Assembly: GCA_902796835.1 (NCBI GenBank)
Contig: CADBQP010000027.1
Location: 29,712 to 93,711, forward strand
Origin: an uncultured Bacteroidales bacterium
GTDB lineage: Bacteria > Bacteroidota > Bacteroidia > Bacteroidales > Bacteroidaceae
Direction of reading: 5' to 3'
Length of the DNA: 64,000 nucleotides
In this document: positions 1-64,000 of the stretch, piece by piece
Numbering within the stretch: the first letter of the stretch is position 1
How the letters are laid out: the number at the start of each line of letters is the position of its first letter
Notes under the pieces: model-generated
Databases searched by the model: none
The model's input: only the letters and a program-made list of their open reading frames with translations
Told to the model about the DNA's origin: nothing
Program-made: the position numbers and the translations under genes

Positions 1-255
1 AGCTTCCTGATCCGGGGTGCACAAGCACAGAACGCGGGTAACTTTACCCGTTCCGTGGGGAAGCGAAACTACGCCACGTACCATTTGGTTTGCCTTACGG
101 GGATCAACACCCAGACGGATGTCAATGTCCACCGAAGCATCAAATTTGGTAGTGGTGATTTCTTTCACCAATTGTGCGGCCTCTGTCAAGGTATAAGCTT
201 TCCCAGCTTCAAGCTTTCCAGCAACTGATTTCTGATTTTTTGTCAGTTTACTCAT
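1..255 (-). CDS. rplA: 50S ribosomal protein L1 (N-terminal part; runs off window)
   Basis: Minus strand reads [71 protein letters not shown]; follows rplK. Confidence 0.96.
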
Positions 256-286
256 TGTTTTCTGAAATTTTTGAAGTGTTTATAAT

Positions 287-724
287 TTAGCCTGGGAAAT
301 CTCCCTTCACAGTGATACCCATAGAACGTGCTGTGCCAGCAACTAGACGCATAGCTGACTCTATGGTGAAACAGTTCAAGTCGGGCATCTTGTCTTCTGC
401 AATGGCTCTAACCTGCTCCCAAGTTACGGAAGCTATCTTCTGACGGTTAGGCTGAGAAGAACCGCTCTTCTTTTTTGTTGCCTCAAGCAATTGTATTGCT
501 ACAGGAGGAGTTTTTACGATGAAGGTAAAAGATTTGTCGGTGTAGTAGGTAATTACTACGGGCAACACCTTACCGGCCTTCTCCTGAGTTCTGGCATTGA
601 ACTGCTTGCAGAAATCCATAATGTTGATACCCTTAGAACCCAAAGCAGGTCCTACGGGAGGCGATGGATTTGCAGCGCCACCTTTAATCTGTAATTTGAT
701 TAATCCAGCAACTTCTTTTGCCAT
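287..724 (-). CDS. rplK: 50S ribosomal protein L11
   Basis: [29 protein letters not shown]; start moved to the ATG at 724. Confidence 0.98.
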
Positions 725-812
725 TTCTTTATTTACTTTATTTTTTGTAATTAATACCGCACGACAAACCATGCGGCAGGCTAATATTAGAAAGAGTACA
801 GGCTACGTAACA

Positions 813-1337
813 CTACCCTTCCCTCTCTACTTGCATAAAACCAAGCGACAACGGTGTGTTTCGTCCGAAGACTTTCACCATTACCTTGAGCTTCTTCTTG
901 GCATTGTCTACATCTTCGACAACACCGCTGAATCCGCCGAAAGGTCCATCGGTCACCTTCACTTTGTCGCCCACATTGTAGGGGATGGTCATATCCAAGA
1001 TTTCTTCTTGCATTTCATCGACCTTACCCAACAGGCGGTTGATTTCGTGAGGCTGAGCTTCTCCTATGGTTCCTAACACGTTTGGCGTACTACGGAGCAA
1101 ATGCGCCGTTTCGCCAATCATTCTCGCTTCTACCAACACATATCCCGGCAGAAAATTACGCTCTTTGATAACTCGTTTAGAGCCACGCTGAGTGTAAACC
1201 TTCTCTGTCGGTATGAGCACCTGAGCAACGTTACCGTCGTAGAGGCCGTTTTGGATGCCTCCCTCAATGTACTCCTTAACCTTGGCTTCTTTTCCACTTA
1301 CGGCACGATACACGTACCATTTCATTTCTACAGCCAT
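813..1337 (-). CDS. nusG: Transcription termination/antitermination factor NusG
   Basis: KWYVYRAVSGKE, NFLPGYVLVE, C-terminal KOW motif VKVTDGPF; secE-nusG-rplK synteny. Confidence 0.96.
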   Translation of the reverse strand: MAVEMKWYVYRAVSGKEAKVKEYIEGGIQNGLYDGNVAQVLIPTEKVYTQRGSKRVIKERNFLPGYVLVEARMIGETAHLLRSTPNVLGTIGEAQPHEINRLLGKVDEMQEEILDMTIPYNVGDKVKVTDGPFGGFSGVVEDVDNAKKKLKVMVKVFGRNTPLSLGFMQVEREG

Positions 1338-1351
1338 TGCGTCACCAGAAT

Positions 1352-1543
1352 TTAAGAATGATAAATTAACTGCATAAGGAGCTCAAAGACCTTGTCGAGG
1401 CAAAAAACGATCACTGCAATGATGATGGAAGCAACTAAAACGACGATTGCAGTGTGCGTCAGAGCCCGACGAGTTGGCCATGTGGTTTTATGTGCCAATT
1501 CATCATAACATTCTTTGCAATATGTTACAAATTTCTTAAACAT
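1352..1543 (-). CDS. secE: Preprotein translocase subunit SecE
   Basis: 63 aa, ELAHKTTWPT followed by one TM helix; lies between tRNA-Trp and nusG. Confidence 0.93.
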   Translation of the reverse strand: MFKKFVTYCKECYDELAHKTTWPTRRALTHTAIVVLVASIIIAVIVFCLDKVFELLMQLIYHS

Positions 1544-1564
1544 CGTTTATCGTCTTGTTTTAAG

Positions 1565-1637
1565 CACGGGAAGAGAGGCTCGAACTCCCGACACCTGGTT
1601 TTGGAGACCAGTGCTCTACCAACTGAGCTATTCCCGT
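1565..1637 (-). tRNA. tRNA-Trp (CCA)
   Basis: ACGGGAA/TTCCCGT acceptor stem, anticodon loop CTCCAAA, GTTCGAG T-loop. Confidence 0.97.
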
Positions 1638-1723
1638 AGAAATAGGCTCACGTCTGTAAAGGCGCGAGCCCATTGGTTTGAAAAACCTCACGGCACTAAC
1701 TTACTGCCGCTGTAGTAGATGGT

Positions 1724-2905
<1,182 letters not shown>

Positions 2906-2968
2906 AGCTTTGAATTATATTTATATGAATGATTTCGTTTGGTTTCCGATTCTTCCGAATCACCTTAG

Positions 2969-3040
<72 letters not shown>

Positions 3041-3058
3041 ATTTTCGCTTTGCGATTG

Positions 3059-3131
3059 AGCGGAAGACGGGGCTCAAACCCGCGACCCCCAGCTTGGAAG
3101 GCTAGTGCTCTATCAACTGAGCTACTTCCGC
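3059..3131 (-). tRNA. tRNA-Gly (TCC)
   Basis: GCGGAAG/CTTCCGC acceptor stem, anticodon loop CTTCCAA. Confidence 0.96.
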
Positions 3132-3139
3132 AATGTGCG

Positions 3140-3222
3140 TGGGCAAAGATGGATTCGAACCACCGAAGGCGTAAGCCAGCAGATTTACAGTCTGCCCCAT
3201 TTGGCCACTCTGGTATTTGCCC
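3140..3222 (-). tRNA. tRNA-Tyr (GTA)
   Basis: GGGCAAA/TTTGCCC acceptor stem, anticodon loop CTGTAAA, long variable arm, 83 nt. Confidence 0.96.
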
Positions 3223-3270
3223 ATACTTGTTAACGGAGCAAATCACAGAGATACTACTCCGAAGCGGGTG

Positions 3271-3300
3271 CAAAGGTAGACATATTTTTTTACTCACAAA
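3271..3300 (-). promoter_or_regulatory. Bacteroidetes sigma-A promoter of the tRNA-tuf operon
   Basis: TTTG-N18-TACCTTTG on minus strand, ~50 nt upstream of tRNA-Tyr. Confidence 0.75.
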
Positions 3301-3441
3301 ATATTTTTCGATTTTTTTTTGATTATTCTTGCTTCTATTTTTAATCATGACCGATTTTTAACAACTATAGAAGGTTTTGGGCACGTTTTACGCTTTATAT
3401 ATAATTATGGTGTATGGCACAGAAAAGCTTCGAAGATACAT

Positions 3442-3481
3442 AAAAACACCGCTGCCATGCAAGCATTTCTTGGGGCAGCGG
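3442..3481 (-). terminator. Probable intrinsic terminator closing the nucleotide-biosynthesis run
   Basis: CCGCTGCC...GGCAGCGG stem (inner CAAG/CTTG) followed by TGTTTTT on minus strand. Confidence 0.6.
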
Positions 3482-3609
3482 CGGACGATTATTGTCATTA
3501 TTTGCAATAGGCTCGATTATGCTCTATTAAACTTTTCCCCGAAAGGGGCTGCTTAGCGTTGTGCTCAGTGGCCCTCTTTCGAGATTTTTGTGCTTTCATC
3601 TCAAAATAA

Positions 3610-3685
3610 TATCTCCGAGATAATCCAAATTAGCTCGGAGATAATTTAAACTGTTGAGCCAACTCTTTAAACTGTCGAGCCAACT
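3610..3685. repeat. 21-bp-period intergenic repeat array, copy 1 (4 units)
   Basis: TATCTCCGAGATA-ATCCAAAT-TAGCTCGGAGATA-ATTTAAAC-TGTTGAGCCAACT-CTTTAAAC-TGTCGAGCCAACT. Confidence 0.85.
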
Positions 3686-3696
3686 ATGTGTAGATA

Positions 3697-4323
3697 TTAC
3701 TTTGGTAATTGGAAGAAGCGATAGAGATTACAGCCGACGAAATTGCCGAGAACAATGGAGAGATAATAAAAAGTAAGAGGTAGGAGGAAAGAGATTATCG
3801 TATCCATGGGTGTATTGAGCAGGTAGACGCAAGCATAAAAGGCGTCGGCGATACAGTGTGGAAAGCCACAAAGGATAAACGCTGGCACTGCAAAAAGAAG
3901 AGGCAACCAGTCTGAGAAATCTCTATTACGTCGCGCAAAATCTACGGCAAACGACATTAACAAGCCACATCCGATAGCGAGTAATCCTGTTCCGAGCCAT
4001 CCTATGCCTAATCGCGCCACAATTATACCTGTTGCCGCTTCGGGTAAGGCCAAAGGCGAGTAAAGGGATACGGCAGCTACAGCGAGCGTGCCAAGGATAT
4101 TACCGAGCAAAATGAGCAATAGCGGCAGGACATCCTTCCATCCGGTTATGAAGCCTGCTGTGCCAGTGTAGAGTTTAGCACGGTATTTAACTACGGCAAC
4201 TAAGCCGACGCAGAACAAGAACATGCCGAGGGCTGAATTGGCCAAAAACCCCCATCCAGCTACTGCGATGAGGATGCCAGAGAATAGCGATTGCGTTAAA
4301 ATTGGTAATTTTTGACTGGTCAT
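3697..4323 (-). CDS. Formate/nitrite transporter (FNT) family protein, short form
   Basis: 208 aa, ~6 hydrophobic helices; FNT-like motifs SGILI, LYTG, GNILG, CGLLM, GFPHCIAD; ATG at 4323 chosen. Confidence 0.75.
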   Translation of the reverse strand: MTSQKLPILTQSLFSGILIAVAGWGFLANSALGMFLFCVGLVAVVKYRAKLYTGTAGFITGWKDVLPLLLILLGNILGTLAVAAVSLYSPLALPEAATGIIVARLGIGWLGTGLLAIGCGLLMSFAVDFARRNRDFSDWLPLLFAVPAFILCGFPHCIADAFYACVYLLNTPMDTIISFLLPLTFYYLSIVLGNFVGCNLYRFFQLPK

Positions 4324-4420
4324 TGGTGATTGTTTGCAATTTCGTTTGATTTGACTCTTATTTTTTATTTCAAGCTGAAAGCATAGGGTAGTCGAAAGAA
4401 ATGAACTATTTGCATCTGGC

Positions 4421-5851
4421 TTATAGTGTATGAGAGGAGGAGCCATCGAAGCAATGAGTGCAGACATGATTGTGCGGCAATCCGATAGCACGTATAAGTG
4501 TTTCCAGTTTGGTGAAACGGAGTGAATGTAGTCCGAATTTCTCAGCGATACAATCCACCATTCGCTTATATTCTGGTGAATCGGTGATGGTATAGGCGTG
4601 TACTCGCTCTTCGTTCATCGCAGCTTCCTCGCCTTCTAATTCCGCAATGACGCGTCGGGTGATAAGTTCCATCACGGATTTTGATTCCGAGAAATTGATG
4701 AAGGGACATGCATAAACGAGTGGCGGACTAGCAATTCGCATGTGAATTTCTTTGGCTCCTCCCTCGAGCAGGCACCGTGTGTTGTCGCGCAACTGTGTTC
4801 CGCGCACAATAGAGTCATCACAAAGGAGTACACGACGATTCTGTATGATGGTGTTATTCTGTATGAGTTTCATCTTCGCCACCAGATTTCGCATATTCTG
4901 GCTCGAAGGCATAAAAGAACGAGCCCACGTCGTTGTATATTTAGTCACAGCTCGCCTATATGGCACGTTGTGGCCTTCAGAATATCCGATAGCCATGCCT
5001 ATGCCGGAGTCGGGCACACCGCAGCAGCAATCAACCTGCATATCATCTTCCTTTCCCATTTCGAAGCCTATATTATTGCGAACATCCTCCACATTACGAC
5101 CTTCGAAAACAGAGGTGGGAAAACCGTAGTACACCCATAAGAAAGAACAAATCTGCATGTGGTCGGGCAATGGTTCTGCCAGCTTTTCCATGCGATTGTC
5201 ATGCAACCGAACAATTTCGCCTGGTCCGAGGTTATGAACGAGGGTATAACCTAAGTTATAGAAAGCCGATGGCTCGCTTGCAGCACAGAAAGCACCTTCT
5301 TTTTGGCCAATGACGACCGGTGTACGTCCCCATAAGTCGCGCGCACACACCACTCCATTCTCTGTAAGCAGCATGAGGGACAGCGAACCTTTTATTTGCT
5401 CTTGCGCATAGCGAATACCTTCCTCGAGCGACGGTTTCTGAATAATCATCAATCCCACCAATTCCGTCGGGTTGACCTTTCCAGAAGAGAACTCGGAGAG
5501 GTGCATGTTGTGCTCAAGCGCTTGTTTCGCCAATTCTTCGAAATTGTTAATTTTACCTATGGTAATCAGTGCGAAGCGACCATGACGGGAATTGAACAAG
5601 AGGGGCTGCGCATCTGTATCGGAGATAATGCCTATTCCCGCATTACCGATAAACTTAGGCAGTTCTTCCTCCATTTTCGAACGGAACGAAGCCTTTGATA
5701 TAGAGTGTATTGAACGGTTGAAATGGCCTGTCGTCTCATCATATGTAGCCATTCCACCTCTGCGTGTACCCAGATGCGAAAGATAATCGGTACCATAGAA
5801 GACATCCGTCACACAAGGATATATACTGATAGCTCCAAAAAATCCAGCCAT
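4421..5851 (-). CDS. purF: Amidophosphoribosyltransferase-like protein lacking Cys1
   Basis: GVPDSG, PRPP loop DDSIVRGT, Fe-S cysteines (CSFLW, YACPF, CTHC); N-terminus MAGFFG. Confidence 0.88.
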   Translation of the reverse strand: MAGFFGAISIYPCVTDVFYGTDYLSHLGTRRGGMATYDETTGHFNRSIHSISKASFRSKMEEELPKFIGNAGIGIISDTDAQPLLFNSRHGRFALITIGKINNFEELAKQALEHNMHLSEFSSGKVNPTELVGLMIIQKPSLEEGIRYAQEQIKGSLSLMLLTENGVVCARDLWGRTPVVIGQKEGAFCAASEPSAFYNLGYTLVHNLGPGEIVRLHDNRMEKLAEPLPDHMQICSFLWVYYGFPTSVFEGRNVEDVRNNIGFEMGKEDDMQVDCCCGVPDSGIGMAIGYSEGHNVPYRRAVTKYTTTWARSFMPSSQNMRNLVAKMKLIQNNTIIQNRRVLLCDDSIVRGTQLRDNTRCLLEGGAKEIHMRIASPPLVYACPFINFSESKSVMELITRRVIAELEGEEAAMNEERVHAYTITDSPEYKRMVDCIAEKFGLHSLRFTKLETLIRAIGLPHNHVCTHCFDGSSSHTL

Positions 5852-5852
5852 A

Positions 5853-6818
5853 TTATTGATGTTTAACGGATGAATGATTAGTGAGGTAGGCGCAGATATT
5901 TGTTTCGATACGCTTGGCCAAGTCGGTCGTCTGCTCTTTAACGAACTTATCACCCGTTATACCTTCGTAGAGTTCGACATAGCGGTCAGTGATGGAGCCG
6001 ACAATCGCCTGAGTCATTTCCGGAACTTGCTGTCCGGCCTTGCCTTGGAAACCATTTTCCATGAGCCATTCGCGCACAAACTCCTTGGATAACTGACGTT
6101 GTGGCTTACCTGCTGCAAAACGCTCTGCGTAGTCTTCTGCATAGAAATAACGGCTGGAATCTGGTGTATGAACTTCATCCATGAGCATGACTTGGCCTTT
6201 ATAATTACCAAATTCATATTTAGTATCGACGAGCAAGAGTCCCTGTCTTTGTGCAATCTCCTGACCACGTTCAAAAAGCGCCAAGGCATATTTCTCCAAC
6301 AAGGCATATTCTTTCTCAGGCACCAGTCCACGCGCTATAATCTCTTCGCGAGATATATCCTCGTCGTGCGTTCCAATTTCTGCTTTGGTGGTTGGCGTGA
6401 TGATGGGTGTGGGGAATTTTTCGTTTTCTCTCATGCCTTCAGGCAGTTTCACACCACAGATTTCTCTGACACCAGCCTTGTAGGCACGCCAAGCGGAGCC
6501 ACACAAATAACCGCGAACAATCATCTCCACCGGATAGCCTTCGCAACGATAGCCTACCGAAACCATTGGATCGGGTGTGGCCAGCAGCCAGTTGGGCACT
6601 ATATCCCGTGTGGCATTGAGGAACTTGGCAGCTATCTGGTTGAGGATTTGTCCTTTGTAAGGAATTCCTTGTGGCAACACAACATCAAAAGCAGAGATGC
6701 GGTCGGTGGCCACTATGCATAGCAGGTCCTCCCCTATAAAATAGACATCACGCACCTTCCCGTGATACACATTGGTTTGTCCTGGAAATGAAAATTCGGT
6801 TGACGTTAAAGCATTCAT
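5853..6818 (-). CDS. purC: SAICAR synthetase (long Bacteroidetes type)
   Basis: [37 protein letters not shown]. Confidence 0.96.
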
Positions 6819-6848
6819 TTTTATTGCGTAAAAAAAAGGGTTTAGAAT

Positions 6849-9800
6849 TTATTTGTATTCACTCCATTCGCGGATGGCGAGCGAGTTGATAGGCACATCG
6901 AGGAAGGCATTAATAAAGGCTTCCGCCAATCGTGCATTAGTAATCAAGGGTATGTTGAGGTCCACAGCTGTTCGCCGCATGCGGTAATAGCTGTCGTGCA
7001 CAGAGTCTGCCAGCGTATCCACAGGGATTCCCACAAAAAGCTCAATCTCCTTATTATGCATCAAGTTTGAAACTATTGGTTGCTTCAGTCGGCCGTGCTC
7101 GTCTAAATGTTCGTTCTTGTAAACCCGTATGTTCGCCACTCCGAGGCCATTAAGGTAGTCGCTTGTTCCTCCGGTAGCATAGATGGTATATCCCCGATCC
7201 ACAAGTCGTTTAATTGTATCCAGCAAATGCGCCCTTTGTTTCGGTCCGCCAATAGCAAAGAGTATTTTTTTCTTTGGGATACGCATACCCACGGCCAACA
7301 TAGATTGTAGCAGCGCAGAGTTGGCATCTTCTCCCAGGCATCCCACCTCGCCTGTCGAAGCCATGTCCACACCTAGCACGGGGTCGGCATTTTGCAAGCG
7401 GTTGAATGAGAATTGCGATGCCTTCACACCCACATAGTCGAAATCGAAGAGCGACTTATTTGGCCTTTCGATAGGCAGGTCAAGCATGACACGTGTAGCA
7501 ATGTCGATAAAGTTGATTTTGAGTACCTTGCTCACAAACGGGAAGGAGCGCGAAGCTCGAAGGTTACACTCGATAACCTTAATTTCGTTCTCTCTTGCCA
7601 GATACTGAATGTTGAACGGACCGGATATGTTTAGTTCGCGAGCTATCTGACCCGAAATGCGCTTGATGCGGCGCACTGTCTCGACATACAGTCTCTGCGC
7701 TGGGAACATGATTGTTGCATCGCCAGAATGGACACCGGCATATTCCACATGCTCAGAGATGGCATAGGCTATAATTTCTCCGTTGCGAGCCACTGCATCC
7801 ATTTCCACTTCCTTGGTGTTGGTCATAAACTTTGAGATGACTACCGGATGTTCCTTTGAAACCTTGGCTGCCAACCGTAAGAACTTATGCAATTGCTCCT
7901 CGTTGGAACACACATTCATTGCTGCACCCGAAAGTACATAGGACGGACGAACAAGCACGGGATAACCCACACGCGCTACAAATTTCTCCATGTCTTCCTC
8001 AGAGGTCAGTGCGCTCCACTCGGGTTGATCCACGCCTATCCGGTCGAGCATGGCCGAGAATTTGTCGCGATCTTCCGCATTGTCTATTGATTTTGCCGAA
8101 GTGCCCAGGATTTTTACCTGCTGACCATCCAGCTTCATAGCCAAATTATTGGGTATCTGCCCTCCGGTCGAAACGATGACACCATGCGGATTTTCAAGCT
8201 CAATGATATCCATCACACGCTCAAACGTGAGCTCATCGAAATAGAGACGATCGCATGTGTCATAGTCCGTCGAAACCGTTTCTGGGTTAAAGTTTATCAT
8301 CACAGAGCGGTATCCGTTGTGACGAATGGTATTGAGTGCCTGCACTCCACACCAGTCAAACTCCACAGACGAACCAATACGATAGGCTCCAGAGCCCAAC
8401 ACGATAATCGACTTATGGTCGCCCGTATATTGAACGTCATTTTTTATGCCGCTATACGTGAGATATAGATAATTCGTTTGAGCAGGGAACTCTCCCGCCA
8501 ACGTGTCTATTTGTTTCACCACAGGCACTATGCCCATTCTCTTGCGCACTTGCCGCATGCGTAACACGGCCTGGTCCATTGTCATCGTTCGCCCCAGTCC
8601 CACAGCACGAGCAATCTGGAAGTCCGAAAATCCCAGTTGTTTGGCACGTAGCAGAAGGTCATATTCCAAGTGTTCCACACCATCCGTTCTTTTCAGTTCG
8701 GCATCGAGCTCGATAATATGCTCCAGGCGTTGCAAGAACCATCTATCAATCTTCGTCAGCTCGTGAATGCGGTCCACAGTGTAGCCCTCATACATGGCCT
8801 GCGCAATGGCAAAGATGCGTTTGTCGGTAGGTGCCTTCAGGGCTTCATCCAAATCATCCACGTGCAATTCTTTGTTCTCAGCAAATCCGTGCATGCCCTG
8901 TCCTATCATGCGCAAGCCCTTTTGAAGAGCATCCTCAAAGGTGCGGCCAATGGCCATCACCTCACCCACTGACTTCATGGAGCTGCCCAATTCGCGATTC
9001 ACACCGCGAAACTTGCCCAAGTCCCAACGCGGAATTTTGCAAACCACATAGTCCAACGCTGGTTCAAAAAAGGCCGACGTACTCTGCGTCACAGAGTTGG
9101 TCAGTTCAAATAGTCCGTAGCCTAAACCCAATTTAGTAGCCACAAAGGCCAGCGGATAGCCCGTAGCCTTCGACGCCAATGCCGAGGAACGACTCAGTCG
9201 CGCATTTACCTCGATTACGCGGTAGTCTTCCGACCCCGTGTCGAAAGCATACTGCACATTGCATTCACCCACAATACCCAAATGGCGGATGATGCGAATG
9301 GCCAGGGCACGTAGTTTGTGATATTCCGAATTGGTTAGCGTTTGTGAGGGTGCAATTACAATCGATTCGCCTGTATGAATGCCTAAGGGGTCAAAATTTT
9401 CCATGTTGCACACAGTGATGCAGTTGTCGTATCGGTCGCGCACCACCTCAAACTCAATTTCTTTCCAGCCCTTCAGCGATTTTTCCACCAACACTTGTGG
9501 TGAAAAAGAGAAGGCCTTCTCCACCATAGCGTCTAATTCTTGTTCGTTGTCGCAAAATCCAGAGCCCAGGCCACCCAGGGCATAAGCTGCACGAATAATA
9601 ACAGGATAGCCCAATTGTTTGGCAGCGTTTCGCGCATCCTCGACCGTTTCCACGGCCTCGCTCTTGATGGTCTTCACGCCTATCTTTTCCAGCTGACGCA
9701 CAAAGAGCTCACGGTCCTCAGTATTGATGATCGTCTCTACCGAAGTGCCCAGCACCCTTACGCCATACTTTTCCAACACTCCCCGGCGATACAATTCTAC

Positions 9801-10094
9801 GCCACAATTCAGTGCCGTCTGCCCGCCAAAGGCTAATAGAATACCGTCGGGCCGCTCCTTAGCAATGAGACGTTCCACAAACTCGGGCGTAACGGGCAAA
9901 AAGTAAATATGGTCAGCCATTCCTTCCGACGTTTGCACGGTGGCAATATTCGGATTTATCAGCACTGTTTCTATGCCCTCCTCGCGCAGGGCTTTAAGCG
10001 CTTGCGAACCCGAATAGTCAAACTCGCCAGCCTCGCCAATTTTCAGCGCACCCGAGCCAAGCACCAATACTTTGTTTATGTTTTCCAATCTCAT
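6849..10094 (-). CDS. carB: Carbamoyl-phosphate synthase large subunit
   Basis: GSGALKIGEAGEFDYSGSQA, duplicated ATP-grasp domains, C-terminal MGS domain; 1081 aa. Confidence 0.98.
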   Translation of the reverse strand: MRLENINKVLVLGSGALKIGEAGEFDYSGSQALKALREEGIETVLINPNIATVQTSEGMADHIYFLPVTPEFVERLIAKERPDGILLAFGGQTALNCGVELYRRGVLEKYGVRVLGTSVETIINTEDRELFVRQLEKIGVKTIKSEAVETVEDARNAAKQLGYPVIIRAAYALGGLGSGFCDNEQELDAMVEKAFSFSPQVLVEKSLKGWKEIEFEVVRDRYDNCITVCNMENFDPLGIHTGESIVIAPSQTLTNSEYHKLRALAIRIIRHLGIVGECNVQYAFDTGSEDYRVIEVNARLSRSSALASKATGYPLAFVATKLGLGYGLFELTNSVTQSTSAFFEPALDYVVCKIPRWDLGKFRGVNRELGSSMKSVGEVMAIGRTFEDALQKGLRMIGQGMHGFAENKELHVDDLDEALKAPTDKRIFAIAQAMYEGYTVDRIHELTKIDRWFLQRLEHIIELDAELKRTDGVEHLEYDLLLRAKQLGFSDFQIARAVGLGRTMTMDQAVLRMRQVRKRMGIVPVVKQIDTLAGEFPAQTNYLYLTYSGIKNDVQYTGDHKSIIVLGSGAYRIGSSVEFDWCGVQALNTIRHNGYRSVMINFNPETVSTDYDTCDRLYFDELTFERVMDIIELENPHGVIVSTGGQIPNNLAMKLDGQQVKILGTSAKSIDNAEDRDKFSAMLDRIGVDQPEWSALTSEEDMEKFVARVGYPVLVRPSYVLSGAAMNVCSNEEQLHKFLRLAAKVSKEHPVVISKFMTNTKEVEMDAVARNGEIIAYAISEHVEYAGVHSGDATIMFPAQRLYVETVRRIKRISGQIARELNISGPFNIQYLARENEIKVIECNLRASRSFPFVSKVLKINFIDIATRVMLDLPIERPNKSLFDFDYVGVKASQFSFNRLQNADPVLGVDMASTGEVGCLGEDANSALLQSMLAVGMRIPKKKILFAIGGPKQRAHLLDTIKRLVDRGYTIYATGGTSDYLNGLGVANIRVYKNEHLDEHGRLKQPIVSNLMHNKEIELFVGIPVDTLADSVHDSYYRMRRTAVDLNIPLITNARLAEAFINAFLDVPINSLAIREWSEYK

Positions 10095-10108
10095 GTGTAG
10101 TCAATAAT

Positions 10109-11182
10109 TTATTGATTAAGAAGCTTTACGAAATCATCAAACAGGAACTCCGTGTCCACTGGCCCCGAGCAAGCCTCGGGGTGGAACTGTACGGAAAACC
10201 AGGGTTTCGAAACGTGACGGATACCCTCATTAGAGCCGTCGTTCATGTTTTCGAAGAGAGGCATCCAGCCTTCAGGCAGTGTGTCCGCATCCAGAGCATA
10301 GCCATGGTTTTGCGAAGTAATGAAGCAACGATTCTCGCCCACCAAGCGCACGGGTTGATTGTGCGATCTGTGGCCGTATGGCAGTTTATAGATGGCAGCG
10401 CCAGCTGCTTTGCCCAGCAGCTGATTGCCCATGCATATACCAAAGATCGGTTTGCCCGTTTGCATATAGTTTCTGATATGGTGCACCAGTGGCATGCAGT
10501 TGTCGGGATTGCCCGGACCATTGGAGAGGAACAGACCATCGGCGTCGATCTGTCCAAATTCATAATCCCATGGCACACGCACTACCTCTAAACCCCTGTC
10601 TATAAGGCAGCGAATAATATTGTGTTTTACACCGCAGTCAACAAGCACTACCTTTTTGGCACCGCCCACATTATATCGCATAACCTCCTTGCACGACACT
10701 TGCGCCACGAAGTTCACATCCTCATAACGCGACTGCTCAGCATGCTCACACCCCTCTATCTCGATAGAACCCATCATCACGCCATGCTCACGCAGCAACA
10801 TCGCTAAAGCGCGGGTGTCAACACCAGTAATTCCAGGTATACCTTCGCGTTTAAGCCACTGCGCGAGTGATTCATGAGCATTCCAATGACTGAATTTTCC
10901 ACTGTATTCACAGCAAATGATGGCGCGTGCATAAATGCGTTCGGACTCCATGTAGGTTGCCAAACCATCTGAACGGAAAGTCAACTCAGGAACTCCATAG
11001 TTGCCTACCAGCGGAAAAGTAAGGGTCATCAACTGCCCTGCATAACTGGGGTCTGTGAGTGACTCGGGATAACCCACCATGGCCGTATTGAAGACCACCT
11101 CTCCGCTCACGGACACGTCTGCTCCGAAACTATAACCTTCAAAGGTCGTTCCGTCGCTTAGTCGCAACATTGCTTTTTTCAT
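10109..11182 (-). CDS. carA: Carbamoyl-phosphate synthase small subunit
   Basis: GEVVFNT, FGICMGNQ (catalytic Cys), QFHPE; ATG at 11182 overlaps the purA stop (alternative start 11191). Confidence 0.97.
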   Translation of the reverse strand: MKKAMLRLSDGTTFEGYSFGADVSVSGEVVFNTAMVGYPESLTDPSYAGQLMTLTFPLVGNYGVPELTFRSDGLATYMESERIYARAIICCEYSGKFSHWNAHESLAQWLKREGIPGITGVDTRALAMLLREHGVMMGSIEIEGCEHAEQSRYEDVNFVAQVSCKEVMRYNVGGAKKVVLVDCGVKHNIIRCLIDRGLEVVRVPWDYEFGQIDADGLFLSNGPGNPDNCMPLVHHIRNYMQTGKPIFGICMGNQLLGKAAGAAIYKLPYGHRSHNQPVRLVGENRCFITSQNHGYALDADTLPEGWMPLFENMNDGSNEGIRHVSKPWFSVQFHPEACSGPVDTEFLFDDFVKLLNQ

Positions 11183-12477
11183 TTTCTCCATATTGTTGCA
11201 TTGCGATCAGGCCCAACCGAAATAATTTTGATGGGTGTGGCCAATTCGCGTTCCAAAAAATTAACATAATTCACAAAAGCTTCTGGCAAATCTTCCTGTT
11301 TGTCACAATGCGTCAAATCGGTTTGCCAACCTGGCAGCTCTTGGTAAACAGGTTCTACATCCTTATCAATCGAGAATGGAAAATCATATATCTGTTCTCC
11401 TTTGATACGATAAGCGACACAGGCCTTGACAACTGGGAAAGTATCAAGCACGTCAGATTTCATCATAATCAGTTGGGTCACACCATTGAGCATAATCGTA
11501 TATCGAAGAGCCACAAGATCAATCCATCCACAGCGACGCTCACGTCCCGTGACTGCACCATATTCATGACCTATATCGCGCATTTTCTTACCCGTCTCGT
11601 CGAACAATTCTGTCGGGAAAGGTCCAGACCCCACACGGGTGCAGTAAGCCTTGAAAATCCCATAAACTTCGCCAATACGGCTTGGAGCTAAACCAAGGCC
11701 AGTACATGCCCCTGCACTTATTGTATTACTTGAAGTGACAAAAGGATATGAACCAAAATCAACATCCAACAGTGAACCTTGGGCGCCTTCGCAAAGAATG
11801 GTTCGGTTATCGGCTAACGCTTTATTGACATAATGCTCGCTATCAACGAAACGGAACTGACGCAGAAAATCAATGGCCAGCATCCATTCTTTCTCGAGAG
11901 CCTCCAGTCCGTCTAACGAAATAGTTGTTCCCCCTTTCGACACGGCCGATGCATTGAGCGAATTCATCATTTCTATATGCCGGTAACGCGCTTGAGCATA
12001 TTTCTCAGCGAAGTTTTCGAATATATCTCCTACGCGCAGGCCATTGCGACTGATTTTATCTGTGTATGTCGGGCCTATACCTTTTCCAGTGGTGCCAATC
12101 TTCGCCATTCCTTTGGCTACTTCGTTGGCTTGGTCCAGAAGACGATGGGTAGGAAGGATGAGTTGCGCTTTTTTAGAAATAATCAAACGTTCCTTTAAGT
12201 TGTGACCAGATTGAGCCAATTCCTCGGCTTCTTTTTGGAACAAAATAGGATCTAATACAACCCCATTTCCTATCAGATTCACTTTCCCGCCTTGAAATAT
12301 ACCGGAGGGGATACTACGAAGCACATATTTCTGACCTTCGAACTCGAGGGTATGGCCTGCATTTGGGCCTCCCTGAAAACGTGCTACAACATCGTACTTA
12401 GGGGTCAAGACATCGACCATTTTACCTTTGCCCTCGTCTCCCCACTGGAGTCCTAAAAGGATATCTGCTTTTTTCAT
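11179..12477 (-). CDS. purA: Adenylosuccinate synthetase
   Basis: GLQWGDEGKGK, GGPNAGHT, TGRERRCGW. Confidence 0.98.
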   Translation of the reverse strand: MKKADILLGLQWGDEGKGKMVDVLTPKYDVVARFQGGPNAGHTLEFEGQKYVLRSIPSGIFQGGKVNLIGNGVVLDPILFQKEAEELAQSGHNLKERLIISKKAQLILPTHRLLDQANEVAKGMAKIGTTGKGIGPTYTDKISRNGLRVGDIFENFAEKYAQARYRHIEMMNSLNASAVSKGGTTISLDGLEALEKEWMLAIDFLRQFRFVDSEHYVNKALADNRTILCEGAQGSLLDVDFGSYPFVTSSNTISAGACTGLGLAPSRIGEVYGIFKAYCTRVGSGPFPTELFDETGKKMRDIGHEYGAVTGRERRCGWIDLVALRYTIMLNGVTQLIMMKSDVLDTFPVVKACVAYRIKGEQIYDFPFSIDKDVEPVYQELPGWQTDLTHCDKQEDLPEAFVNYVNFLERELATPIKIISVGPDRNATIWRK

Positions 12478-13766
12478 ATTCCTAATTGATTAAATATATA
12501 ATCAACATTCTTCATATAATAATCGAGCGTGAAACAGTTATCTACCTCTTCAGAAGAAAGATATTGCATCACTTCGGGTGTGTCTTTGAGGAGTTCCTGC
12601 ATTTGGATTCTTTCCATCAGCGTGCGCATAGCTACTGGTTGAACAAGGTCATATGCCTGTTCGCGAACTAAACCTTTTTCTATGAGCGCATTCATTACAC
12701 GTTGGGCAAAAATGGCTCCGTATGTGAGTCCAATATTATGCAACATGTTCTCTGGATAAACCACCAGATTATCCAACACGTTCATCAGTCGAACCAGCAT
12801 ATAATCAAGCAATATGGTGGCATCGGGAAGCACGATTCTCTCAGTAGAGGAATGTGAAATGTCTCGTTCATGCCACAAAGCGATATTTTCTACAGAGGTA
12901 CACATGTATCCTCGCATCACACGAGCACAGCCACATATATTTTCAGAAGAAATTGGATTACGCTTATGCGGCATGGCAGACGACCCTTTTTGCCCCTTGC
13001 GGAAAGCCTCCTCCACTTCTCTAACTTCCTGACGTTGCATGTTACGAATCTCCATCGCAATCTGCTCCAAAGAACCTGCAATAACAGCCAAGGAAGATAA
13101 ATAAAAAGCATGACGGTCGCGTCCAAGCACCTGCGTGGCTATCTTGGCCGATTCGATGCCAAGATGCTCACAAACATATTGCTGGATGAAAGGAGGAATG
13201 TTTGCATAGTTTCCTACCGCTCCAGATAGTTTTCCGGCTTCTACGCCCGATGCTGCCATCTCGAATCGCTCCATGTTACGCTGCATCGCAGAAAACCATA
13301 ATGCCCACTTAAGTCCAAATGAAGTCACGTCAGCATGCATGCCATGCGTGCGACCAATGACAGGAGTGTATTTGAACTCATTGGCGCGCTTCTTCAAAAC
13401 GGTCGAAAATTTCTGCAAGTCGTCACGCAGAATGGTGTTGGCCTGTTTTAGCAGATACCCATTTGCTGTGTCTACCACATCGGTAGAAGTTAGTCCATAA
13501 TGCACCCACTTACGCTCCTCACCGAGCGACTCGCTGACTGTACGCGTAAAGGCCACCACATCATGGCGAGTGATTTCCTCAATCTCGTGTATGCGATCGA
13601 CATCGAAGGTGGCATTTGCACGCAATTTTGCAACATCTTCCTTGGGCACTACACCTAATTCTGACCAAGCCTCGGCAGCTAAAAGTTCTACCTCCAAATA
13701 GGCTTGAAACTTATTTTCCTCCGTCCATATTTTGCGCATTTCTGCGCGTGAATAGCGTTCTATCAT
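12474..13766 (-). CDS. purB: Adenylosuccinate lyase (430-aa Bacillus-like type)
   Basis: MIERYSRAEM, GSSAMPHKRNP, LWHERDISHSS. Confidence 0.97.
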   Translation of the reverse strand: MIERYSRAEMRKIWTEENKFQAYLEVELLAAEAWSELGVVPKEDVAKLRANATFDVDRIHEIEEITRHDVVAFTRTVSESLGEERKWVHYGLTSTDVVDTANGYLLKQANTILRDDLQKFSTVLKKRANEFKYTPVIGRTHGMHADVTSFGLKWALWFSAMQRNMERFEMAASGVEAGKLSGAVGNYANIPPFIQQYVCEHLGIESAKIATQVLGRDRHAFYLSSLAVIAGSLEQIAMEIRNMQRQEVREVEEAFRKGQKGSSAMPHKRNPISSENICGCARVMRGYMCTSVENIALWHERDISHSSTERIVLPDATILLDYMLVRLMNVLDNLVVYPENMLHNIGLTYGAIFAQRVMNALIEKGLVREQAYDLVQPVAMRTLMERIQMQELLKDTPEVMQYLSSEEVDNCFTLDYYMKNVDYIFNQLGI

Positions 13767-13767
13767 T

Positions 13768-14949
13768 TTATTTTACGTTATACGAAATGCAATTATACGC
13801 CTGCTCGGCTTTTTGTAGAGCCTTTTCTGTCGTTTCGTCCGAAGCGAGTATCACGCCATAGCGACGATGGCCATGCACGGCGGGCTTACCAAACAGTCGC
13901 AATTGTACACCGGGAATAGACAGGGCCTTATCCAAACCTTCAAATGTTACTTCCGCACCTTCACCCTCGATGACGATAGCCTTGCTGGCCGAGGGACTGA
14001 AAAAGCGCACTTCGGGAATGGGCAAACCTAAAATTGCACGCGCATGTAATGCAAATTCGCTCAGGTCCTGACTGATCATCGTAACCATGCCGGTGTCGTG
14101 CGGACGCGGGCTCACCTCTGAGAATATGACCTTGTCGCCCTGCACAAACATTTCCACTCCGAAAATGCCATAGCCACCCAGAGCATTGGTTACTGCACGA
14201 GCTATTTCCTGTGCCCGCTGCAGTGCTGCGGGCGTCATAGCCTGCGGCTGCCATGACTCGCGGTAATCGCCCTCCACCTGATGATGGCCAATGGGTTGCA
14301 GAAAGGTAGTACCACCAGCGTGGCGAATGGTGAGTAACGTAATCTCATAGTCGAAATGCACAAAGCCCTCGACGATGACACGACCGGCCCCTGCACGACC
14401 GCCTTCTTGCGAAATGGTCCATGCCTGTTCCACCTCGTCTGCAGTATGAATGGTGGATTGCCCGTGGCCTGAAGAGGACATGATAGGTTTTACTACGCAA
14501 GGTATTCCTATTTCCTCTATCGCGGCTATAAACTCGGCGTGATTGTCGGCAAACTTGTAGGGGGCAGTGGGTAGATTCAAATCCTCGGATGCCAGCCGAC
14601 GAATAGACTCGCGGTTCATAGTGAGAAAGGCTGCCCTCGCGGTGGGAATCACTCGATAGCCCTCCTTCTCAAGTTCAACCAGCGTTGGCGTGGCTATTGC
14701 CTCCACCTCGGGGATAATGAGCGTAGGGCGTTCTGCCTCTATGATTTCGCGCAAACGATTGCCGTCCAACATGTTAAACACATGCGAACGATGGGCCACC
14801 TGCATTGCGGGTGCATTCGCATATCTGTCGCAAGCAACGACTTCTACTCCATAGCGTTGGAGTTCGATGGCTACTTCTTTGCCCAGTTCGCCGCTACCCA
14901 GCAGCAGCGCCCGTGTGGCAACGGGTGTGAGTGGTGTTCCGATTTTCAT
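13768..14949 (-). CDS. purT: Formate-dependent GAR transformylase
   Basis: [37 protein letters not shown]. Confidence 0.96.
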
Positions 14950-14982
14950 TTTATTATATTTTTAGGGTGAAATTAATTTCTT

Positions 14983-15828
14983 CTATTTTAATCTGTTTTT
15001 ATAGCATTCTATCGTGTTCCGCATCAACATGGCTATGGTCATAGGTCCCACACCTCCAGGAACGGGCGTGATGGCGCCTGCCACAGGCAGTACGGATTTA
15101 AAATCAACATCACCTACGAGGGTACCCTGTGCGGTGCGGTTAATGCCCACGTCGATGACCGTGGCTCCGGGTTTGACCATCGACGCCGTTATAGTGTGCG
15201 CTCGCCCCACCGCTACTATCAGTATGTCTGCCTGGCGACAAACCTCTGCCAAATTGGCCGTGCGACTATGTGCCAGCGTCACAGTGCAATGTTGGTCGAG
15301 CAGTAGTTTGGCCATGGGCTTACCCACTATATTGCTACGACCCACCACCACCGCATGACGGCCAGCAAGGGCAATGCCTGTAGACTCGAGCAACGCCATG
15401 ATGCCAAGTGGAGTGCAAGGCACTATGGAGGCGCAATTAAGCCACAAGTTTGCCACATTGTATGGATGGAAACCATCCACATCCTTCTCGTGAGCAATGG
15501 CCGTAATGACGCTTTGCTCGTCGATATGAGAGGGCAAGGGCAGTTGCACCAATATGCCATCAACTTCCGCGTCAGCGTTGCAAGATTGTACTACGCGCAG
15601 CAGTTCCTTTTGCGAGACAGACGACGGCAAACGTATCAGTTCGCCATCAATGCCGCAATAGTCCGCTGCCTTGATTTTACTCTTTACGTAGGCCATACTG
15701 GCGGGATTCTCACCCACTATGATGACATCAAGACGCGGTTTGCGTTTATGTTGAACGCTGAGCAAGTCAACTTGTTTTCGCAATTCTTCCTTATAATGCT
15801 GCGCTATTTTTATTCCGTCTATTATCAT
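14983..15828 (-). CDS. folD: Methylene-THF dehydrogenase/cyclohydrolase
   Basis: EKDVDGFHP, PCTPLG, GRSNIVGKP, TPVPGGVGPMT; ATG overlaps the purD stop. Confidence 0.96.
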   Translation of the reverse strand: MIIDGIKIAQHYKEELRKQVDLLSVQHKRKPRLDVIIVGENPASMAYVKSKIKAADYCGIDGELIRLPSSVSQKELLRVVQSCNADAEVDGILVQLPLPSHIDEQSVITAIAHEKDVDGFHPYNVANLWLNCASIVPCTPLGIMALLESTGIALAGRHAVVVGRSNIVGKPMAKLLLDQHCTVTLAHSRTANLAEVCRQADILIVAVGRAHTITASMVKPGATVIDVGINRTAQGTLVGDVDFKSVLPVAGAITPVPGGVGPMTIAMLMRNTIECYKNRLK

Positions 15829-17075
15829 AATGCCCAATGTGCAATGTCTTTTCTGTAAAATAGATTGGAGCAACGTATCTTGCCTATCTCCGCATAAACC
15901 TTTTGCTGGGCAGAGGGGATGTCGTCAGCATAGGCTATGCACATGAGCACACGGCCACCATTAGTCAGCAATTTGCCTTGCTGAGCACGGGTTCCCATGT
16001 GAAACACCAAACCATCGAAATCATCCACATGATCTATTTCAGCTCCTTTGGCATAGGCGCCTGGATAACCACACGAAGCCATGACCACACCCACGGCTGC
16101 CCTGCTTAGCCACTGAATAGAGCTGAGCGGTGCGCCCGTGGCAATGGCATGAAATACGGCGTATGCATCCGTTTGCATGAGGGGCAAAACGATTTCGGTT
16201 TCGGGGTCGCCAAAACGAGCATTAAACTCTATGACTTTGATGCCTTGGTTTGTCTTTATCAGTCCTCCATAGAGCACTCCCGTCAGCGGAGCGCCCTCAG
16301 CCGCCATGGCTTCGGCAACAGGTTGCATAATGTGTGTCAGAGCCCATTCCCTCTCTTCGTCGCTGATGAAAGGTATGGGTGTGTAGGCACCCATGCCCCC
16401 GGTATTAGGGCCTTCGTCGTTGTCGAAAGCGCGCTTGTGGTCCTGGCTCAAGGGCATCGGGTAGACTCGGTCGTGATGCACAAAAGCCATGAACGAAAAC
16501 TCGGGGCCTTCGAGATAATCCTCTATGATTACCCTGCCCTTGCCAAAGGCTTCGCCCACCAACATCTCGTGCAAGGCCTGCCTGGCTTGCTGTTCATCAT
16601 GAGCTATGACTACTCCCTTGCCGGCGGCCAGCCCGTCGTATTTAAGCACGGTGGGATAACATCGCCGACTGCGCACATATTGCATGGCTTCGTCGTAGCG
16701 GTCAAAACTGCGATATTCGGCAGTGGGGATGCCGTGGCGTGCCATAAGCCGTTTGGCAAAATCCTTGCTCGCTTCAATCTGCGTGGCCTTCCTCGAGTGT
16801 CCAAACACGGGAATGTCGGCTTCGCGAAACGCATCGGCCACCCCAGCGGCCAGGGCCGCTTCGGGCCCCACCACACAGAGGTCGACCCGTTGGGACAGAG
16901 CGAACTGGAGTAATTGTCCGACTTCTGTTTCTGCTATGGGCACACATTCTGCCAACTGTTCAATGCCAGCATTGCCTGGCGCACAGAATATCTTCCCCAC
17001 TTGCGGACTGCGACTCAGTTGGTAAACAATTGCATGTTCTCGTCCTCCCGACCCTATGACTAATACTTTTTTCAT
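15825..17075 (-). CDS. purD: Phosphoribosylamine-glycine ligase
   Basis: MKKVLVIGSGGREHA, DGLAAGKGV, GPNTGGMG, EFNARFGDPE. Confidence 0.97.
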   Translation of the reverse strand: MKKVLVIGSGGREHAIVYQLSRSPQVGKIFCAPGNAGIEQLAECVPIAETEVGQLLQFALSQRVDLCVVGPEAALAAGVADAFREADIPVFGHSRKATQIEASKDFAKRLMARHGIPTAEYRSFDRYDEAMQYVRSRRCYPTVLKYDGLAAGKGVVIAHDEQQARQALHEMLVGEAFGKGRVIIEDYLEGPEFSFMAFVHHDRVYPMPLSQDHKRAFDNDEGPNTGGMGAYTPIPFISDEEREWALTHIMQPVAEAMAAEGAPLTGVLYGGLIKTNQGIKVIEFNARFGDPETEIVLPLMQTDAYAVFHAIATGAPLSSIQWLSRAAVGVVMASCGYPGAYAKGAEIDHVDDFDGLVFHMGTRAQQGKLLTNGGRVLMCIAYADDIPSAQQKVYAEIGKIRCSNLFYRKDIAHWAL

Positions 17076-17076
17076 T

Positions 17077-18639
17077 TTAGTGTTTGAAATGACGTATGCC
17101 CGTGAAGAGCATAGCGATGTGATTTTTGTTGGCTGCCTCAATGCTATCATTGTCGCGGATACTGCCGCCGGGTTGAACTATTGCGGCAATGCCATATTCT
17201 GCGGCATTCTCAACGCTGTCGGCGAAGGGGAAGAATCCGTCTGAAGCCATCACCAGTCCGGAATGTTTGATATCCGCCCCTTCCATAGCAAGTGCCCGCT
17301 GCGCCTGGTGTAGAGCTATAGCTGCCGAACCGACGCGATTCATCTGACCAGCACCCACGCCATAGGTTCGGCCATTTTTGACTACTACTATTGCATTGGA
17401 TTTGACATGCTTCACAATGCGCCATCCAAACTGCAGGTCATCCATCTGTTCCTGTGTCGGTTTGTTATCCGTAACACACATTTCTGCTGTAAGGCGACTT
17501 GTTTCTGTATCCAACTGCTGTGCCAGCATGCCGCCATTGACCGACACGTATTGCATCTGTTCCGTGGCTTCGGCATTCATATCTACTTCCAACAAACGCA
17601 GGTTCTTCTTAGTTCTTAACACCTCCAAAGCTTCTGGTTCAAAAGATGGAGCCATGATGATCTCGAGGAATACGGGATGCATAAGTTCTGCCATTTCTTT
17701 GGTGACCACACAGTTGGTGGCCACAATTCCACCAAAGATTGACACCTTGTCCGCATCATAGGCTTTGGTCCACACATCTACTCCATCCTTGCCGATGGCA
17801 GCCCCACAAGGATTCATGTGCTTTAGCCCCACGCAAAACGGCGTTTCTCCGAACTCACGTACAATATTCAGAGCAGCATTGGCATCTTGGATATTGTTGT
17901 ACGACAACTCTTTGCCATGCAACTGACGGGCCGAAGCTATGGAATAAGGTACGGACTTCGTGGCTGAATAGAACATGGCGTGCTGATGAGGGTTCTCGCC
18001 ATAACGCAGGCTCTGCTTCAGATTGTATTCCAAAAATAGTTTTTGGGGTAGCCCAGCAGCCTTGCGCATATATGTGGCGATACACATATCGTATTCCGCG
18101 GTGTGAGTATATGCCTTTGCACTCAGTTCGAGTCGTGTCTGCTTGCTGGTATTGCCTGCGGCCTGTATCTGAGCAAGCACTTGCCCGTAGTCAGCGGGAT
18201 CGCACACCACCGTCACATCTTTCCAATTCTTGGCTGCAGAGCGCAACATTGACGGTCCTCCGATATCAATATTCTCTATTGCATCGGCCATCGTTGTTCC
18301 TTCCTGCGAAATAGTTCGTTGAAAGGGATATAGATTTACACATACAAGGTCTATAAGCCCAATGCCGTTTTGTTGTAAAGCTTCCATGTGCGACGATTCG
18401 TCGCGACGAGCCAACAAGGCACCATGTACTTTTGGGTGTAGCGTCTTAACACGGCCATCGCAGATCTCAGGGAACCCTGTTACTTCGCTAATTCCAATGG
18501 TTTTTACACCATTTTCTTCCAGTAACCTCTGCGTTCCACCTGTGGCGATGATTTGCCAACCTGCCGCCTGCAGGCCACGCACAAAATCCACCAAACCCGA
18601 CTTATTGCTAACGCTTACTAATGCTCTTTTTTGTGCCAT
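17077..18639 (-). CDS. purH: Bifunctional AICAR transformylase/IMP cyclohydrolase
   Basis: RALVSVSNK, GRVKTLHP, LRYGENPHQ, ASDGFFPF, IRHFKH. Confidence 0.97.
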   Translation of the reverse strand: MAQKRALVSVSNKSGLVDFVRGLQAAGWQIIATGGTQRLLEENGVKTIGISEVTGFPEICDGRVKTLHPKVHGALLARRDESSHMEALQQNGIGLIDLVCVNLYPFQRTISQEGTTMADAIENIDIGGPSMLRSAAKNWKDVTVVCDPADYGQVLAQIQAAGNTSKQTRLELSAKAYTHTAEYDMCIATYMRKAAGLPQKLFLEYNLKQSLRYGENPHQHAMFYSATKSVPYSIASARQLHGKELSYNNIQDANAALNIVREFGETPFCVGLKHMNPCGAAIGKDGVDVWTKAYDADKVSIFGGIVATNCVVTKEMAELMHPVFLEIIMAPSFEPEALEVLRTKKNLRLLEVDMNAEATEQMQYVSVNGGMLAQQLDTETSRLTAEMCVTDNKPTQEQMDDLQFGWRIVKHVKSNAIVVVKNGRTYGVGAGQMNRVGSAAIALHQAQRALAMEGADIKHSGLVMASDGFFPFADSVENAAEYGIAAIVQPGGSIRDNDSIEAANKNHIAMLFTGIRHFKH

Positions 18640-18658
18640 AATTTCAAAAACTCTGTCT

Positions 18659-19693
18659 CTATTGTTTTCCTACTATTTGATTGTCGCCCTCTTGCACATG
18701 CCCGATAACCTGAGCCTTTTCTCCCCATTGTTCCAGCATCTGAATAGCCGCTTCGACCTCTGAAGCATCAATTGCGAACACCATTCCGATGCCCATGTTG
18801 AAGATATTAAACATCTCGCGATGAGGTATGCTCCCCCTGCACTCCAAGAAACGGAAAATTGGCAAGATTTCCCAATTGCCCTCTTCGACATAGAATCCCT
18901 GTCCAGATTGGAGGATGCGAGGTATGTTCTCATCAAAACCTCCCCCCGTAATGTGTGCAACTCCGTGCACATTCAACCGACGAATCACGTCGAGCATCGG
19001 CCTCACATAAATTTTGGTCGGAGCGAGAAGCACCTCTCCCAGCGTATTGGCATCATCCAATTCTGGATATATACCCTGCAAATCTAATTGGGCATCATTC
19101 ACAATCTTACGAACCAGCGAAAATCCGTTTGAATGCACACCCGAAGAACTGATGCCTATCAACACGTCGCCCACTTTAACCTTAGAGCCATCAATCAGCT
19201 TCGCTTTCTCCACCACTCCAGTGGTAAATCCTGCTATGTCGTATTCACCGCCAGCATACATACCAGGCATTTCAGCCGTTTCGCCTCCCACCAGCGCACA
19301 ACCCGCCTGCCGGCACCCTTCGGCCACACCGCTCACAATGGCCTCAATCCGTGCGGGGATGTTCCGCCCCGTGGCTATATAGTCAAGAAATATAAGAGGC
19401 TCGGCACCTTGTGCCAACACATCGTTGACACACATGGCCACTGCATCTATCCCGATCGTGTCGTGCTTATCCATTGCAAAGGCAATTTTCAATTTCGTAC
19501 CCACTCCGTCGGTTCCGCTCACTAAAATCGGCTCTCTGACTCCCAAAGACGACAAGTCAAACATGCCACCAAACGCGCCGATGGACCCCATCGACCCCAC
19601 ACGATGTGTGGATTTCACATGCGATTTAATCCTGCTGACCACTTCATATCCGGCTTCCAAATTCACACCGGCTGCTTCATAATGTTGCGCCAT
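18659..19693 (-). CDS. purM: AIR synthetase (classical ~345-aa type)
   Basis: [40 protein letters not shown]. Confidence 0.97.
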
Positions 19694-19704
19694 GAATAAA
19701 GATT

Positions 19705-22700
19705 TTATTGGTTAAAATAGTTTACTGCATTCTCGAACAACTGTTGCCGCTTGTTACCAGCTATATTGACGAACACATTTTCTTCCCAACGTTCAGTATG
19801 CCCCATCTTCCCTAAAATCTGCCCATTGGGCGAAAGAAGGCCTTCTATGGCATAACATGAGCCATTGGGATTATAAGGCGACTGCATAGTAGGCAGTCCC
19901 GTCCGCGGATCTGCATATCGGAAAGCCACCTGACCATTTTCAAAAAGTCGGTGTGCCATTTCTTTGCTTACCACTAATTTCCCTTCTCCATGACTCACGG
20001 CGATGCTGTGCAAATCGCCGACGGACATATTCTTGAGCCAGGGACTAGATACGGAAGTCACCGTAGTCGTTACCATTTGTGAAACGTGGCGATTGATGTC
20101 ATTGCGGAACAGAGTAGGACTATCTGTCGTCACTTGGCCAAACCTGCCATATGGCAACAGGCCTGATTTAATGAGAGCCTGAAAACCATTACATATTCCC
20201 AAAATCAGCCCACCACGATGCAACAGGTCCTCAATGGACTGTCTTATTTTCTGCTGACTAAGCACCGAAACAATGAATTTAGCCGACCCGTCGGGCTCGT
20301 CGCCCGACGAAAACCCACCAGCCAGCATCAGTATTTGTGCCTTACGAATGTGACGTTTCATTTCGTCGATCGATTCCACCACATCCCGATCCGTCAAATT
20401 ACGAAATATAGAAATCTCCACCTTCGCACCAGCCTTGCGCCATGCCTTGGCACTGTCGAAATCACAGTTGGTGCCTGGAAATACAGGAATATAGACAACA
20501 GGGGGCTCTCCTTTCAGGTCTTCATGGAGAGGCAATGAGGGCTGAATACGTGGCTTTATTTCAATATCGCCTGGCATCAAATCCCCATGCTGAGGCTCAG
20601 CATAAGAAGGATACACCTTGTCAAATGGTGCGGTGCAAGCCTCATAGAGAAATTCGCGATCAATCGCCTCTCCATTTATTATAAGGTCAGTTCCGTCAGT
20701 TACACATCCGAGCAAAATGGCTCCCGTAATGTCAATATCCTCGGTAGCCTCAGCGAGTATGCTGCCATAATGCAGGTCGAAGAGCATTGGTTCATCCAAA
20801 TGCACATCCACACCCATATCGTTACCAAAGGACATTTTACACAACGCTTCTGCCAGACCTCCAAACCCAATGCTACATGCCGAACAGATGCGACCTAAAT
20901 GAATAGCCTCCGTTGTTTCCGACCATAGCTGTCGAAGCTGCGCCACATTTGGCATATGGTTAGCCAAGGGTTTGTGAGGCAAGAGGTACAAGCGATTACC
21001 AGCCTTTTTTAAGTCTGAACTTATTATCCTATCAGCCTTTACAGTAGTAATACCGAAAGCAATAAGTGTAGGAGGCACCGATATGTGTTCAAAAGTGCCC
21101 GACATCGAATCCTTACCTCCGATTGATGGCAAACCAAGATCCAATTGCATTTTCAACGCACCCAACAATGCACTAAGCGGTTTACCCCAACTATGGCTAT
21201 CGGTCATACGTTCAAAATATTCTTGATAGCTGAAGCGCATACTGCTATAGTCGGCACCCACCGCCACTGCCTTAGTGCAGGCTTCTACCACGGCATAGGC
21301 GGCACCATGATAGGGGCTCCATTCCGACAGGAAGGGATTAAAACCAAAGGACAGCGCCGAAGCTGTATTTGTGAAACCATCGGTGGGCAATTTCTGAACA
21401 CTCGCTTGCGTCTCGCTGCGTTGCAATTTGCCGCCAAACGGCATCAGCACCGACGAACGACCGATTGAGGCATCGAATTGCTCGACCAGCCCTTTCTGGC
21501 TCGTCACATTGGGAGAGCGAAGCACCGCGGCTATACGCTCCGCCAAGGTTTCGCCCTCCGGCTCTTGACGGAAGGGATTGCGACGCTCCACGGGCGCAAT
21601 GGCGGCTCGGGCATAACGCTTGGCTCCGGCCGAATTGATGAACGCGCGGCTCAAATCGGCTACCAGGTCTCCTTTATAATAGAGGCGCATACGGCCCGTA
21701 TCTGTTACATTCGCTACATGCGTCACTTCTATATTATCTTGTCGGCAGAAAAGTTCGAAAGTTGCTTGGTCCTTTTTCTCCACCACAACTGCCATTCGCT
21801 CTTGCGACTCGGAGATGGCCAATTCCGTGGGGTTAAGGCCGGAATACTTGGTGGGCACACGATCGAGGAAGATATCCAAGCCGTCGGCCAGTTCGCCAAT
21901 AGCTACGCTCACTCCTCCTGCACCGAAATCGTTGGATTTCTTAATCAGCCTGGTCACTTCTTTTCGACGAAAAAGACGTTGTATCTTACGCTCCTCGGGT
22001 GCATTACCTTTCTGCACTTCGCTTCCACATGCCTCCAGGGACGCCTCCGTATGTTCTTTGCTGGAACCTGTGGCGCCACCAATCCCGTCGCGCCCTGTGC
22101 GACCGCCCAACAGGAGTATTACATCGCCAGGGACCGGGCTCTCACGACGCACTGAATCTGCTTTAACTGCTCCAACTACTGCACCTACTTCCAAACGTTT
22201 GGCAACATAGGAAGGATGATAGATTTCACGCACATGCGTCGTGGCCAGGCCGATTTGGTTGCCATAGGACGAATAGCCGGCAGCGGCCTTGCGAGAGATG
22301 AGCTGCTGTGGCAGCTTGCCCGCCATCGTCGCGCTGACGGGTGCATAAATATCTCCTGCACCTGTAACACGCATCGCCTGATAAACATAGGCACGGCCTG
22401 ACAACGGGTCGCGGATGGCTCCGCCCAGACAGGTGCTTGCACCGCCAAAAGGTTCTATCTCTGTAGGATGGTTGTGCGTCTCATTTTTGAATTGTAACAG
22501 CCATTGCTCATTTTTCCCATCCACATCAACATCGATAAAAATGGAGCATGCATTGTTTTCTTCGCTCACTTCCCAGTCGTCTAACAATCCTTGTTGCCGC
22601 AGATAGCGGGCTCCAATGGTAGCAATTTCCATGAGGCAAAGTGGCTTGTCGGCCCGGTGGAGTTGCACTCGAATTTTATTGAAACGGGCTAATTCGTTTT

Positions 22701-23427
22701 CGATATCGGACTTTATGAACGAATCTTCTACCTCGATTTGCTCTAAAATTGTGGTGAAGGTGGTGTGACGACAATGGTCTGACCAATACGTATCGAGAAT
22801 GCGAAGTTCGGTTTCGGTGGGGTCGCGACGCTCTTGACGGAAATAATCTGCCACACACTTCAAGTCGTCGGCATTCATTGCCAATCCCCATTGCTGGCAG
22901 AAGGCTTCATATTCCTCGGGCGGCATTGAGGTGAAACCATGCAGCGACGCTAAGGGCTTCGCTTCGGCCGCTGGCTGACGCTCCAGGAGCTGAAGGTTCT
23001 TTTCTCTCGATTCGACCGAGTTGATGTAGTAATGACGAATGCGCTCGAGCTCGTCCGCCGTCATCTCGTCCTCGAAAATCAGCAAACGACTGGAACGGAT
23101 GTCTATGTCCGCATTCGGGTCGATGAGATGCACGCAATCGATAGCCGACGAAGCGCGTTGGTCGAACTGACCGGGAATGTATTCGACAGCCAGATAATTC
23201 TTGTCCTTCAAATCCATTCTGTCGTACACGACGTCGGTTACCGTTTCGCCAAACACGCCATACTTGCTCTTCGCTAACAACTCCTCGCTAAAGCCAAAGA
23301 GGTCGTACACACACAGATAGCGCATCTTGCTTATGTGCATCTGCAAATTCTCATTCAATTCCTGGCGCAAGCTCTCGGCTTCGACACGGAAACCTTCTTT
23401 CTTTTCGACAAATAGCCTTATATCCAT
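19705..23427 (-). CDS. purL: FGAM synthase, single-chain large type with fused glutaminase
   Basis: [43 protein letters not shown]; 1240 aa. Confidence 0.97.
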
Positions 23428-23428
23428 C

Positions 23429-23896
23429 TCAAATAACTGTTGTTAAAACTTTTTGTGTTTGCCGGCGACGAAATTCGATGTATTTTTCGCGCAATGACTT
23501 ATCTTGTAAAGCCAGGATGCTCACCGCCAATAGTGCCGCATTCGTTGCACCATCGATGGCCACCGTTGCTACTGGAACGCCGCTTGGCATCTGCACCATC
23601 GATAGCAAACTGTCGAGGCCATCTAAAGTCTTTGAACGTACAGGCACTCCAATGACAGGGAGCTGTGTCAAACCGGCTATCACACCGGCCAGATGGGCAG
23701 CGCCCCCTGCTCCGGCAATGATGACGCTCAATCCGCGAGCTTCGCTCGATTCCGCCCATTCCATTAATGCATGTGCTGCACGATGAGCAGAAATCACGCG
23801 TTTCTCAACTTCAATACCAAATGATTCAAGGGTATCAATCGCAGCTTGCATTACTGGCAGGTCGCTGGCCGAACCCATAATAACTCCTACTTTCAT
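23429..23896 (-). CDS. purE: N5-CAIR mutase (class I-type PurE)
   Basis: [39 protein letters not shown]. Confidence 0.95.
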
Positions 23897-23897
23897 G

Positions 23898-25424
23898 TTA
23901 TTCCCATTCAATGGTAGAGGGTGGTTTTGACGAAATGTCATAACATACTCGATTCACACCTTTTACCTTGTTAATAATTTCATTGCTTATTTTCGCCAAT
24001 ACCTCATAGGGTATGTGTGCCCAATCGGCTGTCATTGCATCGCTCGAAGTCACAGCACGCAAGGCAATCGGATTCTCATATGTACGTTCATCGCCCATCA
24101 CGCCTACCGACCGCACTTCGCTCAACAATATCGCACCTGCTTGCCATATTTCGTCGTAGAGCCCCGCTTCGCGCAGAGCATTTATATAAATGGCATCGGC
24201 CTCTTGGAGGATACGTATCTTTTCGCGTGTGATATCACCCAGGATACGAACTGCCAAACCTGGCCCGGGGAAGGGATGCCGGGCGATCAGATGCTCGGGC
24301 ATGCCCAGACTACGGCCCACACGGCGCACCTCGTCTTTGAACAGCCACTTAATCGGTTCGCACAGCTGCAAGTGCATCTCCCTGGGCAGACCTCCCACGT
24401 TATGATGGCTCTTAATAACCTTTCCAGTTATATTGAGACTCTCTATGCGATCGGGATAGATTGTTCCTTGTGCCAGCCATTTGGCATCAGTGATCTTCTT
24501 CGCTTCGGCATTGAACACTTCCACGAAATCGCGACCAATAATCTTACGTTTTTGCTCTGGCTCCTTGACTCCTTCCAAATCGTTCAAAAACTTTTCGCTG
24601 GCATCCACACCGATTACATTCAGCCCCAGTCCTTCGTAATCGTGCATTACATTGTTGAACTCATTTTTACGCAGCATTCCGTGGTCCACGAAGATGCAGG
24701 TGAGCTGACTGCCTATGGCCCGGTTCAAAAGCGCGGCCACCACAGATGAGTCGACACCGCCGGACAGGCCTAAAATGACACGATCGCGACCGATTTGCTC
24801 GCGCAACTCCGCTACCGTGGTCTCTACAAACTTTTCGGGGCTCCATTCCTGGCGTGAACCGCAGACATCGACTACGAAATTCCTCAGCAACAACGTTCCT
24901 TGCAGGGTATGAAACACTTCCGGGTGGAATTGGGTGCCAAAGACGGGTTGCGACTCGGGAATGTAATAGGCTGCATTTGCCACCGTCTCGGTAGAAGCGG
25001 CGAGGATTGCTCCTCGGGGTAGCTTCGTGATGCTGTCGCCGTGCGACATCCACACTTGCGAGCGTTCGTCGAATCCTTTGAATAGCGGACAGGTATAATC
25101 TACATTTTGCAACTGCTGGCGGCCATATTCACGGGTTCCGGCATTTTCTACTTTCCCGCCATAACTATGGCTGATTAATTGCGCACCGTAGCAGATGCCG
25201 AGAATGGGGAAACGACCCCGAATTCGGTTCAAATCGATATGAAACGCATCGGCCTGATAGACACTTAGCGGCGAACCACTCAGGATTACTCCGATAACAT
25301 CCTTGTCGTCGTCGGGAAACTTGTTATACGGGAAAATCTCACAGAACGTGTTCAGCTCGCGCACACGGCGGCCTATGAGTTGTGTGGTTTGGCTGCCAAA
25401 ATCCAAAATAATGATTTTCTGCAT
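23898..25424 (-). CDS. guaA: GMP synthase (glutamine-hydrolysing)
   Basis: [39 protein letters not shown]. Confidence 0.98.
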
Positions 25425-25435
25425 GCGGGTGTTTC

Positions 25436-26899
25436 TTATTGTTGTGAATAATTAGGCGCTTCGGAAGTGATGGTGATATCGTGGGGGTGGCTTTCAAACA
25501 TTCCGGCAGAAGTGATGCGCACGAATTTTGCCCGGCGCAGTTCCGCTAAGTCGTGTGCTCCCACATATCCCATTCCCGAGCGCAGACCGCCCATCAGTTG
25601 ATGAATCGTTTCGCAAATACTTCCCTTGTACGGCACGCGCCCTGTTATTCCCTCTGGCACCAACTTCGACACATTGCTTTCGCCGCCCTGGAAATAACGA
25701 TCGGCACTGCCGGCTTTCATTGCTTCGATGCTTCCCATGCCACGATAAGACTTGAACTTACGGCCATTGAAGATTATCGTATCGCCCGGTGCCTCGTCGG
25801 TTCCGGCAAACATTGAACCGCACATCACACAATTACCTCCGGCAGCCAGGGCCTTAACCACATCGCCAGAATAGCGCAGGCCTCCATCAGCAATCAGCGG
25901 CACATCAGTTCCCTTCAATACTTCTGCAACTTCGAAAATTGCACTTAGCTGCGGCACCCCCACTCCAGCAATGATACGAGTTGTACAAATACTGCCAGGA
26001 CCTATTCCCACCTTGATTCCATCGGCACCATGCTCTAATAGATATTTGGCAGCCTCTGCCGTTGCGATATTGCCAACTACTACATCCAAATCAGGATACT
26101 TTGCTTTAATAGCGCATAACGCATTAATGATGTTCCGACTGTGACCATGTGCCGAATCCAGCACGACGGCATCTACGTGCTCTTTCACCAAAGCATCCAC
26201 ACGGTCCATATAATCAGGCGTGATGCCCACTCCAGCTGCACAACGCAAATGGCCTTTCGCATCTTTATTGGCATTCGGATAGTCGCGCAGTTTGGTAATA
26301 TCTTTATACGTCACAAGGCCAATCAGTTTGTTATTGCTATCCACCACTGGCAACTTTTCAACTTTATTGGTCTGAAGTGCCTTCGTGATGGTTTGATTAT
26401 CCGTAGAAGTGATAGTTATCAAATTCTCGTTCGTCATCACTTCTTCTATAGGCCGATTCATATTCGTTTCAAAACGTAAATCCCGATTGGTTACAATACC
26501 TACCAACACATGCTGGTCGTCAACCACCGGAATACCTCCGATATGATTGTCATGCATCAACTGAAGCGCATCGCCTATCGTTTGATACCCATATATAGTC
26601 ACAGGGTCGGCTATCATACCATTTTCTGCACGCTTCACTCTGCGCACCTGCGCCGCTTGTTCGCTGATAGACATGTTTTTATGAATAACACCGATGCCAC
26701 CCTCTCGAGCAATAGCTATCGCCATGGTAGCCTCGGTCACTGTATCCATCGCGGCACTTACCAAAGGTATGTTGAGCGGTATGTGACGGGAAAACTGCCC
26801 ATGCAGGCATACTTCACGAGGTAGCACCTCGCTATAAGCGGGAACTAACAATACATCATCGAAGGTTAATCCTTCATTCATTATTCGGTCTTGATACAT
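25436..26899 (-). CDS. guaB: IMP dehydrogenase with CBS pair
   Basis: [25 protein letters not shown]. Confidence 0.98.
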
Positions 26900-26917
26900 A
26901 TCAGTAGGTTATTTTGT

Positions 26918-27973
26918 TTACAACATATGGTCGCAATAAAAGCAACGTTTGATACCATCGCCATCGAAGTAGCATTTCTGCTCTACGGGTTCTGTCGTCG
27001 CGATGCAACGATCATTATGGCATGGCATATCACTCGTTTGCACATGCCGATCAGAAGGTTCGGCTTGCAAATAATCATTGCTCAGCAGAGTATAGATAAT
27101 CGCTTTGCGCACAAACTTTCCGTTCTCTACTTGACGAAAATAAGCGGCTCGTAAATCATTGTCCACACCCACCGTAATTTCATTCACGCGTGGCAATGGA
27201 TGCAACACTATCATGGAGGGTTTTCCCATCGACATCAGTCGCTCATCCAAGATGAACGAGTCTTTCAGACGTTCGTATTCATCCGTGTCTGCAAAACGTT
27301 CTTGCTGCACACGTGTCATATAAAGGACATCTACTACTGGCATAGCTTCTTCCAATGTCTTCACTTCCGTATATGCCGAACCCAACTCGGCCTTCATATA
27401 GTCGGGCAGAGCCAGTTCCTGCGGGGCAATAAGCACAAAATGCACTCCCTCATAACGTCGCATAGCCTTGATGAGCGAATGAACGGTACGACCGTACTTG
27501 AGGTCGCCACACAAACCGATTGTCAGATGGTCGAAACGTCCCAATTCACGGCGGATAGTCAGCATGTCGGTCATAGTCTGTGTAGGGTGACTATGCCCAC
27601 CGTCGCCAGCGTTTATCACTGGAATACGACTAAACTCACTTGCCACACGCGGAGCTCCTTCTTTATAATGACGCATTGCAATGATGTCTGCGAAAGCACT
27701 CACCACACGTACTGTATCGGCCACCGTCTCGCCTTTGCTCACAGAAGAGGAACGTGCATCACTGAAACCCAACACCTGTCCTCCCAGTTCCATCATCGCA
27801 GCTGTAAAACTCAAGCGAGTTCGAGTGCTCGGCTCATAGAACAACGTCGCCAGTTTCTTTCCTTTGCATGCCTCGGCATACTGCCCAGGATGAGCAATGA
27901 TATCCAATGCACGCAAAACGATTTTCTCAATCTCCTGAGTTGTCAGGTCTGTCGAGTCTAATAGATGTCTCAT
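26918..27973 (-). CDS. pyrB: Aspartate carbamoyltransferase catalytic chain with C-terminal PyrI-like Zn-finger
   Basis: FYEPSTRTRLSF, HPTQT, GDLKYGRTVHSL, TRVQQER, HPLPR; tail CHNDRC...CFYC. Confidence 0.95.
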   Translation of the reverse strand: MRHLLDSTDLTTQEIEKIVLRALDIIAHPGQYAEACKGKKLATLFYEPSTRTRLSFTAAMMELGGQVLGFSDARSSSVSKGETVADTVRVVSAFADIIAMRHYKEGAPRVASEFSRIPVINAGDGGHSHPTQTMTDMLTIRRELGRFDHLTIGLCGDLKYGRTVHSLIKAMRRYEGVHFVLIAPQELALPDYMKAELGSAYTEVKTLEEAMPVVDVLYMTRVQQERFADTDEYERLKDSFILDERLMSMGKPSMIVLHPLPRVNEITVGVDNDLRAAYFRQVENGKFVRKAIIYTLLSNDYLQAEPSDRHVQTSDMPCHNDRCIATTEPVEQKCYFDGDGIKRCFYCDHML

Positions 27974-28002
27974 ATGTTATTTCTAAATTTCTTCTAACAT
28001 CA

Positions 28003-28698
28003 TCATGCAAACTCTTCTACACATCGTAGATAAGCCGCTACTGGGTCTGCTGCAGCCGTAATTGGACGACCCACTACAATAAAATCGCTTCCTATCTCTT
28101 TGGCACGGGAAGGAGTGGTAATGCGCACTTGGTCGTCCACCCGGCTGTCTGCAAAACGAATACCTGGCGTTACCGTCAAAAATGCTTTGCCACAATGCTT
28201 TTTAACCATTCCTGCTTCTAATGGCGAACAAACAACTCCATCCAGACCTGCCTCCTGAGCCATCTGAGCATAATGACAGACACAGTCTCTTATACTACCA
28301 TTAATAAGTAGCTCCTCATGCATACGCATCTCACTGGTGGACGTCAGTTGCGTAACTGCCAACAGAATTGGCCGTGTTCCGTCTTCTCGCGTCAAACCCT
28401 GCAATGCCGCTTCCATCATCGCTTTTGTACCAGCTGCATGCAGGTTGACCATATCGATATCCAAACTCGACAACACGGCCATCGCTTTCTGCACGGTATT
28501 CGGAATGTCGTGTAACTTTAAATCCAGAAAAATCTTATGCCCACGACGATGAATCTCGCGAACGATACTCGGTCCTTCAGCATAAAAGAGTTCCATTCCG
28601 ATCTTCACAAACGGCTTCTCCTCTGCAAAACGATCCAGAAACGCATACGTTTCCTTCGCACTTGCAAAATCACATGCTATAATCACATTGCTATTCAT
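28003..28698 (-). CDS. pyrF: Orotidine-5'-phosphate decarboxylase (~230-aa type)
   Basis: IIACD, VKIG, DLKLHDIPNTV, VTPGIR, VVGRPI. Confidence 0.96.
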   Translation of the reverse strand: MNSNVIIACDFASAKETYAFLDRFAEEKPFVKIGMELFYAEGPSIVREIHRRGHKIFLDLKLHDIPNTVQKAMAVLSSLDIDMVNLHAAGTKAMMEAALQGLTREDGTRPILLAVTQLTSTSEMRMHEELLINGSIRDCVCHYAQMAQEAGLDGVVCSPLEAGMVKKHCGKAFLTVTPGIRFADSRVDDQVRITTPSRAKEIGSDFIVVGRPITAAADPVAAYLRCVEEFA

Positions 28699-29605
28699 TG
28701 TTCACTATTCCTATAATATCTTCTAAATGCTCAATCTTCAATTCTTTCATCGCCCGTGGCAATGCTTCTATTATCGTCTGACAGGCTTTCGGATTTCGCA
28801 AACCAGCAGCGCCAATCTCTACGGCACTCGCTCCAGCCATCATCATTTCTATCACATCTTCTTCACTACTCACACCGCCGCATCCTATGATAGGTGTTCC
28901 AGGACATGCTTTGCTCACTTGGTTCACCATTCGAAGGGCAATGGGGAGCACTCCAGGTCCTGAATAGCCACCGTAACGATTTGCCAACACCGGTTTCCTA
29001 TGACGGATGTCTATTCGCATACCTAAAACGGTATTTATTAAACATAAGCCGTCGGCACCAGCATCTACACAGGCACGCGCAATGGAGGTTATATCTGTCA
29101 CATTCGGGCTTAACTTCATAAATACAGGTTTCCTCGTCGCCGCTTTCACCGCACCCGTCACTTCGGCTGCAGCTTCAGGAGAAGTGCCAAAAGCCATACC
29201 ACCGTTATGCACGTTCGGGCAAGAGATATTCACTTCTAGTATTGTTGCGTCTGTCTCCTTATCTATGCGTTCACACACGTAGGCATACTCTTCTATACTA
29301 AATCCGCTCACATTTGCGATAATCGGACCGTCGTAGAGACGGCGCAACTCAGGAATTTCATGTCGGACTACTTCCTCCACACCTGGATTCTGCAAACCTA
29401 CTGCATTCAGCATTCCCGTTGCTCCGCATTCAGCAATACGCGGACGTGCATTTCCCTGGCGCGCCTCGCGCGTTGTCCCTTTGATGGAAATAGCGCCTAA
29501 AATATTAAGGTCCATCCATTCACTCATTTCCACGCCGAAACCACACGTACCACTCGCCGGTATCACGGGATTCTTTAAAATAATATCTTTAAGTCGTACC
29601 TTCAT
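28691..29605 (-). CDS. pyrD: Dihydroorotate dehydrogenase family 1B catalytic subunit
   Basis: ASGTCG, NAVGLQNPG, NISCPNV, KLSPN, GCGGV; ATG overlaps the pyrK stop. Confidence 0.95.
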   Translation of the reverse strand: MKVRLKDIILKNPVIPASGTCGFGVEMSEWMDLNILGAISIKGTTREARQGNARPRIAECGATGMLNAVGLQNPGVEEVVRHEIPELRRLYDGPIIANVSGFSIEEYAYVCERIDKETDATILEVNISCPNVHNGGMAFGTSPEAAAEVTGAVKAATRKPVFMKLSPNVTDITSIARACVDAGADGLCLINTVLGMRIDIRHRKPVLANRYGGYSGPGVLPIALRMVNQVSKACPGTPIIGCGGVSSEEDVIEMMMAGASAVEIGAAGLRNPKACQTIIEALPRAMKELKIEHLEDIIGIVNNE

Positions 29606-30336
29606 CAAACATTCAACATTAAACATTCAACGTCAAACACAGGTCCTTCCTTACACACTCGTTTCATACCGTTTTTCGTTTCAATACTGCATCCGACGCA
29701 GATACCTACTCCGCAACCCATACGTTCCTCCATGCTCATCTGCCCGTTCGTGCCTATGGTTTGCACTATAGCTCGGAGCATCGGCATCGGACCACACGCA
29801 AAATAATAAGGAGCCGATTTCTTCAACACATCTGTCACTACGCCATGTTTACCGTAACTGCCATCTATCGTACAGACATCCACGCCGCAACCCAGATTCA
29901 AGAACATCTCCTCCGAAAACACCTCGCTTTTCGTGTTAAAACCTATCACTACGTGCACTCTCTTTCCACCTTCTCGCAACTTCTTTGCTAAGTATATCAG
30001 CGGCGGAACGCCAACTCCCCCACCAATCAACAACACTTCGTCCTCGGCCTTCGACATATCATAACCATTGCCCAAGCATGTCAGTAAATCCAGCTTCTCA
30101 TCTGGTCGCATCTGCGACATAATGACTGTTCCCTGTCCTACAGTCTTATAAATAAGCGTTAATCTATCACCATCCACATCACACACCGAAATCGGTCTGC
30201 GCAAGTAATGTCCCGGAACCAAAAGCTCAACAAACTGTCCGGGAACAATCCCACTCACGTCGCCTGTGAGTACCATCTTCCACACCCTCTCTGCGATGCG
30301 CTCATTTGACAACAAATGCCATTTATTCTGCTTCAT
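29605..30336 (-). CDS. pyrK: Dihydroorotate dehydrogenase electron-transfer subunit
   Basis: PGQFV, LRRPISV, GGGVGVPP, ACGP, MGCGVGICVGC...CKEGPVF (2Fe-2S). Confidence 0.95.
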   Translation of the reverse strand: MKQNKWHLLSNERIAERVWKMVLTGDVSGIVPGQFVELLVPGHYLRRPISVCDVDGDRLTLIYKTVGQGTVIMSQMRPDEKLDLLTCLGNGYDMSKAEDEVLLIGGGVGVPPLIYLAKKLREGGKRVHVVIGFNTKSEVFSEEMFLNLGCGVDVCTIDGSYGKHGVVTDVLKKSAPYYFACGPMPMLRAIVQTIGTNGQMSMEERMGCGVGICVGCSIETKNGMKRVCKEGPVFDVECLMLNV

Positions 30337-30679
30337 ACACTATGGGGCCTTTGTATTTATTCTTAAGAAAACTCAGAACAAAAGCGCTCATCTCCTTATA
30401 AACGAGTTCACCCTCGCCTTTTAGGCAGAGGGTGATACTTACGGACGGACGGGCGCCAATATGGTTGTCACATGTGAAATTTGCTGTTTTTGCCGCGAGA
30501 TGATCCAGATAATTTGGTGTGGGAGGGACATTCGGCATTGTAAAGACATTACCATCCCCTGCACGCTTGGCCGCAAGGCTACCAGAGCAGGTCGTCCCCT
30601 GATAAGCGAAACCCACCTGACGGATATGCACATGCAAATCCACTGGAGCAGGTTTTCGTATTTGGCCAAACAGTCTCAT
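30323..30679 (-). pseudogene. pyrC: Truncated, diverged dihydroorotase (PyrC N-terminal fragment) with intact 118-codon ORF
   Basis: DLHVHIRQVGFAY...G...AA.RAG...V.TMPN...P.P matches the DHOase DxHxHxREPG...GG...MPN pattern; ~300 aa missing. Confidence 0.75.
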
Positions 30680-30733
30680 ATCGATTTCTCACGTTTATAC
30701 TTCCGTTAGGGAAGCAGTATCAAAAATCACCTG

Positions 30734-30741
30734 CAAAGTTA
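30734..30741 (-). promoter_or_regulatory. -7 promoter element for the pyr/pur run
   Basis: TAACTTTG 54 nt upstream of the first ORF; weak -33 match. Confidence 0.65.
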
Positions 30742-30818
30742 CACATTCTTTTTTACCTACACGACTTTAATCTAAACATTTTTAAATGTTTTGTGTTACA
30801 AAGCCACAAATTGCAATT

Positions 30819-33017
30819 TTATCGGATAAACATCAGCTCGCGATATTTGGGTAACGTCCACAGTTCGTCATCGACAACCAATTCCAGCGCATCGGCATGC
30901 TCGCGTATTTCGGCCATCAAAGGCAGAACCGTGTCATGGTAAGCAATAGCTTTGCTCCTCTCATCTGGTTGACGATTGGCTCTGTGGCGAGCCTCCGTCA
31001 TAGCCTCCACTCCTTTGATTATCGCCGCAGAATGCCGCTCTATCTGACGGATAATACTGTAATCCATCTCATTAAGCATTGCTGCCTCATCGGCTGAAAA
31101 CACTTGTTTGACTGACAACACTTTTTTAAGCAACATCGTCTGATGACGTTTGGCTGCGGGGAGCACATGATTTATCACCAAATCACCCATCATGCGACTC
31201 TCTATCTGTTGTTTCTTCACGTACGTTTCCCATTTAACTTCACTACGACTGTGCAACTCCGCTTCGCTCAACACCTTGGTTGCGCGAAACATCTCAATCG
31301 TTTCGGGAGCCAAATAACGGTCGATGATCAACGGCACGGACGTCTCGCAGTCCAAACCCCGTTTGGCCGCCTCAACCTTCCATTCATCACTGTAGCCATT
31401 GCCTTCAAAACGGATAGACTTACAGGCTATTATATAATTGCGAATGACGTCAAATAGCACACGCTCTTTTGCCTCTCCATTTGCCACCCGACCTTCCACT
31501 TCAGCCTTGAAAAGCATTAACTGTTCTGCAACAGCCGCATTCAATGCCAACATCGACGCACCGCAGTTGGCACTTGAACCTACGGCACGAAACTCAAAAC
31601 GATTACCTGTAAAAGCAAAAGGTGAAGTGCGGTTACGGTCGGTATTATCCAGCAATATCTCGGGTATATTGGCTATACCCAATTTCATCTCTTTCTTCGC
31701 ATTAATGATAATACCTTTATCGGCATCAGCATGCTCCAACTTATCCAGCACTTCCGTAATCTGCTTGCCAAGGAAAACTGAAATAATCGCCGGAGGAGCT
31801 TCATTTCCACCCAAACGATGCTCGTTCGTAGCACTCACAATAGAAGCTTTCAGCAATCCATTATGACGTTGAACGGCCATCAGCACATTGACAAGGAATG
31901 TAACAAACTGTAAATTTTGATACGGATTCTTACCCGGAGCAAGCAAATTTACGCCTGTATTCGTCTGCATTGACCAGTTACAGTGCTTTCCGCTTCCATT
32001 CACACCCGCAAACGGTTTTTCGTGTAGCAACACGCGGAAGTGATGACGTTGAGCCACACGTTCCATGATACTCATCACCAGCAGGTTGTGATCATTAGCT
32101 AAATTTACATCCTCATATACAGGCGCCAGCTCAAATTGGTTTGGTGCCACCTCATTATGACGCATGCGCACGGGCACACCCGCACACAATGCTTCACACT
32201 CGATATCGCGCATGAAGGCAAGCACACGCTGAGGAATAGCACCGAAATAATGGTCCTCCAACTGCTGACTCTTGGCACTACTATGTCCCATCAGCGTGCG
32301 ACCAGTTAACATCAAATCCGGGCGCGCCATATACAACGACTCGTCCACAAGGAAATACTCCTGCTCCCAGCCCAAGTTTACCTGCACATGCTTCACGGTC
32401 TTGTCGAATAACCCACAGACCTCACGTGCAGCCTGACACAGAACGGCCGTCGAACGAATAAGCGGTGTCTTGTAATCCAACGCCTCGCCAGTGTAAGCTA
32501 CGAAGACAGTTGGGATACACAAAGTGTCGCCTATCAGAAAGACGGGACTGGAAGGGTCCCATGCCGAATAGCCCCGAGCTTCAAAGGTATTACGGATACC
32601 TCCGTTGGGAAACGAAGAAGCATCGGGCTCCTGCTGATAAAGACTGTCTCCACTAAGTTCCTCAATCAGCTCTCCATCTTTGTTAAGCGTAAAGAAAGCA
32701 TCGTGTTTCTCTGCGGTTCCGCCCGTCAACGGCTGAAACCAGTGAGTAAAATGTGTAGCTCCATGATCCATTGCCCACTTGCGAATACCAATTGACACAC
32801 TCCCCGCTATGCCGCGATGTATGGTGCGGCCATTATCTACATCATCGAATAATTGCTTCAGCACTTCCTCTGCAATATATTCCTTCATTTTCGCACGTGT
32901 GAACACATCACGGGCAAAATAATTTTTTACTCGCTCATTCACAAGCTCATTTACATGCACATTGGAAAAACTATGTTCCTTTGCTTTTTTCAACGCTTCA
33001 AAACGAACATTACCCAT
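30819..33017 (-). CDS. glnA: Glutamine synthetase type III
   Basis: 732 aa; HWFQPLTGGTAEKHDAF, EPDASSFPNGG, HNEVAPNQFE, HEKPFAGVNGSGKH, NRTSPFAFTGNRFEFR. Confidence 0.97.
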   Translation of the reverse strand: MGNVRFEALKKAKEHSFSNVHVNELVNERVKNYFARDVFTRAKMKEYIAEEVLKQLFDDVDNGRTIHRGIAGSVSIGIRKWAMDHGATHFTHWFQPLTGGTAEKHDAFFTLNKDGELIEELSGDSLYQQEPDASSFPNGGIRNTFEARGYSAWDPSSPVFLIGDTLCIPTVFVAYTGEALDYKTPLIRSTAVLCQAAREVCGLFDKTVKHVQVNLGWEQEYFLVDESLYMARPDLMLTGRTLMGHSSAKSQQLEDHYFGAIPQRVLAFMRDIECEALCAGVPVRMRHNEVAPNQFELAPVYEDVNLANDHNLLVMSIMERVAQRHHFRVLLHEKPFAGVNGSGKHCNWSMQTNTGVNLLAPGKNPYQNLQFVTFLVNVLMAVQRHNGLLKASIVSATNEHRLGGNEAPPAIISVFLGKQITEVLDKLEHADADKGIIINAKKEMKLGIANIPEILLDNTDRNRTSPFAFTGNRFEFRAVGSSANCGASMLALNAAVAEQLMLFKAEVEGRVANGEAKERVLFDVIRNYIIACKSIRFEGNGYSDEWKVEAAKRGLDCETSVPLIIDRYLAPETIEMFRATKVLSEAELHSRSEVKWETYVKKQQIESRMMGDLVINHVLPAAKRHQTMLLKKVLSVKQVFSADEAAMLNEMDYSIIRQIERHSAAIIKGVEAMTEARHRANRQPDERSKAIAYHDTVLPLMAEIREHADALELVVDDELWTLPKYRELMFIR

Positions 33018-33069
33018 ACTTTTGATGCTATTTTTCGTTTTTAACCCGATTAAATTAAGAAATCAGCCG

Positions 33070-33077
33070 CAAAGATA
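33070..33077 (-). promoter_or_regulatory. -7 promoter element for glnA
   Basis: TATCTTTG ~52 nt upstream of the ATG. Confidence 0.6.
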
Positions 33078-33173
33078 GCATATTTTTGGCAAATACATGG
33101 ATTGGCGATGGAATTACTACTAAACTTTTCGCTAAAACCTCATATTTCCTAATCCGAACTCTAACTATAACCT

Positions 33174-33237
33174 AAAAAAACTATCTCGGAGATAATTTAA
33201 ATAGTTGAGCCAACAGTTTAAATTATCTCCGAGATAG
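33174..33237. repeat. 21-bp-period repeat copy 2 (3 units); perfect 21-bp inverted repeat, terminator-like on minus strand
   Basis: CTATCTCGGAGATAATTTAAA-TAGTTGAGCCAACAG-TTTAAATTATCTCCGAGATAG, followed by T7 on minus strand downstream of GH20. Confidence 0.85.
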
Positions 33238-33266
33238 TCATAGCGGTTGCCTATTCAAGAAAAAAA

Positions 33267-35414
33267 TTACTCAATTTGCTCCAGCCTCCACGTGCCTTGC
33301 TGGCAGAGTGTGTCGTTGGTACCCCATGCAGCACAGCCGCTGTGGTTGGCCTGCAGCACTCGGCCGCTGCCATCACGCAACACTATGGCGCCACTGACAA
33401 AGTTGATTTCCTCACCATCGATGGGTTGTATAATGGGCTTAGTGGCTTTTTCTACACTAACGGGGCCTATCTTCACCTGCGGGTTGGCCACGTTCACAAA
33501 CACGTATTGTCGGCCCTGTCGCTGGCACAACCACTGCTCAGCAAGCGTGCTCTGAGGCGTGAAGTGCAGGTGGAGCTCGGAAGGCGATTTTGCATAGAGC
33601 GTGGAGCCCGCATACTTGGCCATATACCAACTCGAGGCGGAAACAATGCGATAGCGCCTGCCTGCTTTGGGCAGCACGATGGGCGCTTGCTTGAACTGCT
33701 CGTAGTCGGCGGAAATGAGCCCGCCTCGGTCGAAGGCTTTTTTCAGTTTTTTATAGTCGCTGGGCGAGGCATAACCTGCCTGCCCGGCCTTGTTTTGAAG
33801 GAGCAGCGCGGCCACGGCATTGCGCTCTTGTTCGGCCACGGTTTGAGTGGGGTCTATGTAGTGGCGGGCATAGACATAGCCCATCTGGCTGAGCAATGAA
33901 GCCTGTGTTTGGAGGCGGCGGCGGAAGTCGTCCCAATTCTTTTGTTCGGGGGCTGTCCATCCCACTTCGGCTATGGCCAGGGCGCGCGGCAGGAGCTGAT
34001 ATTCCATCTGCTCGGCTGTGCGACACGTTTCGGTCCAAAGGTTGGCCTGTGGCCCAAGACAATATTGGGCAGCATCGCCCTTGATTTTCTCAATGGGGTT
34101 GACGGCATAGATAGACGGCAGGCTGTTCACATCCTTGGCGCTGTATCCTCCCTGATAGGGTTCTTCGACGAAAGCCATGTCTTCGGGCATCTGAATAAGG
34201 TCGAGATAGCAAGGATATACGGGCACACTGATGCAGGAGAATCCCTTTTCGGCGGCCTGCGCGGTGTAGTTGAGGCCACGCCAGCACATGACAGTGGGAC
34301 GAATGGCGTTGTCGGCTTTCCAGTGGGCCAGGAGTTCGTCCCAAACTATGATGTTTTTGTTGTATTTTCCTTTGAGGAAAGAACCGAGCTCTTCTACGAG
34401 CCACGACTGCAGCTCGTCTACTCCCTTGAGTCCCTTTTCGGCGATGCGCCGCTGGCAGTCGGCATTGTTTTTCCACACATCGGTGGGACACTCGTCGCCG
34501 CCAAGGTGAATGTAGGGGCCGGGAAAGACCTCGGCCACGTGGGAAAGCACACATTTCAGGAAGTCTATCACGCGGTCGTCGCCTACGTTGAGCACGTCTT
34601 TCGACACTCCGGCTGCTACGCGCACGGAGTATTTCTTGCTGGGATCGCACGAAAACTCGGGATAGGAGGCTATAGCCGCCACCATGTGTCCCGGCAGGTC
34701 GATTTCGGGAATGATTTCTATGTTGAGGCTGGCGGCATAGTCGACCACCTCGCGCAGGTCTGCCAAGGTGTAGAAAAGGCCCTTGCCATAGGGTGTGTCG
34801 TCATAGAACCACCCCACTCCGCGGTTCACGAACGACGAGTCGCGTTGCGTGCCTACCTGAGTGAGGCGCGGATATTCGGGAATTTCGATGCGCCAGCCCT
34901 GGTCATCGGTAAGGTGCCAATGAAAACGGTTTAGTTTGTAGTAGGCCATCATGCGAAGCACTTTCTTCACCTCTTCCTTTGTGAAGAAATGGCGTGAGCA
35001 GTCAAGCATGAGTCCGCGATAGTCGAACTGGGGATAGTCGCGCACGAAGAGGCAGGGCAGCGAGCACGTCGCTCCCGATTCGTCGGCATTCATCATCACG
35101 AGTTGGCGCAGCGTTTGCAGGGCATAGAAGTAGCCGGCTTTTTCGCGGGCGCCCACTTCTATTTTCTGGTCACTGATGCGCAGGGTGTAGCCCTCGTTGG
35201 GCAACGAAATGTCGCGATGCAGCCTTATGGGACCCTGACTCCAAAGCTTAAGGGCTACTGAATCGATTTGCGACAGTAGCTGGGCCGTGTTTGCCACGGC
35301 AAAAGTACCGCCCTGGCCTTGCATATGCTGCGGCAGCGGAACAATGTCGGCCTTCTGCGCAGTAGCCGCCGCAAATCCACACAGAAAGGCAATTAAGAGC
35401 GTAAGGTTTTTCAT
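33267..35414 (-). CDS. Secreted GH20 beta-N-acetylhexosaminidase with C-terminal accessory domain
   Basis: Signal peptide; YRGLMLDCSRHF, FHWHLTDDQGWRIEI, IPEIDLPGH, HLGGDE. Confidence 0.93.
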   Translation of the reverse strand: MKNLTLLIAFLCGFAAATAQKADIVPLPQHMQGQGGTFAVANTAQLLSQIDSVALKLWSQGPIRLHRDISLPNEGYTLRISDQKIEVGAREKAGYFYALQTLRQLVMMNADESGATCSLPCLFVRDYPQFDYRGLMLDCSRHFFTKEEVKKVLRMMAYYKLNRFHWHLTDDQGWRIEIPEYPRLTQVGTQRDSSFVNRGVGWFYDDTPYGKGLFYTLADLREVVDYAASLNIEIIPEIDLPGHMVAAIASYPEFSCDPSKKYSVRVAAGVSKDVLNVGDDRVIDFLKCVLSHVAEVFPGPYIHLGGDECPTDVWKNNADCQRRIAEKGLKGVDELQSWLVEELGSFLKGKYNKNIIVWDELLAHWKADNAIRPTVMCWRGLNYTAQAAEKGFSCISVPVYPCYLDLIQMPEDMAFVEEPYQGGYSAKDVNSLPSIYAVNPIEKIKGDAAQYCLGPQANLWTETCRTAEQMEYQLLPRALAIAEVGWTAPEQKNWDDFRRRLQTQASLLSQMGYVYARHYIDPTQTVAEQERNAVAALLLQNKAGQAGYASPSDYKKLKKAFDRGGLISADYEQFKQAPIVLPKAGRRYRIVSASSWYMAKYAGSTLYAKSPSELHLHFTPQSTLAEQWLCQRQGRQYVFVNVANPQVKIGPVSVEKATKPIIQPIDGEEINFVSGAIVLRDGSGRVLQANHSGCAAWGTNDTLCQQGTWRLEQIE

Positions 35415-35477
35415 AGTATTGAAAATAAGGATAAGTTACTTGATTAGGACGGACTTTGAAGCACCAATAGCAAGATG

Positions 35478-36917
35478 CTATCCCACGCTGCCCTCAAGCG
35501 AAACGCTCAGGAGCTTTTGCGCTTCAACTGCAAACTCCATGGGCAGTTTGTTGATTACGTCGCGTGCATATCCGCCTACGATAAGCGACACAGCCTCTTC
35601 GGTGGGGATGCCGCGCTGGTTGCAATAGAGGAGTTGCTCCTCCGAAATCTTCGATGTGGTGGCCTCATGTTCCACTATGGAATCGTTGTGGTGCACGTCG
35701 ATATAAGGAAACGTATGGGCACCGCACTCATCGCCCAAAAGCAAGGAGTCGCACGAACTGTAATTGCGCGCCCCGGCAGCCTTTGAGCCCACTTTCACAA
35801 GGCCGCGATAGCTGTTTTGGCTCTTGCCTGCCGAAATGCCCTTCGAAATGATGGTGGAGCGGGTGTTGGCTCCCACGTGTATCATCTTTGTGCCCGTGTC
35901 GGCCTCCTGATAGTTGTTGGTCACGGCCACACTGTAGAATTCGGCCTGCGAGCCTTCGCCCATGAGAACGCATGAGGGATACTTCCAGGTGATGGCGCTA
36001 CCGGTTTCCACCTGTGTCCACGACAATTTTGAATTGGCACCGCGAAGCTGCCCGCGCTTGGTGACGAGATTATATACTCCGCCACGACCTTCGCTGTCGC
36101 CTGGATACCAGTTCTGAACGGTGCTATACTTCACCTCTGCGTCTTTGTTCACCACAATTTCAACGATGGCGGCATGCAGTTGGTTTTCATCGCGCATGGG
36201 AGCCGTGCAACCCTCAAGATAACTCACGTAGCCTCCATCGTCGCACACGATGAGGGTGCGCTCAAACTGGCCCGTATTTCGGGCATTGATGCGAAAGTAT
36301 GTGGAAAGTTCCATGGGGCAGCGCACACCCTTGGGGATATAGACGAAGGAGCCGTCGGAAAACACAGCACTGTTGAGCGCAGCAAAATAATTGTCGCGAT
36401 AGGGCACCACACTTCCCAGGTATTTGCGCACCAGTTCGGGATTTTCGCGCACAGCCTCGCTGATGCTGCTGAAAATGATGCCTTTCTCCTGAAGCTTTTC
36501 CTTAAAGGTGGTCTTCACCGAAACCGAATCCATAACGGCATCGACAGCAACGCCGCTGAGCGCCATACGCTCTTCAAGGGGGATGCCAAGTTTGTCGAAA
36601 GTCTTCATCAACTCCGGGTCGAGTTCTGTTGAGCCGGTCTTCTTCCGTGTGGGGTCGGCATAATAGGATATAGCCTGATAGTCGATGGCTGGCAAATGCA
36701 CATGGGCCCACGACGGCTGCTCCAACGTGAGCCAATAGCGATAGGCTTTCAGACGGAATTCAAGCAACCACTCAGGCTCGTCCTTGCGCTGCGAAATTTG
36801 CCGAATGACGTCCTCATTCAGGCCTCGCTCAATGATTTCGGTCTCTACGTCAGTAGTAAAACCATACTCATATTTCTTCTCGGCCAAGCCGCGCACAAAA
36901 TCGTTTCCGCTGCTCAT
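35478..36917 (-). CDS. sufB: Fe-S cluster assembly protein SufB
   Basis: [47 protein letters not shown]. Confidence 0.97.
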
Positions 36918-37477
36918 TTCTCCTGGGATTTATGCATGTCGACCCACAGGGTATCGCCCGGCTGAAAATCGGCCGGAAGTTTTTCTGAAGTCTTCTTACT
37001 ATCTTGCTCATTGGGCTGACCAAAGGAATTGAAGAGCACACCCACCATGGCTTTGGTCGGTTCAAAGAGCTTTGAGCCTTCGGTACGCGACTCGTTGAGT
37101 ATGTGCAAGGCACTCATCACGTTGAGCACACAACTGATGAGAATGGCATATTTTAGCAGGCTCACAGCTGCGCCCAGCAAACTATTGGGCAGGCCCAATT
37201 GAAGGCCGTTTAGCGCAGAGGTGAGGATCGTGGCTACCAGGCCGAGCACGATGGGCACAAGTATCCAGAGGATGAAGAAAGCCACTATGTTGGTCACGAT
37301 GTTTGCCTCTGACCCCTTCATCACCAGATATTCGCCCAGGTAGCTGTAGCAGGTGGCAGCGATGGCCAGGCCTACGAGCCAGCCAATTCCCGACACCAGT
37401 TCTTTAAAGAAACCGTTGCGCCAGCCGTTAATGATGGCCCACAAGGCCACTACTATTATAAAAATGTCTATATACAT
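36914..37477 (-). CDS. CvpA (colicin V production) family membrane protein
   Basis: DIFIIVV...[10 protein letters not shown]; 4 TM helices; infB-cvpA-sufB synteny. Confidence 0.85.
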
Positions 37478-37575
37478 TTCAACTGAATATATTTAAAAGA
37501 GTGGCAATGTGCGCCCCCTATGCTCCTAAGTTGGAAGAGCCGGCGATGCCGCATTGCCACCCTTTCTTTCTGCTT

Positions 37576-40383
37576 TTAGAGTTTTTGCTTCACCTCAACC
37601 TCCTTGTAGGTTTCGATGATGTCGCCCTCCTTAATGTCGTTGCAGTTGGTGAGACTGATACCGCACTCGAAGTTGGTTGTCACTTCTTTCACGTCGTCCT
37701 TGAAACGCTTCAGGGCATTGATGCTGCCGGTGAAGATGACAATGCCGTCGCGAATGAGGCGGGCCTTGTCGGTGCGCGACACTTTTCCGTCGACCACGTA
37801 GGCTCCGGCCACGAGGCCGACCTTGGTGATGCGGTAAACCTGGCGCACTTCTACGGTGGCTGTGACTTCTTCTTTGATAACGGGTTCGAGCATACCTTCC
37901 ATGGCCTGCTTCACCTCTTCAATGGCATCGTATATGACGCTGTATAGGCGAATGTCAACTCCGTCGCGCTCAGCTTGGCGGCGGGCTGCCTGTGAGGGGC
38001 GCACTTGGAAGCCCACGATGACGGCCTGTGAAGCAGCGGCCAAGGTTACATCGTTTTCGGAAATTTGGCCCACACCTTTATGGATTACATTAACAGCAAT
38101 CTTTTCTGTGGAGAGTTTGATGAACGAGTCGCTTAGTGCCTCTACCGAACCGTCAACATCGCCCTTGACGATGATGTTGAGCTCTTGGAACGAACCGAGT
38201 TTGATGCGGCGGCCCACTTCGTCGAGTGTAAGCATCTTGGTGGTGCGCAGGTTCTGCTCACGCTGCAATTGCTCGCGCTTGGTGGCAATTTCGCGGGCTT
38301 CCTGCTCCGTTTCCATGACATGGAATGTGTCGCCGGCCTGGGGTGCTCCGTTGAAACCGAGTATGGTGGCGGCCTGCGAGGGGCCTACGTCGTTGATGCG
38401 GTGGTTACGCTCATTGAAAAGGGCTTTGACACGACCGTAGTTTGTGCCGGCAAGGATGATATCGCCTTGATGGAGTGTTCCGTTGCTTACGAGGATGGTA
38501 GCCACATAGCCGCGGCCCTTGTCGAGCGACGACTCGATGACAGTGCCGGTGGCACGGCGGTTGGGATTGGCCTTGAGCTCGAGCATGTCGGCTTCGAGCA
38601 ACACCTTCTCAAGCAGTTCGTCGACACCGATGCCTTTCTTTGCACTGATGTCTTGGCTCTGATATTTTCCGCCCCACTCCTCTACGAGAAAGTTCATCTG
38701 CGCAAGTCCTTCCTTGATTTTGTCGGGATTGGCTCCGGGCTTGTCAATTTTGTTGATGGCGAAGACGATGGGCACGTTGGCAGCCACGGCGTGATTGATT
38801 GCCTCCTTGGTTTGCGGCATGATGTCGTCGTCGGAGGCAATGATGATGATGGCTATGTCGGTCACTTGGGCTCCACGGGCACGCATGGCGGTAAAGGCTT
38901 CGTGGCCAGGGGTGTCGAGGAAGGTGATGTGGCGGCCGTCTTCGAGCTTCACATTGTAGGCTCCGATGTGCTGGGTGATGCCGCCTGCCTCGCCGGCTAT
39001 GACGTTCGACTTGCGAATGTAGTCGAGCAGTGAAGTTTTTCCGTGGTCGACGTGTCCCATGACAGTGACGATGGGGGCGCGCAACTGGAGGTCTTCTTCG
39101 TTGTCTTCCTCCTCGGCGACGGCTTCCGACACTTCGGCGCTGATGTATTCGGTCTTGAATCCGAATTCATCGGCCACGATGTCGATGGTTTCGGCATCGA
39201 GGCGTTGGTTGATGCTCACCATGATGCCAATGCTCATGCAGGTTCCGATTACTTTTGTCACGGGCACATCCATCATGGTTGCCAGTTCGTTGGCCGTCAC
39301 GAATTCTGTGAGCTTGAGGATTTTGCTCTCGGCCTTGGCTTCGAGCATTTGCTCCTCTTGTTGTTGGCGCACTTGCTCGCGCTTTTCTTTGCGATACTTG
39401 GCTCCCTTCGAGGTTTTCGACTTGTTGGTCAGTCGGGCCAAAGTTTCGCGCACCTGCTTGGCCACATCTTCTTCGCTGGCTTCGGGGCGCAGCACGGGGG
39501 CGGGTTTGTTGCCTTTCTTCTTTTTCTTTCCGCCGGCCGAACCGCTTCCGCTGTTATTGCCTTGCTGGCGCGAGGCGCTCTCGGCTTGTACGGAGGCTGC
39601 ATTCACGTCAATGCGCTCCTTGCCTATGCGGTTGCGCTTCTTGCGTTCGCCGCTGGGCGCGGCACCTTGCTGACGGGCTTTCTCCTCGCGCTCTTTTCTG
39701 AGCTCCTCTTTCGATTTCTTTTTGGGGCGCATCGAAGAATTGATGGTCGACAAGTCGATAGAGCCGAGCACACGGGGGCCTGCGAGGTCGGGTTGCGACT
39801 TTAGTTTGAACACGCCGTCTTCTTCTTCGCCTATTTGGCGGGCGCGATCTTCTACCGACAGCTTTTGCTTCTTGGGCTTGGCGGCTACTGGTGTTTCGGC
39901 GGCGGGCTCGGCCTCGACCTTCTCTGCCGCTGCGGGGTTCGGAGCCTCTTCGGCGGGTGTGGCTTCGGGTTGAGCGGCGGGTTCGGCCTCTGGAGTTGCT
40001 GCCTGTCTGGGCTCTTCGGGCTCCGGCTCGGCCGGGACCTCTTCGTGAGCTGGGACCTTCAGGGCATCGAGGTCTATTCGGCCTTTGGTCACAATTTGGG
40101 GGCGCATTTCTTCGGGCACCACGGTTTCGATGACCTCGGGAGCTTCTTTTTCCTCCTTCTTGGCCTTTTGCTTCTCCTTCTGGCGGGCCTGGAACAATTG
40201 TTCGGCTTCGCTCTTGAGGCTTTTGTCGTCGCCAAACTCTTCTTTGAGCATGTCGTATTGCTCATCGTCGATTTTTTCGGCTGGCGTGCCCTTCACCGAG
40301 AAGCCTTTCGCGGTGAGAAAATCTACGACGGTTTGCAATCCTACGTTGAATTCCTTGATTACTTTACTTAATCTTACTGACAT
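37576..40383 (-). CDS. infB: Translation initiation factor IF-2
   Basis: [25 protein letters not shown]; 935 aa. Confidence 0.98.
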
Positions 40384-40528
40384 TCTTTATGTTTTAGGTG
40401 CCTTAGGGGACGAATGAAGTTTTCTTAGGGTGTTTGTATGTTTGTTTATTCGGGTGGCGGCGTCTGAAGGACCATCGGCCCTGAAAGCGGCCACGAGGAT
40501 GGTAGATATTTGCACGTGGGACGGGTGC

Positions 40529-41788
40529 TTAAACGTCTTCGAATTCGGCTTTGAGTACTTTGAGCACGTAGTCCACGGTATCTTCTTCGAGGTCGGCTTT
40601 TTCAACCAGCACGTCGCGCGGTGTCTTGAGCACGTCGAGGGCGGTGCTCAGGCCCAGGCCCTTGATGGCTTCGATTACCCATTGGTCTATTTCGTCGCTG
40701 AATTCGTCGAGATAAATGTCTTCTGAGCTTTCTTCGGGGTCGAGGCGGAAGACGTCGATGGTGTAGCCTGTGAGCTTTGAGGCCAGCTTAATGTTGAGCC
40801 CGCCCTTTCCGATGGCCAGCGACACTTCGCTCTTGCTCAGGTATACTTCGGCGCGACGCTTCTCTTCGTCCACATTCATTTCGAGCACGTGGGCCGGAGC
40901 CAGTGCGCGTTGTATGAAGAGTGTGGGGTTGGCCGTCCAGTTGATGACGTCGATGTTTTCGTTGCGTAGCTCGCGCACGATGCCATGTATGCGGCTGCCT
41001 TTTATGCCCACGCAGGCTCCCACGGGATCTATGCGGTCGTCATAGGACGTTACGGCTATCTTGGCACGCTCGCCGGGTATGCGGGCGATGGCCTTGACCG
41101 AAATGAGGCCGTCATTGATTTCGGGAATTTCGAGTTCCAAGAGGCGCAGCAGGAAGTCGTTCGACGTGCGCGAGAGATAGATCTTGGGAGCGCCGTTGCT
41201 GTTGTCCACGCGGTCGATGACAGCGCGCACGTTGTCGCCCTTGTGGAAGAAGTCGCGGGGTATCTGCTGGTTTTTGGGCAGCAGGAGCTCGTTGTCTTCG
41301 TCGTCCATGAGCAGGGTTTCGTGTTTCCACGTCTGATACACTTCGCCGCTGATGAGTTCGCCCACACGGTCTTTATATTTGTTGTAGAGCGAATCGTGCT
41401 CGAGTTCCAGTATTTTGCTGGCCAGTGTCTGACGCAGCACGAGAATGGCACGGCGGCCAAACGACATGAAGTCGATTTTCTCGGTAGCGTCTTCGCCCAC
41501 TTCGTAGTCGGGCTCTATTTTCTGGGCTTCGCTCAGCGAAATCTGAGTGTTTTCGTCGGTCACGGCGCCGTCTTCCACGATTTCGCGGTTGCGGTAGATT
41601 TCGAGGTCGCCCTTGTCGGGGTTCACAATCACGTCGAAGTTGGCATCCGAACCAAACATTTTGGCAATGACGTTGCGGAAGCTCTCTTCGAGTACGCCCA
41701 CGAGCGTGGTGCGGTCGATGTTCTTAGTCTCCTTGAACTCTGCAAAGGTTTCGATGAGACTGGGGCCTTGTTGTTTTTTAGTTGCCAT
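40529..41788 (-). CDS. nusA: Transcription factor NusA
   Basis: S1 and KH domains: ARIPGERAKIAV, GACVGIKGSRI, AIGKGGLN. Confidence 0.97.
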   Translation of the reverse strand: MATKKQQGPSLIETFAEFKETKNIDRTTLVGVLEESFRNVIAKMFGSDANFDVIVNPDKGDLEIYRNREIVEDGAVTDENTQISLSEAQKIEPDYEVGEDATEKIDFMSFGRRAILVLRQTLASKILELEHDSLYNKYKDRVGELISGEVYQTWKHETLLMDDEDNELLLPKNQQIPRDFFHKGDNVRAVIDRVDNSNGAPKIYLSRTSNDFLLRLLELEIPEINDGLISVKAIARIPGERAKIAVTSYDDRIDPVGACVGIKGSRIHGIVRELRNENIDVINWTANPTLFIQRALAPAHVLEMNVDEEKRRAEVYLSKSEVSLAIGKGGLNIKLASKLTGYTIDVFRLDPEESSEDIYLDEFSDEIDQWVIEAIKGLGLSTALDVLKTPRDVLVEKADLEEDTVDYVLKVLKAEFEDV

Positions 41789-41868
41789 GTCGTTTCTTAT
41801 CGAAAAATTGAAAACTGACGGCTCGCAGAGCGCTGTTCAATTTTCAATTTTCGGTTATTTATTTTTTG

Positions 41869-42336
41869 TTATTTGAAATCGATTACGTATTTCACACTTT
41901 TCACGTCGCCGTAGGCAAACGTGAGGGTGCGATCTTCCATGTGCGGGCGTTTGTCGCCCTCGTTTTTCACTTTTTCCTGCACCGTGAGTTCGAAAGCCTC
42001 GGGACCGGCCGATGCCAGCATGCCGCGAAGTTTCTTGCCCTGAGATGTGACGACCTCGACTTGCTCGCCCACATGGTTCTCATATTGGCGGAGCACCTTG
42101 AAAGGCTGTCCTATGCCGGCCGAGCCCACTTCGAGCTCAAAGTCTTCCTCGTCGCGGTTGAGACCATCTTCAATGCTGCGGCTAAGGTCTACACAATCTT
42201 CAATCCACACACCGTCTTTGTGGTCAATCTCTACCACGATGCGGTTGTCGCTACTGATGGTCAGGTCGGTCAGGAAGTATTCCTTGCCCTCGAGCCAGGC
42301 ATCGACCAAGTTTTTTACAAGTTGCTTGTCTATCAT
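41869..42336 (-). CDS. rimP: Ribosome maturation factor RimP
   Basis: MIDKQLV..., DFELEVGSAGIGQP; precedes nusA. Confidence 0.94.
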   Translation of the reverse strand: MIDKQLVKNLVDAWLEGKEYFLTDLTISSDNRIVVEIDHKDGVWIEDCVDLSRSIEDGLNRDEEDFELEVGSAGIGQPFKVLRQYENHVGEQVEVVTSQGKKLRGMLASAGPEAFELTVQEKVKNEGDKRPHMEDRTLTFAYGDVKSVKYVIDFK

Positions 42337-42413
42337 TCGTTGCTTAAAGTTGAACAAACAAGTTTTATTAAACAAACAAGTGAGGAACTCGAGGCCCCCC
42401 ACTTTCAACAGTG

Positions 42414-42421
42414 CAAAAGTA
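42414..42421 (-). promoter_or_regulatory. -7 promoter element, rimP-nusA-infB operon
   Basis: TACTTTTG. Confidence 0.65.
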
Positions 42422-42546
42422 CAACCTTTTTCAAAAACAAGCAACTCCGATACAAAAAAAATTCATTTTGAGGTCTTTGGTCCTTCTTTTTGCATCAATT
42501 TTGGATTGCAAAAGAGTCGCTGACACAAAACCCAGAGACATCAAAC

Positions 42547-42609
42547 TACCGAGCCAACACGCAGAAAAGTTGAGCCAACTCGCAAAACTATCAAGCCAAC
42601 TCTGCAAAA
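42547..42609. repeat. 21-bp-period repeat copy 3 (3 degenerate direct units)
   Basis: TACCGAGCCAACA-CGCAGAAA-AGTTGAGCCAACT-CGCAAAAC-TATCAAGCCAACT-CTGCAAAA. Confidence 0.75.
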
Positions 42610-42711
42610 AGCTACTTGTAGAACTCCTGAAACTGACAGGCACCACCCTCCGGCCCATCAAAAAAAATCAGAAAACCACTCCATTTATTTTATATATGAA
42701 AAGTTATTGCT

Positions 42712-42719
42712 TAAATTTG
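42712..42719 (+). promoter_or_regulatory. -7 promoter element, mre operon
   Basis: TAAATTTG ~88 nt upstream of mreB. Confidence 0.55.
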
Positions 42720-42806
42720 CAACGATTTTGCGCCCGCACGAGCATAACACAACAAGAGGGCCGCCCTTTCCATACGAAAAAATAACACATAAAACGACTG
42801 ATAGAC

Positions 42807-43841
42807 ATGGGATTTTTCTCTAATCTGTTTTCATTCACACAAGAATTAGCCATCGACCTCGGCACAGCCAACACCGTCATCATGCGCAACGGCGAGATAA
42901 CCGTCAACGAGCCCTCAGTAGTGGCGCTCGACACGCAGACCGACCGCACAATAGCCGTGGGCAATCAGGCCAAGTTGATGTATGAAAAGACCAACAACAA
43001 AATTCGCGTCATCCGCCCCCTGCGCGATGGCGTGATAGCCGACTTCAACGCTTGCGAACAAATGATGCGCGGCCTCATCAAGATGTCCGACAACAGCCGC
43101 CACATCTTCTCGCCCAGCATCCGCATGGTTATCGGCGTACCCAGCGGCAGCACTGAAGTAGAGCTGCGCGCCGTGCGCGACTCGGCCGAACATGCCGGCG
43201 GGCGCGACGTGTTCCTCATCTTCGAGCCCATGGCAGCAGCCATAGGCATAGGCCTCGACGTAGAAGCCCCCGAGGGCAACATGATTGTCGACATAGGCGG
43301 AGGAACCACCGAGATAGCCGTGATTTCGCTGGGCGGCATCGTGTCGAACAACAGCATCAAAATGGCAGGCGACGACTTCACGGCCGACATTCAGCAATAC
43401 ATGAGCACGCAACACAACGTTAAAGTGAGCGAGCGCATGGCCGAGCGCATTAAAATCAGCGTAGGCTCGGCACTCACCGACCTGGGCAGCGAAGCGCCCG
43501 AAAACTACATTGTGGACGGTCCCAACAAGATAACGGCCCTGCCCATGAGAGTGCCCGTGTGCTATCAGGAAATAGCCAACTGCATCGAAAAGTCGGTGGC
43601 CAAAATAGAGTCGGCAGTGCTCAACGCACTCGAGAGCACTCCCCCCGAACTCTATGCCGACATCGTGAAAAACGGCATCTGGCTCACAGGCGGGGGAGCC
43701 CTGCTTCGAGGACTGGACCGACGCCTCTCTTCGAAAATAAAAATCCCCTTCCACGTGGCCGACGACCCGCTTCTCTGCGTGGCAAAAGGAACGGGCATTG
43801 CGCTGCAACATGCCGAGTCTCGCCCCTACTTGCTGCGATAG
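42807..43841 (+). CDS. mreB: Rod shape-determining actin MreB
   Basis: AIDLGTANT, EPSVVA, VDIGGGTTE, LTGGGALL. Confidence 0.98.
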   Translation: MGFFSNLFSFTQELAIDLGTANTVIMRNGEITVNEPSVVALDTQTDRTIAVGNQAKLMYEKTNNKIRVIRPLRDGVIADFNACEQMMRGLIKMSDNSRHIFSPSIRMVIGVPSGSTEVELRAVRDSAEHAGGRDVFLIFEPMAAAIGIGLDVEAPEGNMIVDIGGGTTEIAVISLGGIVSNNSIKMAGDDFTADIQQYMSTQHNVKVSERMAERIKISVGSALTDLGSEAPENYIVDGPNKITALPMRVPVCYQEIANCIEKSVAKIESAVLNALESTPPELYADIVKNGIWLTGGGALLRGLDRRLSSKIKIPFHVADDPLLCVAKGTGIALQHAESRPYLLR

Positions 43842-43949
43842 ACTCCCCTAACAAAACGCGCAAAACCATTAGCCATTTCCATGGGCATAGGCCAAACGCC
43901 TATGCCCAACTTTTCAGAAACACCCCCTGCCAAACGGCACACACCTCAC

Positions 43950-44819
43950 ATGCAAGACCTCCTCGAGTTTATTAAGCGTTACAGCTACCTCCTCGTCTTC
44001 ATAGCCCTCGAGGCCGTGAGCCTCACCCTACTATTCCGCTTCAACAGCTACCACGGCAGCGTATGGTTTACGGCAGCCAACAACACTGTAGCCATCATCG
44101 AAAAAGCCGAGGCCGACGTGGAGACTTTCATCAAGCTCAGGCAAGTGAACAAACGCCTCACCGAGGAAAACTACGTGTTGCAACGGCAAAATCAACTTCT
44201 GCGCAGCCAAATAGAAAAAAACCTTCAGAGCTCCACGCCCATTGACTCCAACCAGACAGAAGCCCTTAACGGATACAACCACATTGAGGCCGAAGTTGTG
44301 ACCAACACCAACAATCCGCAGCGCAACAACTACATCGTCATCAACAAAGGTTCCATCGACGGCATTAAGCCCGAAATGGGCGTGGTAGGCAACGGCGGCG
44401 TGGTAGGCATCGTCTATCTTGCCAACACACGCCATTCGCTCGTCATACCCGTCGTCAACCGCAAATCGAGCATCAGCTGCAGAGTGCGCGGTCAGCGATA
44501 CTTCGGCTACCTGGGATGGGATGGCGGAAGCCGAGTGCACGCCCATGTAGACGACATACCACGATATGCCAAAATAAAGGTAGGCGAAGTGGTGGAAACG
44601 AGCGGATACAGCGGCATCTTTCCACCCGGAATATTCGTGGGACGCATACGCGAAATCAAAAACGCCCCCGACGGACAATCCTTCCGCCTCGAGGTGGACC
44701 TGGGCACCGACTTTGCCAACCTGCGCGACGTGCTCGTCATCACCTCAGACTATAAACCCGAGCTCGACAGCCTCAACTCACAAGCTGCAGCCAACGAAAA
44801 CACCACCACAGGCAACTAA
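43950..44819 (+). CDS. mreC: Rod shape-determining protein MreC
   Basis: N-terminal TM helix, coiled coil, INKGS..GI..EMGV..GVVG, TSGYSGIFPPG; ATG at 43950 chosen. Confidence 0.93.
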   Translation: MQDLLEFIKRYSYLLVFIALEAVSLTLLFRFNSYHGSVWFTAANNTVAIIEKAEADVETFIKLRQVNKRLTEENYVLQRQNQLLRSQIEKNLQSSTPIDSNQTEALNGYNHIEAEVVTNTNNPQRNNYIVINKGSIDGIKPEMGVVGNGGVVGIVYLANTRHSLVIPVVNRKSSISCRVRGQRYFGYLGWDGGSRVHAHVDDIPRYAKIKVGEVVETSGYSGIFPPGIFVGRIREIKNAPDGQSFRLEVDLGTDFANLRDVLVITSDYKPELDSLNSQAAANENTTTGN

Positions 44820-44837
44820 TCCCCCATCCTCTCCGTC

Positions 44838-45353
44838 ATGATAAAACTCTCGTTTGCACACATAGGGTGGTTCATACTGCTCATACTGCTCCAAGGATTG
44901 GTGTTCAACCACCTCCACTTCATGGGCTACGCCACCCCCATGCCCTATGTGTTCTTCCTGATCATTCTGCCCACCACCACAAAACGCTGGGTTTACATAG
45001 TCTTAGGCTTCGCCATGGGCCTCGTCATCGACCTCTTCTCAAGCACACCAGGCATGACGGCAGCCTCACTGTGCCTCACAGGCCTGGCAATACCACCGCT
45101 GCTCAAGCCCTTCCTGCCCAACGACCACGAAGACAACGAAACACTCACACCGTCGGCACGCTCAATGGAATGGGGCCCCTTCGTGCGCTTTGCCTTCCTG
45201 GCAACGCTCATCAACACAGTGTGCTACTTCCTGCTCGAAGCATTCTCCTTCTTTAACTGGCAACACCTGCTCATCAGCATATCGTCGAGCACCTTTATCA
45301 GCCTGCTCTTCATCATATCAATCGAAGTCATAAGGAGCACCAAGAAGAAATAG
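44838..45353 (+). CDS. mreD: Rod shape-determining protein MreD
   Basis: 171 aa polytopic membrane protein between mreC and mrdA. Confidence 0.9.
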   Translation: MIKLSFAHIGWFILLILLQGLVFNHLHFMGYATPMPYVFFLIILPTTTKRWVYIVLGFAMGLVIDLFSSTPGMTAASLCLTGLAIPPLLKPFLPNDHEDNETLTPSARSMEWGPFVRFAFLATLINTVCYFLLEAFSFFNWQHLLISISSSTFISLLFIISIEVIRSTKKK

Positions 45354-45383
45354 ACATTGCGCACGTCACACAGAAAGCAGAAA

Positions 45384-47234
45384 ATGAAGCCATCCGTTCA
45401 GTTCAAAAACCGAAAATACGTCATCGCGGGCATTGCCATTGCAATCGTCCTCATTTACATGGCACGGCTCTTCATGCTGCAACTCATGAGCGACGATTAC
45501 AAGAAGAACGCCGACTCGAACGCCTTCCGCAAGGACATTCAGTATCCGGCCCGCGGACTCATCACCGACCGCAAAGGACGCCTGCTCGTCTTCAACGAGC
45601 CCTCCTACAACATCATGGTTACCATGAACGACCAACTGGGCATAGACACCCTCGACTTCTGCCAAACCGTGGGCATCAGCAAAGAAGAATACATAGCCCG
45701 AATGGCCGAAATAAAGGATTCGAAGAAAAACTACGGCTATTCGCGCTACACGCCCCAACTCTTTATGAGCCAGATTCCCGCCGAAGAGTTTTCGCTCTTT
45801 CGCGAAAAACTATTCCGCTTCAAGGGATTCTCCGTAGAGAAACGCACCGTCAGACGTTATGAAGCCCAAAGCTGTGCCCACCTGCTGGGCGACGTGGGCG
45901 AGGTTAACCGCCGCGACATAGAGGAAGACGACTACTATCGTAGCGGCGACTACATAGGCAAACTGGGCGTGGAACGATCCTATGAAAAAGAACTGCGTGG
46001 CGAAAAAGGCATGCACATCCTACTGCGCGACGTGAGAGGCCGCACACAAGGAAAATACATGGACGGGAAATACGACAAAGACCCCGTGCCAGGCAAAAAC
46101 CTGACCCTTGGCATCGACCTGGAACTGCAACAATTGGCCGAAAGACTGCTTGAAGGCAAACTGGGAGCCATCGTGGCCATTGAGCCAGCCACAGGAGAAG
46201 TGCTCTGCATGGCCTCATCCCCCACCTACGACCCCAAAATGATGACAGGCCGCGACCGGGGTAAAATGCACCAAGCACTGAGCAACGACCCAATGAAGCC
46301 ACTGCTCAACCGAGCAATCATGGGAACCTATCCCCCAGGCTCCACCTTCAAACCCACCCAAGGACTCATTGGGCTGCAAGAGGGCATCATCAATCCCGGC
46401 ACCACCTTTGGGTGTTCACATGGCTTCAACTTCAAGGGGCTGCACGTGGGGTGCCACGGCCACGCATCGCCCATTGCACTGGTGCCCGCTCTCGGCACAT
46501 CATGCAACGCCTACTTCTGTTGGAACCTATACCGCATGTTTTCCAATCGAAGCCTCTACAAAAACAATCAGCAGGCCATGACCCGATGGAAAGACCACCT
46601 TGTGGCCATGGGTTACGGATACAAACTGGGAATAGACCTGCCAGGAGAAAAACGCGGAATGATTCCCAACGCCGACTACTACGACAAGGCATACAAAAAG
46701 TCGTGGAACGCACTCACCGTTATCTCCATATCCATTGGGCAGGGCGAAGTAACGGCCACCCCACTTCAAATAGCCAACCTGGCAGCCACCATTGCCAACC
46801 GCGGACACTACTACATTCCCCATGTAGTGCAAAGCATCAAAGGCGGACAGATTGACCCCATGTATAAGGAACAAAAACGCACACTTGTTGACCGACGCTA
46901 CTATCAATATATTGTCGACGGCATGCGGCGCGCCGTAACCCACGGCACATGCAAGGGTGCCAACATTCCTGGGCTCGAAGTGTGTGGCAAGACGGGAACA
47001 GCCCAAAACCGCGGACACGACCATTCAGCTTTCATGGGATTTGCCCCCATGAACGACCCCAAAATTGCTGTAGCCGTATATATAGAAAATGGAGGCTTTG
47101 GAGCCGACTTCGGAGTTCCTCTCGGCGCGCTCATCATTGAGCAATATCTCAACGGGAAGCTGTCGGGCGCATCGGAGGCAAAAGCCAGCAAGTTCCAGTC
47201 GCGACATATCAGGTATGGCGACTACAAACGCTAA
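45384..47234 (+). CDS. mrdA: Penicillin-binding protein 2
   Basis: RGLITDRKG, SxxK (STFK), SCN, KTGT. Confidence 0.96.
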   Translation: MKPSVQFKNRKYVIAGIAIAIVLIYMARLFMLQLMSDDYKKNADSNAFRKDIQYPARGLITDRKGRLLVFNEPSYNIMVTMNDQLGIDTLDFCQTVGISKEEYIARMAEIKDSKKNYGYSRYTPQLFMSQIPAEEFSLFREKLFRFKGFSVEKRTVRRYEAQSCAHLLGDVGEVNRRDIEEDDYYRSGDYIGKLGVERSYEKELRGEKGMHILLRDVRGRTQGKYMDGKYDKDPVPGKNLTLGIDLELQQLAERLLEGKLGAIVAIEPATGEVLCMASSPTYDPKMMTGRDRGKMHQALSNDPMKPLLNRAIMGTYPPGSTFKPTQGLIGLQEGIINPGTTFGCSHGFNFKGLHVGCHGHASPIALVPALGTSCNAYFCWNLYRMFSNRSLYKNNQQAMTRWKDHLVAMGYGYKLGIDLPGEKRGMIPNADYYDKAYKKSWNALTVISISIGQGEVTATPLQIANLAATIANRGHYYIPHVVQSIKGGQIDPMYKEQKRTLVDRRYYQYIVDGMRRAVTHGTCKGANIPGLEVCGKTGTAQNRGHDHSAFMGFAPMNDPKIAVAVYIENGGFGADFGVPLGALIIEQYLNGKLSGASEAKASKFQSRHIRYGDYKR

Positions 47235-47254
47235 AAACGATTCAGACAACCAGA

Positions 47255-48751
47255 ATGAGCTATAACGCATCTAGCATTAGCAACCCGAACAGAAAGCGAA
47301 AGAGTGGATTCACTTTTTCGGCCGACTGGATTGTTATTGTTCTTTTCGTGGCACTGTTGTTTCTGGGGTGGCTCAGCGTGTGTGGCGCCACCCACGAATT
47401 TGGCGACACCAACTTTCTGGACTGGAGCAGTCGCTCAGGCAAACAGCTCGTTTGGATGCTCTGTGCATGCGGGCTGGGCCTGTGCATTCTCTTGATTGAC
47501 GACAAGTTTTTCGACATGCTCGCCATGCCTGCCTATGTGGGCATGATGCTCCTTCTGCTCATCACGCCTTTCATCGCCTCGAACCACAAGGGTTCATACT
47601 CATGGATTGATCTGGGAGCCGTCAGCCTGCAGCCAGCCGAGTTCGCAAAGTGCATCACCGCACTGGCTGTGGCAAAGGTGTGCAACCAATACGGATTTTC
47701 GCTCGAAAAGCGCTCCGACTTTCTGAAAGCCTTGGCCATTGTCGTGCTTCCCATGTTGCTCATCGTAATGCAGCGCGAAACGGGTTCGGCGCTGGTCTAT
47801 CTGGCCCTATTCCTGATGTTCTACCGCGAGGGAATGCCCGGTTCCATTCTCTTCACGGCAGTGGCGGCCGTGGTATACTTTGTAGTGGGAATCCGATTTG
47901 CCCACGACCCCCTTCCCTCCACGCTGTCGATGATTGGCGAGGTCAGCGTGCTCAGCATCATCTGGATATTTGTGGTGGGCATGCTCCGGGTATATTGCCC
48001 CAAGGACGAACTAACGTGGAGCATAGGCATTGGCGGGCTTATAGCCATGGCAGCGGCCTATGCCGTGTCGGCATATATCATTCCCTTCGACATAGCCTGG
48101 CTACAAGTAGGAGTGATCGTCGTGCTGGTGGGGTATCTTATTTGGAAAGGCCTGGGCGATCGCATCAACAACTACTTCTACATTGCCATATTCGCCATCG
48201 GTTCCGTGGTGTTCCTTTATATTTCCGACTATGCGCTCAACCATGTGCTCGACACTCATCAGACGGAGCGCATCAACGTGCTCCTTGGTGTCGACACCAA
48301 CGTGACGGGGGCCGGATACAACGTTAACCAGAGCAAGATTGCCATTGGTTCGGGCGGACTGAGCGGCAAGGGATTTATGAACGGCACTCAGACTAAGCTT
48401 AAGTACGTTCCCGAACAGGACACAGACTTCATATTCTGCACCGTGGGCGAGGAGCAGGGCTTTTTTGGTTCAACGCTCGTATTGCTGCTTTTTTTGGCTC
48501 TCATCCTACGGCTTATTTACCTGAGCGAGCGCCAAACCACCACTTTTGGCCGCGTATATGGCTATTGTGTGCTGAGCATTCTGCTCTTCCATGTGTTCAT
48601 AAACATCGGCATGGTCATTGGTCTCACTCCCGTAATAGGCATTCCACTGCCTTTCTTCAGCTATGGCGGGTCCTCGCTCTGGGGATTCACACTGCTGCTC
48701 TTCATTTTTCTGCGCATTAATGCCAGTGACAAGCGCCGGCTGCGCCCTTAA
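47255..48751 (+). CDS. rodA: SEDS peptidoglycan polymerase RodA
   Basis: QPAEFAK, GYNVNQSKIAIGSGG, PEQDTDFIF, GIPLPFFSYGGSS. Confidence 0.96.
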   Translation: MSYNASSISNPNRKRKSGFTFSADWIVIVLFVALLFLGWLSVCGATHEFGDTNFLDWSSRSGKQLVWMLCACGLGLCILLIDDKFFDMLAMPAYVGMMLLLLITPFIASNHKGSYSWIDLGAVSLQPAEFAKCITALAVAKVCNQYGFSLEKRSDFLKALAIVVLPMLLIVMQRETGSALVYLALFLMFYREGMPGSILFTAVAAVVYFVVGIRFAHDPLPSTLSMIGEVSVLSIIWIFVVGMLRVYCPKDELTWSIGIGGLIAMAAAYAVSAYIIPFDIAWLQVGVIVVLVGYLIWKGLGDRINNYFYIAIFAIGSVVFLYISDYALNHVLDTHQTERINVLLGVDTNVTGAGYNVNQSKIAIGSGGLSGKGFMNGTQTKLKYVPEQDTDFIFCTVGEEQGFFGSTLVLLLFLALILRLIYLSERQTTTFGRVYGYCVLSILLFHVFINIGMVIGLTPVIGIPLPFFSYGGSSLWGFTLLLFIFLRINASDKRRLRP

Positions 48752-48780
48752 TTTCAACATTCACGACACTATTTCCATTC

Positions 48781-49257
48781 ATGCAATTCAATAAACCTAC
48801 TCGCATCCTTCTTCTCATTGTTGCCGTTGCAACGATTCTGGGCCTTGTGGCTGCCCTGAAAAGGGCCGGCTCAGGTCTGTCACGTTCCGAGCAGCACGAC
48901 AATCAGAGTAACCTGCCGATAGCCCATCCCGACACTTTGGGCGATCCCACAGCCATGCCCGTCGTGGCCGATACGGCCGCAAGCACCACGCTGGCCGACA
49001 CACTCGTGGGCAAAGATTCCCGACCGGCCAATGAAGCCGGATTTGAAGACGGATATCTTGACGGTATGGACGACGGTGCACTGGGGCAGGAACGGGCCAG
49101 TTACGACGAAAGCAGTGCTTTCCCCACCGAGACCGAGCGACAGCGCTATAAAGAGACTTATGCAGAGGGCTATGCCAAAGGTTTTGAGGACGGAGTACAC
49201 CACAGGCAGTTTAACATCAACAAATCTCCTGCCTCTACATCGGCTGAGGAGCCTTAG
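48781..49257 (+). CDS. Hypothetical membrane-anchored protein with G-x-x-D-G repeats
   Basis: 158 aa ORF filling the gap between rodA and a terminator; N-terminal TM helix; GFEDGYLDGMDDG / GYAKGFEDG. Confidence 0.75.
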   Translation: MQFNKPTRILLLIVAVATILGLVAALKRAGSGLSRSEQHDNQSNLPIAHPDTLGDPTAMPVVADTAASTTLADTLVGKDSRPANEAGFEDGYLDGMDDGALGQERASYDESSAFPTETERQRYKETYAEGYAKGFEDGVHHRQFNINKSPASTSAEEP

Positions 49258-49278
49258 ACTCCACCAACATATATATTG

Positions 49279-49319
49279 AAAAGAGAGATGCCTCCCGATA
49301 AGGAAAGCATCTCTCTTTT
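49279..49319. terminator. Bidirectional intrinsic terminator
   Basis: AAAAGAGAGATGC...GCATCTCTCTTTT between convergent genes. Confidence 0.8.
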
Positions 49320-49382
49320 ACATTTTCACCCGGCAGTCTCTTTAGAACTTGCTGCGGGCTTAATTTATTTACGACTGGACGC

Positions 49383-50702
<1,320 letters not shown>

Positions 50703-50729
50703 TTATAAAGTTTAGGTTTTTTCGCGCGC

Positions 50730-50737
50730 CAAAATTA
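50730..50737 (-). promoter_or_regulatory. -7 promoter element, eno
   Basis: TAATTTTG. Confidence 0.6.
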
Positions 50738-50786
50738 CAAAGAAAAACGCAGACTGCCTCAAATTAGCAAAAAAATAATATCGCCC

Positions 50787-51506
50787 CTACTCAAAATAGA
50801 GCACGAGCGATACCATGTTGGGCGTGATGCGGTTCACGCTGCGGGTATAGATGATGTCGGTGTTGTCGTCGGCCAGGTCGGTGCGCTTCTTGTTGAGCAG
50901 GTTACCAAGCCCGAAACTGAACTTGAGCTCTGGAATGAGCTTGAAGAAGGGCAGGTAGAAGTCGCACCCTAATCCCACTTCAGCCATCATGCAGAAAGGT
51001 TTGGCCCGAAGCAGTGAGTGTTTGTGGGCCGTCAGGTCATAGGTGGGGTTGATGCCGGCCACCACGTAGGGACGATAGTTGTTCCAGCGCGGGGCTGATA
51101 TTTTCAGGTTTAGGGGCAAGGCTATGTAGGTCGACTTCATGTCCTGCGACTGTGTCTCGCCCGTTGACTGGTCGAAAAATTTCAGATGCTTCGACCCGAA
51201 ATAGAGCGAGGGGATGGCACGCAAGGCCAAATGGTTGGTAAGTTTCAACTCCCCCAACACTCCCACGTGGAAGCCGTAGTTTGGCTGGTCGTTCTCCACG
51301 GTCCACTGCCGACCGGTGGCTTCGTCGATAAATCCGTTGTTTTCGATCGAGAGCCCCTGGTCGTGAATGCCCACGAAAAAGCCATAGTGCAACACGCGCG
51401 TATCAATGAACGGTTTGTGCTGCACCTTTCGCTCCTGCGCCTGCAACATGGTGGGCAAGCAACACAGGAGAGCGAAAAGAATGAGGCTGATTTTGATTTT
51501 CATCAC
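50787..51506 (-). CDS. porT: PorT-family outer-membrane beta-barrel (type IX secretion-associated)
   Basis: Signal peptide; KPFID.R.LHYGF, PSLYFG, YFPFFK-like LIPELKF, terminal YFE. Confidence 0.8.
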   Translation of the reverse strand: MMKIKISLILFALLCCLPTMLQAQERKVQHKPFIDTRVLHYGFFVGIHDQGLSIENNGFIDEATGRQWTVENDQPNYGFHVGVLGELKLTNHLALRAIPSLYFGSKHLKFFDQSTGETQSQDMKSTYIALPLNLKISAPRWNNYRPYVVAGINPTYDLTAHKHSLLRAKPFCMMAEVGLGCDFYLPFFKLIPELKFSFGLGNLLNKKRTDLADDNTDIIYTRSVNRITPNMVSLVLYFE

Positions 51507-51580
51507 TACATAAATAACTAAGAAAAGTGCGTTTTATTGTAGAAGAAAGGTGGCGGAATGCATTTTTTTAGGCTTTTTGC

Positions 51581-51610
51581 TTTGAAATATGAAAACTTTA
51601 GCTACTTTTG
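51581..51610 (+). promoter_or_regulatory. Promoter for ferredoxin
   Basis: TTTG-N18-TACTTTTG. Confidence 0.65.
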
Positions 51611-51661
51611 CAATTACGAAACAGACGAACATTACACATTAACAATTTAAAAAGAAGAAAA

Positions 51662-51832
51662 ATGGCTTACGTAATCAGTAACGACTGCATTGCCTGTGGC
51701 ACTTGCATCGACGAATGCCCCTCGGGCGCTATCAGCGAGGGCGAAATCTACAAGATTGACCCCGAAGTTTGCGTAGATTGCGGCACTTGCGCCGACGTTT
51801 GCCCCTCGGGCGCTATTTCCCCGGGCGAATAA
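51662..51832 (+). CDS. 2[4Fe-4S] ferredoxin
   Basis: MAYVISNDCIACGTCIDECP...CVDCGTCADVCP; 56 aa. Confidence 0.96.
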   Translation: MAYVISNDCIACGTCIDECPSGAISEGEIYKIDPEVCVDCGTCADVCPSGAISPGE

Positions 51833-51867
51833 ACACACGGCAAGGCCTTTCTGAAAGCAAAGAAACG

Positions 51868-51910
51868 AGAAGAGGATGAGTCCTATCGGGCACATCCTCT
51901 TCTTGTTTGT
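51868..51910 (+). terminator. Intrinsic terminator after ferredoxin
   Basis: AGAAGAGGATG/CATCCTCTTCT stem followed by TGTTTGT. Confidence 0.7.
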
Positions 51911-51942
51911 GCCGACAGCAAGGAGTCTGCTTTAGAGAGAAA

Positions 51943-52009
51943 AAAGAGTTGGCTCGACTGTTCGAACAGTTGAGCCAACTCTTTAAACTACCGGGCCGAC
52001 AGTTTCAAC
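51943..52009. repeat. 21-bp-period repeat copy 4 (3 units; 42-bp hairpin)
   Basis: AGTTGGCTCGACT-GTTCGAAC-AGTTGAGCCAACT-CTTTAAAC-TACCGGGCCGACA-GTTTCAAC. Confidence 0.85.
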
Positions 52010-52077
52010 CGTCGCCGCTTTGGTTTGCAGTCGGGTCGCCTCTCTGCAAAAACCACCTCGGGCATGAGGGAAATAGC

Positions 52078-53625
52078 CTATTGGGGCGCCATCTTAAAGC
52101 GGAAGGGGACGTTGCAAGTCACAGGCACAGCCTCTCCATTCCTGATGGCCGGTTTGAAACGGGGCATCGACTTGACTACACGCACGGCCTCGCTGTCACA
52201 ATCGGGCGAAAGGCTTTTTGCCACTTGCACATTGCCCACACTACCATCGGTTTCTACTACAAATCTCACTACTACGCTTCCCTCTATGCCTTTTTTCATG
52301 GCCTCGGCAGGATATTGCGTGTGGCTTCCCACAAAAGCCATGAGCGCCTGCATGCCGCCAGGAAATTCCGGAGGCGAGTCGGGCAACCCTTGGGAAGCTT
52401 CGACTGGTTGCTCTACGGCCAGCGGAGCCGTGAGAGCCTGGCACACGCGATCTTGGAAGGCACGCCCAGTGGAGCCTCTTCGCAGCCCGTTGTTGATTAT
52501 CACGAAGCAGAGTTCGTGGCCGTTGGCTGCCGTGCAATAGCCAGCCAGACTGCTCACACCAGCCACGGTGCCTGTCTTGGCCCGCACGTTGAGATAGGCA
52601 CTGCCCGCGGTCATACGACTGCTGAGAGTGCCATCGCTTCCGGCAAGAGGTAGGCTCAGCCGAAACAATGAATAGGCACTCGGCACGGCGTGGACCTTGC
52701 GCAACATGGCGAGCAGGAGCTGAGCCGTAGTATAGTTGTAGAGCGACAGTCCGGAGCCATCGGCCACCTGATAGTGGTCGGGGTCGAAACCCATCTCGGC
52801 AATGACGCTATTAATCTGGCTGGCAGCCTGCTTGCGGCCGGCATAGGGCTGCCCACCAATAGCAGCCAATTGATAGAACATGGATTCAGCCATGTTGTTG
52901 TGGCTGTCTTTCATCATCGGTATGAGCACCTGCTCTAAACCATGACTACGTACACTAACTTCGGCGGCTGAGGCAGGCAGGCTTCCGAAGAGCACATTGC
53001 CCGAAAGGCCAATGCCGGCGGCGGAAAGACTGGCGGCAAAGGTGGGAGCAAAGATATCTTTTCCTTTGTAGAGCAAGGGAGTGAGCGGAGTGGCCTCATC
53101 GTCCCAGCACCATCCCCAGCCCAGCTGCAGAGTGTCCTTCATGGAGACGTCGAGCAGTACGTTGCCGCTGATGCTGTCTATGCCCAGACCTTTCAGCGTA
53201 GCCATGAACGATTGCATGTCATCAGCATCGAAAAGGGGGTCGAAACCTCCGCGCACGCAAACGCTGCCCATGAGCACGGAGTCGGAAATGGAGCCGTCAA
53301 CGTAGAGTCGCGTCACATACTCATAGCCCACACCGAGGCGCATGAGGGCGGCCACGGCGGTTATAATCTTCTGGCACGAAGCCGGACGCATGAGCTGACG
53401 CTCATTGTGCGCATAGAGCATGCAACTGTCGGTGAGGTCGTAGACGCTGATGGCCACTTGCGTACGCTCAAAGACGTCGGACATGAGCAAACTGTCGAGA
53501 CGCGAAGACAGTACGGCGCGCAAATCGGAGCCAACTGCGGGCATTGGCTTCTGGGCTCCGACAGAACTTGCCGACAGCAGCAGCGCACAAAATAGAATGC
53601 GCAGGGAATGGGAGATATTGAGCAT
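52078..53625 (-). CDS. dacB: D-Ala-D-Ala carboxypeptidase/endopeptidase (PBP4, S13) fused to a TonB C-terminal domain
   Basis: Signal peptide; PASCQK, SHN, KTGT; C-terminal PEFPGG...QYP.EA...GIEGSVVVRFVV..DG...EAVRVVKSMPRFKPA. Confidence 0.9.
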   Translation of the reverse strand: MLNISHSLRILFCALLLSASSVGAQKPMPAVGSDLRAVLSSRLDSLLMSDVFERTQVAISVYDLTDSCMLYAHNERQLMRPASCQKIITAVAALMRLGVGYEYVTRLYVDGSISDSVLMGSVCVRGGFDPLFDADDMQSFMATLKGLGIDSISGNVLLDVSMKDTLQLGWGWCWDDEATPLTPLLYKGKDIFAPTFAASLSAAGIGLSGNVLFGSLPASAAEVSVRSHGLEQVLIPMMKDSHNNMAESMFYQLAAIGGQPYAGRKQAASQINSVIAEMGFDPDHYQVADGSGLSLYNYTTAQLLLAMLRKVHAVPSAYSLFRLSLPLAGSDGTLSSRMTAGSAYLNVRAKTGTVAGVSSLAGYCTAANGHELCFVIINNGLRRGSTGRAFQDRVCQALTAPLAVEQPVEASQGLPDSPPEFPGGMQALMAFVGSHTQYPAEAMKKGIEGSVVVRFVVETDGSVGNVQVAKSLSPDCDSEAVRVVKSMPRFKPAIRNGEAVPVTCNVPFRFKMAPQ

Positions 53626-53647
53626 CTTATGAATAGCGTGAGGTTAT

Positions 53648-53698
53648 AAAAAAAACGAAAAGTGAGACATGCGCATTCATGTGGGCACCACTCACTTT
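53648..53698 (-). terminator. Probable terminator after the skp genes
   Basis: AAAGTGAG/CTCACTTT stem followed by a T-run on minus strand. Confidence 0.55.
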
Positions 53699-53722
53699 CC
53701 GTTAGCCTAATGACGGCTTAGC

Positions 53723-54319
53723 TTAGCGCTGACCTTGCTGTTGTTGCTGGCGCTGTGCTTCTTGCTGCAACTGGGCGGCAAAGGCTTTACCTGCCTGTAT
53801 GTCGGCTGCAGTCACACCAAGTTTGTCTTGAATTTTCTTGGTTACGTCCTCGCTCAGGCTCTCGTTGATGAAGATGCCGGCCTGCTGGGCGGCAGAGCGG
53901 TCGAGAATGTAGGTGTAGCCTCCCTCGGTGGCCAGAGCATTTACTGCATCGAGTACACGCTGTACGAGGGGCTGCATCTTTTGACTTTGCTGCTGCGACA
54001 GGGCATTGGCATTGTCTTGCTGAGCCTGCTGGAAACGCTCCTGCAGTTGCTGCAACTCTTGCTCGGCACGCTGACGAATCACAGGGAGGGTTTCGTCCGT
54101 GATTTCCTTGCGATATTTTTCGAGTTTGGTCTGATATTCCTTAGCCATCTCTTCCAAGCTGTCGTCATATTGCTTCGAAACGGCCTGAAGCTCAGTATAG
54201 GCAGCACGATAGCCAGGGAGCGACTGCATTACGTCGCCATAGTTGAAGGTTGCAAACTTCTGTGCAAACAGACTCATGGGTGCCAAGAGGAGCACCAGCA
54301 TTAAGATTTTCTTTGTCAT
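53723..54319 (-). CDS. Skp/OmpH periplasmic chaperone (copy 2)
   Basis: Signal peptide, AQKFATFN, coiled coil, YTYILD...DVT. Confidence 0.88.
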   Translation of the reverse strand: MTKKILMLVLLLAPMSLFAQKFATFNYGDVMQSLPGYRAAYTELQAVSKQYDDSLEEMAKEYQTKLEKYRKEITDETLPVIRQRAEQELQQLQERFQQAQQDNANALSQQQSQKMQPLVQRVLDAVNALATEGGYTYILDRSAAQQAGIFINESLSEDVTKKIQDKLGVTAADIQAGKAFAAQLQQEAQRQQQQQGQR

Positions 54320-54364
54320 GATTGTGTATAAGTGTTTATTGGTTTATGCATTAAAATGTCGGCG

Positions 54365-54372
54365 CAAAAATA
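54365..54372 (-). promoter_or_regulatory. Internal -7 promoter element before the second skp
   Basis: TATTTTTG 45 nt upstream of the ATG. Confidence 0.5.
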
Positions 54373-54477
54373 ACACAAATAATTGACTTCTCCCCGCCTT
54401 GTTCACACATTTTAGCGACGGGGCAAGGCTTGTAAGTTTTTTTTAACGCTGCGGGCGTTGCTAAACAAGGTGGTCGG

Positions 54478-54996
54478 TTAGCGCACTGTGTAGCCCATCT
54501 TTTGGAGCACTTCGTTGCTAATGTCGATGCTGGGCGAGGCAAAGATAACTCCGCTGTCGGATGCACGGTCGATGATGAGCTGGAAATTTTTGGACTGAGC
54601 AATCGACTTGACAGCGTTGTATATATCGGTTTGAATGGGCTCTATGAGCGAAATGCGCTTCTTATAGAGTTCGCCCTGGGGGGCAAAATATTTTTTGCGC
54701 AAATCGGTGGCCTCTTTTTCTTTATCGATGATGGCCTGCTCGCGAGCCTTTTTTTGCTCGGCCGTGAGGAAAGGCGCTTCGTCTTGATAGTTTTTATAGA
54801 GTGTTTTGGCCTCGTTTTCTATGGCCTCAACTTCGGCTTGCCATTTGCGCGAAGTCTGGTTAAGCTGCTCATTGGCCTGCTCGTAGGCAGGGATGTTGCT
54901 CATGATGTATTCCATGTCGACGAGGGCAAACTTTTGAGCCTGTACACTGAGCCCCATAAGGGTCAGAAGAGCGGTGGAAAGAAATGTTTTTTTCAT
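54478..54996 (-). CDS. Skp/OmpH periplasmic chaperone (copy 1)
   Basis: AQKFALVDMEYI...IIDRAS..VIFASP.IDIS. Confidence 0.92.
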   Translation of the reverse strand: MKKTFLSTALLTLMGLSVQAQKFALVDMEYIMSNIPAYEQANEQLNQTSRKWQAEVEAIENEAKTLYKNYQDEAPFLTAEQKKAREQAIIDKEKEATDLRKKYFAPQGELYKKRISLIEPIQTDIYNAVKSIAQSKNFQLIIDRASDSGVIFASPSIDISNEVLQKMGYTVR

Positions 54997-55017
54997 AGGT
55001 TGATTATTTTCTTGGGG

Positions 55018-57657
55018 TTAGAATTCGCGTCCGATAATGAAGTGGAACTGACTTCCTCCTGCACTGACATTGTTTATGCGCTTCTGGAAGCCATAGGCCC
55101 AGTCGATGCCCATGAGTCCCACCATAGGCAGAAGCACTCGTACGCCCACTCCTGCCGAGCGCTTCATGTCAAAGGGATTAAAGTTCTTGACATTGGCCCA
55201 TGCATTTCCGCCCTCGAGGAAGCCAAGGACATAGATGCTGGTTTGGTCCAGCATGAGAGGATAGCGCAGTTCAAGCGTCATGCGGCTATATGCATAGGCA
55301 TTCTGAGTAGCATTGCCTGCCAACGAACCGTTATCGTATCCACGCAGTCCTATGGTTTCGGTGGCATAGCCCGATGTGTAGCCCGACATTCCGTCGCCAC
55401 CCACATAGTAGGTCTCGAACGGCGATTTGTTGTATTTGTTGTAGGAGCCCAGTAGTCCAAACTCTGTGCGCGTCATCAAAACCGGGGCCTTCACTGCCGA
55501 TGTCAGGGCGGTATAAGTTTTCAGGCTGAATTTCCATTTGTGGTACTCTATCCAGCGGTATTTCTCCTGAGCTTCTTTCTGATAATTGGCACTCTGGTAG
55601 TTCGTGGCAAGGTTCTTATAGTCCTTCCCGTCCCAAAGCGAATAGGGTGGAGTGAGTGTGACAGACATTCCAAACTCGGAGCCGCTGCGCGGATAGAAAG
55701 GATGGTCAATCGAAGTGCGGCTCAGCGAAAGTGTGAGGTTCACATTATTGCAGTTTCCGTCGGATATTATGAAATACTGCCATGACTTCAGCATGTATCG
55801 CGTATAGCTCAATTCAGCCACAAACTGGAAGTGGTCGTCGGGCCAGCGCAGGCGCTTACCGTAGGCTACCGAGAAACCGAAGGTTTGATAGTATTTGTCG
55901 GGGTCGTAATAGTTAGTGTAATTATAATAGTTGCTAGTTCCCGTGCCGTAAAGGTAATTGTAGTAGTTTTGGTAGTAATTGTTGTTGTAGTAGCCCGAAG
56001 CCACGTCGGTCATCTTCGAATAATACATCGACACCGAGAACTGGTTGGGGCGCTTTCCTCCGAACCATGGGTCAAGGAACTGAATGGAATACTGCTGGTA
56101 GTAGTCGCCATTACTTTGTCCGCTTATGGAGAGAGTTTGCCCGTCGCCTTGAGGAAGGAAACCAAAGTGGCGGTTTCCACGCCCAAAGAGATTGCGCATG
56201 GAGAAGTTTGTAAACTTCAGGCCAATGCGGCCTACGATACCCGTCTGGCCCCATCCTGCAGAGAGTTCCACCTGGTCGCCGCCCTTGGTGGTGAGCGGAT
56301 AGGTTATGTCTACAGTTCCGTTGCGCTTATCAGGCTTAATGCCATCGTTGAGATCGCGCGCCAAAGCCTCAGGGTCAAACTGGTTCAGATTGGAAAGCTC
56401 GCGCACAGAGCGCTTGATAGACTCCATGCTGAACAGGTCGCCAGGCTTTGTATAGAGTTCGCGGCGAACTACGTCTTCATACACCCTGTCGTTTCCCGTG
56501 ATGCGAACACGATTGAACGTAGCCTGCTTGCCCTCTACAATGCGCATTTCCAAATCTACGGAATCGCCCACTACATTCACCTCAACGGGAGTAAGACGAT
56601 AAAACACGTAGCCGTTGTCATAATAAGAGTTGCCGATAGCATCTTCGTCGGAAGTGAGACGCTCCTGCAACAAGGTCTGGTTATAAACATCGCCCTTCTG
56701 CATCTTGAGCGCCTTGTCTAGGTCCTCGGTGCGATAAACTGTATTTCCCACCCACGAGATGTTTCGAATATAATACTTCTGCCCTTCATAAAGGTCGAGA
56801 TATATGTCTACATGCGAATCGTCAATGTTTACCACGCTGTCTTTCAACAAGAGAGCATCGCGATATCCCCATTGGTTCATGCGTTCAATGACCTTTCCTT
56901 TGTCCTCTTCATATTTTTCGGGAATGAATTTCTTGGAACGCAAAAAGTTTTTGAAAGTATTTTCGCGCGTCTTTTTCATCGCGGACTTCAGTTTCTTAGC
57001 CTCTTTCGGCGTTACGCCTGAAACATATATGCGATGAACTTTGATTTTTTCGCTCTTATTAATGTTGATGTCAACCAGCACTTTGTTGTTGGCCGTCACA
57101 TCTTCACGCTGCACGATATCAACACTTGCATTCTTGAATCCTTTTTCCTCGAAATAGCGCTTAATGATGCGTTCGGCCCTGTCTACAATATCGGGAGTTA
57201 TTTGGTTTCCAACGTGAAGGTTTCCAAGTCGTGCCTCAATATCTTCACGCTCCGACTTCTTTACTCCGGTATAGGTGATACTCGAGATTTGGGGCTGCGA
57301 AGTGAGGCGAAAATGCAAGTATATGGTATTGCCTATGATGCTGTCGGACCATACCTCTACGTTTGAGCACAATCCGCGACGCCAATAGTTTCGAATGGCT
57401 TCACTTATCTCAACTCCAGGCACTTCATATACATTGCCAATAACGAGATTAGAGATGTTCAGAAGAAATTCCTCGTCGTACCCGGCAATACCGTCAATGT
57501 TTATGCCACCAAGCACATATTTGGCGGCTTTGTTGGTGTAGGCAAATTGCTCGGTTGGCGCTGGTTCTTCGTTTTGTGCGGCAACAGGAAGACAAGCGAG
57601 CATAATGGCGGCCACTGCGAGCCAATGATGAATCTTCTTGATATATCTTGAATTCAT
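55018..57657 (-). CDS. bamA: Outer-membrane protein assembly factor BamA
   Basis: POTRA repeats, IGLRGY, terminal FHFIIGREF; uppS-bamA-skp synteny. Confidence 0.95.
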   Translation of the reverse strand: MNSRYIKKIHHWLAVAAIMLACLPVAAQNEEPAPTEQFAYTNKAAKYVLGGINIDGIAGYDEEFLLNISNLVIGNVYEVPGVEISEAIRNYWRRGLCSNVEVWSDSIIGNTIYLHFRLTSQPQISSITYTGVKKSEREDIEARLGNLHVGNQITPDIVDRAERIIKRYFEEKGFKNASVDIVQREDVTANNKVLVDININKSEKIKVHRIYVSGVTPKEAKKLKSAMKKTRENTFKNFLRSKKFIPEKYEEDKGKVIERMNQWGYRDALLLKDSVVNIDDSHVDIYLDLYEGQKYYIRNISWVGNTVYRTEDLDKALKMQKGDVYNQTLLQERLTSDEDAIGNSYYDNGYVFYRLTPVEVNVVGDSVDLEMRIVEGKQATFNRVRITGNDRVYEDVVRRELYTKPGDLFSMESIKRSVRELSNLNQFDPEALARDLNDGIKPDKRNGTVDITYPLTTKGGDQVELSAGWGQTGIVGRIGLKFTNFSMRNLFGRGNRHFGFLPQGDGQTLSISGQSNGDYYQQYSIQFLDPWFGGKRPNQFSVSMYYSKMTDVASGYYNNNYYQNYYNYLYGTGTSNYYNYTNYYDPDKYYQTFGFSVAYGKRLRWPDDHFQFVAELSYTRYMLKSWQYFIISDGNCNNVNLTLSLSRTSIDHPFYPRSGSEFGMSVTLTPPYSLWDGKDYKNLATNYQSANYQKEAQEKYRWIEYHKWKFSLKTYTALTSAVKAPVLMTRTEFGLLGSYNKYNKSPFETYYVGGDGMSGYTSGYATETIGLRGYDNGSLAGNATQNAYAYSRMTLELRYPLMLDQTSIYVLGFLEGGNAWANVKNFNPFDMKRSAGVGVRVLLPMVGLMGIDWAYGFQKRINNVSAGGSQFHFIIGREF

Positions 57658-57702
57658 TTTATTATATAGTGTATCCTATCGGAAAGCCGACAGGCTTAGG
57701 GT

Positions 57703-58446
57703 TTAGGCTTTGGAGACTTGTTCGCTGGTTTTTCCGTAGCGACGCTCGCGCTGTTGGAAGTCGTAAATTGCTTTATAAAATTCTTCTTCGTCAAAGTCGG
57801 GCCAATAGGTGTCGCAGAAATAGAACTCTGAATAGGCACATTGCCACAACAGATAGTTACTCAGTCGCTGCTCACCTCCGGTGCGAATAAGCAGGTCGGG
57901 GTCGGGCATGAAGTTGGTGGAAAGGGCTGCTTCGATATCATCTTCGGTTACGTCGGCTGGCCGAAGTTCTCCTTTTTCCACTCGCCTGCAGATTTGCTGA
58001 ACGGCATTGGTAATTTCCCACTTCGACGAGTAACTCAAGGCAATGATCTGAACCAGTCCCGTATTCTTGGCCGTGTGATCCACACATCGTTCAATGCTCT
58101 TTCTCACCGTTTCGGGCAAACGGGCCGTATCACCTATGATGCGCAACCGCACATTGTTTTTCATGTAGAGGCTTTCCTCGAGCGAGGTTAGAATAAGCGA
58201 CATGAGGGCCTCCACCTCTTCAGTAGGCCGATTCCAGTTCTCGGTAGAGAATGCATAGAGTGTAAGGTACTTTATCCCGAGCTGCGAAGCGGCTTCTGTT
58301 ATCTTGTGAACAGTTTCCACTCCTTGCTGATGGCCTAAGCTGCGCGACATCCCACGCTCTTTTGCCCATCGGCCGTTGCCATCCATGATAATGGCCACGT
58401 GACGGGGTATGCGCTCTGCATTGAGAAGGTCTTTATAATTAGGCAT
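57703..58446 (-). CDS. uppS: Undecaprenyl diphosphate synthase
   Basis: [36 protein letters not shown]. Confidence 0.97.
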
Positions 58447-58491
58447 GACGCTATTCTTCGTTTTATTCTTTTGGCTTTCGTTATGATTTGC

Positions 58492-59196
58492 TCACCATTC
58501 GTCCTTATTGCAGGTGGGACACTTTTCTGAGAAACTATAGGTGAGTGTAAACAATGCCACGTTGTAATGGTCTTTGTTTTTGAACATTTGAGATTTGATG
58601 CCGTGTGGCGCCTCAAGCCCTTCGAGTTTGTCGCTCGTAGTGAAATGCATGCGCCACTCAAAACCCAGATTCAGGCGCGGAGCCACGCGATATTTTAGGC
58701 CAAAGCCCAAGGGTATGGTAGGAGCAAAGGCTTTCCCTTTACTTGAATACACAGCGCCCAGTCCTAACTGCAGATAGGGCACGAGACGATGTAGGCCTTG
58801 ATAGCCCTTATAATATCCATAGGGCAGGAAGTGGAGTTCGTAGAGCGCGCTGAGATCGATGAGAGAGGTGCTGAACTCATATTGCAATCGGTCTGAGCCT
58901 GCTTGCCCCACCACTGCGGGCATGAAATCGTCCACATTCTTGGTGTTTCCCGAAAGACTGGCATATCCCAACGAGAGTTTCACGGCTGAACGGCGATTGA
59001 TGACGTAGCGAAAGGTGCCGCTGCCTTGAAAACCAGGCTGACCGAAAAGTTTTGTATTGGCATCGTTCACACCAAACAGTCCGCCGAGACCGCCACCTAT
59101 CTCCATGGTATACTCGGCATCTTCTTGTGCCATAGCAGGCAGCAGGGGAAGAAAACTAAATAATATTAATATTATATGGTGTGAAAGCTTCTTCAT
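58492..59196 (-). CDS. Outer-membrane beta-barrel, PorG/DUF6089-like
   Basis: Signal peptide, EIGGGLG, alternating beta-strand pattern, SDKLEG; position directly upstream of uppS. Confidence 0.7.
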   Translation of the reverse strand: MKKLSHHIILILFSFLPLLPAMAQEDAEYTMEIGGGLGGLFGVNDANTKLFGQPGFQGSGTFRYVINRRSAVKLSLGYASLSGNTKNVDDFMPAVVGQAGSDRLQYEFSTSLIDLSALYELHFLPYGYYKGYQGLHRLVPYLQLGLGAVYSSKGKAFAPTIPLGFGLKYRVAPRLNLGFEWRMHFTTSDKLEGLEAPHGIKSQMFKNKDHYNVALFTLTYSFSEKCPTCNKDEW

Positions 59197-60584
59197 TATT
59201 TTCGGGGCTTCTTATAGACGGCGGGCATGTTGTCCCAACCCATTTTGTAGGGACGTCCACGCCACACTTGCCCGCTTCCGCCGCAACATATCCAAATGTA
59301 GTTTTCGCCGTCAACCAAGACACTCAGGCTGTTAGCAGCATCGGCTTGGACCGGCAGCATGTTGCTTGCCTGTGTCCACTGGCGTCCATAGTCGTTCGAC
59401 GCGTAAGGTTGTTCCAGCCCTCCCTCGGCATTCAAACCATAGAGTCGCACTTCGCCGTCGTAGGCTATGAGCGAGGTATGGGCGAGCGAAACAGGATAGG
59501 GCTTCGCCACATCGGAGTTTTGCGGCAGGTAGTTCCAATCAAAGATGTTTATTCCTTTCTGGTCTACATCGCGTTTCCACACTGCAGCCTCACCCCCCGA
59601 GAGCCCTGCCAGGACTAGACACGTGTAGTTTGAGTTGGTGCGTGAGGGCAGGCTCACTACAGCCAGCGGGCTGTTAGGTAGGGGGGCATCTTCGTCAAGG
59701 GGCTGTTCCTCCCAGGTGCTTCCGTCGGAAGACGCATAGAGCTTTCCTTCCGAGACTGCCAGCATTTGATTGCCGACCACTGCCAGCGCCTCAAAGGGGA
59801 CTGGAGCCGTGGCTGCTGTCCAATTGACGGCGTCGGTCGAGGTTTGCAAGTTTCCGCTGCTGCTGAGCGCATAGTATTGTGTTCCCATTGCCACCACGCT
59901 TTCTACGTTGATGTCGGTCGCACCCAATGGCGTACGCATCCATTCTGGCGACGAAGTGGCTTGAGCAGTAAGCACCACGGGCACTGCGCCCTCCATTCCA
60001 AAAATGGCAAGTGTAGAACCGCAAAGAGCAGCCTTCACATTCGAAAGGGCTGCCAGCTCAGGCACTGTGGCGGCAACGGGCCAAGCATATTCTTCGCCGT
60101 TTTGCTGATGAACGTTGATTTCAACTTTGTAAGGGCGCTCCACATAGCCTTCTTCCGTAAAGGCATATACTGTCACCGTGCGCGGTGCACTAAAGTCGGT
60201 GCTGTCGGTCAGTACGAATGTGGTGTCGTTTCCGGTTGTGAGCGACTTGATAGCCATTATGGCGCCTACATATGAAAAGTCTGTAAACACCACCTTTTGG
60301 GCATCGGTGCCTACGGGAAGGGAGTCGGCGTTGTAAATGCGCCCTGCCGTCTGGTCGATGTGCATGGGATAGAGTGAGCCTACGATTGAGGCATAATAGA
60401 GACTGTCTGCACCGCTGTCGGTTGTGGCATGGCGCAGGCAGCGAAGGGAACCCAGGGTCACGTTCGACACATAGGCTGCCTGCGTATATTCGGAGTCATC
60501 GCTGCTGCTTGTACTACACGATGCCAGGCCTGCCACGAGCAGCAGGAGGGCTAACCAGGACAGACCTGAATAATGTTGCTTCAT
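59196..60584 (-). CDS. Predicted surface lipoprotein (DUF6242-like)
   Basis: Lipobox LASC followed by S/D/E-rich export-like signal; IYNADSLPVGT; W-containing repeats. Confidence 0.7.
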   Translation of the reverse strand: MKQHYSGLSWLALLLLVAGLASCSTSSSDDSEYTQAAYVSNVTLGSLRCLRHATTDSGADSLYYASIVGSLYPMHIDQTAGRIYNADSLPVGTDAQKVVFTDFSYVGAIMAIKSLTTGNDTTFVLTDSTDFSAPRTVTVYAFTEEGYVERPYKVEINVHQQNGEEYAWPVAATVPELAALSNVKAALCGSTLAIFGMEGAVPVVLTAQATSSPEWMRTPLGATDINVESVVAMGTQYYALSSSGNLQTSTDAVNWTAATAPVPFEALAVVGNQMLAVSEGKLYASSDGSTWEEQPLDEDAPLPNSPLAVVSLPSRTNSNYTCLVLAGLSGGEAAVWKRDVDQKGINIFDWNYLPQNSDVAKPYPVSLAHTSLIAYDGEVRLYGLNAEGGLEQPYASNDYGRQWTQASNMLPVQADAANSLSVLVDGENYIWICCGGSGQVWRGRPYKMGWDNMPAVYKKPRK

Positions 60585-60649
60585 AGGTTTATTTTTCTTC
60601 GTGGGCGATTTGCTATGCCTTGCATAGGGTCGCACTTCTCATTAACGCG

Positions 60650-60657
60650 CAAAAATA
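60650..60657 (-). promoter_or_regulatory. -7 promoter element, lipoprotein-porG-uppS-bamA-skp operon
   Basis: TATTTTTG. Confidence 0.55.
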
Positions 60658-60848
60658 CGACATTTTTCTGAACTTAGGGTAAATTCTGCGGCTTTTTATG
60701 CACGCAAGGCTTGTTTCCGAGGGTTTTTGCAGCGCCTCGCAAAGTGCTCATCCCTATTATGGGTTGCCCATTACGATGCAACTCCCACCGAGCTGCCACC
60801 CGATGGGAGTTGTCTTTTCCATGTCTGCCAGGGGGGCTTAAGTCTCGA

Positions 60849-61715
60849 TTATTGGTCGGCCGGCGCCTGGTCGATAAGCTCCATGAACTGGTCGAGCTTT
60901 GGCGTAATGATGATTTGTGTGCGGCGGTTGCGCTGCTTGCCCCGCTCGCTGTCGTTGGCGGCCACGGGATTATACTCCCCACGTCCGGCAGCTGTGAGCC
61001 GCTTGGGGTCTACACCATAGCGCGTTTGCAGCTCCTGCACCACACTCGAGGCTCTCAGGGCGCTGAGGTCCCAGTTGTTGCGAATGTTGGGGCGGCTGAT
61101 GGGCACATCGTCGGTGTTGCCTTCTACCAGCACCTCGTAGTCCTTATAGTCGGTGATGATCTTGGCAATTTTCGAGAGGGTTTCGCCTGCACGGGGGCCT
61201 ATTTCGTAGGAACCGCTCTTATAGAGCATGTTGTCGGCCAGCGAAATGTAAACCACGCCCTTGAGCACTTGTACATCGACGTCCTGCATCTCGTCGCGGG
61301 TGAGCGAACGGGTGAGTTTGTTGGTAAGGGCCTGGTTGAGCGAGTCGCTCTTCGACTTAGCCTCAACGAGTTGCTTGATGAATTTGTTGGATGCGTTGAT
61401 TTCGTCTACGAGCTTGGAGATGTTCACCTGGCCTTTTTCCACATTGCGGTTGTACGACTTCATCAGGTTGGCATATTGCGCCTGAAGGTCTTTGTTGCGC
61501 TGCTGCTCCTCGGCCAGCCGTGCTGCCAAACTCTTGCTTTCGCTTGTATATTCGGCGATTTTAATCTTGGCATCGCTCAGGCTGTTGCTGAGCTCGCCCT
61601 TTTCGGTGAGCAGGCGGTCGTAGTTGCTTTGAAGCTCGGCATACTTTTGTTTGCTCACACAGCTGGTAGTGAGCATCGCGGTCATTGCTACCGCGAGCAT
61701 GAGTATTTTCTTCAT
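60849..61715 (-). CDS. OmpA/MotB-family peptidoglycan-binding lipoprotein with coiled coil
   Basis: Lipobox TTSC; VEGNTDD, NWDLSALRA, GRGEYNP, NRRTQI. Confidence 0.9.
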   Translation of the reverse strand: MKKILMLAVAMTAMLTTSCVSKQKYAELQSNYDRLLTEKGELSNSLSDAKIKIAEYTSESKSLAARLAEEQQRNKDLQAQYANLMKSYNRNVEKGQVNISKLVDEINASNKFIKQLVEAKSKSDSLNQALTNKLTRSLTRDEMQDVDVQVLKGVVYISLADNMLYKSGSYEIGPRAGETLSKIAKIITDYKDYEVLVEGNTDDVPISRPNIRNNWDLSALRASSVVQELQTRYGVDPKRLTAAGRGEYNPVAANDSERGKQRNRRTQIIITPKLDQFMELIDQAPADQ

Positions 61716-61921
61716 GTGTTTCATGTTGTTTCTCAGTTTTAGTGATACATGTGCACTGCCTATTGGCGTGCTTTAACTATCTTTCGTGGGCGAAGTTAGG
61801 CAAATTGACGCGAGGAGGAAAAATTTTTCAGTAATATTAGCGTTTGAAGCGGCCTTTTTGCAATATTTAAGCATGTGGGGCGAGACGGTCCGCAGTTTTT
61901 CACGAAAGGACGGTGCCTGAA

Positions 61922-61983
61922 AAGAAAGAGTTGGCTCAACAGTTTAAACTGTCGGGCCAACTCTTTCTTCTGTCGGGCACATA
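61922..61983. repeat. 21-bp-period repeat copy 5 (3 units; 48-bp hairpin)
   Basis: AGTTGGCTCAACA-GTTTAAAC-TGTCGGGCCAACT-CTTTCTTC-TGTCGGGCACATA. Confidence 0.85.
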
Positions 61984-62016
61984 GTTTTATCAGACATCCT
62001 TGCTGATTTTCCTAGC

Positions 62017-63030
62017 CTACGCCTTGATGTTGCCCACCTTGATAAGGTATTCGGCAATCTGCACGGCGTTGAGCGCAGCTCCCTTCCGAATTTGGTCGCT
62101 CACAATCCAGAAGGTCAGCCCGTTGGGATTGGCCAGGTCTTTGCGTATGCGGCCCACGTAAACGTCGTCTTTCCCGGCCAGGAAGAGGGGCATGGGATAT
62201 TCGCGCTTGTCGGGGTTGTCCATCAGCGTGAGCCCCAGGCCCTCGGCAAAGGCACGGCGCGCCTCTTCCACCTCGATGGGGCGCTCGGTTTCCACCCAAA
62301 TACTCTCGCTGTGGGAACGGAGCGAGGGCACACGCACACACATGGCGCTCACTGCCACGTCGGAGTGCATGATCTTGCGCGTTTCGTTAAACATCTTCAT
62401 TTCCTCTTTCGTATATCCGTTGTCGGTGAAGACATCGACCTGAGGAATGACATTGTAGGCCAGCTGATAGGGAAATTTCTCTACGGTCACCTTCTCGCCG
62501 GCGAGCACCTGGCGATATTGCTCGTGGAGCTCGGCCATGGCTGCCGCTCCAGCACCGCTTGCCGACTGATAGGAAGCTATATGCACGCGGCGAATGTGGC
62601 TCAGCTCTTCGATGACTTTGAGGGCCACTACCATCATGATGGTGGTGCAGTTGGGGTTGGCAATGATGCCGCGCGGACGGCATAGGGCATCCTCGGGATT
62701 GACCTCGGGCACCACCAGTGGCACGTCGGCATCCATGCGGAAGGCGCTCGAATTGTCGATCATCACGGCGCCATGCTTTGTGATGGTCTCGGCAAATTCC
62801 TGCGATGTGCCGCCGCCGGCCGAGACGAAGGCCACGTCGACACCGCGAAAGTCGTCGCCATGCTGCAAAAGGCGCACCACGTGGTCTTTGCCATTAAACT
62901 GATAGGTGGTGCCGGCACTGCGCGACGAACCAAACAACAGAAGTTCGTCGATGGGGAAATGGCGCTCCGAAAGGATGCGAAGAAACTCCTGCCCCACAGC
63001 TCCGCTTGCGCCTACTATTGCTACTTTCAT
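62017..63030 (-). CDS. asd: Aspartate-semialdehyde dehydrogenase
   Basis: [43 protein letters not shown]. Confidence 0.97.
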
Positions 63031-63100
63031 TCGTGTATGTTTTGTTATGTCTTTGTTTCCGAAAACTCGCTTTTTGCTTCTTTTTCGCGCAAAAGCGGTG

Positions 63101-63108
63101 CAAAAGTA
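63101..63108 (-). promoter_or_regulatory. -7 promoter element, asd
   Basis: TACTTTTG, embedded in a GTGCAAAA...TTTTGCAC inverted repeat. Confidence 0.55.
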
Positions 63109-63237
63109 TAACTTTTTGCACGATACGACCTACGAAACGCTATTTTTTTTGTTCCTTTGCCGTGATAATTAGCGACTAAGGCCCTGCCTGAGCCGAGATA
63201 CGCACACAAAAAAACTCATCGCCAACCCTGCCTCTCC

Positions 63238-64000
63238 ATGTTCCCCATCACCGACCCTACATGGATATTCTTCATCGTTCTGGGCGTCATTCTCTTTGCC
63301 CCGATGATTATGGGAAAGCTCCACATTCCTTCGCTTGTGGGGCTCATTGCGGCCGGAGTCTGCATTGGACCTCACGGGTTCCACGTGCTCGACTACGACG
63401 AGAGCTTTAAGCTCTTCGGCAAGGTGGGCATATACTACATCATGTTTCTGGCTTCGCTCGAAATGAACGTGCAAGACGTTCGCAAGGTGAAGAGCCAGAC
63501 CGCCCTGCTCGGCCTGCTGAGCTTTGCCTTCCCCTTCGGCATTGGGTTGCTTTTCAACCTGGGATGGGGTTTTTCGCTTACGGCGGCCGTGCTAATGGCT
63601 GCCATGTATGCCTCCCACACGCTCATATCCTACCCCATCGTGCTGCGCTACGGCCTTTCGCGGCAACAAAGCGTGAGCATAGCCACGGGCGGCACCATCA
63701 TTGCCGATGTGCTCACACTGCTTGTGCTGGCCGTCATCGGCGGCACATTCAAGCAAGAAGTCTCGGGCTGGTACTGGGCATGGCTCATCCTCAAAGTGTT
63801 TCTCATTGGCGGAGGCATCATCTTTTTCTTTCCCCGCATGGGCCACTGGTTCTTTAAGCGCCACGACGACGGAGTGGTGCAATACATCTTCGTGCTGGCC
63901 CTCGTCTTTTTGGGAGCGAGCCTCATGGAACTCGTCGAAATCGAAGGCATTCTGGGAGCCTTCCTCGTGGGCATCGTGCTCAACCGGCTCATTCCGCCCT
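63238..64000 (+). CDS. Cation:proton antiporter (CPA2-like), partial
   Basis: MFPITDPTWIFFIVLGVILFAP...IPSLVGLIAAGVCIGPHG...GLYYIMF-like, SHTLISYP; no stop before window end. Confidence 0.88.
   Translation, partial: MFPITDPTWIFFIVLGVILFAPMIMGKLHIPSLVGLIAAGVCIGPHGFHVLDYDESFKLFGKVGIYYIMFLASLEMNVQDVRKVKSQTALLGLLSFAFPFGIGLLFNLGWGFSLTAAVLMAAMYASHTLISYPIVLRYGLSRQQSVSIATGGTIIADVLTLLVLAVIGGTFKQEVSGWYWAWLILKVFLIGGGIIFFFPRMGHWFFKRHDDGVVQYIFVLALVFLGASLMELVEIEGILGAFLVGIVLNRLIPP

Follow-up and report, generated by a model that had tools for sequence, protein, structure and literature searches.

In Bacillus subtilis-type bacteria, nucleotide synthesis is encoded by a pur operon with the order purEKBCSQLFMNHD and a pyr operon with the order pyrR-P-B-C-AA-AB-K-D-F-E. 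The window analysed here, 64,000 nucleotides from the genome of an uncultured rumen Bacteroidales bacterium, contains a run of genes that resembles these operons in being long, biosynthetic and confined to a single strand, with overlapping or very short junctions. Like the pyr operon, it carries the class 1B PyrK/PyrD pair and carAB-type genes next to pyr genes. It differs in uniting pyr, gua, pur, car and folD in one run of 21-23 genes, in another order, without purK, purS, purQ and purN (purT being present instead) and without pyrR and pyrP. It also differs in having a Bacteroidetes-type promoter, and Rfam detects neither a purine riboswitch nor a PyrR-binding RNA. Indeed, no Firmicutes-type regulator (purine riboswitch, PurBox, or pyrR with its attenuator) was found, since Rfam at the gathering threshold returns only tRNAs for the whole window and the run holds no pyrR.

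The run comprises 21 open reading frames, all on the minus strand, from 30679 down to 3697 (about 27 kb). As identified with NCBIfam and Pfam, it encodes the enzymes of UMP, IMP, AMP and GMP synthesis together with carAB, folD and an FNT channel; the gene content and positions given in the original prediction all hold. The pyrimidine genes come first: pyrC' (30323..30679), a dihydroorotase remnant of 118 aa with an internal deletion and weak NCBIfam dihydroorotase matches at its N-terminus only; pyrK, for the electron-transfer subunit of dihydroorotate dehydrogenase (29605..30336; NF000799, 214.7 bits); pyrD, for the class 1B dihydroorotate dehydrogenase (28691..29626; NF005574, 401.5 bits); pyrF, for OMP decarboxylase (28003..28698; NF001273, 295 bits); and pyrB, for aspartate carbamoyltransferase (26918..27973; TIGR00670, 326.9 bits) with a C-terminal PyrI-like zinc-domain tail (Pfam PyrI_C, 21.8 bits over residues 318-349, slightly under the cut-off). 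They are followed by the GMP genes guaB (IMP dehydrogenase, 25436..26899; TIGR01302, 610 bits) and guaA (GMP synthase, 23898..25424; NF000848, 745 bits). Next are purE (23429..23896; TIGR01162, 204.8 bits; start codon chosen in the junction analysis), purL (single-chain FGAM synthase of 1240 aa, 19705..23427; TIGR01857, 1682.8 bits), purM (18659..19693; TIGR00878, 446 bits), purH (bifunctional AICAR formyltransferase / IMP cyclohydrolase, 17077..18639; NF002049, 724.5 bits), purD (15825..17075; TIGR00877, 482.7 bits), the operon copy of folD (14983..15828; NF010776, 370.7 bits), purT (formate-dependent GAR formyltransferase, 13768..14949; NF006766, 619.8 bits), purB (12474..13766; TIGR00928, 523 bits) and purA (11179..12477; NF002223, 549.6 bits). 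The run ends with carA (10109..11191; TIGR01368, 435 bits), carB (6849..10094; TIGR01369, 1536 bits), purC (5853..6818; NF009251, 480.9 bits), a purF-like amidophosphoribosyltransferase gene (4421..5851) and the gene of a 208-aa FNT-family channel (3697..4323; Pfam PF01226, 59.9 bits against a cut-off of 34.6). Directly upstream of the operon, on the same strand, lies glnN for a type III glutamine synthetase (30819..33017; Pfam GSIII_N, Gln-synt_C and Gln-synt_C-ter).

The purF-like protein scores 186 bits with TIGR01134, below the cut-off of 350, and matches Pfam GATase_7. Its N-terminus, MAGFFG, has Ala in place of the nucleophile Cys of canonical PurF, and the same N-terminus is found in all three genomes (G164-G166) that hold the operon over its full length, hereafter the holder genomes. 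Only one of them, G165, has an FNT homologue; the channel is a variable accessory gene of the operon, and it probably supplies formate to PurT. All the proteins are standard pathway enzymes and constitute no new biochemical system. The undescribed system that had been proposed is thereby narrowed to the architecture, its transfer and the leader, which are the undescribed part.

Computed with the best-supported start codons, 19 of the 20 junctions are overlaps or gaps of 1-33 nt, and the last one, between purF and FNT, measures 97 nt, the same values as previously reported. A Bacteroidetes-type -7 promoter motif, TAACTTTG, can be read from the sequence at 30734..30741 on the minus strand; the motif GTAnnTTTGCA is kept in G164-G166 and in those metagenome copies that include the upstream region. 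Expression would start at this one conserved promoter and then pass through a leader of about 50 nt, and spacing and conservation together suggest a single mRNA of 27 kb. At the other end, the hairpin and T-run put forward as the terminator (3442..3481, minus strand) is present like the promoter, but a second candidate, a 10-bp hairpin and a T-rich run at about 3650-3600, lies directly after FNT, within a REP-like palindromic repeat (3606..3676). Processive antitermination, which had been suggested for a unit of this length, finds no counterpart: the first frames (pyrC', pyrK) match no NusG/UpxY-type family, there is no Rfam element, and the upstream gene is glnN.

Linkage could instead serve co-transfer, with internal promoters in coding sequence driving pyr, gua, pur and car sub-operons and the leader controlling the first few genes only. 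The original prediction that TAnnTTTG motifs are missing inside the run holds for the intergenic gaps, but seven further motifs lie within coding sequence on the minus strand, which makes internal transcription starts possible, and one of the seven, at 14030, has a properly spaced TTTG 21 nt upstream. Moreover, purE-L-F-M-H-D-folD-purB, pyrC-K-D-F, guaBA and carAB occur separately in related lineages, and the operon looks assembled from such blocks, which could retain their own promoters. Against this, the density of the internal motifs is that of the background (0.29 per kb in the run versus 0.37 per kb genome-wide), and consensus terminator-like matches inside the run are not commoner than in shuffled sequence. 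Furthermore, the junctions between former blocks (pyrB-guaB, 18 nt; guaA-purE, 1 nt; purA-carA, overlapping; carB-purC, 30 nt) are as short as those within blocks, and are likewise short in the three holder genomes. We therefore consider the division into sub-operons possible but rather unlikely.

The leader itself (30677..30733, minus strand) was defined by alignment, RNAalifold and a covariance model. It consists of an outer helix (GAUUU/AAAUC), whose 3' strand stops a few nucleotides short of the AUG of the first frame, a 7-bp hairpin (UGCUUCC-loop-GGAAGUA) and invariant internal-loop bases. Together with the conserved promoter it heads the operon in 23 distinct sequences. In their alignment 94.7% of the paired cells can pair, versus 42-49% when the partners are slid, and four base pairs change on both sides; the set was gathered by a pattern fixing 20 nt, and those positions and three hairpin base pairs are conserved by construction. 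RNAalifold recovers the same two helices, and the covariance model R1 scores 70.9 bits at the leader, with no other match in 1.46 Mb. Coming from related sequences, the covariation gives moderate support and is not decisive. None of the 4227 families of Rfam 15 matches the region 30560-30860, even at E <= 1. The single control point of the original prediction is plausible, as all copies examined have one conserved promoter and a structured leader ahead of the first gene. The leader, a candidate cis-regulatory RNA, is likely to be that point, acting by metabolite sensing, protein binding or stabilisation of the 5' end. A bolder reading is that the candidate leader represents a new class of metabolite-sensing RNA gating the whole 27-kb pur, pyr and gua polycistron. 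On this view the cassette would carry its sensor with it, as a portable 'nucleotide prototrophy' island spreading among rumen Bacteroidales and displacing native pathways. The signal might then be PRPP, a pyrimidine or purine nucleotide, or an alarmone, and gating might occur by opening and closing of the helix beside the start codon. We regard this proposal as speculative and improbable.

The operon and the upstream glnN, about 30 kb in all, are a horizontally acquired island. The operon type of purH occurs in only one of 148 genomes of the genus, that under study, with no match at E <= 1e-60 in the 147 others. Two complete congeners carry only scattered homologues, 26-76% identical to the operon proteins, in line with the earlier statement that relatives disperse these genes. 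The same operon is found in an uncultured rumen/gut clade, labelled 'Paludibacteraceae bacterium' or 'uncultured Bacteroidales' in public records, with proteins 70-93% identical. The proposed synteny search gives a split result: the gene order is missing from the other genomes of the host's genus, as judged by purH, but recurs in 11 species-level MAGs, in the three holder genomes over the full length and in 24 metagenome contigs, which shows that the arrangement is not due to chance. In RpoB (encoded on the same contig as the operon), GyrB and GyrA, this genome shares 76-89% identity with congeners G013 and G047 and 60-75% with G164-G166, and the inversion of this relationship is seen for all operon genes. 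Trees show the same conflict: CarB of the genome under study (G000) falls within the holder clade (100/100) as sister to L042 (96/88), while RpoB places G000 within the genus (100/100) and the holders in a separate clade (100/100). Composition differs too, with a GC3 of 0.50 for the island versus 0.65 for native genes in the window, and a GC content of 0.487 versus 0.530. GlnN is 83-85% identical to the holder genomes and 58-62% to congeners, which indicates a foreign origin like that of the operon. Identity to the nearest holder proteins sampled reaches only about 80-93%, so either sampling has missed the true donor or the transfer is an older one.

The recipient has lost the corresponding native genes. 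A tblastn search of the 94%-complete assembly with the 21 operon proteins returned self matches only, apart from a second folD (45% identical) that is native and lies on contig C21; the suggested check for second copies thus found none besides this one. The genome likewise holds no second glnN. The losses comprise at least 12 scattered native genes. The native IMP-cyclohydrolase gene beside mreB is missing, and the only native copies remaining are pyrC, pyrE and the second folD, which resemble the congener versions. The working pyrC and pyrE are these native genes, on contigs C10 and C18. Within the island their counterparts are degraded: residues 1-93 and the last 14 residues of pyrC' align to the two ends of the 375-378-aa PyrC of the holders, and where a 29-nt spacer follows pyrF here, the holders have a pyrE of 218 aa, so that the spacer marks the place of a deleted pyrE. 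A pyrE relic persists in other strains of the same species. The module is conserved, was moved as a unit and is the sole copy of its genes, but it is not self-contained as originally predicted, as native copies are needed in place of the pyrC remnant and the deleted pyrE.

The flanks of the island are native, with SufB, IF-2, NusA, MreB and GH20 genes on one side and tRNAs, tuf and rpoB on the other, and nucleotide similarity to congeners restarts at about 3317. At the opposite end from FNT, the interval separating glnN from the native GH20 gene contains a further copy of the REP-like palindrome found after FNT (33178..33238); its 28-nt arms precede a T-run. This REP-like family is genome-wide, with 117 core matches, so neither of the two terminal repeats is an island-specific site. 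All 22 frames of the island are metabolic and none encodes an integrase or transposase. No clean empty site was found, the two flanks lying about 1 Mb apart in the two complete congeners. The genome is metagenome-assembled, and several assemblies break at the strongly conserved tRNA and tuf genes that adjoin the left junction, so contig C27 could be a chimera joining a Paludibacteraceae-like operon to a genus backbone through an error of assembly or binning. Such an artefact is highly improbable: two separate crossovers would be required, and independent assemblies of different samples, obtained with more than one assembler, reproduce both junctions on contigs as long as 119 kb. Moreover, the bin is 94% complete with 0.06% contamination yet is without every native homologue that congeners carry, and the island pyrC and pyrE decay as expected if the native copies share the cell. 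Under vertical inheritance the super-operon would date back to the ancestor of the genus, and every other species would have dispersed or lost it. The sister relationship of holder clade and genus in the CarB tree might point to this, but it is hardly tenable, as CarB of G000 is nested within the holder clade rather than basal, all 147 other species lack the operon type of purH and use a split one, GC3 differs by 0.15 from native genes, and the island proteins are closer to the holders than RpoB is.

Taken as a whole, the data are probably best explained by a real, tightly packed, imported super-operon with a conserved leader that replaced native genes. The operon would have arisen in the uncultured rumen/gut Bacteroidales clade, where it has 22-23 genes including full pyrC and pyrE, and one block of about 30 kb including glnN moved horizontally into the present lineage, whose genus is a separate one within a large Bacteroidales family. 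In the recipient the 12 or more scattered native genes are absent, and the island pyrC and pyrE, duplicating surviving native genes, have decayed. Together with the products of native pyrC and pyrE, the operon enzymes make UMP, AMP and GMP from bicarbonate, glutamine, aspartate, glycine, formate and PRPP.

At this locus, two core anabolic pathways, some 20 genes in one operon, have moved between bacterial families, a natural example of unusual clarity. Replacement of the scattered genes of the recipient, followed by decay of redundant imports, is predicted by models of operon evolution and rarely seen for central metabolism. It shows that, in gut and rumen communities, a single step can suffice to acquire or exchange nucleotide prototrophy, which bears on MAG-based predictions of auxotrophy. 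To our knowledge, the regulation of purine and pyrimidine synthesis in Bacteroidales is poorly understood, and the candidate leader RNA offers a concrete, testable route for its control.

The leader shares with the purine, ZTP (pfl), PRPP/ppGpp (ykkC subtype) and NMT1/xanthine leaders a short structured form with invariant internal-loop bases. Like riboswitch-like leaders, it immediately precedes an operon for nucleotide synthesis and places one helix strand beside the start codon. Unlike these classes it matches no Rfam family, and binding of a protein or stabilisation of the 5' end by the hairpin would be equally possible roles for it. As for the transfer, the selfish-operon model and xenologous gene displacement, in situ or of whole operons, were reportedly described by Lawrence and Roth and by Omelchenko and colleagues. 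Here, as in those cases, a functionally complete cluster moved as a unit and equivalent native genes were displaced. The island stands apart by its unusual scale and target, with two pathways and about 20 core anabolic genes replaced at once, by its transfer between families of one order, and by the later trimming of its redundant genes.

The run of 21 consecutive minus-strand ORFs announced in the original prediction is present and extends from 30679 down to 3697. In transcription order, NCBIfam profiles assign the pyrimidine genes pyrC' (a 118-aa dihydroorotase fragment), pyrK, pyrD (class 1B), pyrF and pyrB, followed by guaB and guaA, then purE, purL (single-chain, 1240 aa), purM, purH, purD, folD, purT, purB and purA, and further on carA, carB and purC. 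The next gene encodes a PurF-like amidophosphoribosyltransferase, which scores 186 bits, under the 350-bit NCBIfam cut-off, and the last one an FNT channel (Pfam PF01226, 59.9 bits vs a 34.6-bit cut-off). With start codons picked to agree with the profile alignments, all junctions are overlaps or gaps of 1-33 nt, the sole exception being the 97 nt between purF and the FNT gene, as had been claimed. The expected promoter, TAACTTTG, is found at 30741-30734 and the expected terminator, a hairpin followed by a T-run, at 3481-3442; unlike in the first reading, the FNT gene is immediately followed by an extra 10-bp hairpin that carries a T-rich tail. The approximately 120 nt that separate these two hairpins (3482-3600) contain a possible 33-codon ORF (MKAQKSRKRATEH...). 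The reported absence of internal TAnnTTTG motifs concerned the gaps, but inside the genes seven further coding-strand motifs exist; since their density (0.29 per kb, vs 0.37 per kb for the genome) is that of the background, the motif count says nothing on internal promoters. Simple terminator scans revealed no enrichment inside the run, and the only known RNA elements detected with Rfam in the window are tRNAs.

The window belongs to contig C27 of a 2.02-Mb metagenome-assembled genome (MAG; 68 contigs, 94% complete, 0.06% contamination). When the whole assembly was searched by tblastn, no second copy of the 21 operon proteins was found apart from folD, present on contig C21 and 45% identical to the operon gene, while a full-length pyrC lies on contig C10 and pyrE on contig C18. 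Rather than an additional module, the block is hence the de novo route of the cell, to which the outside pyrC and pyrE contribute the missing steps. The idea of a self-contained nucleotide module thus holds insofar as this is the only set of these genes, and fails for pyrC and pyrE, which are supplied from elsewhere.

The same arrangement is found in other genomes. A scan of one genome per species retrieved 11 MAGs with purH at 79-84% identity, labelled 'Paludibacteraceae bacterium' or 'uncultured Bacteroidales' and mostly obtained from ruminant gut samples, in which the order from pyrB to carB or purC is identical across the flank fetched. Three genomes of this uncultured rumen and gut clade (hereafter the holders), read full length (G164, G165 and G166), all display the order pyrC-K-D-F-E-B-guaB-guaA-purE-L-M-H-D-folD-(purT)-purB-purA-carA-carB-purC-purF with short junctions. 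In all three, PyrC is complete (375-378 aa; TIGR00857, 327 bits vs a 279-bit cut-off) and a PyrE of 218 aa is encoded between pyrF and pyrB (TIGR00336, 135 bits vs 106.8). Within its clade the operon shows a modular make-up. G164 contains purN between purM and purH (locus L201, about 14265-14837) and is devoid of purT; in G165, the only one of the three with an FNT homologue, purF and FNT are separated by an aspartate-aminotransferase-like gene (about 29421-30620 of the joined L203/L204 stretch). Around 60 further species, labelled 'Alistipes sp.', Rikenellaceae, Candidatus Cryptobacteroides or Candidatus Aphodosoma, possess sub-blocks only, with the core purE-purL-purF-purM-purH-purD-folD(-purB) in many of them and, in some, pyrC-K-D-F divergent from purE...folD-guaB-guaA. 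As sub-blocks occur alone in other species, the super-operon seems to have resulted from blocks being fused step by step.

Several lines of sequence comparison argue that the block was imported into this genome. RpoB, encoded on the operon's own contig, is 87-88% identical to that of the complete congeners G013 and G047 and 74-75% to that of the three holders, with corresponding values of 86-89% and 70-72% for GyrB, and of 76-80% and 60-61% for GyrA. The 21 operon proteins are 26-76% identical to those of the congeners and 70-93% to those of the holders, as for CarB (73% vs 91%), GuaB (68-70% vs 91-93%), PurA (59-63% vs 86-88%) and PurL (26-28% vs 79-82%). In the CarB tree this genome is nested in the holder clade (100/100) as sister to locus L042 (96/88), 18 other sequences of the genus cluster apart, and a long-branched one (L149) falls outside that group; in the RpoB tree it lies within its genus (100/100), as sister to G013 and a further congener, G021 (100/100), and the holders form their own clade. 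Moreover, GC3 is 0.50 in the island genes vs 0.65 in the native genes of the same window. The purH of the operon has no match at E <= 1e-60 in the 147 other genomes of the genus (0/147); in those genomes, purH is split, with IMP-cyclohydrolase-like and AICAR formyltransferase functions encoded by two distinct genes. In the two complete congeners, neither purM nor pyrF has a homologue at E <= 1e-15. The scatter of these genes in relatives, which had been anticipated, is borne out in G013, where homologues occupy 13 separate chromosomal places. The type III glutamine synthetase gene glnN, just upstream of the operon (30819-33017, minus strand), is also foreign (holders 83-85% vs congeners 58-62%); in G166, 7.4 kb separate it from the downstream pyrC, and no native copy was found in this assembly.

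Seven genomes from three further genera in the same family (G267, G287 and G366 of g38; G475, G487 and G535 of g39; G413 of g51) have a purH 71-72% identical to this one. This purH is of the type found in the 'Alistipes'-, Rikenellaceae- and Cryptobacteroides-labelled MAGs, and G267, G287, G366 and G413 also possess the family's usual purH (42-45%). These genomes may represent further imports of pur clusters, caught before native gene loss.

At least 12 native genes of the congeners are absent from the 94%-complete assembly, namely guaA, guaB, pyrK/D, pyrB, purE, the large purL, purD, purB, purA, carA, carB and purC. The IMP-cyclohydrolase-like gene, located directly upstream of mreB in G013 (locus L017), has no counterpart here either, and at 42472-42806 we find just a spacer with a REP-like repeat, which we interpret as the scar of native purine gene loss. 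In a similar search at carAB, the genes flanking the G013 copy fall on separate contigs (C53 and C37). The only surviving native genes of the pathway are pyrC (congeners 51-53% vs holders 29%), pyrE (64-67% vs 42-48%) and the second folD (62-64% vs 45-55%). The decayed island genes are exactly pyrC and pyrE. Of holder PyrC, the pyrC' product retains residues 1-93 and the final 14, its N-terminal part being only about 55% identical, and pyrC' still overlaps the start codon of pyrK. The island pyrE is deleted, and the pyrF-pyrB spacer measures 29 nt here vs about 110 nt in other strains; within these approximately 80 additional nt, strains of the same species (L157, 11018-11128; L159) keep a recognisable remnant of PyrE (tblastn E about 5e-4). 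The imported pyrE can thus still be seen decaying within the species, and the pyrC' deletion together with the loss of pyrE indicates that the island is under trimming in its new host.

Judged by nucleotide similarity, the borders of the island fall within about 3317-3700 and about 33090-33180. The flanks are native and partly syntenic with G013, comprising GH20, SufB, IF-2, NusA and MreB on one side (GH20 is 55% identical to a G013 gene in the syntenic region; SufB 86% vs 72-74%), and tRNAs, tuf and rpoB on the other. An assembly chimera would require two crossovers and would leave an organism with no purine or pyrimidine genes, unlike its congeners. The junctions were also checked by exact-protein look-ups in contigs from several independent samples and assemblers: the succession IF-2 - CvpA - SufB - GH20 - GlnN - 118-aa ORF - pyrK recurs on contigs of up to 119 kb, and purF - FNT - tRNAs - tuf - secE - nusG - rplK in two assemblies, other contigs ending at the tRNA/tuf region. 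With regard to how the import took place, a simple empty site can be discarded, the tuf/tRNA and sufB-infB-nusA-mreB flanks being about 1 Mb apart in both complete congeners, and no integrase or transposase was found within the block. The repeats at its two ends (3606-3676 and 33178-33238) could be taken for att sites; they belong to a palindromic family with a 21-nt period and the core TCTCGGAGATAATTTAAA, which has 117 core hits on many contigs of the 2-Mb genome, with another copy in the window at 42543-42592, and are therefore not island-specific. Copies are often tandem, or form long hairpins followed by T-runs, 3' of genes. No member turned up in 334 kb of congener loci or 102 kb of holder loci, so that an expansion of the family in this species is possible.

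This genome and the holders share about 100 nt of conserved sequence upstream of pyrC, and further upstream the conservation falls off sharply. This stretch of about 100 nt contains a leader of approximately 50 nt, from which a search pattern was derived that matched 24 metagenome contigs; the leader directly precedes pyrC-K-D-F-(E)-B-guaBA-purE-L-M in every contig with enough downstream sequence, contig L208 stopping 27 nt past the match. A single model fits the alignment of 23 distinct leaders: an outer helix (GAUUU/AAAUC), a 7-bp hairpin with mostly GNRA-type loops, and invariant internal-loop bases (UUGAUAC and UAAACGU). With two outer-helix pairs added to the model, 94.7% of cells pair, vs 42-49% with slid partners. 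Four pairs change on both sides, such as a hairpin C-G to U-A and an outer-helix U-A to A-U, and the covariation score is 0.137 vs 0.085 in shuffles (0/500), in a set of related sequences with 20 positions fixed by the search pattern, which left the outer helix and the variable top of the hairpin unconstrained. RNAalifold independently recovers both helices. In 1.46 Mb comprising the window and loci that include pur clusters of 'Alistipes'-, Rikenellaceae- and Cryptobacteroides-labelled MAGs, native pyrC/pyrE loci and congener regions, the covariance model matches at 30733-30677 only; a motif search gave no further copies in this genome, and Rfam no match to the leader at E <= 1. Processive antitermination, which had been put forward for this operon, finds no support: no NusG-like gene heads the locus, and with Rfam neither a known RNA element nor a known RNA regulator was detected there. 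The outer helix comes, with its 3' strand, to within a few nt of the AUG, so that the leader might influence initiation at the first ORF; it might also serve as a 5' stabilising hairpin or a protein-binding site.

In the route that we propose, carbamoyl phosphate would be provided by CarAB, and UMP would be formed via PyrB, native PyrC, PyrK/D, native PyrE and PyrF. IMP would be synthesised via the PurF-like enzyme, PurD, PurT, PurL, PurM, PurE, PurC, PurB and PurH, with formate for PurT probably imported through the FNT channel and 10-formyl-THF for PurH supplied by FolD. PurA and PurB would then lead to AMP, and GuaB and GuaA to GMP, while glutamine for CarA, PurL and GuaA could come from the upstream GlnN. 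The PurF-like protein (4421-5851), the only one in this genome, begins with MAGFFG, in which Ala takes the place of the canonical nucleophile Cys; this N-terminus is shared by the three holders (3/3) and is thus characteristic of the family, not a lesion, and the enzyme may be ammonia-dependent. The C-terminal tail of PyrB (26918-27030, residues ~318-349) resembles the PyrI zinc domain (Pfam PyrI_C, 21.8 bits, just under the cut-off), the PyrI nucleotide-binding domain being absent from the protein. PurE has a SAHR motif, although a tblastn search of the 94%-complete assembly with PurT, a PurK relative, yielded no PurK homologue; high rumen CO2 may render PurK dispensable.

A search of the full-text literature, of limited coverage, returned no published description of this operon. 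Horizontal operon replacement is an established idea; the novelty lies in a block that passed as one unit from one Bacteroidales lineage to another, with the native genes lost wholesale, in the trimming of redundant island genes that is still under way, and in a clade-specific structured leader. The fusion itself is also new: in Firmicutes, long pur and pyr operons are a classic arrangement, whereas here pyr, gua, pur, car and folD are joined in one single run of 21-23 genes.

Follow-up and report, generated by a model that had tools for sequence, protein, structure and literature searches.

Five arrays and a genome-wide family

The 64,000 nt stretch of DNA analysed here (the window) comes from an uncultured rumen Bacteroidales and carries short palindromic repeats in tandem at five separate loci. 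Are these copies of a dispersed element, sites for a DNA-binding protein, or signals at the ends of genes? All five loci reported in the first-pass annotation were found at their coordinates, each with 3–4 units in a 21 bp register:

Array 1, 3610..3685, unstranded: four units, B TATCTCCGAGATA, B′ TAGCTCGGAGATA, A+ TGTTGAGCCAACT and an A+ variant TGTCGAGCCAACT; 11 bp beyond the stop codon of a formate/nitrite-transporter-family gene on the minus strand, and upstream of the tRNA-Tyr/Gly/Thr-tuf cluster.
Array 2, 33182..33236, unstranded: three units, B, A+, B; 30 bp beyond the stop codon of a GH20 gene on the minus strand, and 164 bp upstream of a type III glutamine synthetase gene.
Array 3, 42547..42609, unstranded: three degenerate, direct A-like units, ACCGAGCCAACA, AGTTGAGCCAACT and TATCAAGCCAACT, whose linkers are CGCAGAAA, CGCAAAAC and CTGCAAAA; between rimP-nusA on the minus strand and mreB on the plus strand, in a divergent spacer.
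Array 4, 51947..52009, unstranded: three units, A− variant AGTTGGCTCGACT, A+ AGTTGAGCCAACT and D-like TACCGGGCCGACA; downstream of a minus-strand S13-peptidase/TonB_C gene, and convergent with a small ferredoxin gene (gene call from another strain).
Array 5, 61929..61983, unstranded: A− AGTTGGCTCAACA, TGTCGGGCCAACT (a D/A hybrid) and TGTCGGGCACATA (third unit, decayed); 34 bp beyond the stop codon of asd on the minus strand, and upstream of an OmpA-family gene.

Within the window, GTTGAGCCAAC occurs seven times at ≤1 mismatch against 1.29 expected (seven was reached in 0 of 100 shuffles), and TATCTCSGAGATA four times against 0.04 expected. The source genome (2.0 Mb in 68 contigs) is a MAG, 94% complete, from which the high-copy repeats are missing. 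A conservative catalogue of this genome, made with ten core consensi at ≤2 mismatches and comprising arrays of 2–6 units, holds 309 units in 114 arrays, 6.7 kb in total, with array 3 too degenerate to be included. The genome-wide search confirmed that the observation of five loci was real and showed that it had been understated, as the copies far exceed five and their phase is conserved.

The strict 21 bp period held genome-wide. There were 185 in-phase core pairs at 21 bp and 0–3 at each of 18, 19, 20, 22, 23 and 24 bp, and neighbouring A/B cores were 21 bp apart in 89 of 100 cases, 42 bp apart in six and 63 bp apart in one. A sequence-blind detector, which pairs two 13-mers each having at least 5 of 6 arm pairs complementary, peaked solely at 21 bp (90 against a background of ~24) and 42 bp (44). 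The same genome contains a second family with a 22 bp period. Multi-unit arrays are essentially all intergenic; the predicted ends of ORFs are overlapped by only a few arrays. At gathering score, Rfam returned four tRNAs from the window, none of them overlapping an array, and neither Rfam nor the literature searched yielded a matching described Bacteroidales repeat; the first-pass annotation had not recognised a named family either.

The repeated unit is a 21 nt palindrome

A 13 bp core and an 8 bp linker had been proposed as separate parts. Both are present in the 21 bp register, but they are better read as one 21 nt palindrome, AAAS-core-STTT, with a 13 nt core and self-complementarity about the middle base (a 9 bp stem and a 3 nt loop, 9+3+9 nt). 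Such bricks abut without a spacer, which accounts both for the exact 21 bp period and for the TTT|AAA 'linker', and the second symmetry centre at TTT|AAA arises because a palindromic unit is repeated in tandem. The TTTAAA-type linker noted earlier is real (consensus S-TTT-AAA-Y), and cores and linkers are indeed palindromic, but this is one property of the whole unit rather than two. Across the whole unit the consensus reads AAAS-T[R]T[Y]N...N[R]A[Y]A-STTT. Unit boundaries are visible at the array ends, where the three bases at −4 to −2 ahead of the first core are A in 76, 85 and 91% of cases, and those at +2 to +4 beyond the last core are T in 85, 79 and 70%.

Where two kinds of core had been recognised, at least five classes (A, B, C, D and E) were found, all in one frame (T-R-T-Y-N...N-R-A-Y-A) and mixed in phase within arrays. 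Classes C, D and E are TATCGCSGCGATA, TGTCGGSCCGACA and TATCGAGCCGATA, and a common, imperfect variant of B is TAGCTCGGAGATA. The T at unit position 7 and the A at position 15 are each more than 90% conserved. Arm positions covary between core classes: among 150 distinct units, 172 cells were changed on both sides compared with 100 ± 12.5 after shuffling (0 of 500 shuffles reached this value) and the covariation score was 0.313 against 0.198 (slid controls, 0.04–0.19), a test that is partly circular because the units were gathered using palindromic consensi. The pair counts were GC 62 and AU 54 at positions 6–16, CG 68 and UA 39 at 8–14, and GC 105 and UA 34 at 9–13.

Inverted doublets favour one arrangement, with A−A+ seen 19 times and A+A− four times (p = 0.0026). 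A−A+ is the commonest arrangement in the first catalogue (14 of 68 multi-unit clusters), and direct arrays (A+A+, A−A−, B B) are about equal to it in frequency. In REPIN systems the inverted doublet is the form that mainly replicates.

Arrays are enriched at gene ends and many resemble terminators

One hundred arrays could be classified by the orientation of their flanking genes: 33 were in convergent, 51 in tandem and 16 in divergent spacers, compared with 17, 57 and 26 expected from intergenic length (chi-square p = 7e-5). Arrays are enriched between convergent genes and depleted in promoter spacers. Within tandem spacers, 32 arrays were closer to the stop codon of the gene before them and 19 to the start of the gene after them.

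The long hairpins suggested by the first-pass annotation were obtained for window arrays 1, 2, 4 and 5 (z between −3.5 and −9.7), but array 3 gave no significant fold (z = −1.6 as RNA, −0.2 as DNA). Array 2 in its entirety is a near-perfect 55 nt palindrome, and its minus-strand RNA folds into a single long hairpin (−40.1 kcal/mol, z = −9.7) followed by GUUUUUUU. The minus-strand RNA of array 4 has a ~19 bp hairpin followed by UUUUUUCUCUC (−40.2 kcal/mol, z = −5.8), that of array 5 a hairpin (−37.5 kcal/mol, z = −6.6) followed by CUUUCUUUUC, and that of array 1 folds with z = −3.5. In arrays 2, 4 and 5, the transcribed strand carries a stable hairpin and then a U-run, the arrangement of an intrinsic terminator. 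Array 3 and the direct A+ arrays do not show it; the direct A+ arrays with GAAAAAAC linkers (e.g., G000 C17:4190) form weak hairpins only.

Across the genome, most arrays fold into a long hairpin bordered by A- and T-runs, and a T-run of at least 4 is found on about half of the array ends. Long T-runs (≥6 of 9 nt) are present on 45 of 117 sides facing a gene 3′ end and on 18 of 83 facing a gene start (Fisher p = 0.014), and arrays in convergent spacers fold more strongly than those in divergent spacers (−0.48 versus −0.29 kcal/mol/nt, p = 0.0056). Both biases are modest, and bricks inserting into, or deriving from, pre-existing terminators could equally give them. The A-run, long hairpin and T-run anatomy and the bias towards gene 3′ ends had been missed in the first-pass annotation.

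The reading we prefer, at a probability of about 0.55, is that of a lineage-specific, REP/BIME-like hairpin repeat, many copies of which are probably bidirectional terminators. A REP-like dispersed element had been one of the original suggestions, and it agrees with the copy number, intergenic position, gene-3′-end enrichment, hairpin covariation, restriction to one species and whole-unit gain or loss between strains. The GTAG/CGTC tag is absent from both ends of the unit consensus. Once transcribed, or extruded as single-stranded DNA, adjacent bricks would form long hairpins lying between an A-run and a T(U)-run, so that many copies may work as bidirectional intrinsic terminators or as hairpins protecting mRNA 3′ ends. 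Not every copy can serve in termination, since divergent promoter spacers contain 16% of the arrays and the direct A+ arrays fold weakly; the more weakly folding promoter-spacer copies may be tolerated passengers.

New bricks might join beside existing ones or at the T-run/A-run junctions of terminators, which would explain how different core classes come to share one register. The agent could be a hairpin-recognising enzyme, or recombination or gene conversion between loci. A wider proposal can be put forward only tentatively: the 21 nt bricks, the 22 nt family of the same genome and the 21/22 bp brick arrays of other uncultured Bacteroidales might share one order-wide copy mechanism, in which a non-RAYT, hairpin-recognising enzyme pastes single units at the T-run|A-run junctions of terminators or existing units, building evolvable, modular bidirectional terminators, with the core co-evolving with the enzyme in each lineage. 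The cores AAAACGSCGTTT, GAGCGCTC and TCTGCGGAG of other uncultured Bacteroidales are, we presume, different from those of the 21 nt family.

If the arrays were instead phased binding sites, then each core would be the site of a dimer, and 21 bp, or two helical turns, would place the cores on one face of the DNA for cooperative binding by a nucleoid-structuring, insulating or global regulatory protein. The strict period, the palindromic cores, the conserved T and A at unit positions 7 and 15, the presence of some arrays in promoter spacers (including that upstream of mreB) and an orientation that is unbiased relative to transcription (26 same, 20 opposite) are all compatible with this. The GC to AT covariation of the arms at 6–16, 8–14 and 9–13 is not what a single sequence-specific dimer would predict between core classes; either several paralogous readers would have to exist or none at all. 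One abutted hairpin unit is as long as the period, which makes the helical-phase argument unnecessary, and the unit length (9+3+9 nt) accounts for it more simply than two helical turns do. The 22 bp period of the second family, the enrichment at convergent gene ends with depletion in promoter spacers, and the finding that promoter-proximal array 3 is both the most degenerate and the most polymorphic of the arrays also argue against binding sites, and we consider this explanation unlikely.

Flanking sequences and the search for a transposase

All-against-all BLAST of the 150 bp flanks of the 114 arrays revealed no shared leader, tail or TIR, the flanks of nearly all arrays being unique. Only 12 pairs of flanks were related, and these came from a small sub-family of ~5 arrays by a contig-end repeat, a duplicated locus and a handful of short matches. 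The contig-end repeat is a non-coding sequence of ~400 bp in which at least 19 contig ends stop, and the same break occurs in eight other assemblies. About five of its copies directly precede an E−/A−/A+ array with a common TTTGCATAAAGCAGGCGC leader.

This high-copy element, at which every short-read assembly of the species breaks, is a candidate for a conventional IS that would move the arrays in trans, as a MITE-like element with the arrays forming a minisatellite in or beside it, and BrickBuilt provides a Bacteroidales precedent of a species-specific, intergenic, tandem-repeat MITE (PMC4596501). Most copies of the ~400 bp repeat have no array alongside, however, and, of the 114 arrays, almost all are set in unique sequence without leader, tail or TIR; no target-site duplication is evident. 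The interior of the element is absent from all assemblies seen, and any transposase that it might encode is missing with it. Movement of this kind appears very unlikely, and a BrickBuilt-type MITE, as judged by leader, tail and TIR in the flank BLAST of the 114 arrays, was rejected.

REP/REPIN systems depend on a RAYT (TnpA-REP), a Y1 HUH transposase whose single-copy gene typically has REPs on either side, and a RAYT/IS200-type enzyme was the partner proposed in the first-pass annotation. None was found: among all six-frame ORFs, the best E-value was 0.22 with an HMM trained on 120 enterobacterial RayT sequences, a weak model that misses the IS608-type TnpA in PDB. Regular expressions for the HUH...Y motif gave no credible match in this 94%-complete MAG without its high-copy repeats. 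The genes bracketed by two arrays were housekeeping genes, judging from their translations.

Strain variation and lineage restriction

Arrays hold fixed positions within the species and change by gain or loss of whole units, unit-for-unit replacement and point changes. Arrays 1, 3, 4 and 5 were present in all strains examined. Array 1 was found in eight other strains, where one SNP toggles GAGCTA and GAGATA; array 3 was found in six, with unit 2 replaced by a copy of unit 3 in L153; and arrays 4 and 5 were each unchanged in four. In a strain with 97.6% identity the difference amounted to exactly one 21 bp unit. No empty site matching a filled one was seen among the strains examined; it is copy number and similarity that suggest mobility.

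Within the sequences searched, the 21 nt family is restricted to one species. This genome has 23 occurrences of the A-A pair pattern; none was found in 18 genomes of the same genus (searched for the A-core pattern only) or in 12 of the same order. No 21 bp signal was detected in related genera, for which 541 kb of sequence from 80 Bacteroidaceae genomes and 94 kb from the nearest Asd relatives were covered (635 kb in all), and a metagenome contig collection gave only three true matches, all from the same species. At the one orthologous site compared, downstream of asd, the relatives have no array and carry unique, ordinary terminator hairpins at the position of array 5.

Could the arrays be non-mobile, i.e., ordinary terminators or spacers grown by local slippage, their likeness maintained by a selected shared word (such as a DNA-uptake sequence) or by gene conversion? 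Their terminator-like anatomy and gene-3′-end bias, the slippage of whole units between strains and the stable array positions in every strain examined would fit. Set against these are the five core classes, which would require five selected words, the mixture of classes that single arrays keep in a common register, something slippage at a locus does not produce by itself, and the unrelated terminators of the nearest relatives at asd. The commonest 11-mer of the family, GTTGAGCCAAC, has only 88 exact copies in 2 Mb, and multi-unit arrays are almost all intergenic. The proposal is quite improbable. Uptake motifs (DUS/USS) occur more than a thousand times in a genome, often within coding DNA; a DNA uptake sequence was rejected on the 88 copies in 2.0 Mb, the intergenic arrays and the at least five core words.

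Comparison with known systems

The 13 bp palindromic core recalls matS/MatP, the analogy drawn in the first-pass annotation. matS sites contain one copy of the motif each, number ~23, are confined to the Ter macrodomain of Enterobacteria, and are neither tandem nor hairpin-covarying; MatP is not known beyond a few gammaproteobacterial orders.

Bidirectional intrinsic terminators share the A-run, the GC-containing hairpin and the T-run, with the same layout on either strand, and the placement just past stop codons and between convergent genes; array 5 occupies the slot of the relatives' unique terminator. Ordinary terminators, however, are neither related in sequence across loci nor modular, whereas 16% of the arrays lie in promoter spacers and some barely fold. 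The comparison includes the inverted-DUS-pair terminators of Neisseria, which are also terminators built of a repeated sequence; a DUS is a single 10–12-mer with thousands of copies, many of them inside genes.

BrickBuilt of Porphyromonas gingivalis (Klein et al. 2015) is a minisatellite-MITE of tandem, ~2-turn, 23 nt units without spacers, always intergenic, found in one species and its sister and varying in unit number by locus and strain; it has 19 copies only, up to ~23 units per locus and promoter activity, and its array lies between a conserved leader and a tail ending in IS-type TIRs (PMC4596501). The present family is likewise from Bacteroidales, spacer-free, tandem, intergenic, limited to one species and variable in unit number, but has palindromic units without leader, tail or TIR, comprises ~114 short arrays of 2–6 units, and shows no sequence similarity to BrickBuilt.

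The REP/BIME/REPIN elements of Enterobacteria (E. coli among them) and Pseudomonas share with it short, imperfect, high-copy, extragenic palindromes that are commonest at gene 3′ ends and between convergent genes, clusters in which units of both orientations form mosaics, a sequence peculiar to the species or lineage, one favoured inverted doublet in REPINs (A−A+ here), and proposed roles in termination and mRNA 3′-end protection. Described REP superfamilies are defined by a terminal GTAG/CGTC tetranucleotide (PMC3733652), absent here. Other differences are the much shorter unit (21 nt, against 20–40 nt plus separate linkers in REP), bricks that abut at an exact period, the several core classes in one frame, the frequent arrays of 3–6 units in direct orientation, and the lack of a RAYT hit, a weak test in this MAG. 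No published description of the family was found in the literature searched, and it is best regarded as a species-specific repeat resembling the REP/BIME of E. coli.

Copy number and periodicity of the 21-bp repeat

Each of the five intergenic loci singled out in the first-pass annotation carries three or four 13-nt cores separated by 8-nt gaps in a strict 21-bp register, exactly as described there.

Arrays in the window, with the upstream gene and the fold of the minus-strand RNA
Array 1, 3610-3685: formate/nitrite-transporter-family gene, minus strand; fold z = -3.5
Array 2, 33182-33236: GH20 gene, minus strand; fold z = -9.7, U-run after hairpin
Array 3, 42547-42609: divergent rimP/mreB spacer; no significant fold (z = -1.6)
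Array 4, 51947-52009: S13-peptidase/TonB_C gene, minus strand; fold z = -5.8, U-run after hairpin
Array 5, 61929-61983: asd, minus strand; fold z = -6.6, U-run after hairpin

The sequence GTTGAGCCAAC, with up to one mismatch, occurs seven times in the window against 1.29 expected, and TATCTCSGAGATA four times against 0.04. The exact 11-mer GTTGAGCCAAC is present in 88 copies across the source assembly (G000; 2.02 Mb, 68 contigs, 52% G+C, listed as 94% complete). The window spans C27:29712-93711 of this assembly. Genome-wide, 89 of 100 distances between neighbouring class A or B cores were 21 bp, six were 42 bp and one was 63 bp. A sequence-blind detector of paired 13-mers, each with at least five of six arm pairs complementary, gave peaks only at 21 bp (90 vs a background of about 24) and at 42 bp.

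The dispersed 21-bp family is confirmed, and is larger than first stated: a search with ten core consensi, allowing up to two mismatches, catalogued 114 arrays of two to six units each (309 units, 6.7 kb). In-phase neighbours number 185 at 21 bp, and 0-3 at each of the other spacings within 18-24 bp. The catalogue is conservative, since the degenerate array 3 of the window falls outside it.

Unit structure and core classes

The family has at least five core classes, which combine in many ways, and in phase, inside single arrays.

Core classes
A: TGTTG-AGC-CAACA; asymmetric centre, hence an orientation (A+ or A-)
B: TATCTC-S-GAGATA; common imperfect form TAGCTCGGAGATA
C: TATCGC-S-GCGATA
D: TGTCGG-S-CCGACA
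E: TATCG-AGC-CGATA

Outside the terminal cores, the first core is preceded by AAA-S (A at 76, 85 and 91%) and the last is followed by S-TTT (T at 85, 79 and 70%), so the unit is AAAS + core + STTT, 21 nt in length. It is self-complementary about its middle base, the stem being 9 bp and the loop 3 nt. Neighbouring units abut with no spacer, and the apparent 'palindromic linker' (STTT/AAAS) is the junction of two units. The self-complementarity previously noted for cores and for linkers therefore stands, but as one property rather than two, and the period equals one hairpin length. This is an unusually regular architecture. A rival explanation of this phasing is an array of binding sites for a protein on double-stranded DNA.

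Pairing in the arms was examined in 150 distinct units. At pair 6-16, 62 units have GC and 54 have AU; the counts are 68 CG and 39 UA at pair 8-14, and 105 GC and 34 UA at pair 9-13. Changes on both sides were counted in 172 cells, compared with 100 +/- 12.5 in shuffles (0 of 500 as high), and slid controls scored far below the true frame, in a covariation test that is partly circular because palindromic consensi were used to gather the units. Unselected in-phase neighbours of seed units had 2.2 complementary pairs, against 1.2-1.3 in out-of-phase controls. Arrays 1 and 2 have a stretch ATTTAAA-[A core] in common, which accounts for the 30-bp direct repeat around a nucleotide block plus glnA (window 3634-33214); both being members of the genome-wide family, the repeat gives no support to a bracketed island there.

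Genomic location and predicted folding

By the gene calls of a crude greedy ORF finder, practically every multi-unit array is intergenic, which rules out a coding repeat. The 100 classified arrays occupy 33 convergent, 51 co-directional and 16 divergent spacers, where intergenic length predicts 17, 57 and 26 (chi-square p = 7e-5). Within co-directional spacers, the median distance is 69 bp to the upstream stop codon and 162 bp to the downstream start. The orientation of the A core is independent of transcription direction (26 in agreement, 20 opposed), ruling out a transcription-strand-specific RNA element. Inverted doublets are biased, with 19 of the form A-A+ vs four of A+A- (p = 0.0026). 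No leader, tail or terminal inverted repeat was found in the array flanks, which are unique except for one duplicated locus and a sub-family of about five arrays adjoining repeat copies at contig ends.

In a few cases the 3′ end of a long predicted ORF takes in an array, perhaps because the ORF end was miscalled or because the array has replaced the last codons of the gene.

Arrays within ORF 3′ ends (contigs of G000)
C30:37002-37057, in ORF 35250-37134
C48:78124-78158, in ORF 77528-78347
C18:5577-5632, in ORF 5109-5646

Window arrays 1, 2, 4 and 5 lie 11-70 bp past the stop codon of a minus-strand gene. Their minus-strand RNAs fold into long hairpins, and the DNA strands fold similarly. Long T-runs (at least six of the nine nt after the terminal core) were counted for each side of an array, because the T-run pairs with the A-run within the stem; they are present on 45 of 117 sides facing a gene 3′ end and on 18 of 83 facing a gene start (Fisher p = 0.014). 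Convergent arrays fold more strongly than divergent ones (-0.48 vs -0.29 kcal/mol per nt, p = 0.0056). A simple terminator/promoter scan of the window returned about as many hits as shuffled sequence, under rules that leave out long compound hairpins. From sequence and position, we infer that many arrays function as intrinsic terminators in both directions or as 3′-end hairpins, and that those in promoter spacers are probably tolerated passengers. A second rival explanation takes the family to be non-mobile terminators that were homogenised by selection or conversion.

In the nearest relatives fetched (86-87% Asd identity, one being Pseudoprevotella muciniphila), the position of array 5 downstream of asd is taken by ordinary, unrelated terminator hairpins.

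One relative with 86% Asd identity (contig L172) carries a palindrome of its own, ATCCACTTTCAAAARTTGAAA.TTTTTCATTTTTTGAAAGTGGAT, twice within 260 bp downstream of asd (L172:5385-5450 and L172:5640-5700). Judging from this pair, other lineages may have their own terminator-like repeat families.

Variation among strains and distribution among relatives

Contigs of other strains were fetched by exact-protein look-up. Arrays 1, 3, 4 and 5 are present in all strain contigs examined, and arrays 4 and 5 are invariant among them. In unit 2 of array 1 (window 3631-3643), nine strains differ by a single C/A SNP that interconverts the imperfect core TAGCTCGGAGATA and the perfect core TATCTCGGAGATA, the imperfect form being the commoner genome-wide. 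One strain has a copy of unit 3 in place of unit 2 in array 3, and the array at C33:11912 of G000 and its counterpart on a contig of 97.6% identity are exactly one 21-bp unit apart in length. Within the species, therefore, arrays keep their positions, and their turnover is in whole units.

The family is restricted to the source lineage, and from the sequences sampled it is apparently absent from relatives. A pattern for paired A cores matched 23 times in G000, and in none of 18 congeneric genomes or 12 genomes from its order. No 21-bp peak was seen in 541 kb of sequence around mreB from 80 other Bacteroidaceae genomes, nor in 94 kb around asd of the nearest relatives. Pattern scanning of a metagenome contig collection returned 68 stretches, of which only three were true family members, all of the same species (97.6-99.4% identity), and a scan of IMG/VR gave no family member. 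Nearly all matches in the metagenome and viral sets were 7-codon repeats in coding sequence, unrelated to the family. The species turns up commonly in assemblies with sample names suggesting rumen metagenomes.

Other repeats of the genome

A further tandem family, also dispersed, repeats in G000 with a strict 22-bp period, entirely outside the window. Its unit is approximately CACCACGGTGGGAAAACTTTTT (palindrome GGTGRGAAAA.TTTTYCACC), in 65 units at 23 loci (e.g., C33:22393-22500, C48:43349, C5:41208, C65:50499 and C53:18300), and neighbouring units are 22 bp apart in 33 cases and 20, 21, 23 or 24 bp apart in none.

Two further repeats are associated with contig ends.

High-copy repeats at contig ends (C, contigs of G000; L162, a further fetched contig)
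Non-coding element, about 400 bp, at least 19 copies: L162:7830-8219; C64:9-326; C26 end; C21 end; C17:114-391; at least 15 other contig ends
Module, about 125 bp, about 30 copies at 75-80% identity: C27:101979-102081 (outside the window); C26 end, 474-599 (reverse complement); many contig starts (C8, C21, C30, C38, C49, C51, C57, C63 and others)

The longer element terminates in a strong terminator hairpin (AATCCCCGTCTGCGAACG...CGTTTGCGGGCGGGGATTTTTTG), and all eight other assemblies of the species break there. It matched no credible Rfam family and no plasmid, and its interior was not recovered from the assemblies examined. About five copies are directly followed by a 21-bp array (E-, A-, A+) with a common 'TTTGCATAAAGCAGGCGC' leader. 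The shorter module consists of a terminator hairpin and then a Bacteroidetes-type promoter (...AAAGTCGCGAAAAGTTGACAGCC...TATCTTTGCA); at contig starts it mostly points outward, as if driving a multi-copy sequence missing from the assembly. Because of the palindromic families and these high-copy repeats, assemblies of the species fragment in the same places. A third rival explanation of the 21-nt arrays is a MITE mobilised by the longer of these high-copy elements, the one that lacks its interior in the assemblies.

Possible mode of spread and significance

Speculatively, new units could be added at T-run/A-run junctions beside existing units or terminators, by some hairpin-recognising activity or by inter-locus recombination or gene conversion. 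Addition at junctions would explain why core classes that are each present at dozens of other loci share one register.

Small palindromic repeats of the REP, BIME and REPIN kinds are well studied in Proteobacteria; to our knowledge, they have hardly been described in Bacteroidales, the order that dominates gut and rumen. The present family is a clean case, with one hairpin unit, several co-varying classes and more than 100 spacer-free stacks in a 2-Mb genome. If they terminate transcription, the units would provide Bacteroidales engineering with naturally occurring terminators that are modular and tunable, and would offer a strain-typing marker for an uncultured rumen species. Should their spread depend on a dedicated enzyme, this would represent a new repeat-and-enzyme partnership beyond that of REP-associated transposases (RAYTs).

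Comparison with known repeat systems

CRISPR is ruled out by the 8-nt 'spacers', which are conserved rather than unique, and DUS/USS by density and coding distribution. No Rfam family matches the arrays, and literature searches found no description of a 21-nt family of this kind.

No RAYT was detected with an enterobacterial RayT HMM or motif regular expressions, a low-sensitivity test on a MAG without its high-copy repeats; the profile is judged insensitive because RayT matches only itself among PDB Y1 transposases. Genes bracketed by two arrays were considered as transposase candidates, but from their translations they look like housekeeping genes (ribosomal protein S1, acetate kinase, phosphotransacetylase, a PAP2-type phosphatase and a PEP-utilising enzyme).

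Within Bacteroidales, the nearest precedent is BrickBuilt of Porphyromonas gingivalis, a species-limited, intergenic repeat of tandem 23-nt units (PMC4596501). In BrickBuilt, which is a MITE, the units lie between a long leader and a long tail segment, and there are IS5-type inverted repeats (PMC4596501), whereas the 21-nt arrays have none of these.

The closest known kind is the REP/BIME/REPIN class. The earlier REP-like reading is partly supported, by copy number, extragenic 3′-end bias and lineage limits. The 21-nt units lack the GTAG/CGTC tag that described REP superfamilies carry (PMC3733652). Like REP, BIME and REPIN sequences, the units are high-copy short palindromes, in extragenic arrays biased to gene 3′ ends, and they form lineage-specific mosaics in both orientations with one inverted doublet preferred.

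Follow-up and report, generated by a model that had tools for sequence, protein, structure and literature searches.

Channels of the formate/nitrite transporter (FNT) family (TC 1.A.16), homopentamers that conduct monovalent anions of weak acids, have known roles in fermentation (FocA), in the reduction of nitrite (NirC) and sulfite (HSC), and in formate respiration (FdhC). FdhC, NirC and HSC (FNT3) are each encoded beside an enzyme that uses or makes the substrate, namely FdhAB, NirBD/NrfA and AsrABC, respectively. The focA gene of E. coli, Salmonella and Vibrio forms an operon with pflB, and FocA exports a fermentation product. To our knowledge, the selectivity of FNTs is not readable from sequence. 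In purine synthesis of E. coli, formate is supplied to PurT by PurU or PFL. Signatures have been listed for eight FNT subgroups, with FFHA, FFHV or YIHV at the centre of the pore, LLTV, FLTV, FLTI or FLTM at the slit, and Asn or Gly at position 172; FFHA is the signature of FocA, FdhC, NirC-beta/gamma and HSC (PMC5525234). YfdC-beta is a subgroup of unknown function (PMC5525234). In Thermococci, fdhA adjoins pur genes (PMC10025317). In the literature searched, no paper connects FNTs with purine operons, and none describes a short FNT from Bacteroidales.

A nucleotide-synthesis operon with a terminal channel gene

The window, a stretch of 64,000 nt, comes from a rumen-type Bacteroidales genome of 2.02 Mb that is 94% complete. 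Its minus strand carries a run of 20 nucleotide-synthesis genes, from 30336 to 3697, with pyrK first and an FNT gene last. The terminal position of the channel gene agrees with the sequence-only reading, which had described a shorter run. The gene order is pyrK-pyrD-pyrF-pyrB-guaB-guaA-purE-purL-purM-purH-purD-folD-purT-purB-purA-carA-carB-purC-purF-FNT, and the features are as follows.

3697..4323, minus strand: short FNT-family channel, 208 aa (PF01226)
Within the FNT gene, minus strand: Thr53 codon, 4167-4165; His156 codon, 3858-3856; GFPHCIAD, 3867-3844 (residues 153-160)
4324..4420, minus strand: 97-nt gap separating purF from the FNT gene, the place of an aspartate aminotransferase gene in most relatives
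4421..5851, minus strand: non-canonical PurF-like amidophosphoribosyltransferase (TIGR01134 below cut-off)
5853..6818, minus strand: purC (PF01259)
6849..11191, minus strand: carB (6849-10094, single copy in the genome) and carA (10109-11191)
11179..13766, minus strand: purA (11179-12477) and purB (12474-13766)
13768..14949, minus strand: purT, formate- and ATP-dependent GAR transformylase (NF006766, TIGR01142)
14983..15873, minus strand: folD (PF02882, PF00763)
15825..23941, minus strand: purD, purH, purM, purL and purE
23898..30336, minus strand: guaA, guaB, pyrB, pyrF, pyrD and pyrK
30819..33017, minus strand: type III glutamine synthetase, upstream of the operon (PF12437, PF00120, PF18318)

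PurT scores above the equivalog cut-offs of both NF006766 (619.8 bits, cut-off 339) and TIGR01142 (586 bits, cut-off 502). FolD is present, as previously noted, and a second copy with 45% identity lies on contig C21. The genome has no second purF-like gene; the PurF-like protein of the operon scores 186 bits against TIGR01134 (glutamine PRPP amidotransferase), below the equivalog cut-off of 350. Its N-terminus, MAGFFG, lacks the Cys1 nucleophile and is kept in relatives. Genes for precursor supply are found in the same operon, namely folD and carAB, joined in relatives by aspC.

Separate transcription of the channel gene, an objection that the sequence-only reading had raised against itself, was checked in the sequence of the 97-nt gap. 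The gap contains neither the Bacteroidetes promoter consensus TTTG..TAnnTTTG nor a terminator-like site, and a sigma-70 scan found sites no more frequent there than in shuffled sequence. The FNT gene is therefore probably co-transcribed with the operon. In relatives, the order is purF-aspC-FNT, or purF-FNT with a spacing of -1 to 9 nt, and the wider gap in the window contrasts with this overlap or short spacing. A riboswitch link such as ZTP was rejected, since an Rfam search of the window and nine unlinked loci returned only tRNAs.

The whole operon, of ~29 kb, looks horizontally acquired. The glutamine synthetase gene upstream of it lies inside a block shared with a foreign lineage, with 75-77% nucleotide identity to genomes G494-G496, and nucleotide comparison with same-genus genomes gave no match.

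A short branch of the FNT family

Membership of the last gene in the FNT family, proposed earlier, is borne out by a PF01226 match of 60.1 bits (gathering score 34.6); it is the sole FNT of the genome. Translation almost certainly starts at ATG 4323, because the resulting 208 aa fit homologues of ~200 aa, whereas the 264-aa frame from GTG 4491, at first taken for the gene, overlaps purF. Scores fall below the cut-offs of the fnt subfamily model TIGR00790 (34.9 bits, cut-off 232.3) and of the FocA equivalog TIGR04060 (25.4 bits, cut-off 290.1). A profile of 61 homologues matches 14 solved FNTs with E values from 7e-14 to 9e-20; FocA, HSC, NirC, PfFNT and LCIA are among them, with E values from 1e-14 to 9e-20. 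The AF2 model (pLDDT 95.7, pTM 0.91) finds HSC, PfFNT, FocA and NirC in Foldseek with probability 1.00 and TMq of 0.74-0.82, and the predicted fold is the six-helix, aquaporin-like one of FNTs, with TM2 and TM5 broken. By its sequence, the protein belongs to a large, undescribed branch of short (~200 aa) FNTs, which comprises more than 4,000 clusters at 90% identity, or 437 clusters at 50% identity with E <1e-10.

Residue equivalences were taken from an HMM alignment to 3KLY. Thr53, His156, Asn75 and Asn194 are invariant among the 61 aligned sequences and correspond, respectively, to the Omega-loop Thr (T91), the S-loop His (H209) and the invariant Asn residues of TM3 and TM6. With FocA, the short FNT shares the fold, these Omega-loop and S-loop residues, the FFHA central constriction (F37/F149/H156/A159) and the Leu-Leu-Thr of the cytoplasmic slit, which reads LLTM; fold and pore ring are likewise shared with FdhC, NirC and HSC. 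Compared with FocA, the short protein lacks ~70 residues, its loops are shorter, and TM1 begins 7 residues into the modelled chain, leaving no N-terminal cytoplasmic helix. FocA N172 and V175 are replaced by Gly120 and Met123 in TM4, as in YfdC-beta, and FocA E208 and N213 are replaced by Pro and Asp. YfdC itself has YIHV/FLHL rings and Phe at position 79, where the short FNT, with ~200 aa, has FFHA and Leu. When signature positions are compared, the combination of an FFHA centre with an LLTM slit and Gly172 matches none of the listed subgroup signatures (PMC5525234). The GFPHCIAD variant pointed out in the sequence-only reading is indeed present; it is not a local oddity, being a trait of the whole subfamily in the 61-sequence alignment.

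Formate metabolism and the case for formate uptake

As the sequence-only reading had stated for the window, PurT is the only GAR transformylase, and this extends to the 94%-complete genome. The only Formyl_trans_N gene in the 2.02 Mb is Fmt, so that PurN and PurU are absent. Searches of the same genome found no FTHFS, no PFL, no NrfA, no siroheme nitrite/sulfite reductase (NIR_SIR) and no molybdopterin enzyme, the last of which means no formate dehydrogenase. The degree of completeness is a caveat on all these absences. Since these genes were not found, PurT is, judging from gene content, the only recognisable user of formate in a genome with no recognisable source of it.

The best reading of the locus, to which we give a probability of about 45%, is that the channel takes up formate for PurT. 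Because purine synthesis needs free formate and no known enzyme of the genome makes it, the channel probably imports formate from neighbours. The 208-aa protein would be a working member of the compact branch, its gene closing the transcript of the 20-gene pyrimidine/guanine/purine operon. It would admit formate made by neighbouring microbes in the gut or rumen surroundings; as with other FNTs, the permeating form is probably formic acid, which follows the pH gradient. PurT would then use the imported formate and ATP to add purine C8, with C2 still coming from PurH and the 10-formyl-THF made by FolD. Both the substrate and the direction of transport are proposed here from gene content and context.

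This arrangement would have the same logic as fdhA-pur in Thermococci and PurU/PFL in E. coli, where formate supply is coupled to formate-dependent purine formylation. However, in those organisms formate is made in the cell; here no such enzyme was found, and the operon contains a channel instead. PurT would take the place of the partner enzymes of FdhC, NirC and HSC, none of which was found in the genome. Unlike focA, the gene does not stand beside pflB, and the proposed role is anabolic uptake rather than product export.

Several further observations were weighed. Counted for formate were the missing partners of other FNT types (NrfA, NIR_SIR) and the presence of other precursor-supply genes in the operon; counted against it were the YfdC-like Gly120 and Met123, the replacement of FocA Glu208 and Asn213, the 97-nt gap and the unrelated contexts of most family members.

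The expected co-occurrence of the channel with PurT-only metabolism was found only in part. In the family sample, short FNTs occur in 7 of the 11 genomes that have PurT without PurN, PurU and PFL, versus 7 of ~67 genomes with PurN; among the four PurT-only, PFL-less genomes without FNT, two are less than 75% complete. PFL is absent from 13 of the 17 FNT-positive genomes of the family sample. By contrast, PFL is present in 29 of the 33 FNT-positive genomes of the window's own genus. The lack of PFL is therefore a trait of particular lineages, and anticorrelation of FNT and PFL was rejected as a general rule. The counts also overstate the association because related genomes are not independent. 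An order-wide sample (250 genomes, 148 families) yielded the short type in only two others, too few for statistics.

Linkage in other genomes and alternative roles

Related loci were searched for with a 13-sequence alignment as the query. In 15 related rumen genomes (clade A), the FNT gene stands at the same end of the operon, with 59-79% identity, and PurN and PFL are absent from all five clade-A genomes checked. The proposed linkage to purT thus holds in clade A; it does not extend to most homologues, which are unlinked to pur genes at 15/15 family loci and ~45/80 genome loci. Nor does it extend to a second linked clade, where FNT follows carAB-purF rather than purT and the genomes have PurN and PurU besides PurT. 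The idea of a formate channel for purine C8 accordingly draws support from the PurT-only genome, the sole FNT and the clade-A linkage, and it is weakened by the unlinked majority and by the second clade.

Three linked arrangements are found: carA-carB-purC-purF-(aspC)-FNT, carA-carB-(purF)-FNT and FNT-carA-carB. Their common neighbour is carAB, which is what would be expected of a general channel for small anions or weak acids tied to carbamoyl-phosphate synthetase and not to PurT. Such a channel could bring bicarbonate to CarB (and PurK) or release fermentation acids. LCIA, an FNT-family protein deposited as low-CO2-inducible, is among the profile matches, and the co-occurrence of short FNT with PFL in the window's genus would suit acid export. 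However, CO2 passes membranes freely and is abundant in gut environments, so there would be little benefit from a channel for bicarbonate, and rings of the FFHA type belong to channels for formate, nitrite and HS-. As for export, without PFL this genome would make no formate to release. Moreover, the clade B/C sequences are near-identical and therefore represent few independent events. We consider this alternative unlikely, although it fares better than the others.

Somewhat less likely still, the channel would have no functional link to the operon and be a passenger, fixed at the 3' end of a unit that spreads horizontally, with a housekeeping role outside nucleotide metabolism. The contexts of most homologues, unrelated and variable, are consistent with this. 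At loci other than those of the two linked clades, the neighbours were MsrA, DUF3737, an HD protein, an SDR, a methyltransferase, a sulfatase, a TPR protein and a Gate-domain protein, and none recurs in more than one genus. In addition, a single origin of the linked clades is compatible with an AU test (p = 0.29), so that the linkage may be one historical accident carried with the operon; we do not claim independent origins. A mere passenger, however, would hardly be retained in 15/15 clade-A genomes where the neighbouring aspC comes and goes and the DNA downstream of FNT differs between genomes. At the clade-A loci measured, FNT overlaps the upstream gene or lies within 50 nt of it. It also adjoins two non-orthologous purF types and, with respect to carAB, occurs in either orientation.

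That FNT repeatedly adjoins carAB could alternatively mean that the channel rids the cell of cyanate or carbamate, which arise when carbamoyl phosphate breaks down. On reasoning alone, cyanate is chemically like formate and nitrite. However, the surroundings of the FNT gene showed no cyanase context, the literature searched offers no precedent, and a pH gradient that is alkaline inside would hardly favour export in the acid form, which makes this role improbable. Least plausible of all is a role in passing nitrite (NirC-like) or hydrosulfide (HSC-like): although the fold and FFHA ring are common to NirC-beta/gamma and HSC, the genome search for nitrite and sulfite reductases and molybdopterin enzymes came out empty and no nir or asr neighbour was present at any locus examined.

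If the formate reading is correct, the FNT family would gain a new physiological role, that of a channel dedicated to a biosynthetic enzyme. It is conceivable, and we put it forward tentatively, that short FNTs make up a new functional class within the family, anabolic channels for formate uptake, and that the operon is a mobile, nearly self-contained nucleotide-synthesis module that replaced the scattered genes of its host, making purines depend on the formate of other rumen microbes. This would be a cross-feeding dependency at the level of carbon, encoded in an operon. Formate is one of the chief carriers of electrons between species in the rumen; it would then also be an anabolic, cross-fed nutrient there. 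The same reading would explain the source of purine C8 in the many Bacteroidales of the gut with PurT but without PurN, PurU and PFL, and assigning a substrate to the short FNT branch would annotate many genes together.

Operon structure and the terminal FNT gene

Pfam and NCBIfam scans of the window place the nucleotide-synthesis genes in a single uninterrupted minus-strand run with short gaps or overlaps, which ends in a gene of the formate/nitrite transporter (FNT) family. Farther 3' lie a Bacteroidetes-type promoter (3271-3300), tRNA-Tyr, tRNA-Gly, tRNA-Thr and tuf. No intact pyrC or pyrE is present within the operon.

Genes of the operon and its upstream neighbour
30819-33017, minus, type III glutamine synthetase (glnA), upstream of pyrK beyond a 480-nt leader
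29605-30336, minus, pyrK
28691-29626, minus, pyrD
28003-28698, minus, pyrF
26918-27973, minus, pyrB
25436-26899, minus, guaB
23898-25424, minus, guaA
23429-23941, minus, purE
19705-23427, minus, purL
18659-19693, minus, purM
17077-18639, minus, purH
15825-17150, minus, purD
14983-15873, minus, folD
13768-14949, minus, purT
12474-13766, minus, purB
11179-12477, minus, purA
10109-11191, minus, carA
6849-10094, minus, carB
5853-6818, minus, purC
4421-5851, minus, PurF-like gene
3697-4323, minus, FNT gene, last of the run

The listed FNT reading frame, from GTG 4491, overlaps purF; a start at ATG 4323 gives 208 residues, the length of the homologues. The resulting 97-nt gap (4324-4420) contains neither a match to the TTTG..TAnnTTTG promoter nor a terminator-like site. 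At this position most relatives have aspC, which encodes aspartate aminotransferase; its closest homologue in the window's genome (46% identity) is on another contig, C3.

Several other features of the run were recorded. The PurF-like gene is the only one in the genome. Its product begins with MAGFFG, with no N-terminal Cys to act as the nucleophile found in glutamine PRPP amidotransferases, and its score is under the purF equivalog threshold. Relatives keep Ala (or Gly) at that position. Direct use of ammonia is one possibility; another is that the protein is no genuine PurF. A long leader (30337-30680) lies between pyrK and a promoter-like motif, TAACTTTG, at about 30745-30738. A short ORF inside this leader, read by eye, starts MRLFGQIRKPAPVDLHVHIR, resembles the metal-binding start of dihydroorotase and may be a pyrC remnant. 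Right after the FNT stop, a 21-nt unit, AGTTGGCTC[G/A]ACAGTTTAAA[G/T] on the minus strand, occurs twice in tandem (3644-3685), as likewise read by eye. The two copies stand at the border of the block common to a foreign lineage and may be a scar left at a junction or a site bound by protein.

Formate metabolism and the FNT protein

The sequence-only reading reported PurT, the formate-dependent GAR transformylase, without the alternative enzyme PurN, in one run with an FNT gene bearing the variant motif GFPHCIAD. This is confirmed: PurT scores 619.8 bits against NF006766 (cut-off 339), PurN is absent from the window, and Fmt is the one Formyl_trans_N match across the full genome (2.02 Mb in 68 contigs, 94.4% complete), so that both PurN and PurU are absent. 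Searches of the genome found no FTHFS, PFL, NrfA, siroheme nitrite or sulfite reductase, or molybdopterin oxidoreductase, the last implying that there is no formate dehydrogenase; the FNT gene is the only one. Since FTHFS, PFL and formate dehydrogenase are missing, PurT is the only recognisable formate-handling enzyme, and no recognisable enzyme makes formate in quantity. Peptide deformylase and GTP cyclohydrolases are minor formate sources present in bacteria generally; by our estimate, their yield would fall far below the need of purine synthesis. The genome is also small (2.0 Mb versus 2.2-3.0 Mb in most genomes of the genus with completeness of 90% or more), and PFL, absent here, is present in 116 of the 147 other genomes of the genus; together, these features suggest a reduced, more dependent lifestyle.

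The FNT protein clears the Pfam FNT threshold and falls far under the NCBIfam fnt and FocA cut-offs. Its relatives number more than 4,000 among 90% clusters (E 0.001 or better) and 437 among 50% clusters (E below 1e-10), nearly all of them 190-220 residues long. A profile of 61 aligned sequences matches FocA, HSC, NirC, PfFNT and LCIA chains, and the AlphaFold model (pLDDT 95.7) superposes on the corresponding structures with TMq of 0.74-0.82. Phe37, Thr53, Asn75, Phe149, His156 and Asn194 are invariant in the alignment. Mapping of pore residues through Vibrio FocA, following the scheme of PMC5525234, gives a central constriction of F37/F149/H156/A159 and a cytoplasmic slit of L41/L51/T53/M123. 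The FFHA ring is that of FocA, FdhC, NirC-beta/gamma and HSC, whereas Gly120, at the Asn-172 position, is shared with YfdC-beta; unlike FocA, the protein lacks the N-terminal helix and has shorter loops. It matches none of the eight subgroup signatures of PMC5525234, which mentions neither Bacteroidetes nor a short FNT form. The variant motif (residues 153-160) is common to the whole short-FNT branch, with position 155 variable and Asp160 nearly invariant, and the remotest members revert to GFEH(S/C)VAN. The protein is a member of a compact FNT branch and is encoded within a biosynthetic operon.

Genomic context of short FNT homologues

Close metagenomic and MAG relatives (59-81% identity), labelled Paludibacteraceae or Bacteroidales, come from gut samples of buffalo, yak, deer, sheep and reindeer. 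All retain purA-carA-carB-purC-purF-(aspC)-FNT, while the downstream DNA varies. FNT and aspC share 4 nt at the FNT start in one locus (L045), and purF-to-FNT spacing is -1 to 9 nt in two loci devoid of aspC (L047, L058). Five genomes of this operon-linked clade encode only Fmt-type formyltransferase, one of them with an additional 269-aa ORF, and none of the five has PFL.

In a second linked clade (52-54% identity), the gene order is gltBD-dapF-dapL-carA-carB-(canonical purF)-FNT, with variants in which FNT is immediately 3' of carB or upstream of another carAB. These genomes encode PurN, PurU and PurT (10 of 11), and no PFL was found in them. Elsewhere, short FNT genes have no nearby nucleotide genes and no recurrent neighbour (15/15 family-sample loci; about 45/80 genome-collection loci). 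In the protein tree, the operon-linked clade (SH-aLRT 100) sits on a long stem as sister to unlinked sequences; a tree constrained to unite all linked sequences survives the AU test (p = 0.29), and independent recruitment therefore cannot be claimed.

Two further observations concern neighbouring functions. Against TIGR01142, PurT of the window reaches about 585 bits and that of most second-clade genomes 580-585, versus 480-527 elsewhere in the family; this PurT subtype and short FNT may travel together. At one unlinked locus (L031, genome G063), the short FNT is immediately preceded on its own strand, 17 nt away, by a gene (8676-9965) that encodes a nucleoside-recognition Gate domain (PF07670).

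Of 100 genomes drawn from the window's family, 17 carry short FNT. Crossed with searches for PurT, PurN/PurU and PFL, it occurs in 7/11 genomes with PurT and no PurN, PurU or PFL, in 3/22 PurT-only genomes with PFL and in 7 of about 67 with PurN. These counts fit formate uptake, though the positives are confined to four genera. Short FNT (44-53% identity) is present in 33 of the 147 other genomes of the window's genus, and 29 of these 33 have PFL, so that FNT without PFL is not a general pattern. A formate channel working in both directions would serve PFL-positive and PFL-negative genomes alike, and the counts are therefore not decisive.

Origin of the operon and its proposed link to formate

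CarB is 74-76% identical to same-genus homologues versus 89-91% to the operon-linked clade; Fmt, on another contig, shows the reverse trend (60-70% versus 58-59%). At the DNA level, 3812-33073 matches genomes of the operon-linked clade (G494-G496), with collinear alignment over about 4420-19900 (73-76% identity); identity to these contigs is 71-77% for the FNT gene and the glnA region (30401-33073). In same-genus genomes the block finds only dispersed matches, on separate contigs, and the pur/pyr genes themselves are scattered; by contrast, these genomes are the best match for both flanks, 1-3322 on one side and the sequence beyond about 35478 on the other (72-83%). The operon genes are single copy, folD excepted. 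On the simplest reading of these alignments, a block of ~29 kb including the FNT gene appears to have been acquired horizontally, with subsequent loss of the scattered native genes. A chimeric contig, which would require two junctions, retains a small probability.

The proposal that the channel would feed formate to PurT for purine C8 is unproven: formate is only the predicted substrate, short FNTs as a whole show no tie to PurT, and in the second linked clade the association is with carAB/purF, not purT. Nevertheless, given that the gene belongs to the operon, that it alone plausibly fills the metabolic gap, and that its pore resembles the pores of channels known to carry formate, nitrite or hydrosulfide, a formate channel supplying PurT, to which we assign slightly less than even odds (about 0.45), is the best available explanation for the operon-linked clade.

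Follow-up and report, generated by a model that had tools for sequence, protein, structure and literature searches.

An uncultured species of Bacteroidaceae, probably a rumen bacterium, encodes a PBP4-type peptidoglycan hydrolase that ends in a complete TonB C-terminal domain (TonB_C). The gene lies in a window of 64,000 nucleotides, which is the whole stretch of DNA that was analysed. Translated from the window, it is an open reading frame of 515 aa on the minus strand (52078..53625), whose product consists, in order, of a signal peptide, a PBP4/S13 module, a disordered linker of ~20 aa and the complete TonB_C. We propose that this TonB_C may serve as a passive docking module, tethering PBP4 near TonB boxes under the outer membrane, and we consider the evidence for this reading to be evenly balanced.

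The first 24 residues (53554..53625, minus strand) read as a Sec-type signal peptide, with a charged n-region, a hydrophobic core and then V-G-A, behind which cleavage is predicted, ahead of Q25. The AF2 model has a helix at residues 2-21 and disorder at 20-31. No acceptable lipobox was found in the signal peptide, where I-L-F-C stands instead, and neither the sequence nor the AF2 model holds a TM anchor, this signal-peptide-like segment being the sole N-terminal hydrophobic stretch. An uncleaved signal anchor, which would lead to a TonB-like topology, was considered and is unlikely, as the N-terminus resembles that of ordinary homologues and lacks the S-x3-H-x6-L-x3-S motif. The signal peptide would take the fusion protein into the periplasm.

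The catalytic module covers aa 25-400 (52426..53553, minus strand). Pfam Peptidase_S13 (PF02113) matches it at 4.1e-73 with 247 bits against a cut-off of 22.8, stopping near aa 394, and the NCBIfam PBP4 model (TIGR00666) at 3.3e-64 with 217 bits against 107.8. Matches in the PDB include 1w5d (2.7e-40) and 2ex2 (1.1e-36), and the AF2 pLDDT of the module is mostly above 95. The active-site motifs align with those of B. subtilis PBP4a (1w5d) and E. coli PBP4 (2ex2), namely SxxK as S83-C-Q-K86 with the catalytic serine (53368..53379), SxN as S241-H-N243 (52897..52905) and KTG as K350-T-G352 (52570..52578), all on the minus strand. Among 73 homologues, residues S83, K86, S241 and K350-T351-G352 do not vary, and N243 is at least 90% conserved. 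As predicted from these features, the protein is the PBP4-type (S13) DD-carboxypeptidase/endopeptidase of its species. The fusion gene is the only S13 gene of the genome, no S11 gene was found there, and the PBP4 part has a within-species pN/pS of 0.20, all of which argues that the fusion protein is in use.

The fusion protein lacks the three-domain organisation that E. coli PBP4 and B. subtilis PBP4a have. Only ~15 residues take the place of PBP4a residues 149-251 (~100 residues), which we take to be the inserted domain III; Pfam S13 profile positions roughly 160-235 are unmatched, and AF2 shows a loop there. The absence of this segment is common to all Bacteroidales homologues and represents a trait of the subfamily, not of the fusion. 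The score for the E. coli-type DacB equivalog NF008322 is 171 bits, below its cut-off of 527.

PBP4 homologues stop at ~aa 400, and several carry acidic or Pro-rich low-complexity tails at the position of the linker. Here, a Pro/Glu linker occupies aa 401-418 (52372..52425, minus strand) and is disordered, with AF2 pLDDT below 50 at residues 406-423, leaving about 18-23 disordered residues between the two domains. The TonB_C follows at aa 419-515 (52081..52371, minus strand) and is complete from its PxFPGG motif, the alignment placing the start of the TonB_C-derived part at P419, window position 52371. Pfam TonB_C (PF03544) matches aa 435-512 at 1.2e-22 with 80.6 bits against a cut-off of 24.6, and NCBIfam tonB_Cterm (TIGR01352) matches at 4.7e-16 with 58.9 bits against 27.1. 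Two separate AF2 models were run, one of the full-length protein and one of TonB_C with its own alignment. The domain is poorly resolved in the full-length model (pLDDT 40-60), which reflects alignment depth and not disorder, and it reaches a pLDDT of 85, with a core above 90, in the model with its own alignment. The best fold matches of the latter in a Foldseek search of the PDB are TonB CTDs, including 6i97_D (target-normalised TM-score 0.75, rmsd 1.6 A), 9dc4_T, 2gsk_B and 2grx_C, several of them from transporter complexes, and TolA domains are far worse matches. The PxFPGG and QYP motifs are both present, and the three-stranded sheet closes with the predicted TonB-box-pairing strand at aa 502-510.

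A sequence-only reading of this DNA had already described a PBP4 with an intact S13 active site, joined by a short linker to a TonB_C at about 52078-52385 and lacking both a TonB anchor and a long Pro-rich spacer. The open reading frame was confirmed just as it had been stated, and the TonB_C limits were correct to within 14 bases. The two domain calls lie far above the curated cut-offs, the three motifs agree with known structures and are invariant or nearly so among homologues, and the signal-peptide-like N-terminus and the short disordered stretch between the domains confirm what was said of anchor and spacer.

Of 27 positions with at least 80% conservation among 50 other TonB_C domains of Bacteroidota, the TonB_C of the fusion keeps 26, more than the two canonical TonBs of the genome keep (0.89 and 0.70). 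No known relative is more than 54% identical to it, and its branch on the tree measures 0.74, about as long as the 0.73 of the genome's own TonB. The tree, which is weakly supported, suggests that the domain derives from the housekeeping TonB lineage of the family itself. Full-length TonB equivalog models (PRK10819 series) are not reached, at 19-23 bits against cut-offs of 265-448. Both canonical TonBs carry an N-terminal anchor, and the genome contains 13 Plug-domain ORFs, which are candidate TonB-dependent transporter partners. As the fusion protein lacks a membrane anchor, a segment for coupling to ExbB/ExbD and a spacer to span the periplasm, its TonB_C cannot transduce energy, and a domain placed ~20 residues behind an enzyme cannot exert force.

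Besides the window, the same ORF with its flanks is present in 28 contigs of other metagenome assemblies (ENA, NCBI, Logan), which stem from several studies and different assembly pipelines and are mostly from rumen by their record names. The fusion ORF occurs as 12 DNA haplotypes, none of them truncated or frameshifted, and the 15 aligned protein variants (514-539 aa) are equally free of truncation and frameshift. Within the species, the PBP4 part has 36 synonymous and 22 non-synonymous changes, and the TonB_C has 5 and 9, respectively (pN/pS 0.53); constraint on the TonB_C looks weaker than on PBP4, with a difference that is not significant (Fisher p = 0.13). The core of the TonB_C (aa 419-500) has a pN/pS of 0.30. 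In codons 501-514, five of six changes alter the amino acid, and they cluster in the predicted ligand-binding strand, directly behind which a stop-loss allele in two assemblies adds 24 aa. Support for the TonB_C being maintained is, overall, mixed.

The combination of Peptidase_S13 and TonB_C, for which the sequence-only reading had suggested a domain-architecture search, occurs in this species only among ~1,350 Bacteroidota genomes searched, being absent from 147 congeners and from ~1,200 other Bacteroidota genomes. None of 20 long ORFs (412-670 aa) that end in TonB_C in other Bacteroidota has an upstream PBP4 module. The nearest PBP4 outside the species is 55-57% identical, and the C-terminal TonB_C has no counterpart in any other S13 protein found. 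A search of 5.8 billion proteins did not return the fusion among the matches listed, and the architecture was not found in the literature. With aa 340-515 as query against 1.84 billion representatives, proteins with 3-6 tandem TonB_C filled the best 150 matches, which makes this search uninformative on architecture. With its occurrence in one species only, the fusion draws no support from comparison for a function under selection. There is also no sister species to date the fusion, so that the conservation of the domain could be inherited from a recently functional TonB paralogue instead of having been kept up since the two parts were joined.

In the docking that we propose, the last beta-strand of the TonB_C (aa 502-510) would add itself by beta-augmentation to a strand that a partner exposes, most probably the TonB boxes of the ~13 TonB-dependent transporters encoded in the genome. 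Once docked, the enzyme would stay within ~7 nm of the outer membrane's inner face, in the peptidoglycan plane, and the net effect would resemble that of NlpI, an outer-membrane lipoprotein, scaffolding PBP4 in E. coli. The earlier suggestion, by which the domain may bring peptidoglycan-opening activity to sites beneath SusC-like transporters or other large machines, can be reconciled with the canonical fold and the ~20-aa tether, and it is tempered by the one-species distribution, the weaker-looking constraint on the TonB_C, the hairpin upstream of the gene and a skp-dacB adjacency in only 2 of 11 loci (both discussed below). More tentatively, and with doubt prevailing, the un-energised TonB_C might be an address label that parks the only DD-endopeptidase/carboxypeptidase at TonB boxes or at another strand-presenting envelope machine. 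If so, cross-link cleavage would be spatially coupled to outer-membrane protein sites, TonB_C would serve more generally as a module for passive docking, with force transduction as only one of its roles, and the changes clustered in the binding strand would represent tuning of partner choice.

The fusion could instead be a near-neutral accident, in which an in-frame junction put a TonB_C onto PBP4 at its disordered tail, where it persists because it is harmless, not because it is useful. Its restriction to one species among 148 congeners and ~1,200 other Bacteroidota genomes points in this direction, as do the pN/pS of 0.53 against 0.20, the excess of non-synonymous (5) over synonymous (1) changes in the last strand, the tolerated stop-loss variant, and the variable, evidently dispensable low-complexity tails that related PBP4s carry at the same position. 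However, neither the 12 haplotypes nor the 15 aligned protein variants hold a truncation or frameshift, the TonB_C core is at 0.30, nearly all of the conserved positions are kept despite the low identity to any known relative, and the two parts do not differ significantly in constraint (p = 0.13). We regard such an accident as a serious explanation that is nonetheless somewhat unlikely.

The gene neighbourhood bears on the identity of the partner. Profile scores bear out the context of bamA-skp-skp, porT and a PorG-like gene that had been read from the sequence, with bamA, two OmpH/skp genes, PorT/SprT (247 bits against a cut-off of 125) and PorG (161 bits against 130) as neighbours. This is qualified by a strong terminator-like hairpin with a U-run between the second skp and the fusion gene (53643..53703, minus strand; -23.1 kcal/mol, z -5.1). 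Another hairpin with a U-run, resembling an intrinsic terminator, follows the fusion gene (51940..51984, minus strand; -27.4 kcal/mol, z -7.6, with 0 of 200 shuffles as good); both come from RNA folding and sequence. The position of the fusion gene behind a terminator-like hairpin suggests low, constitutive expression. The skp-dacB adjacency is present in 2 of 11 congeneric loci examined and is older than the fusion. Origin of the fusion by a deletion that joined a neighbouring TonB_C gene to dacB was considered and rejected, as none of these 11 loci has such a neighbour.

Given this setting, the TonB_C might dock to a partner other than a transporter, either peptidoglycan or a beta-strand ligand in components of BAM or type IX secretion. 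The E. coli TonB CTD reportedly has affinity for peptidoglycan, the fusion gene lies among bamA, skp, porG and porT, and dacB stands behind skp-skp in two congeners too. Moreover, a classical Tol-Pal system is reported to be missing from Bacteroidota, which reportedly link their outer membrane to peptidoglycan by other tethers (PMC12204202). Nevertheless, by both sequence and fold the domain is closest to genuine TonB CTDs, several of them in transporter complexes, the hairpin separates the fusion gene from the BAM genes, and the adjacency to skp predates the fusion and is missing in 9 of the 11 congeneric loci. A partner of this type is improbable, and transporter TonB boxes stay the more probable ligand of the proposed docking module.

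Overproduced periplasmic TonB C-terminal fragments are said to inhibit TonB-dependent transport in E. coli, and only two canonical TonBs serve 13 Plug-domain ORFs here, which would allow a soluble TonB_C to act mainly by competing for TonB boxes and damping TonB-dependent uptake, with PBP4 as a mere carrier. This is very unlikely, since no regulatory context is seen around the fusion gene, the protein is the cell's only PBP4 and is encoded behind a terminator-like hairpin that suggests low constitutive expression, and damping leaves the fusion to a cell-wall enzyme unexplained. An artefact of assembly, which the sequence-only reading had named as a threat to its own claim, or of gene calling could have produced a chimeric contig or merged two genes by a frameshift. 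It can be set aside at the assembly level, for although the window belongs to a metagenome-assembled genome in 68 contigs, the ORF recurs with the same flanks in the 28 contigs from several studies and different pipelines, no congener among the 11 loci has a TonB_C gene beside dacB for a frameshift to join, and GC content is even across the junction.

The positioning and restraint of peptidoglycan hydrolases are known mainly from E. coli, via adaptors such as NlpI, and little is known in Bacteroidota. If the docking proposed here is true, PBP4-TonB_C would represent a simple natural case in which a hydrolase is tethered to proteins of the outer membrane. It also bears on whether a TonB_C without a motor, as is common in Bacteroidota on M56 and VIT-vWA proteins, acts as a module for passive docking. 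The occurrence of the fusion in one uncultured species limits how much weight it can bear, and selection on the TonB_C after the fusion is no more than a possibility.

Among known systems, E. coli PBP4 and B. subtilis PBP4a have a homologous catalytic module with the same SxxK, SxN and KTG motifs, and PBP4/DacB as a class is a soluble periplasmic low-molecular-weight PBP, as the fusion protein appears to be. The genuine TonB CTDs, seen with FoxA in P. aeruginosa (6i97) and with BtuB in E. coli (2gsk), belong to the same Pfam family and share the fold, but genuine TonB has an N-terminal anchor, ExbB/ExbD coupling and a Pro-rich spacer, and the fusion protein has none of the three. TonB_C on other non-TonB modules (M56, VIT-vWA) is common in Bacteroidales, and such proteins are next-best to the fusion's TonB_C among the matches listed in the 5.8-billion-protein search. 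The M56 (BlaR1-like)-TonB_C and VIT-vWA-TonB_C proteins resemble the PBP4 fusion in bearing a portable C-terminal TonB_C on a non-TonB protein; they recur across many taxa, and the M56 ones are membrane-bound, whereas the PBP4 fusion is a soluble hydrolase of one species. GltG and GltJ of the Myxococcus gliding machinery are likewise TonB_C-bearing non-TonB proteins (PMC8262864, PMC12204202). They use TonB_C outside nutrient uptake, linking to outer-membrane components, which likens them to the PBP4 fusion, but they are inner-membrane-anchored and motor-coupled where the fusion is soluble and enzymatic. The 'TonB-like' SjdR of Anabaena was set aside as a parallel, its own paper describing it as without a TonB-like periplasmic domain (PMC8262864). 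Binding of PBP4 by NlpI in E. coli is established (PMC7049810), and the outcome would be alike in the docking proposed for the fusion, with endopeptidase activity placed beside the outer membrane through an outer-membrane-attached partner. NlpI, however, is a separate lipoprotein adaptor, whereas the proposed adaptor of the fusion is a covalently joined domain of unrelated fold.

The gene under study (52078-53625, minus strand) is an open frame of 515 residues, in whose product Pfam places a Peptidase_S13 match (4.1e-73) ending near residue 394 and a TonB_C match (1.2e-22) at residues 435-512. In NCBIfam, the protein scores 217 bits against PBP4 TIGR00666 (cut-off 107.8) and 58.9 bits against tonB_Cterm TIGR01352 (cut-off 27.1), and falls below cut-off for the E. 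coli-type DacB model and for all full-length TonB models. Alignment to the solved structures of B. subtilis PBP4a (1w5d, 2.7e-40) and E. coli PBP4 (2ex2, 1.1e-36) identifies the catalytic motifs as S83-x-x-K86, S241-x-N243 and K350-T-G352. Across a 73-homologue alignment S83, K86, S241 and K350-T351-G352 are invariant, and N243 is almost so. The N-terminus reads as a putative Sec signal peptide, with cleavage predicted at V-G-A and any usable lipobox absent. The sequence-only observation of an S13 enzyme fused to TonB_C was thus right in every particular. The protein falls in the S13/PBP4 family, within a Bacteroidales subfamily that lacks a segment of about 100 residues present in B. subtilis PBP4a, presumably domain III. 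At the place of this segment, the Bacteroidales homologues carry a short loop made of a GWGWCWDD motif (aa 169-176; 53098-53121, minus strand) and the adjoining stretch to aa 194; the motif occurs in all or nearly all of the 73 sequences.

Most homologues end in a conserved FQDRVCxALT(R), equal to residue 400 of the fusion protein, and some extend past it in a low-complexity tail, acidic or Pro-rich, that can reach about 70 residues. The tails of homologues P0003, P0010, P0016, P0020, P0036 and P0037 occupy the exact site of the linker and TonB_C. In the fusion protein, PLAVEQPVEASQGLPDSP comes after residue 400 and leads into the motif PEFPGG, which opens the C-terminal domain in Bacteroidales TonB proteins, including both TonBs of the same genome. 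In the full-length AlphaFold2 model the PBP4 core has a pLDDT mostly above 95 and residues 406-423 lie below 50, consistent with a flexible linker some 20 residues long, with an estimated reach of at most about 7 nm when extended (0.35 nm per residue). Residues 401-515 modelled alone (AlphaFold2, 26-sequence alignment) give a mean pLDDT of 85, with the core above 90. The best PDB matches that Foldseek gives for this model are without exception TonB C-terminal domains, several in transporter complexes, led by 6i97_D (target-normalised TM-score 0.75, rmsd 1.6 A) and including 9dc4_T, 2gsk_B and 2grx_C, whereas TolA domain III matches far worse.

The genome (2.0 Mb, 94% complete) holds one S13 gene and no S11 gene, making the fusion protein its sole recognisable low-molecular-weight DD-peptidase of these two families. 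Its canonical TonB genes number only two (at C10:25844-26152 and C57:9135-9434). Having no anchor, ExbB/ExbD coupling or spacer, the fused TonB_C is unable to transduce energy. This fold is established to bind TonB boxes by beta-strand augmentation on strand beta-3 (PMC11658791), and 13 ORFs of the genome carry a Plug domain (TonB-dependent transporters). Together, these make passive docking to TonB boxes the best-supported mechanism, to which we give an even chance. Such docking would place the enzyme no more than a few nanometres from the outer membrane's inner face.

A tolerated, near-neutral appendage is a possible but clearly less favoured explanation. The fused TonB_C keeps 26 of the 27 positions conserved at 80% or more in 50 other Bacteroidota TonB_C domains, and the genome's own TonBs keep smaller fractions (0.89 and 0.70); a paralogue still working as a TonB until just before the fusion could, however, have passed this conservation on. 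Within-species polymorphism is the sole evidence on constraint that dates from after the fusion. The window and 28 contigs of other metagenome assemblies yield 12 distinct DNA haplotypes, and in each of them the fusion gene is free of frameshifts and premature stops. The catalytic PBP4 part (codons 1-400; 36 synonymous, 22 non-synonymous, pN/pS 0.20) is under clear purifying selection. The TonB_C (codons 419-514) has 5 synonymous and 9 non-synonymous changes (pN/pS 0.53), a difference from the PBP4 part that is not significant (Fisher p = 0.13). Within it, the core (codons 419-500) has 4 of each (pN/pS 0.30), and the last strand (codons 501-514), the predicted TonB-box-pairing strand, has 1 and 5 (pN/pS about 1.5). 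A stop-loss allele (L040:301-1920 and L041:301-1920, contigs of the NCBI MAG GCA_034186025.1 and an independent Logan assembly) encodes 539 aa, with 24 extra residues behind the TonB_C. Taken together, no decay of the domain is visible, but constraint on it is at best putative and could be looser at the binding edge.

It is unlikely that the domain docks to some other partner, for instance peptidoglycan or BAM/T9SS components. The gene order, a BamI-like ORF, porG, uppS, bamA, skp, skp, the fusion gene, a convergent ferredoxin gene, porT/sprT and enolase, includes the bamA-skp-skp, PorG-like and porT neighbours reported from sequence alone. PorG (161 bits, cut-off 130) and the BamI-like ORF (201 bits, short of its 370-bit cut-off) lie at 58492-60635 (minus strand), directly upstream of uppS-bamA, so this stretch interleaves genes of type IX secretion with BAM accessory genes. 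However, dacB follows skp-skp in only 2 of 11 congeneric loci examined, making the adjacency older than the fusion and often lost. A strong terminator-like hairpin with a U-run (53643-53703, minus strand; -23.1 kcal/mol, z -5.1) also separates the second skp from the fusion gene, ending only about 18 nt before the start codon. Both weaken a functional reading of the linkage. With no room for a promoter visible past this hairpin, expression may depend on read-through from bamA-skp-skp; a second such hairpin (-27.4 kcal/mol, z -7.6) lies 3' of the fusion gene. Competition of the fused domain with TonB is a far less probable role. An artefact, for which the sequence-only reading had allowed, has a negligible chance, since the ORF recurs with the same flanks (skp, skp, fusion gene, convergent ferredoxin gene) in 28/28 contigs and GC content is even over the junction. 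These contigs have record names that point to several cattle and sheep rumen studies and span differing pipelines (MEGAHIT-style names with different k-mers, scaffolded assemblies, Logan), and the 90%-identity cluster of the protein holds 41 sequences from NCBI, ENA and Logan assemblies. To the extent that assemblies can tell, this excludes a chimeric contig.

The architecture is confined to one species in the collections searched. Among the 120 matches listed from a 5.8-billion-protein search, PF02113 and PF03544 are combined only in the protein's own cluster; the next matches listed (49-57% identical, plus one 321-aa fragment at 61%) have no TonB_C. A TonB_C query (residues 396-515) found the domain on M56 (BlaR1-like) and VIT-vWA proteins and on no S13 enzyme. 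Within the genus, 136 of 148 species (this one included) have a PBP4 match, and in every congener it stops at residues 398-433. A spanning query (aa 340-515, the conserved PBP4 end plus TonB_C), chosen so that a fusion would outscore either part, found no second fusion in 400 family, 400 order and 400 phylum genomes, and none of 20 long ORFs ending in TonB_C had a PBP4 module upstream. Against a representative library, its matches were dominated by proteins with 3-6 tandem TonB_C copies. Such tandem proteins are very common in public collections, some exceeding 1,000 aa (P0184-P0333; P0135, P0136). The nearest PBP4 shares only 55-57% identity, so the sampling includes no close sister species by which to date the fusion.

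The genome has three TonB_C domains, the fused one and those of two canonical TonBs (289 and 276 codons, stop to stop), both of which have a charged spacer and a membrane anchor. The fused domain shares 49% identity with the first of the two TonBs, and no TonB_C found exceeds about 54%. In a maximum-likelihood tree of 51 domains it is placed with modest support (90/82) as sister to its family's canonical TonBs (about 280 aa), among them the genome's own; its branch length is 0.74, against 0.73 for the genome's own TonB. Most likely, the C-terminal domain of a TonB paralogue was captured in frame onto a disordered tail that PBP4 already had. A congener has three consecutive TonB_C-bearing open frames (G005:C120:4629-7567; 158, 165 and 283 codons, stop to stop) that rank with the fused domain's best matches; two of them may be too short for a full-length TonB.

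The fusion offers a clean, testable natural experiment, though it is limited to one uncultured species and the benefit of the added domain is hypothetical. The pairing of a soluble cell-wall hydrolase with TonB_C is not described in the literature searched. The fusion protein shares the C-terminal domain of the TonB family but is not a TonB, for it lacks the anchor and spacer and falls short of the full-length models. It belongs to the loosely defined set of Bacteroidota proteins with an appended TonB_C, and differs from the others in that its partner domain is a soluble cell-wall hydrolase. The functional counterpart of the proposed docking is found in E. coli, where NlpI scaffolds PBP4 (PMC7049810).
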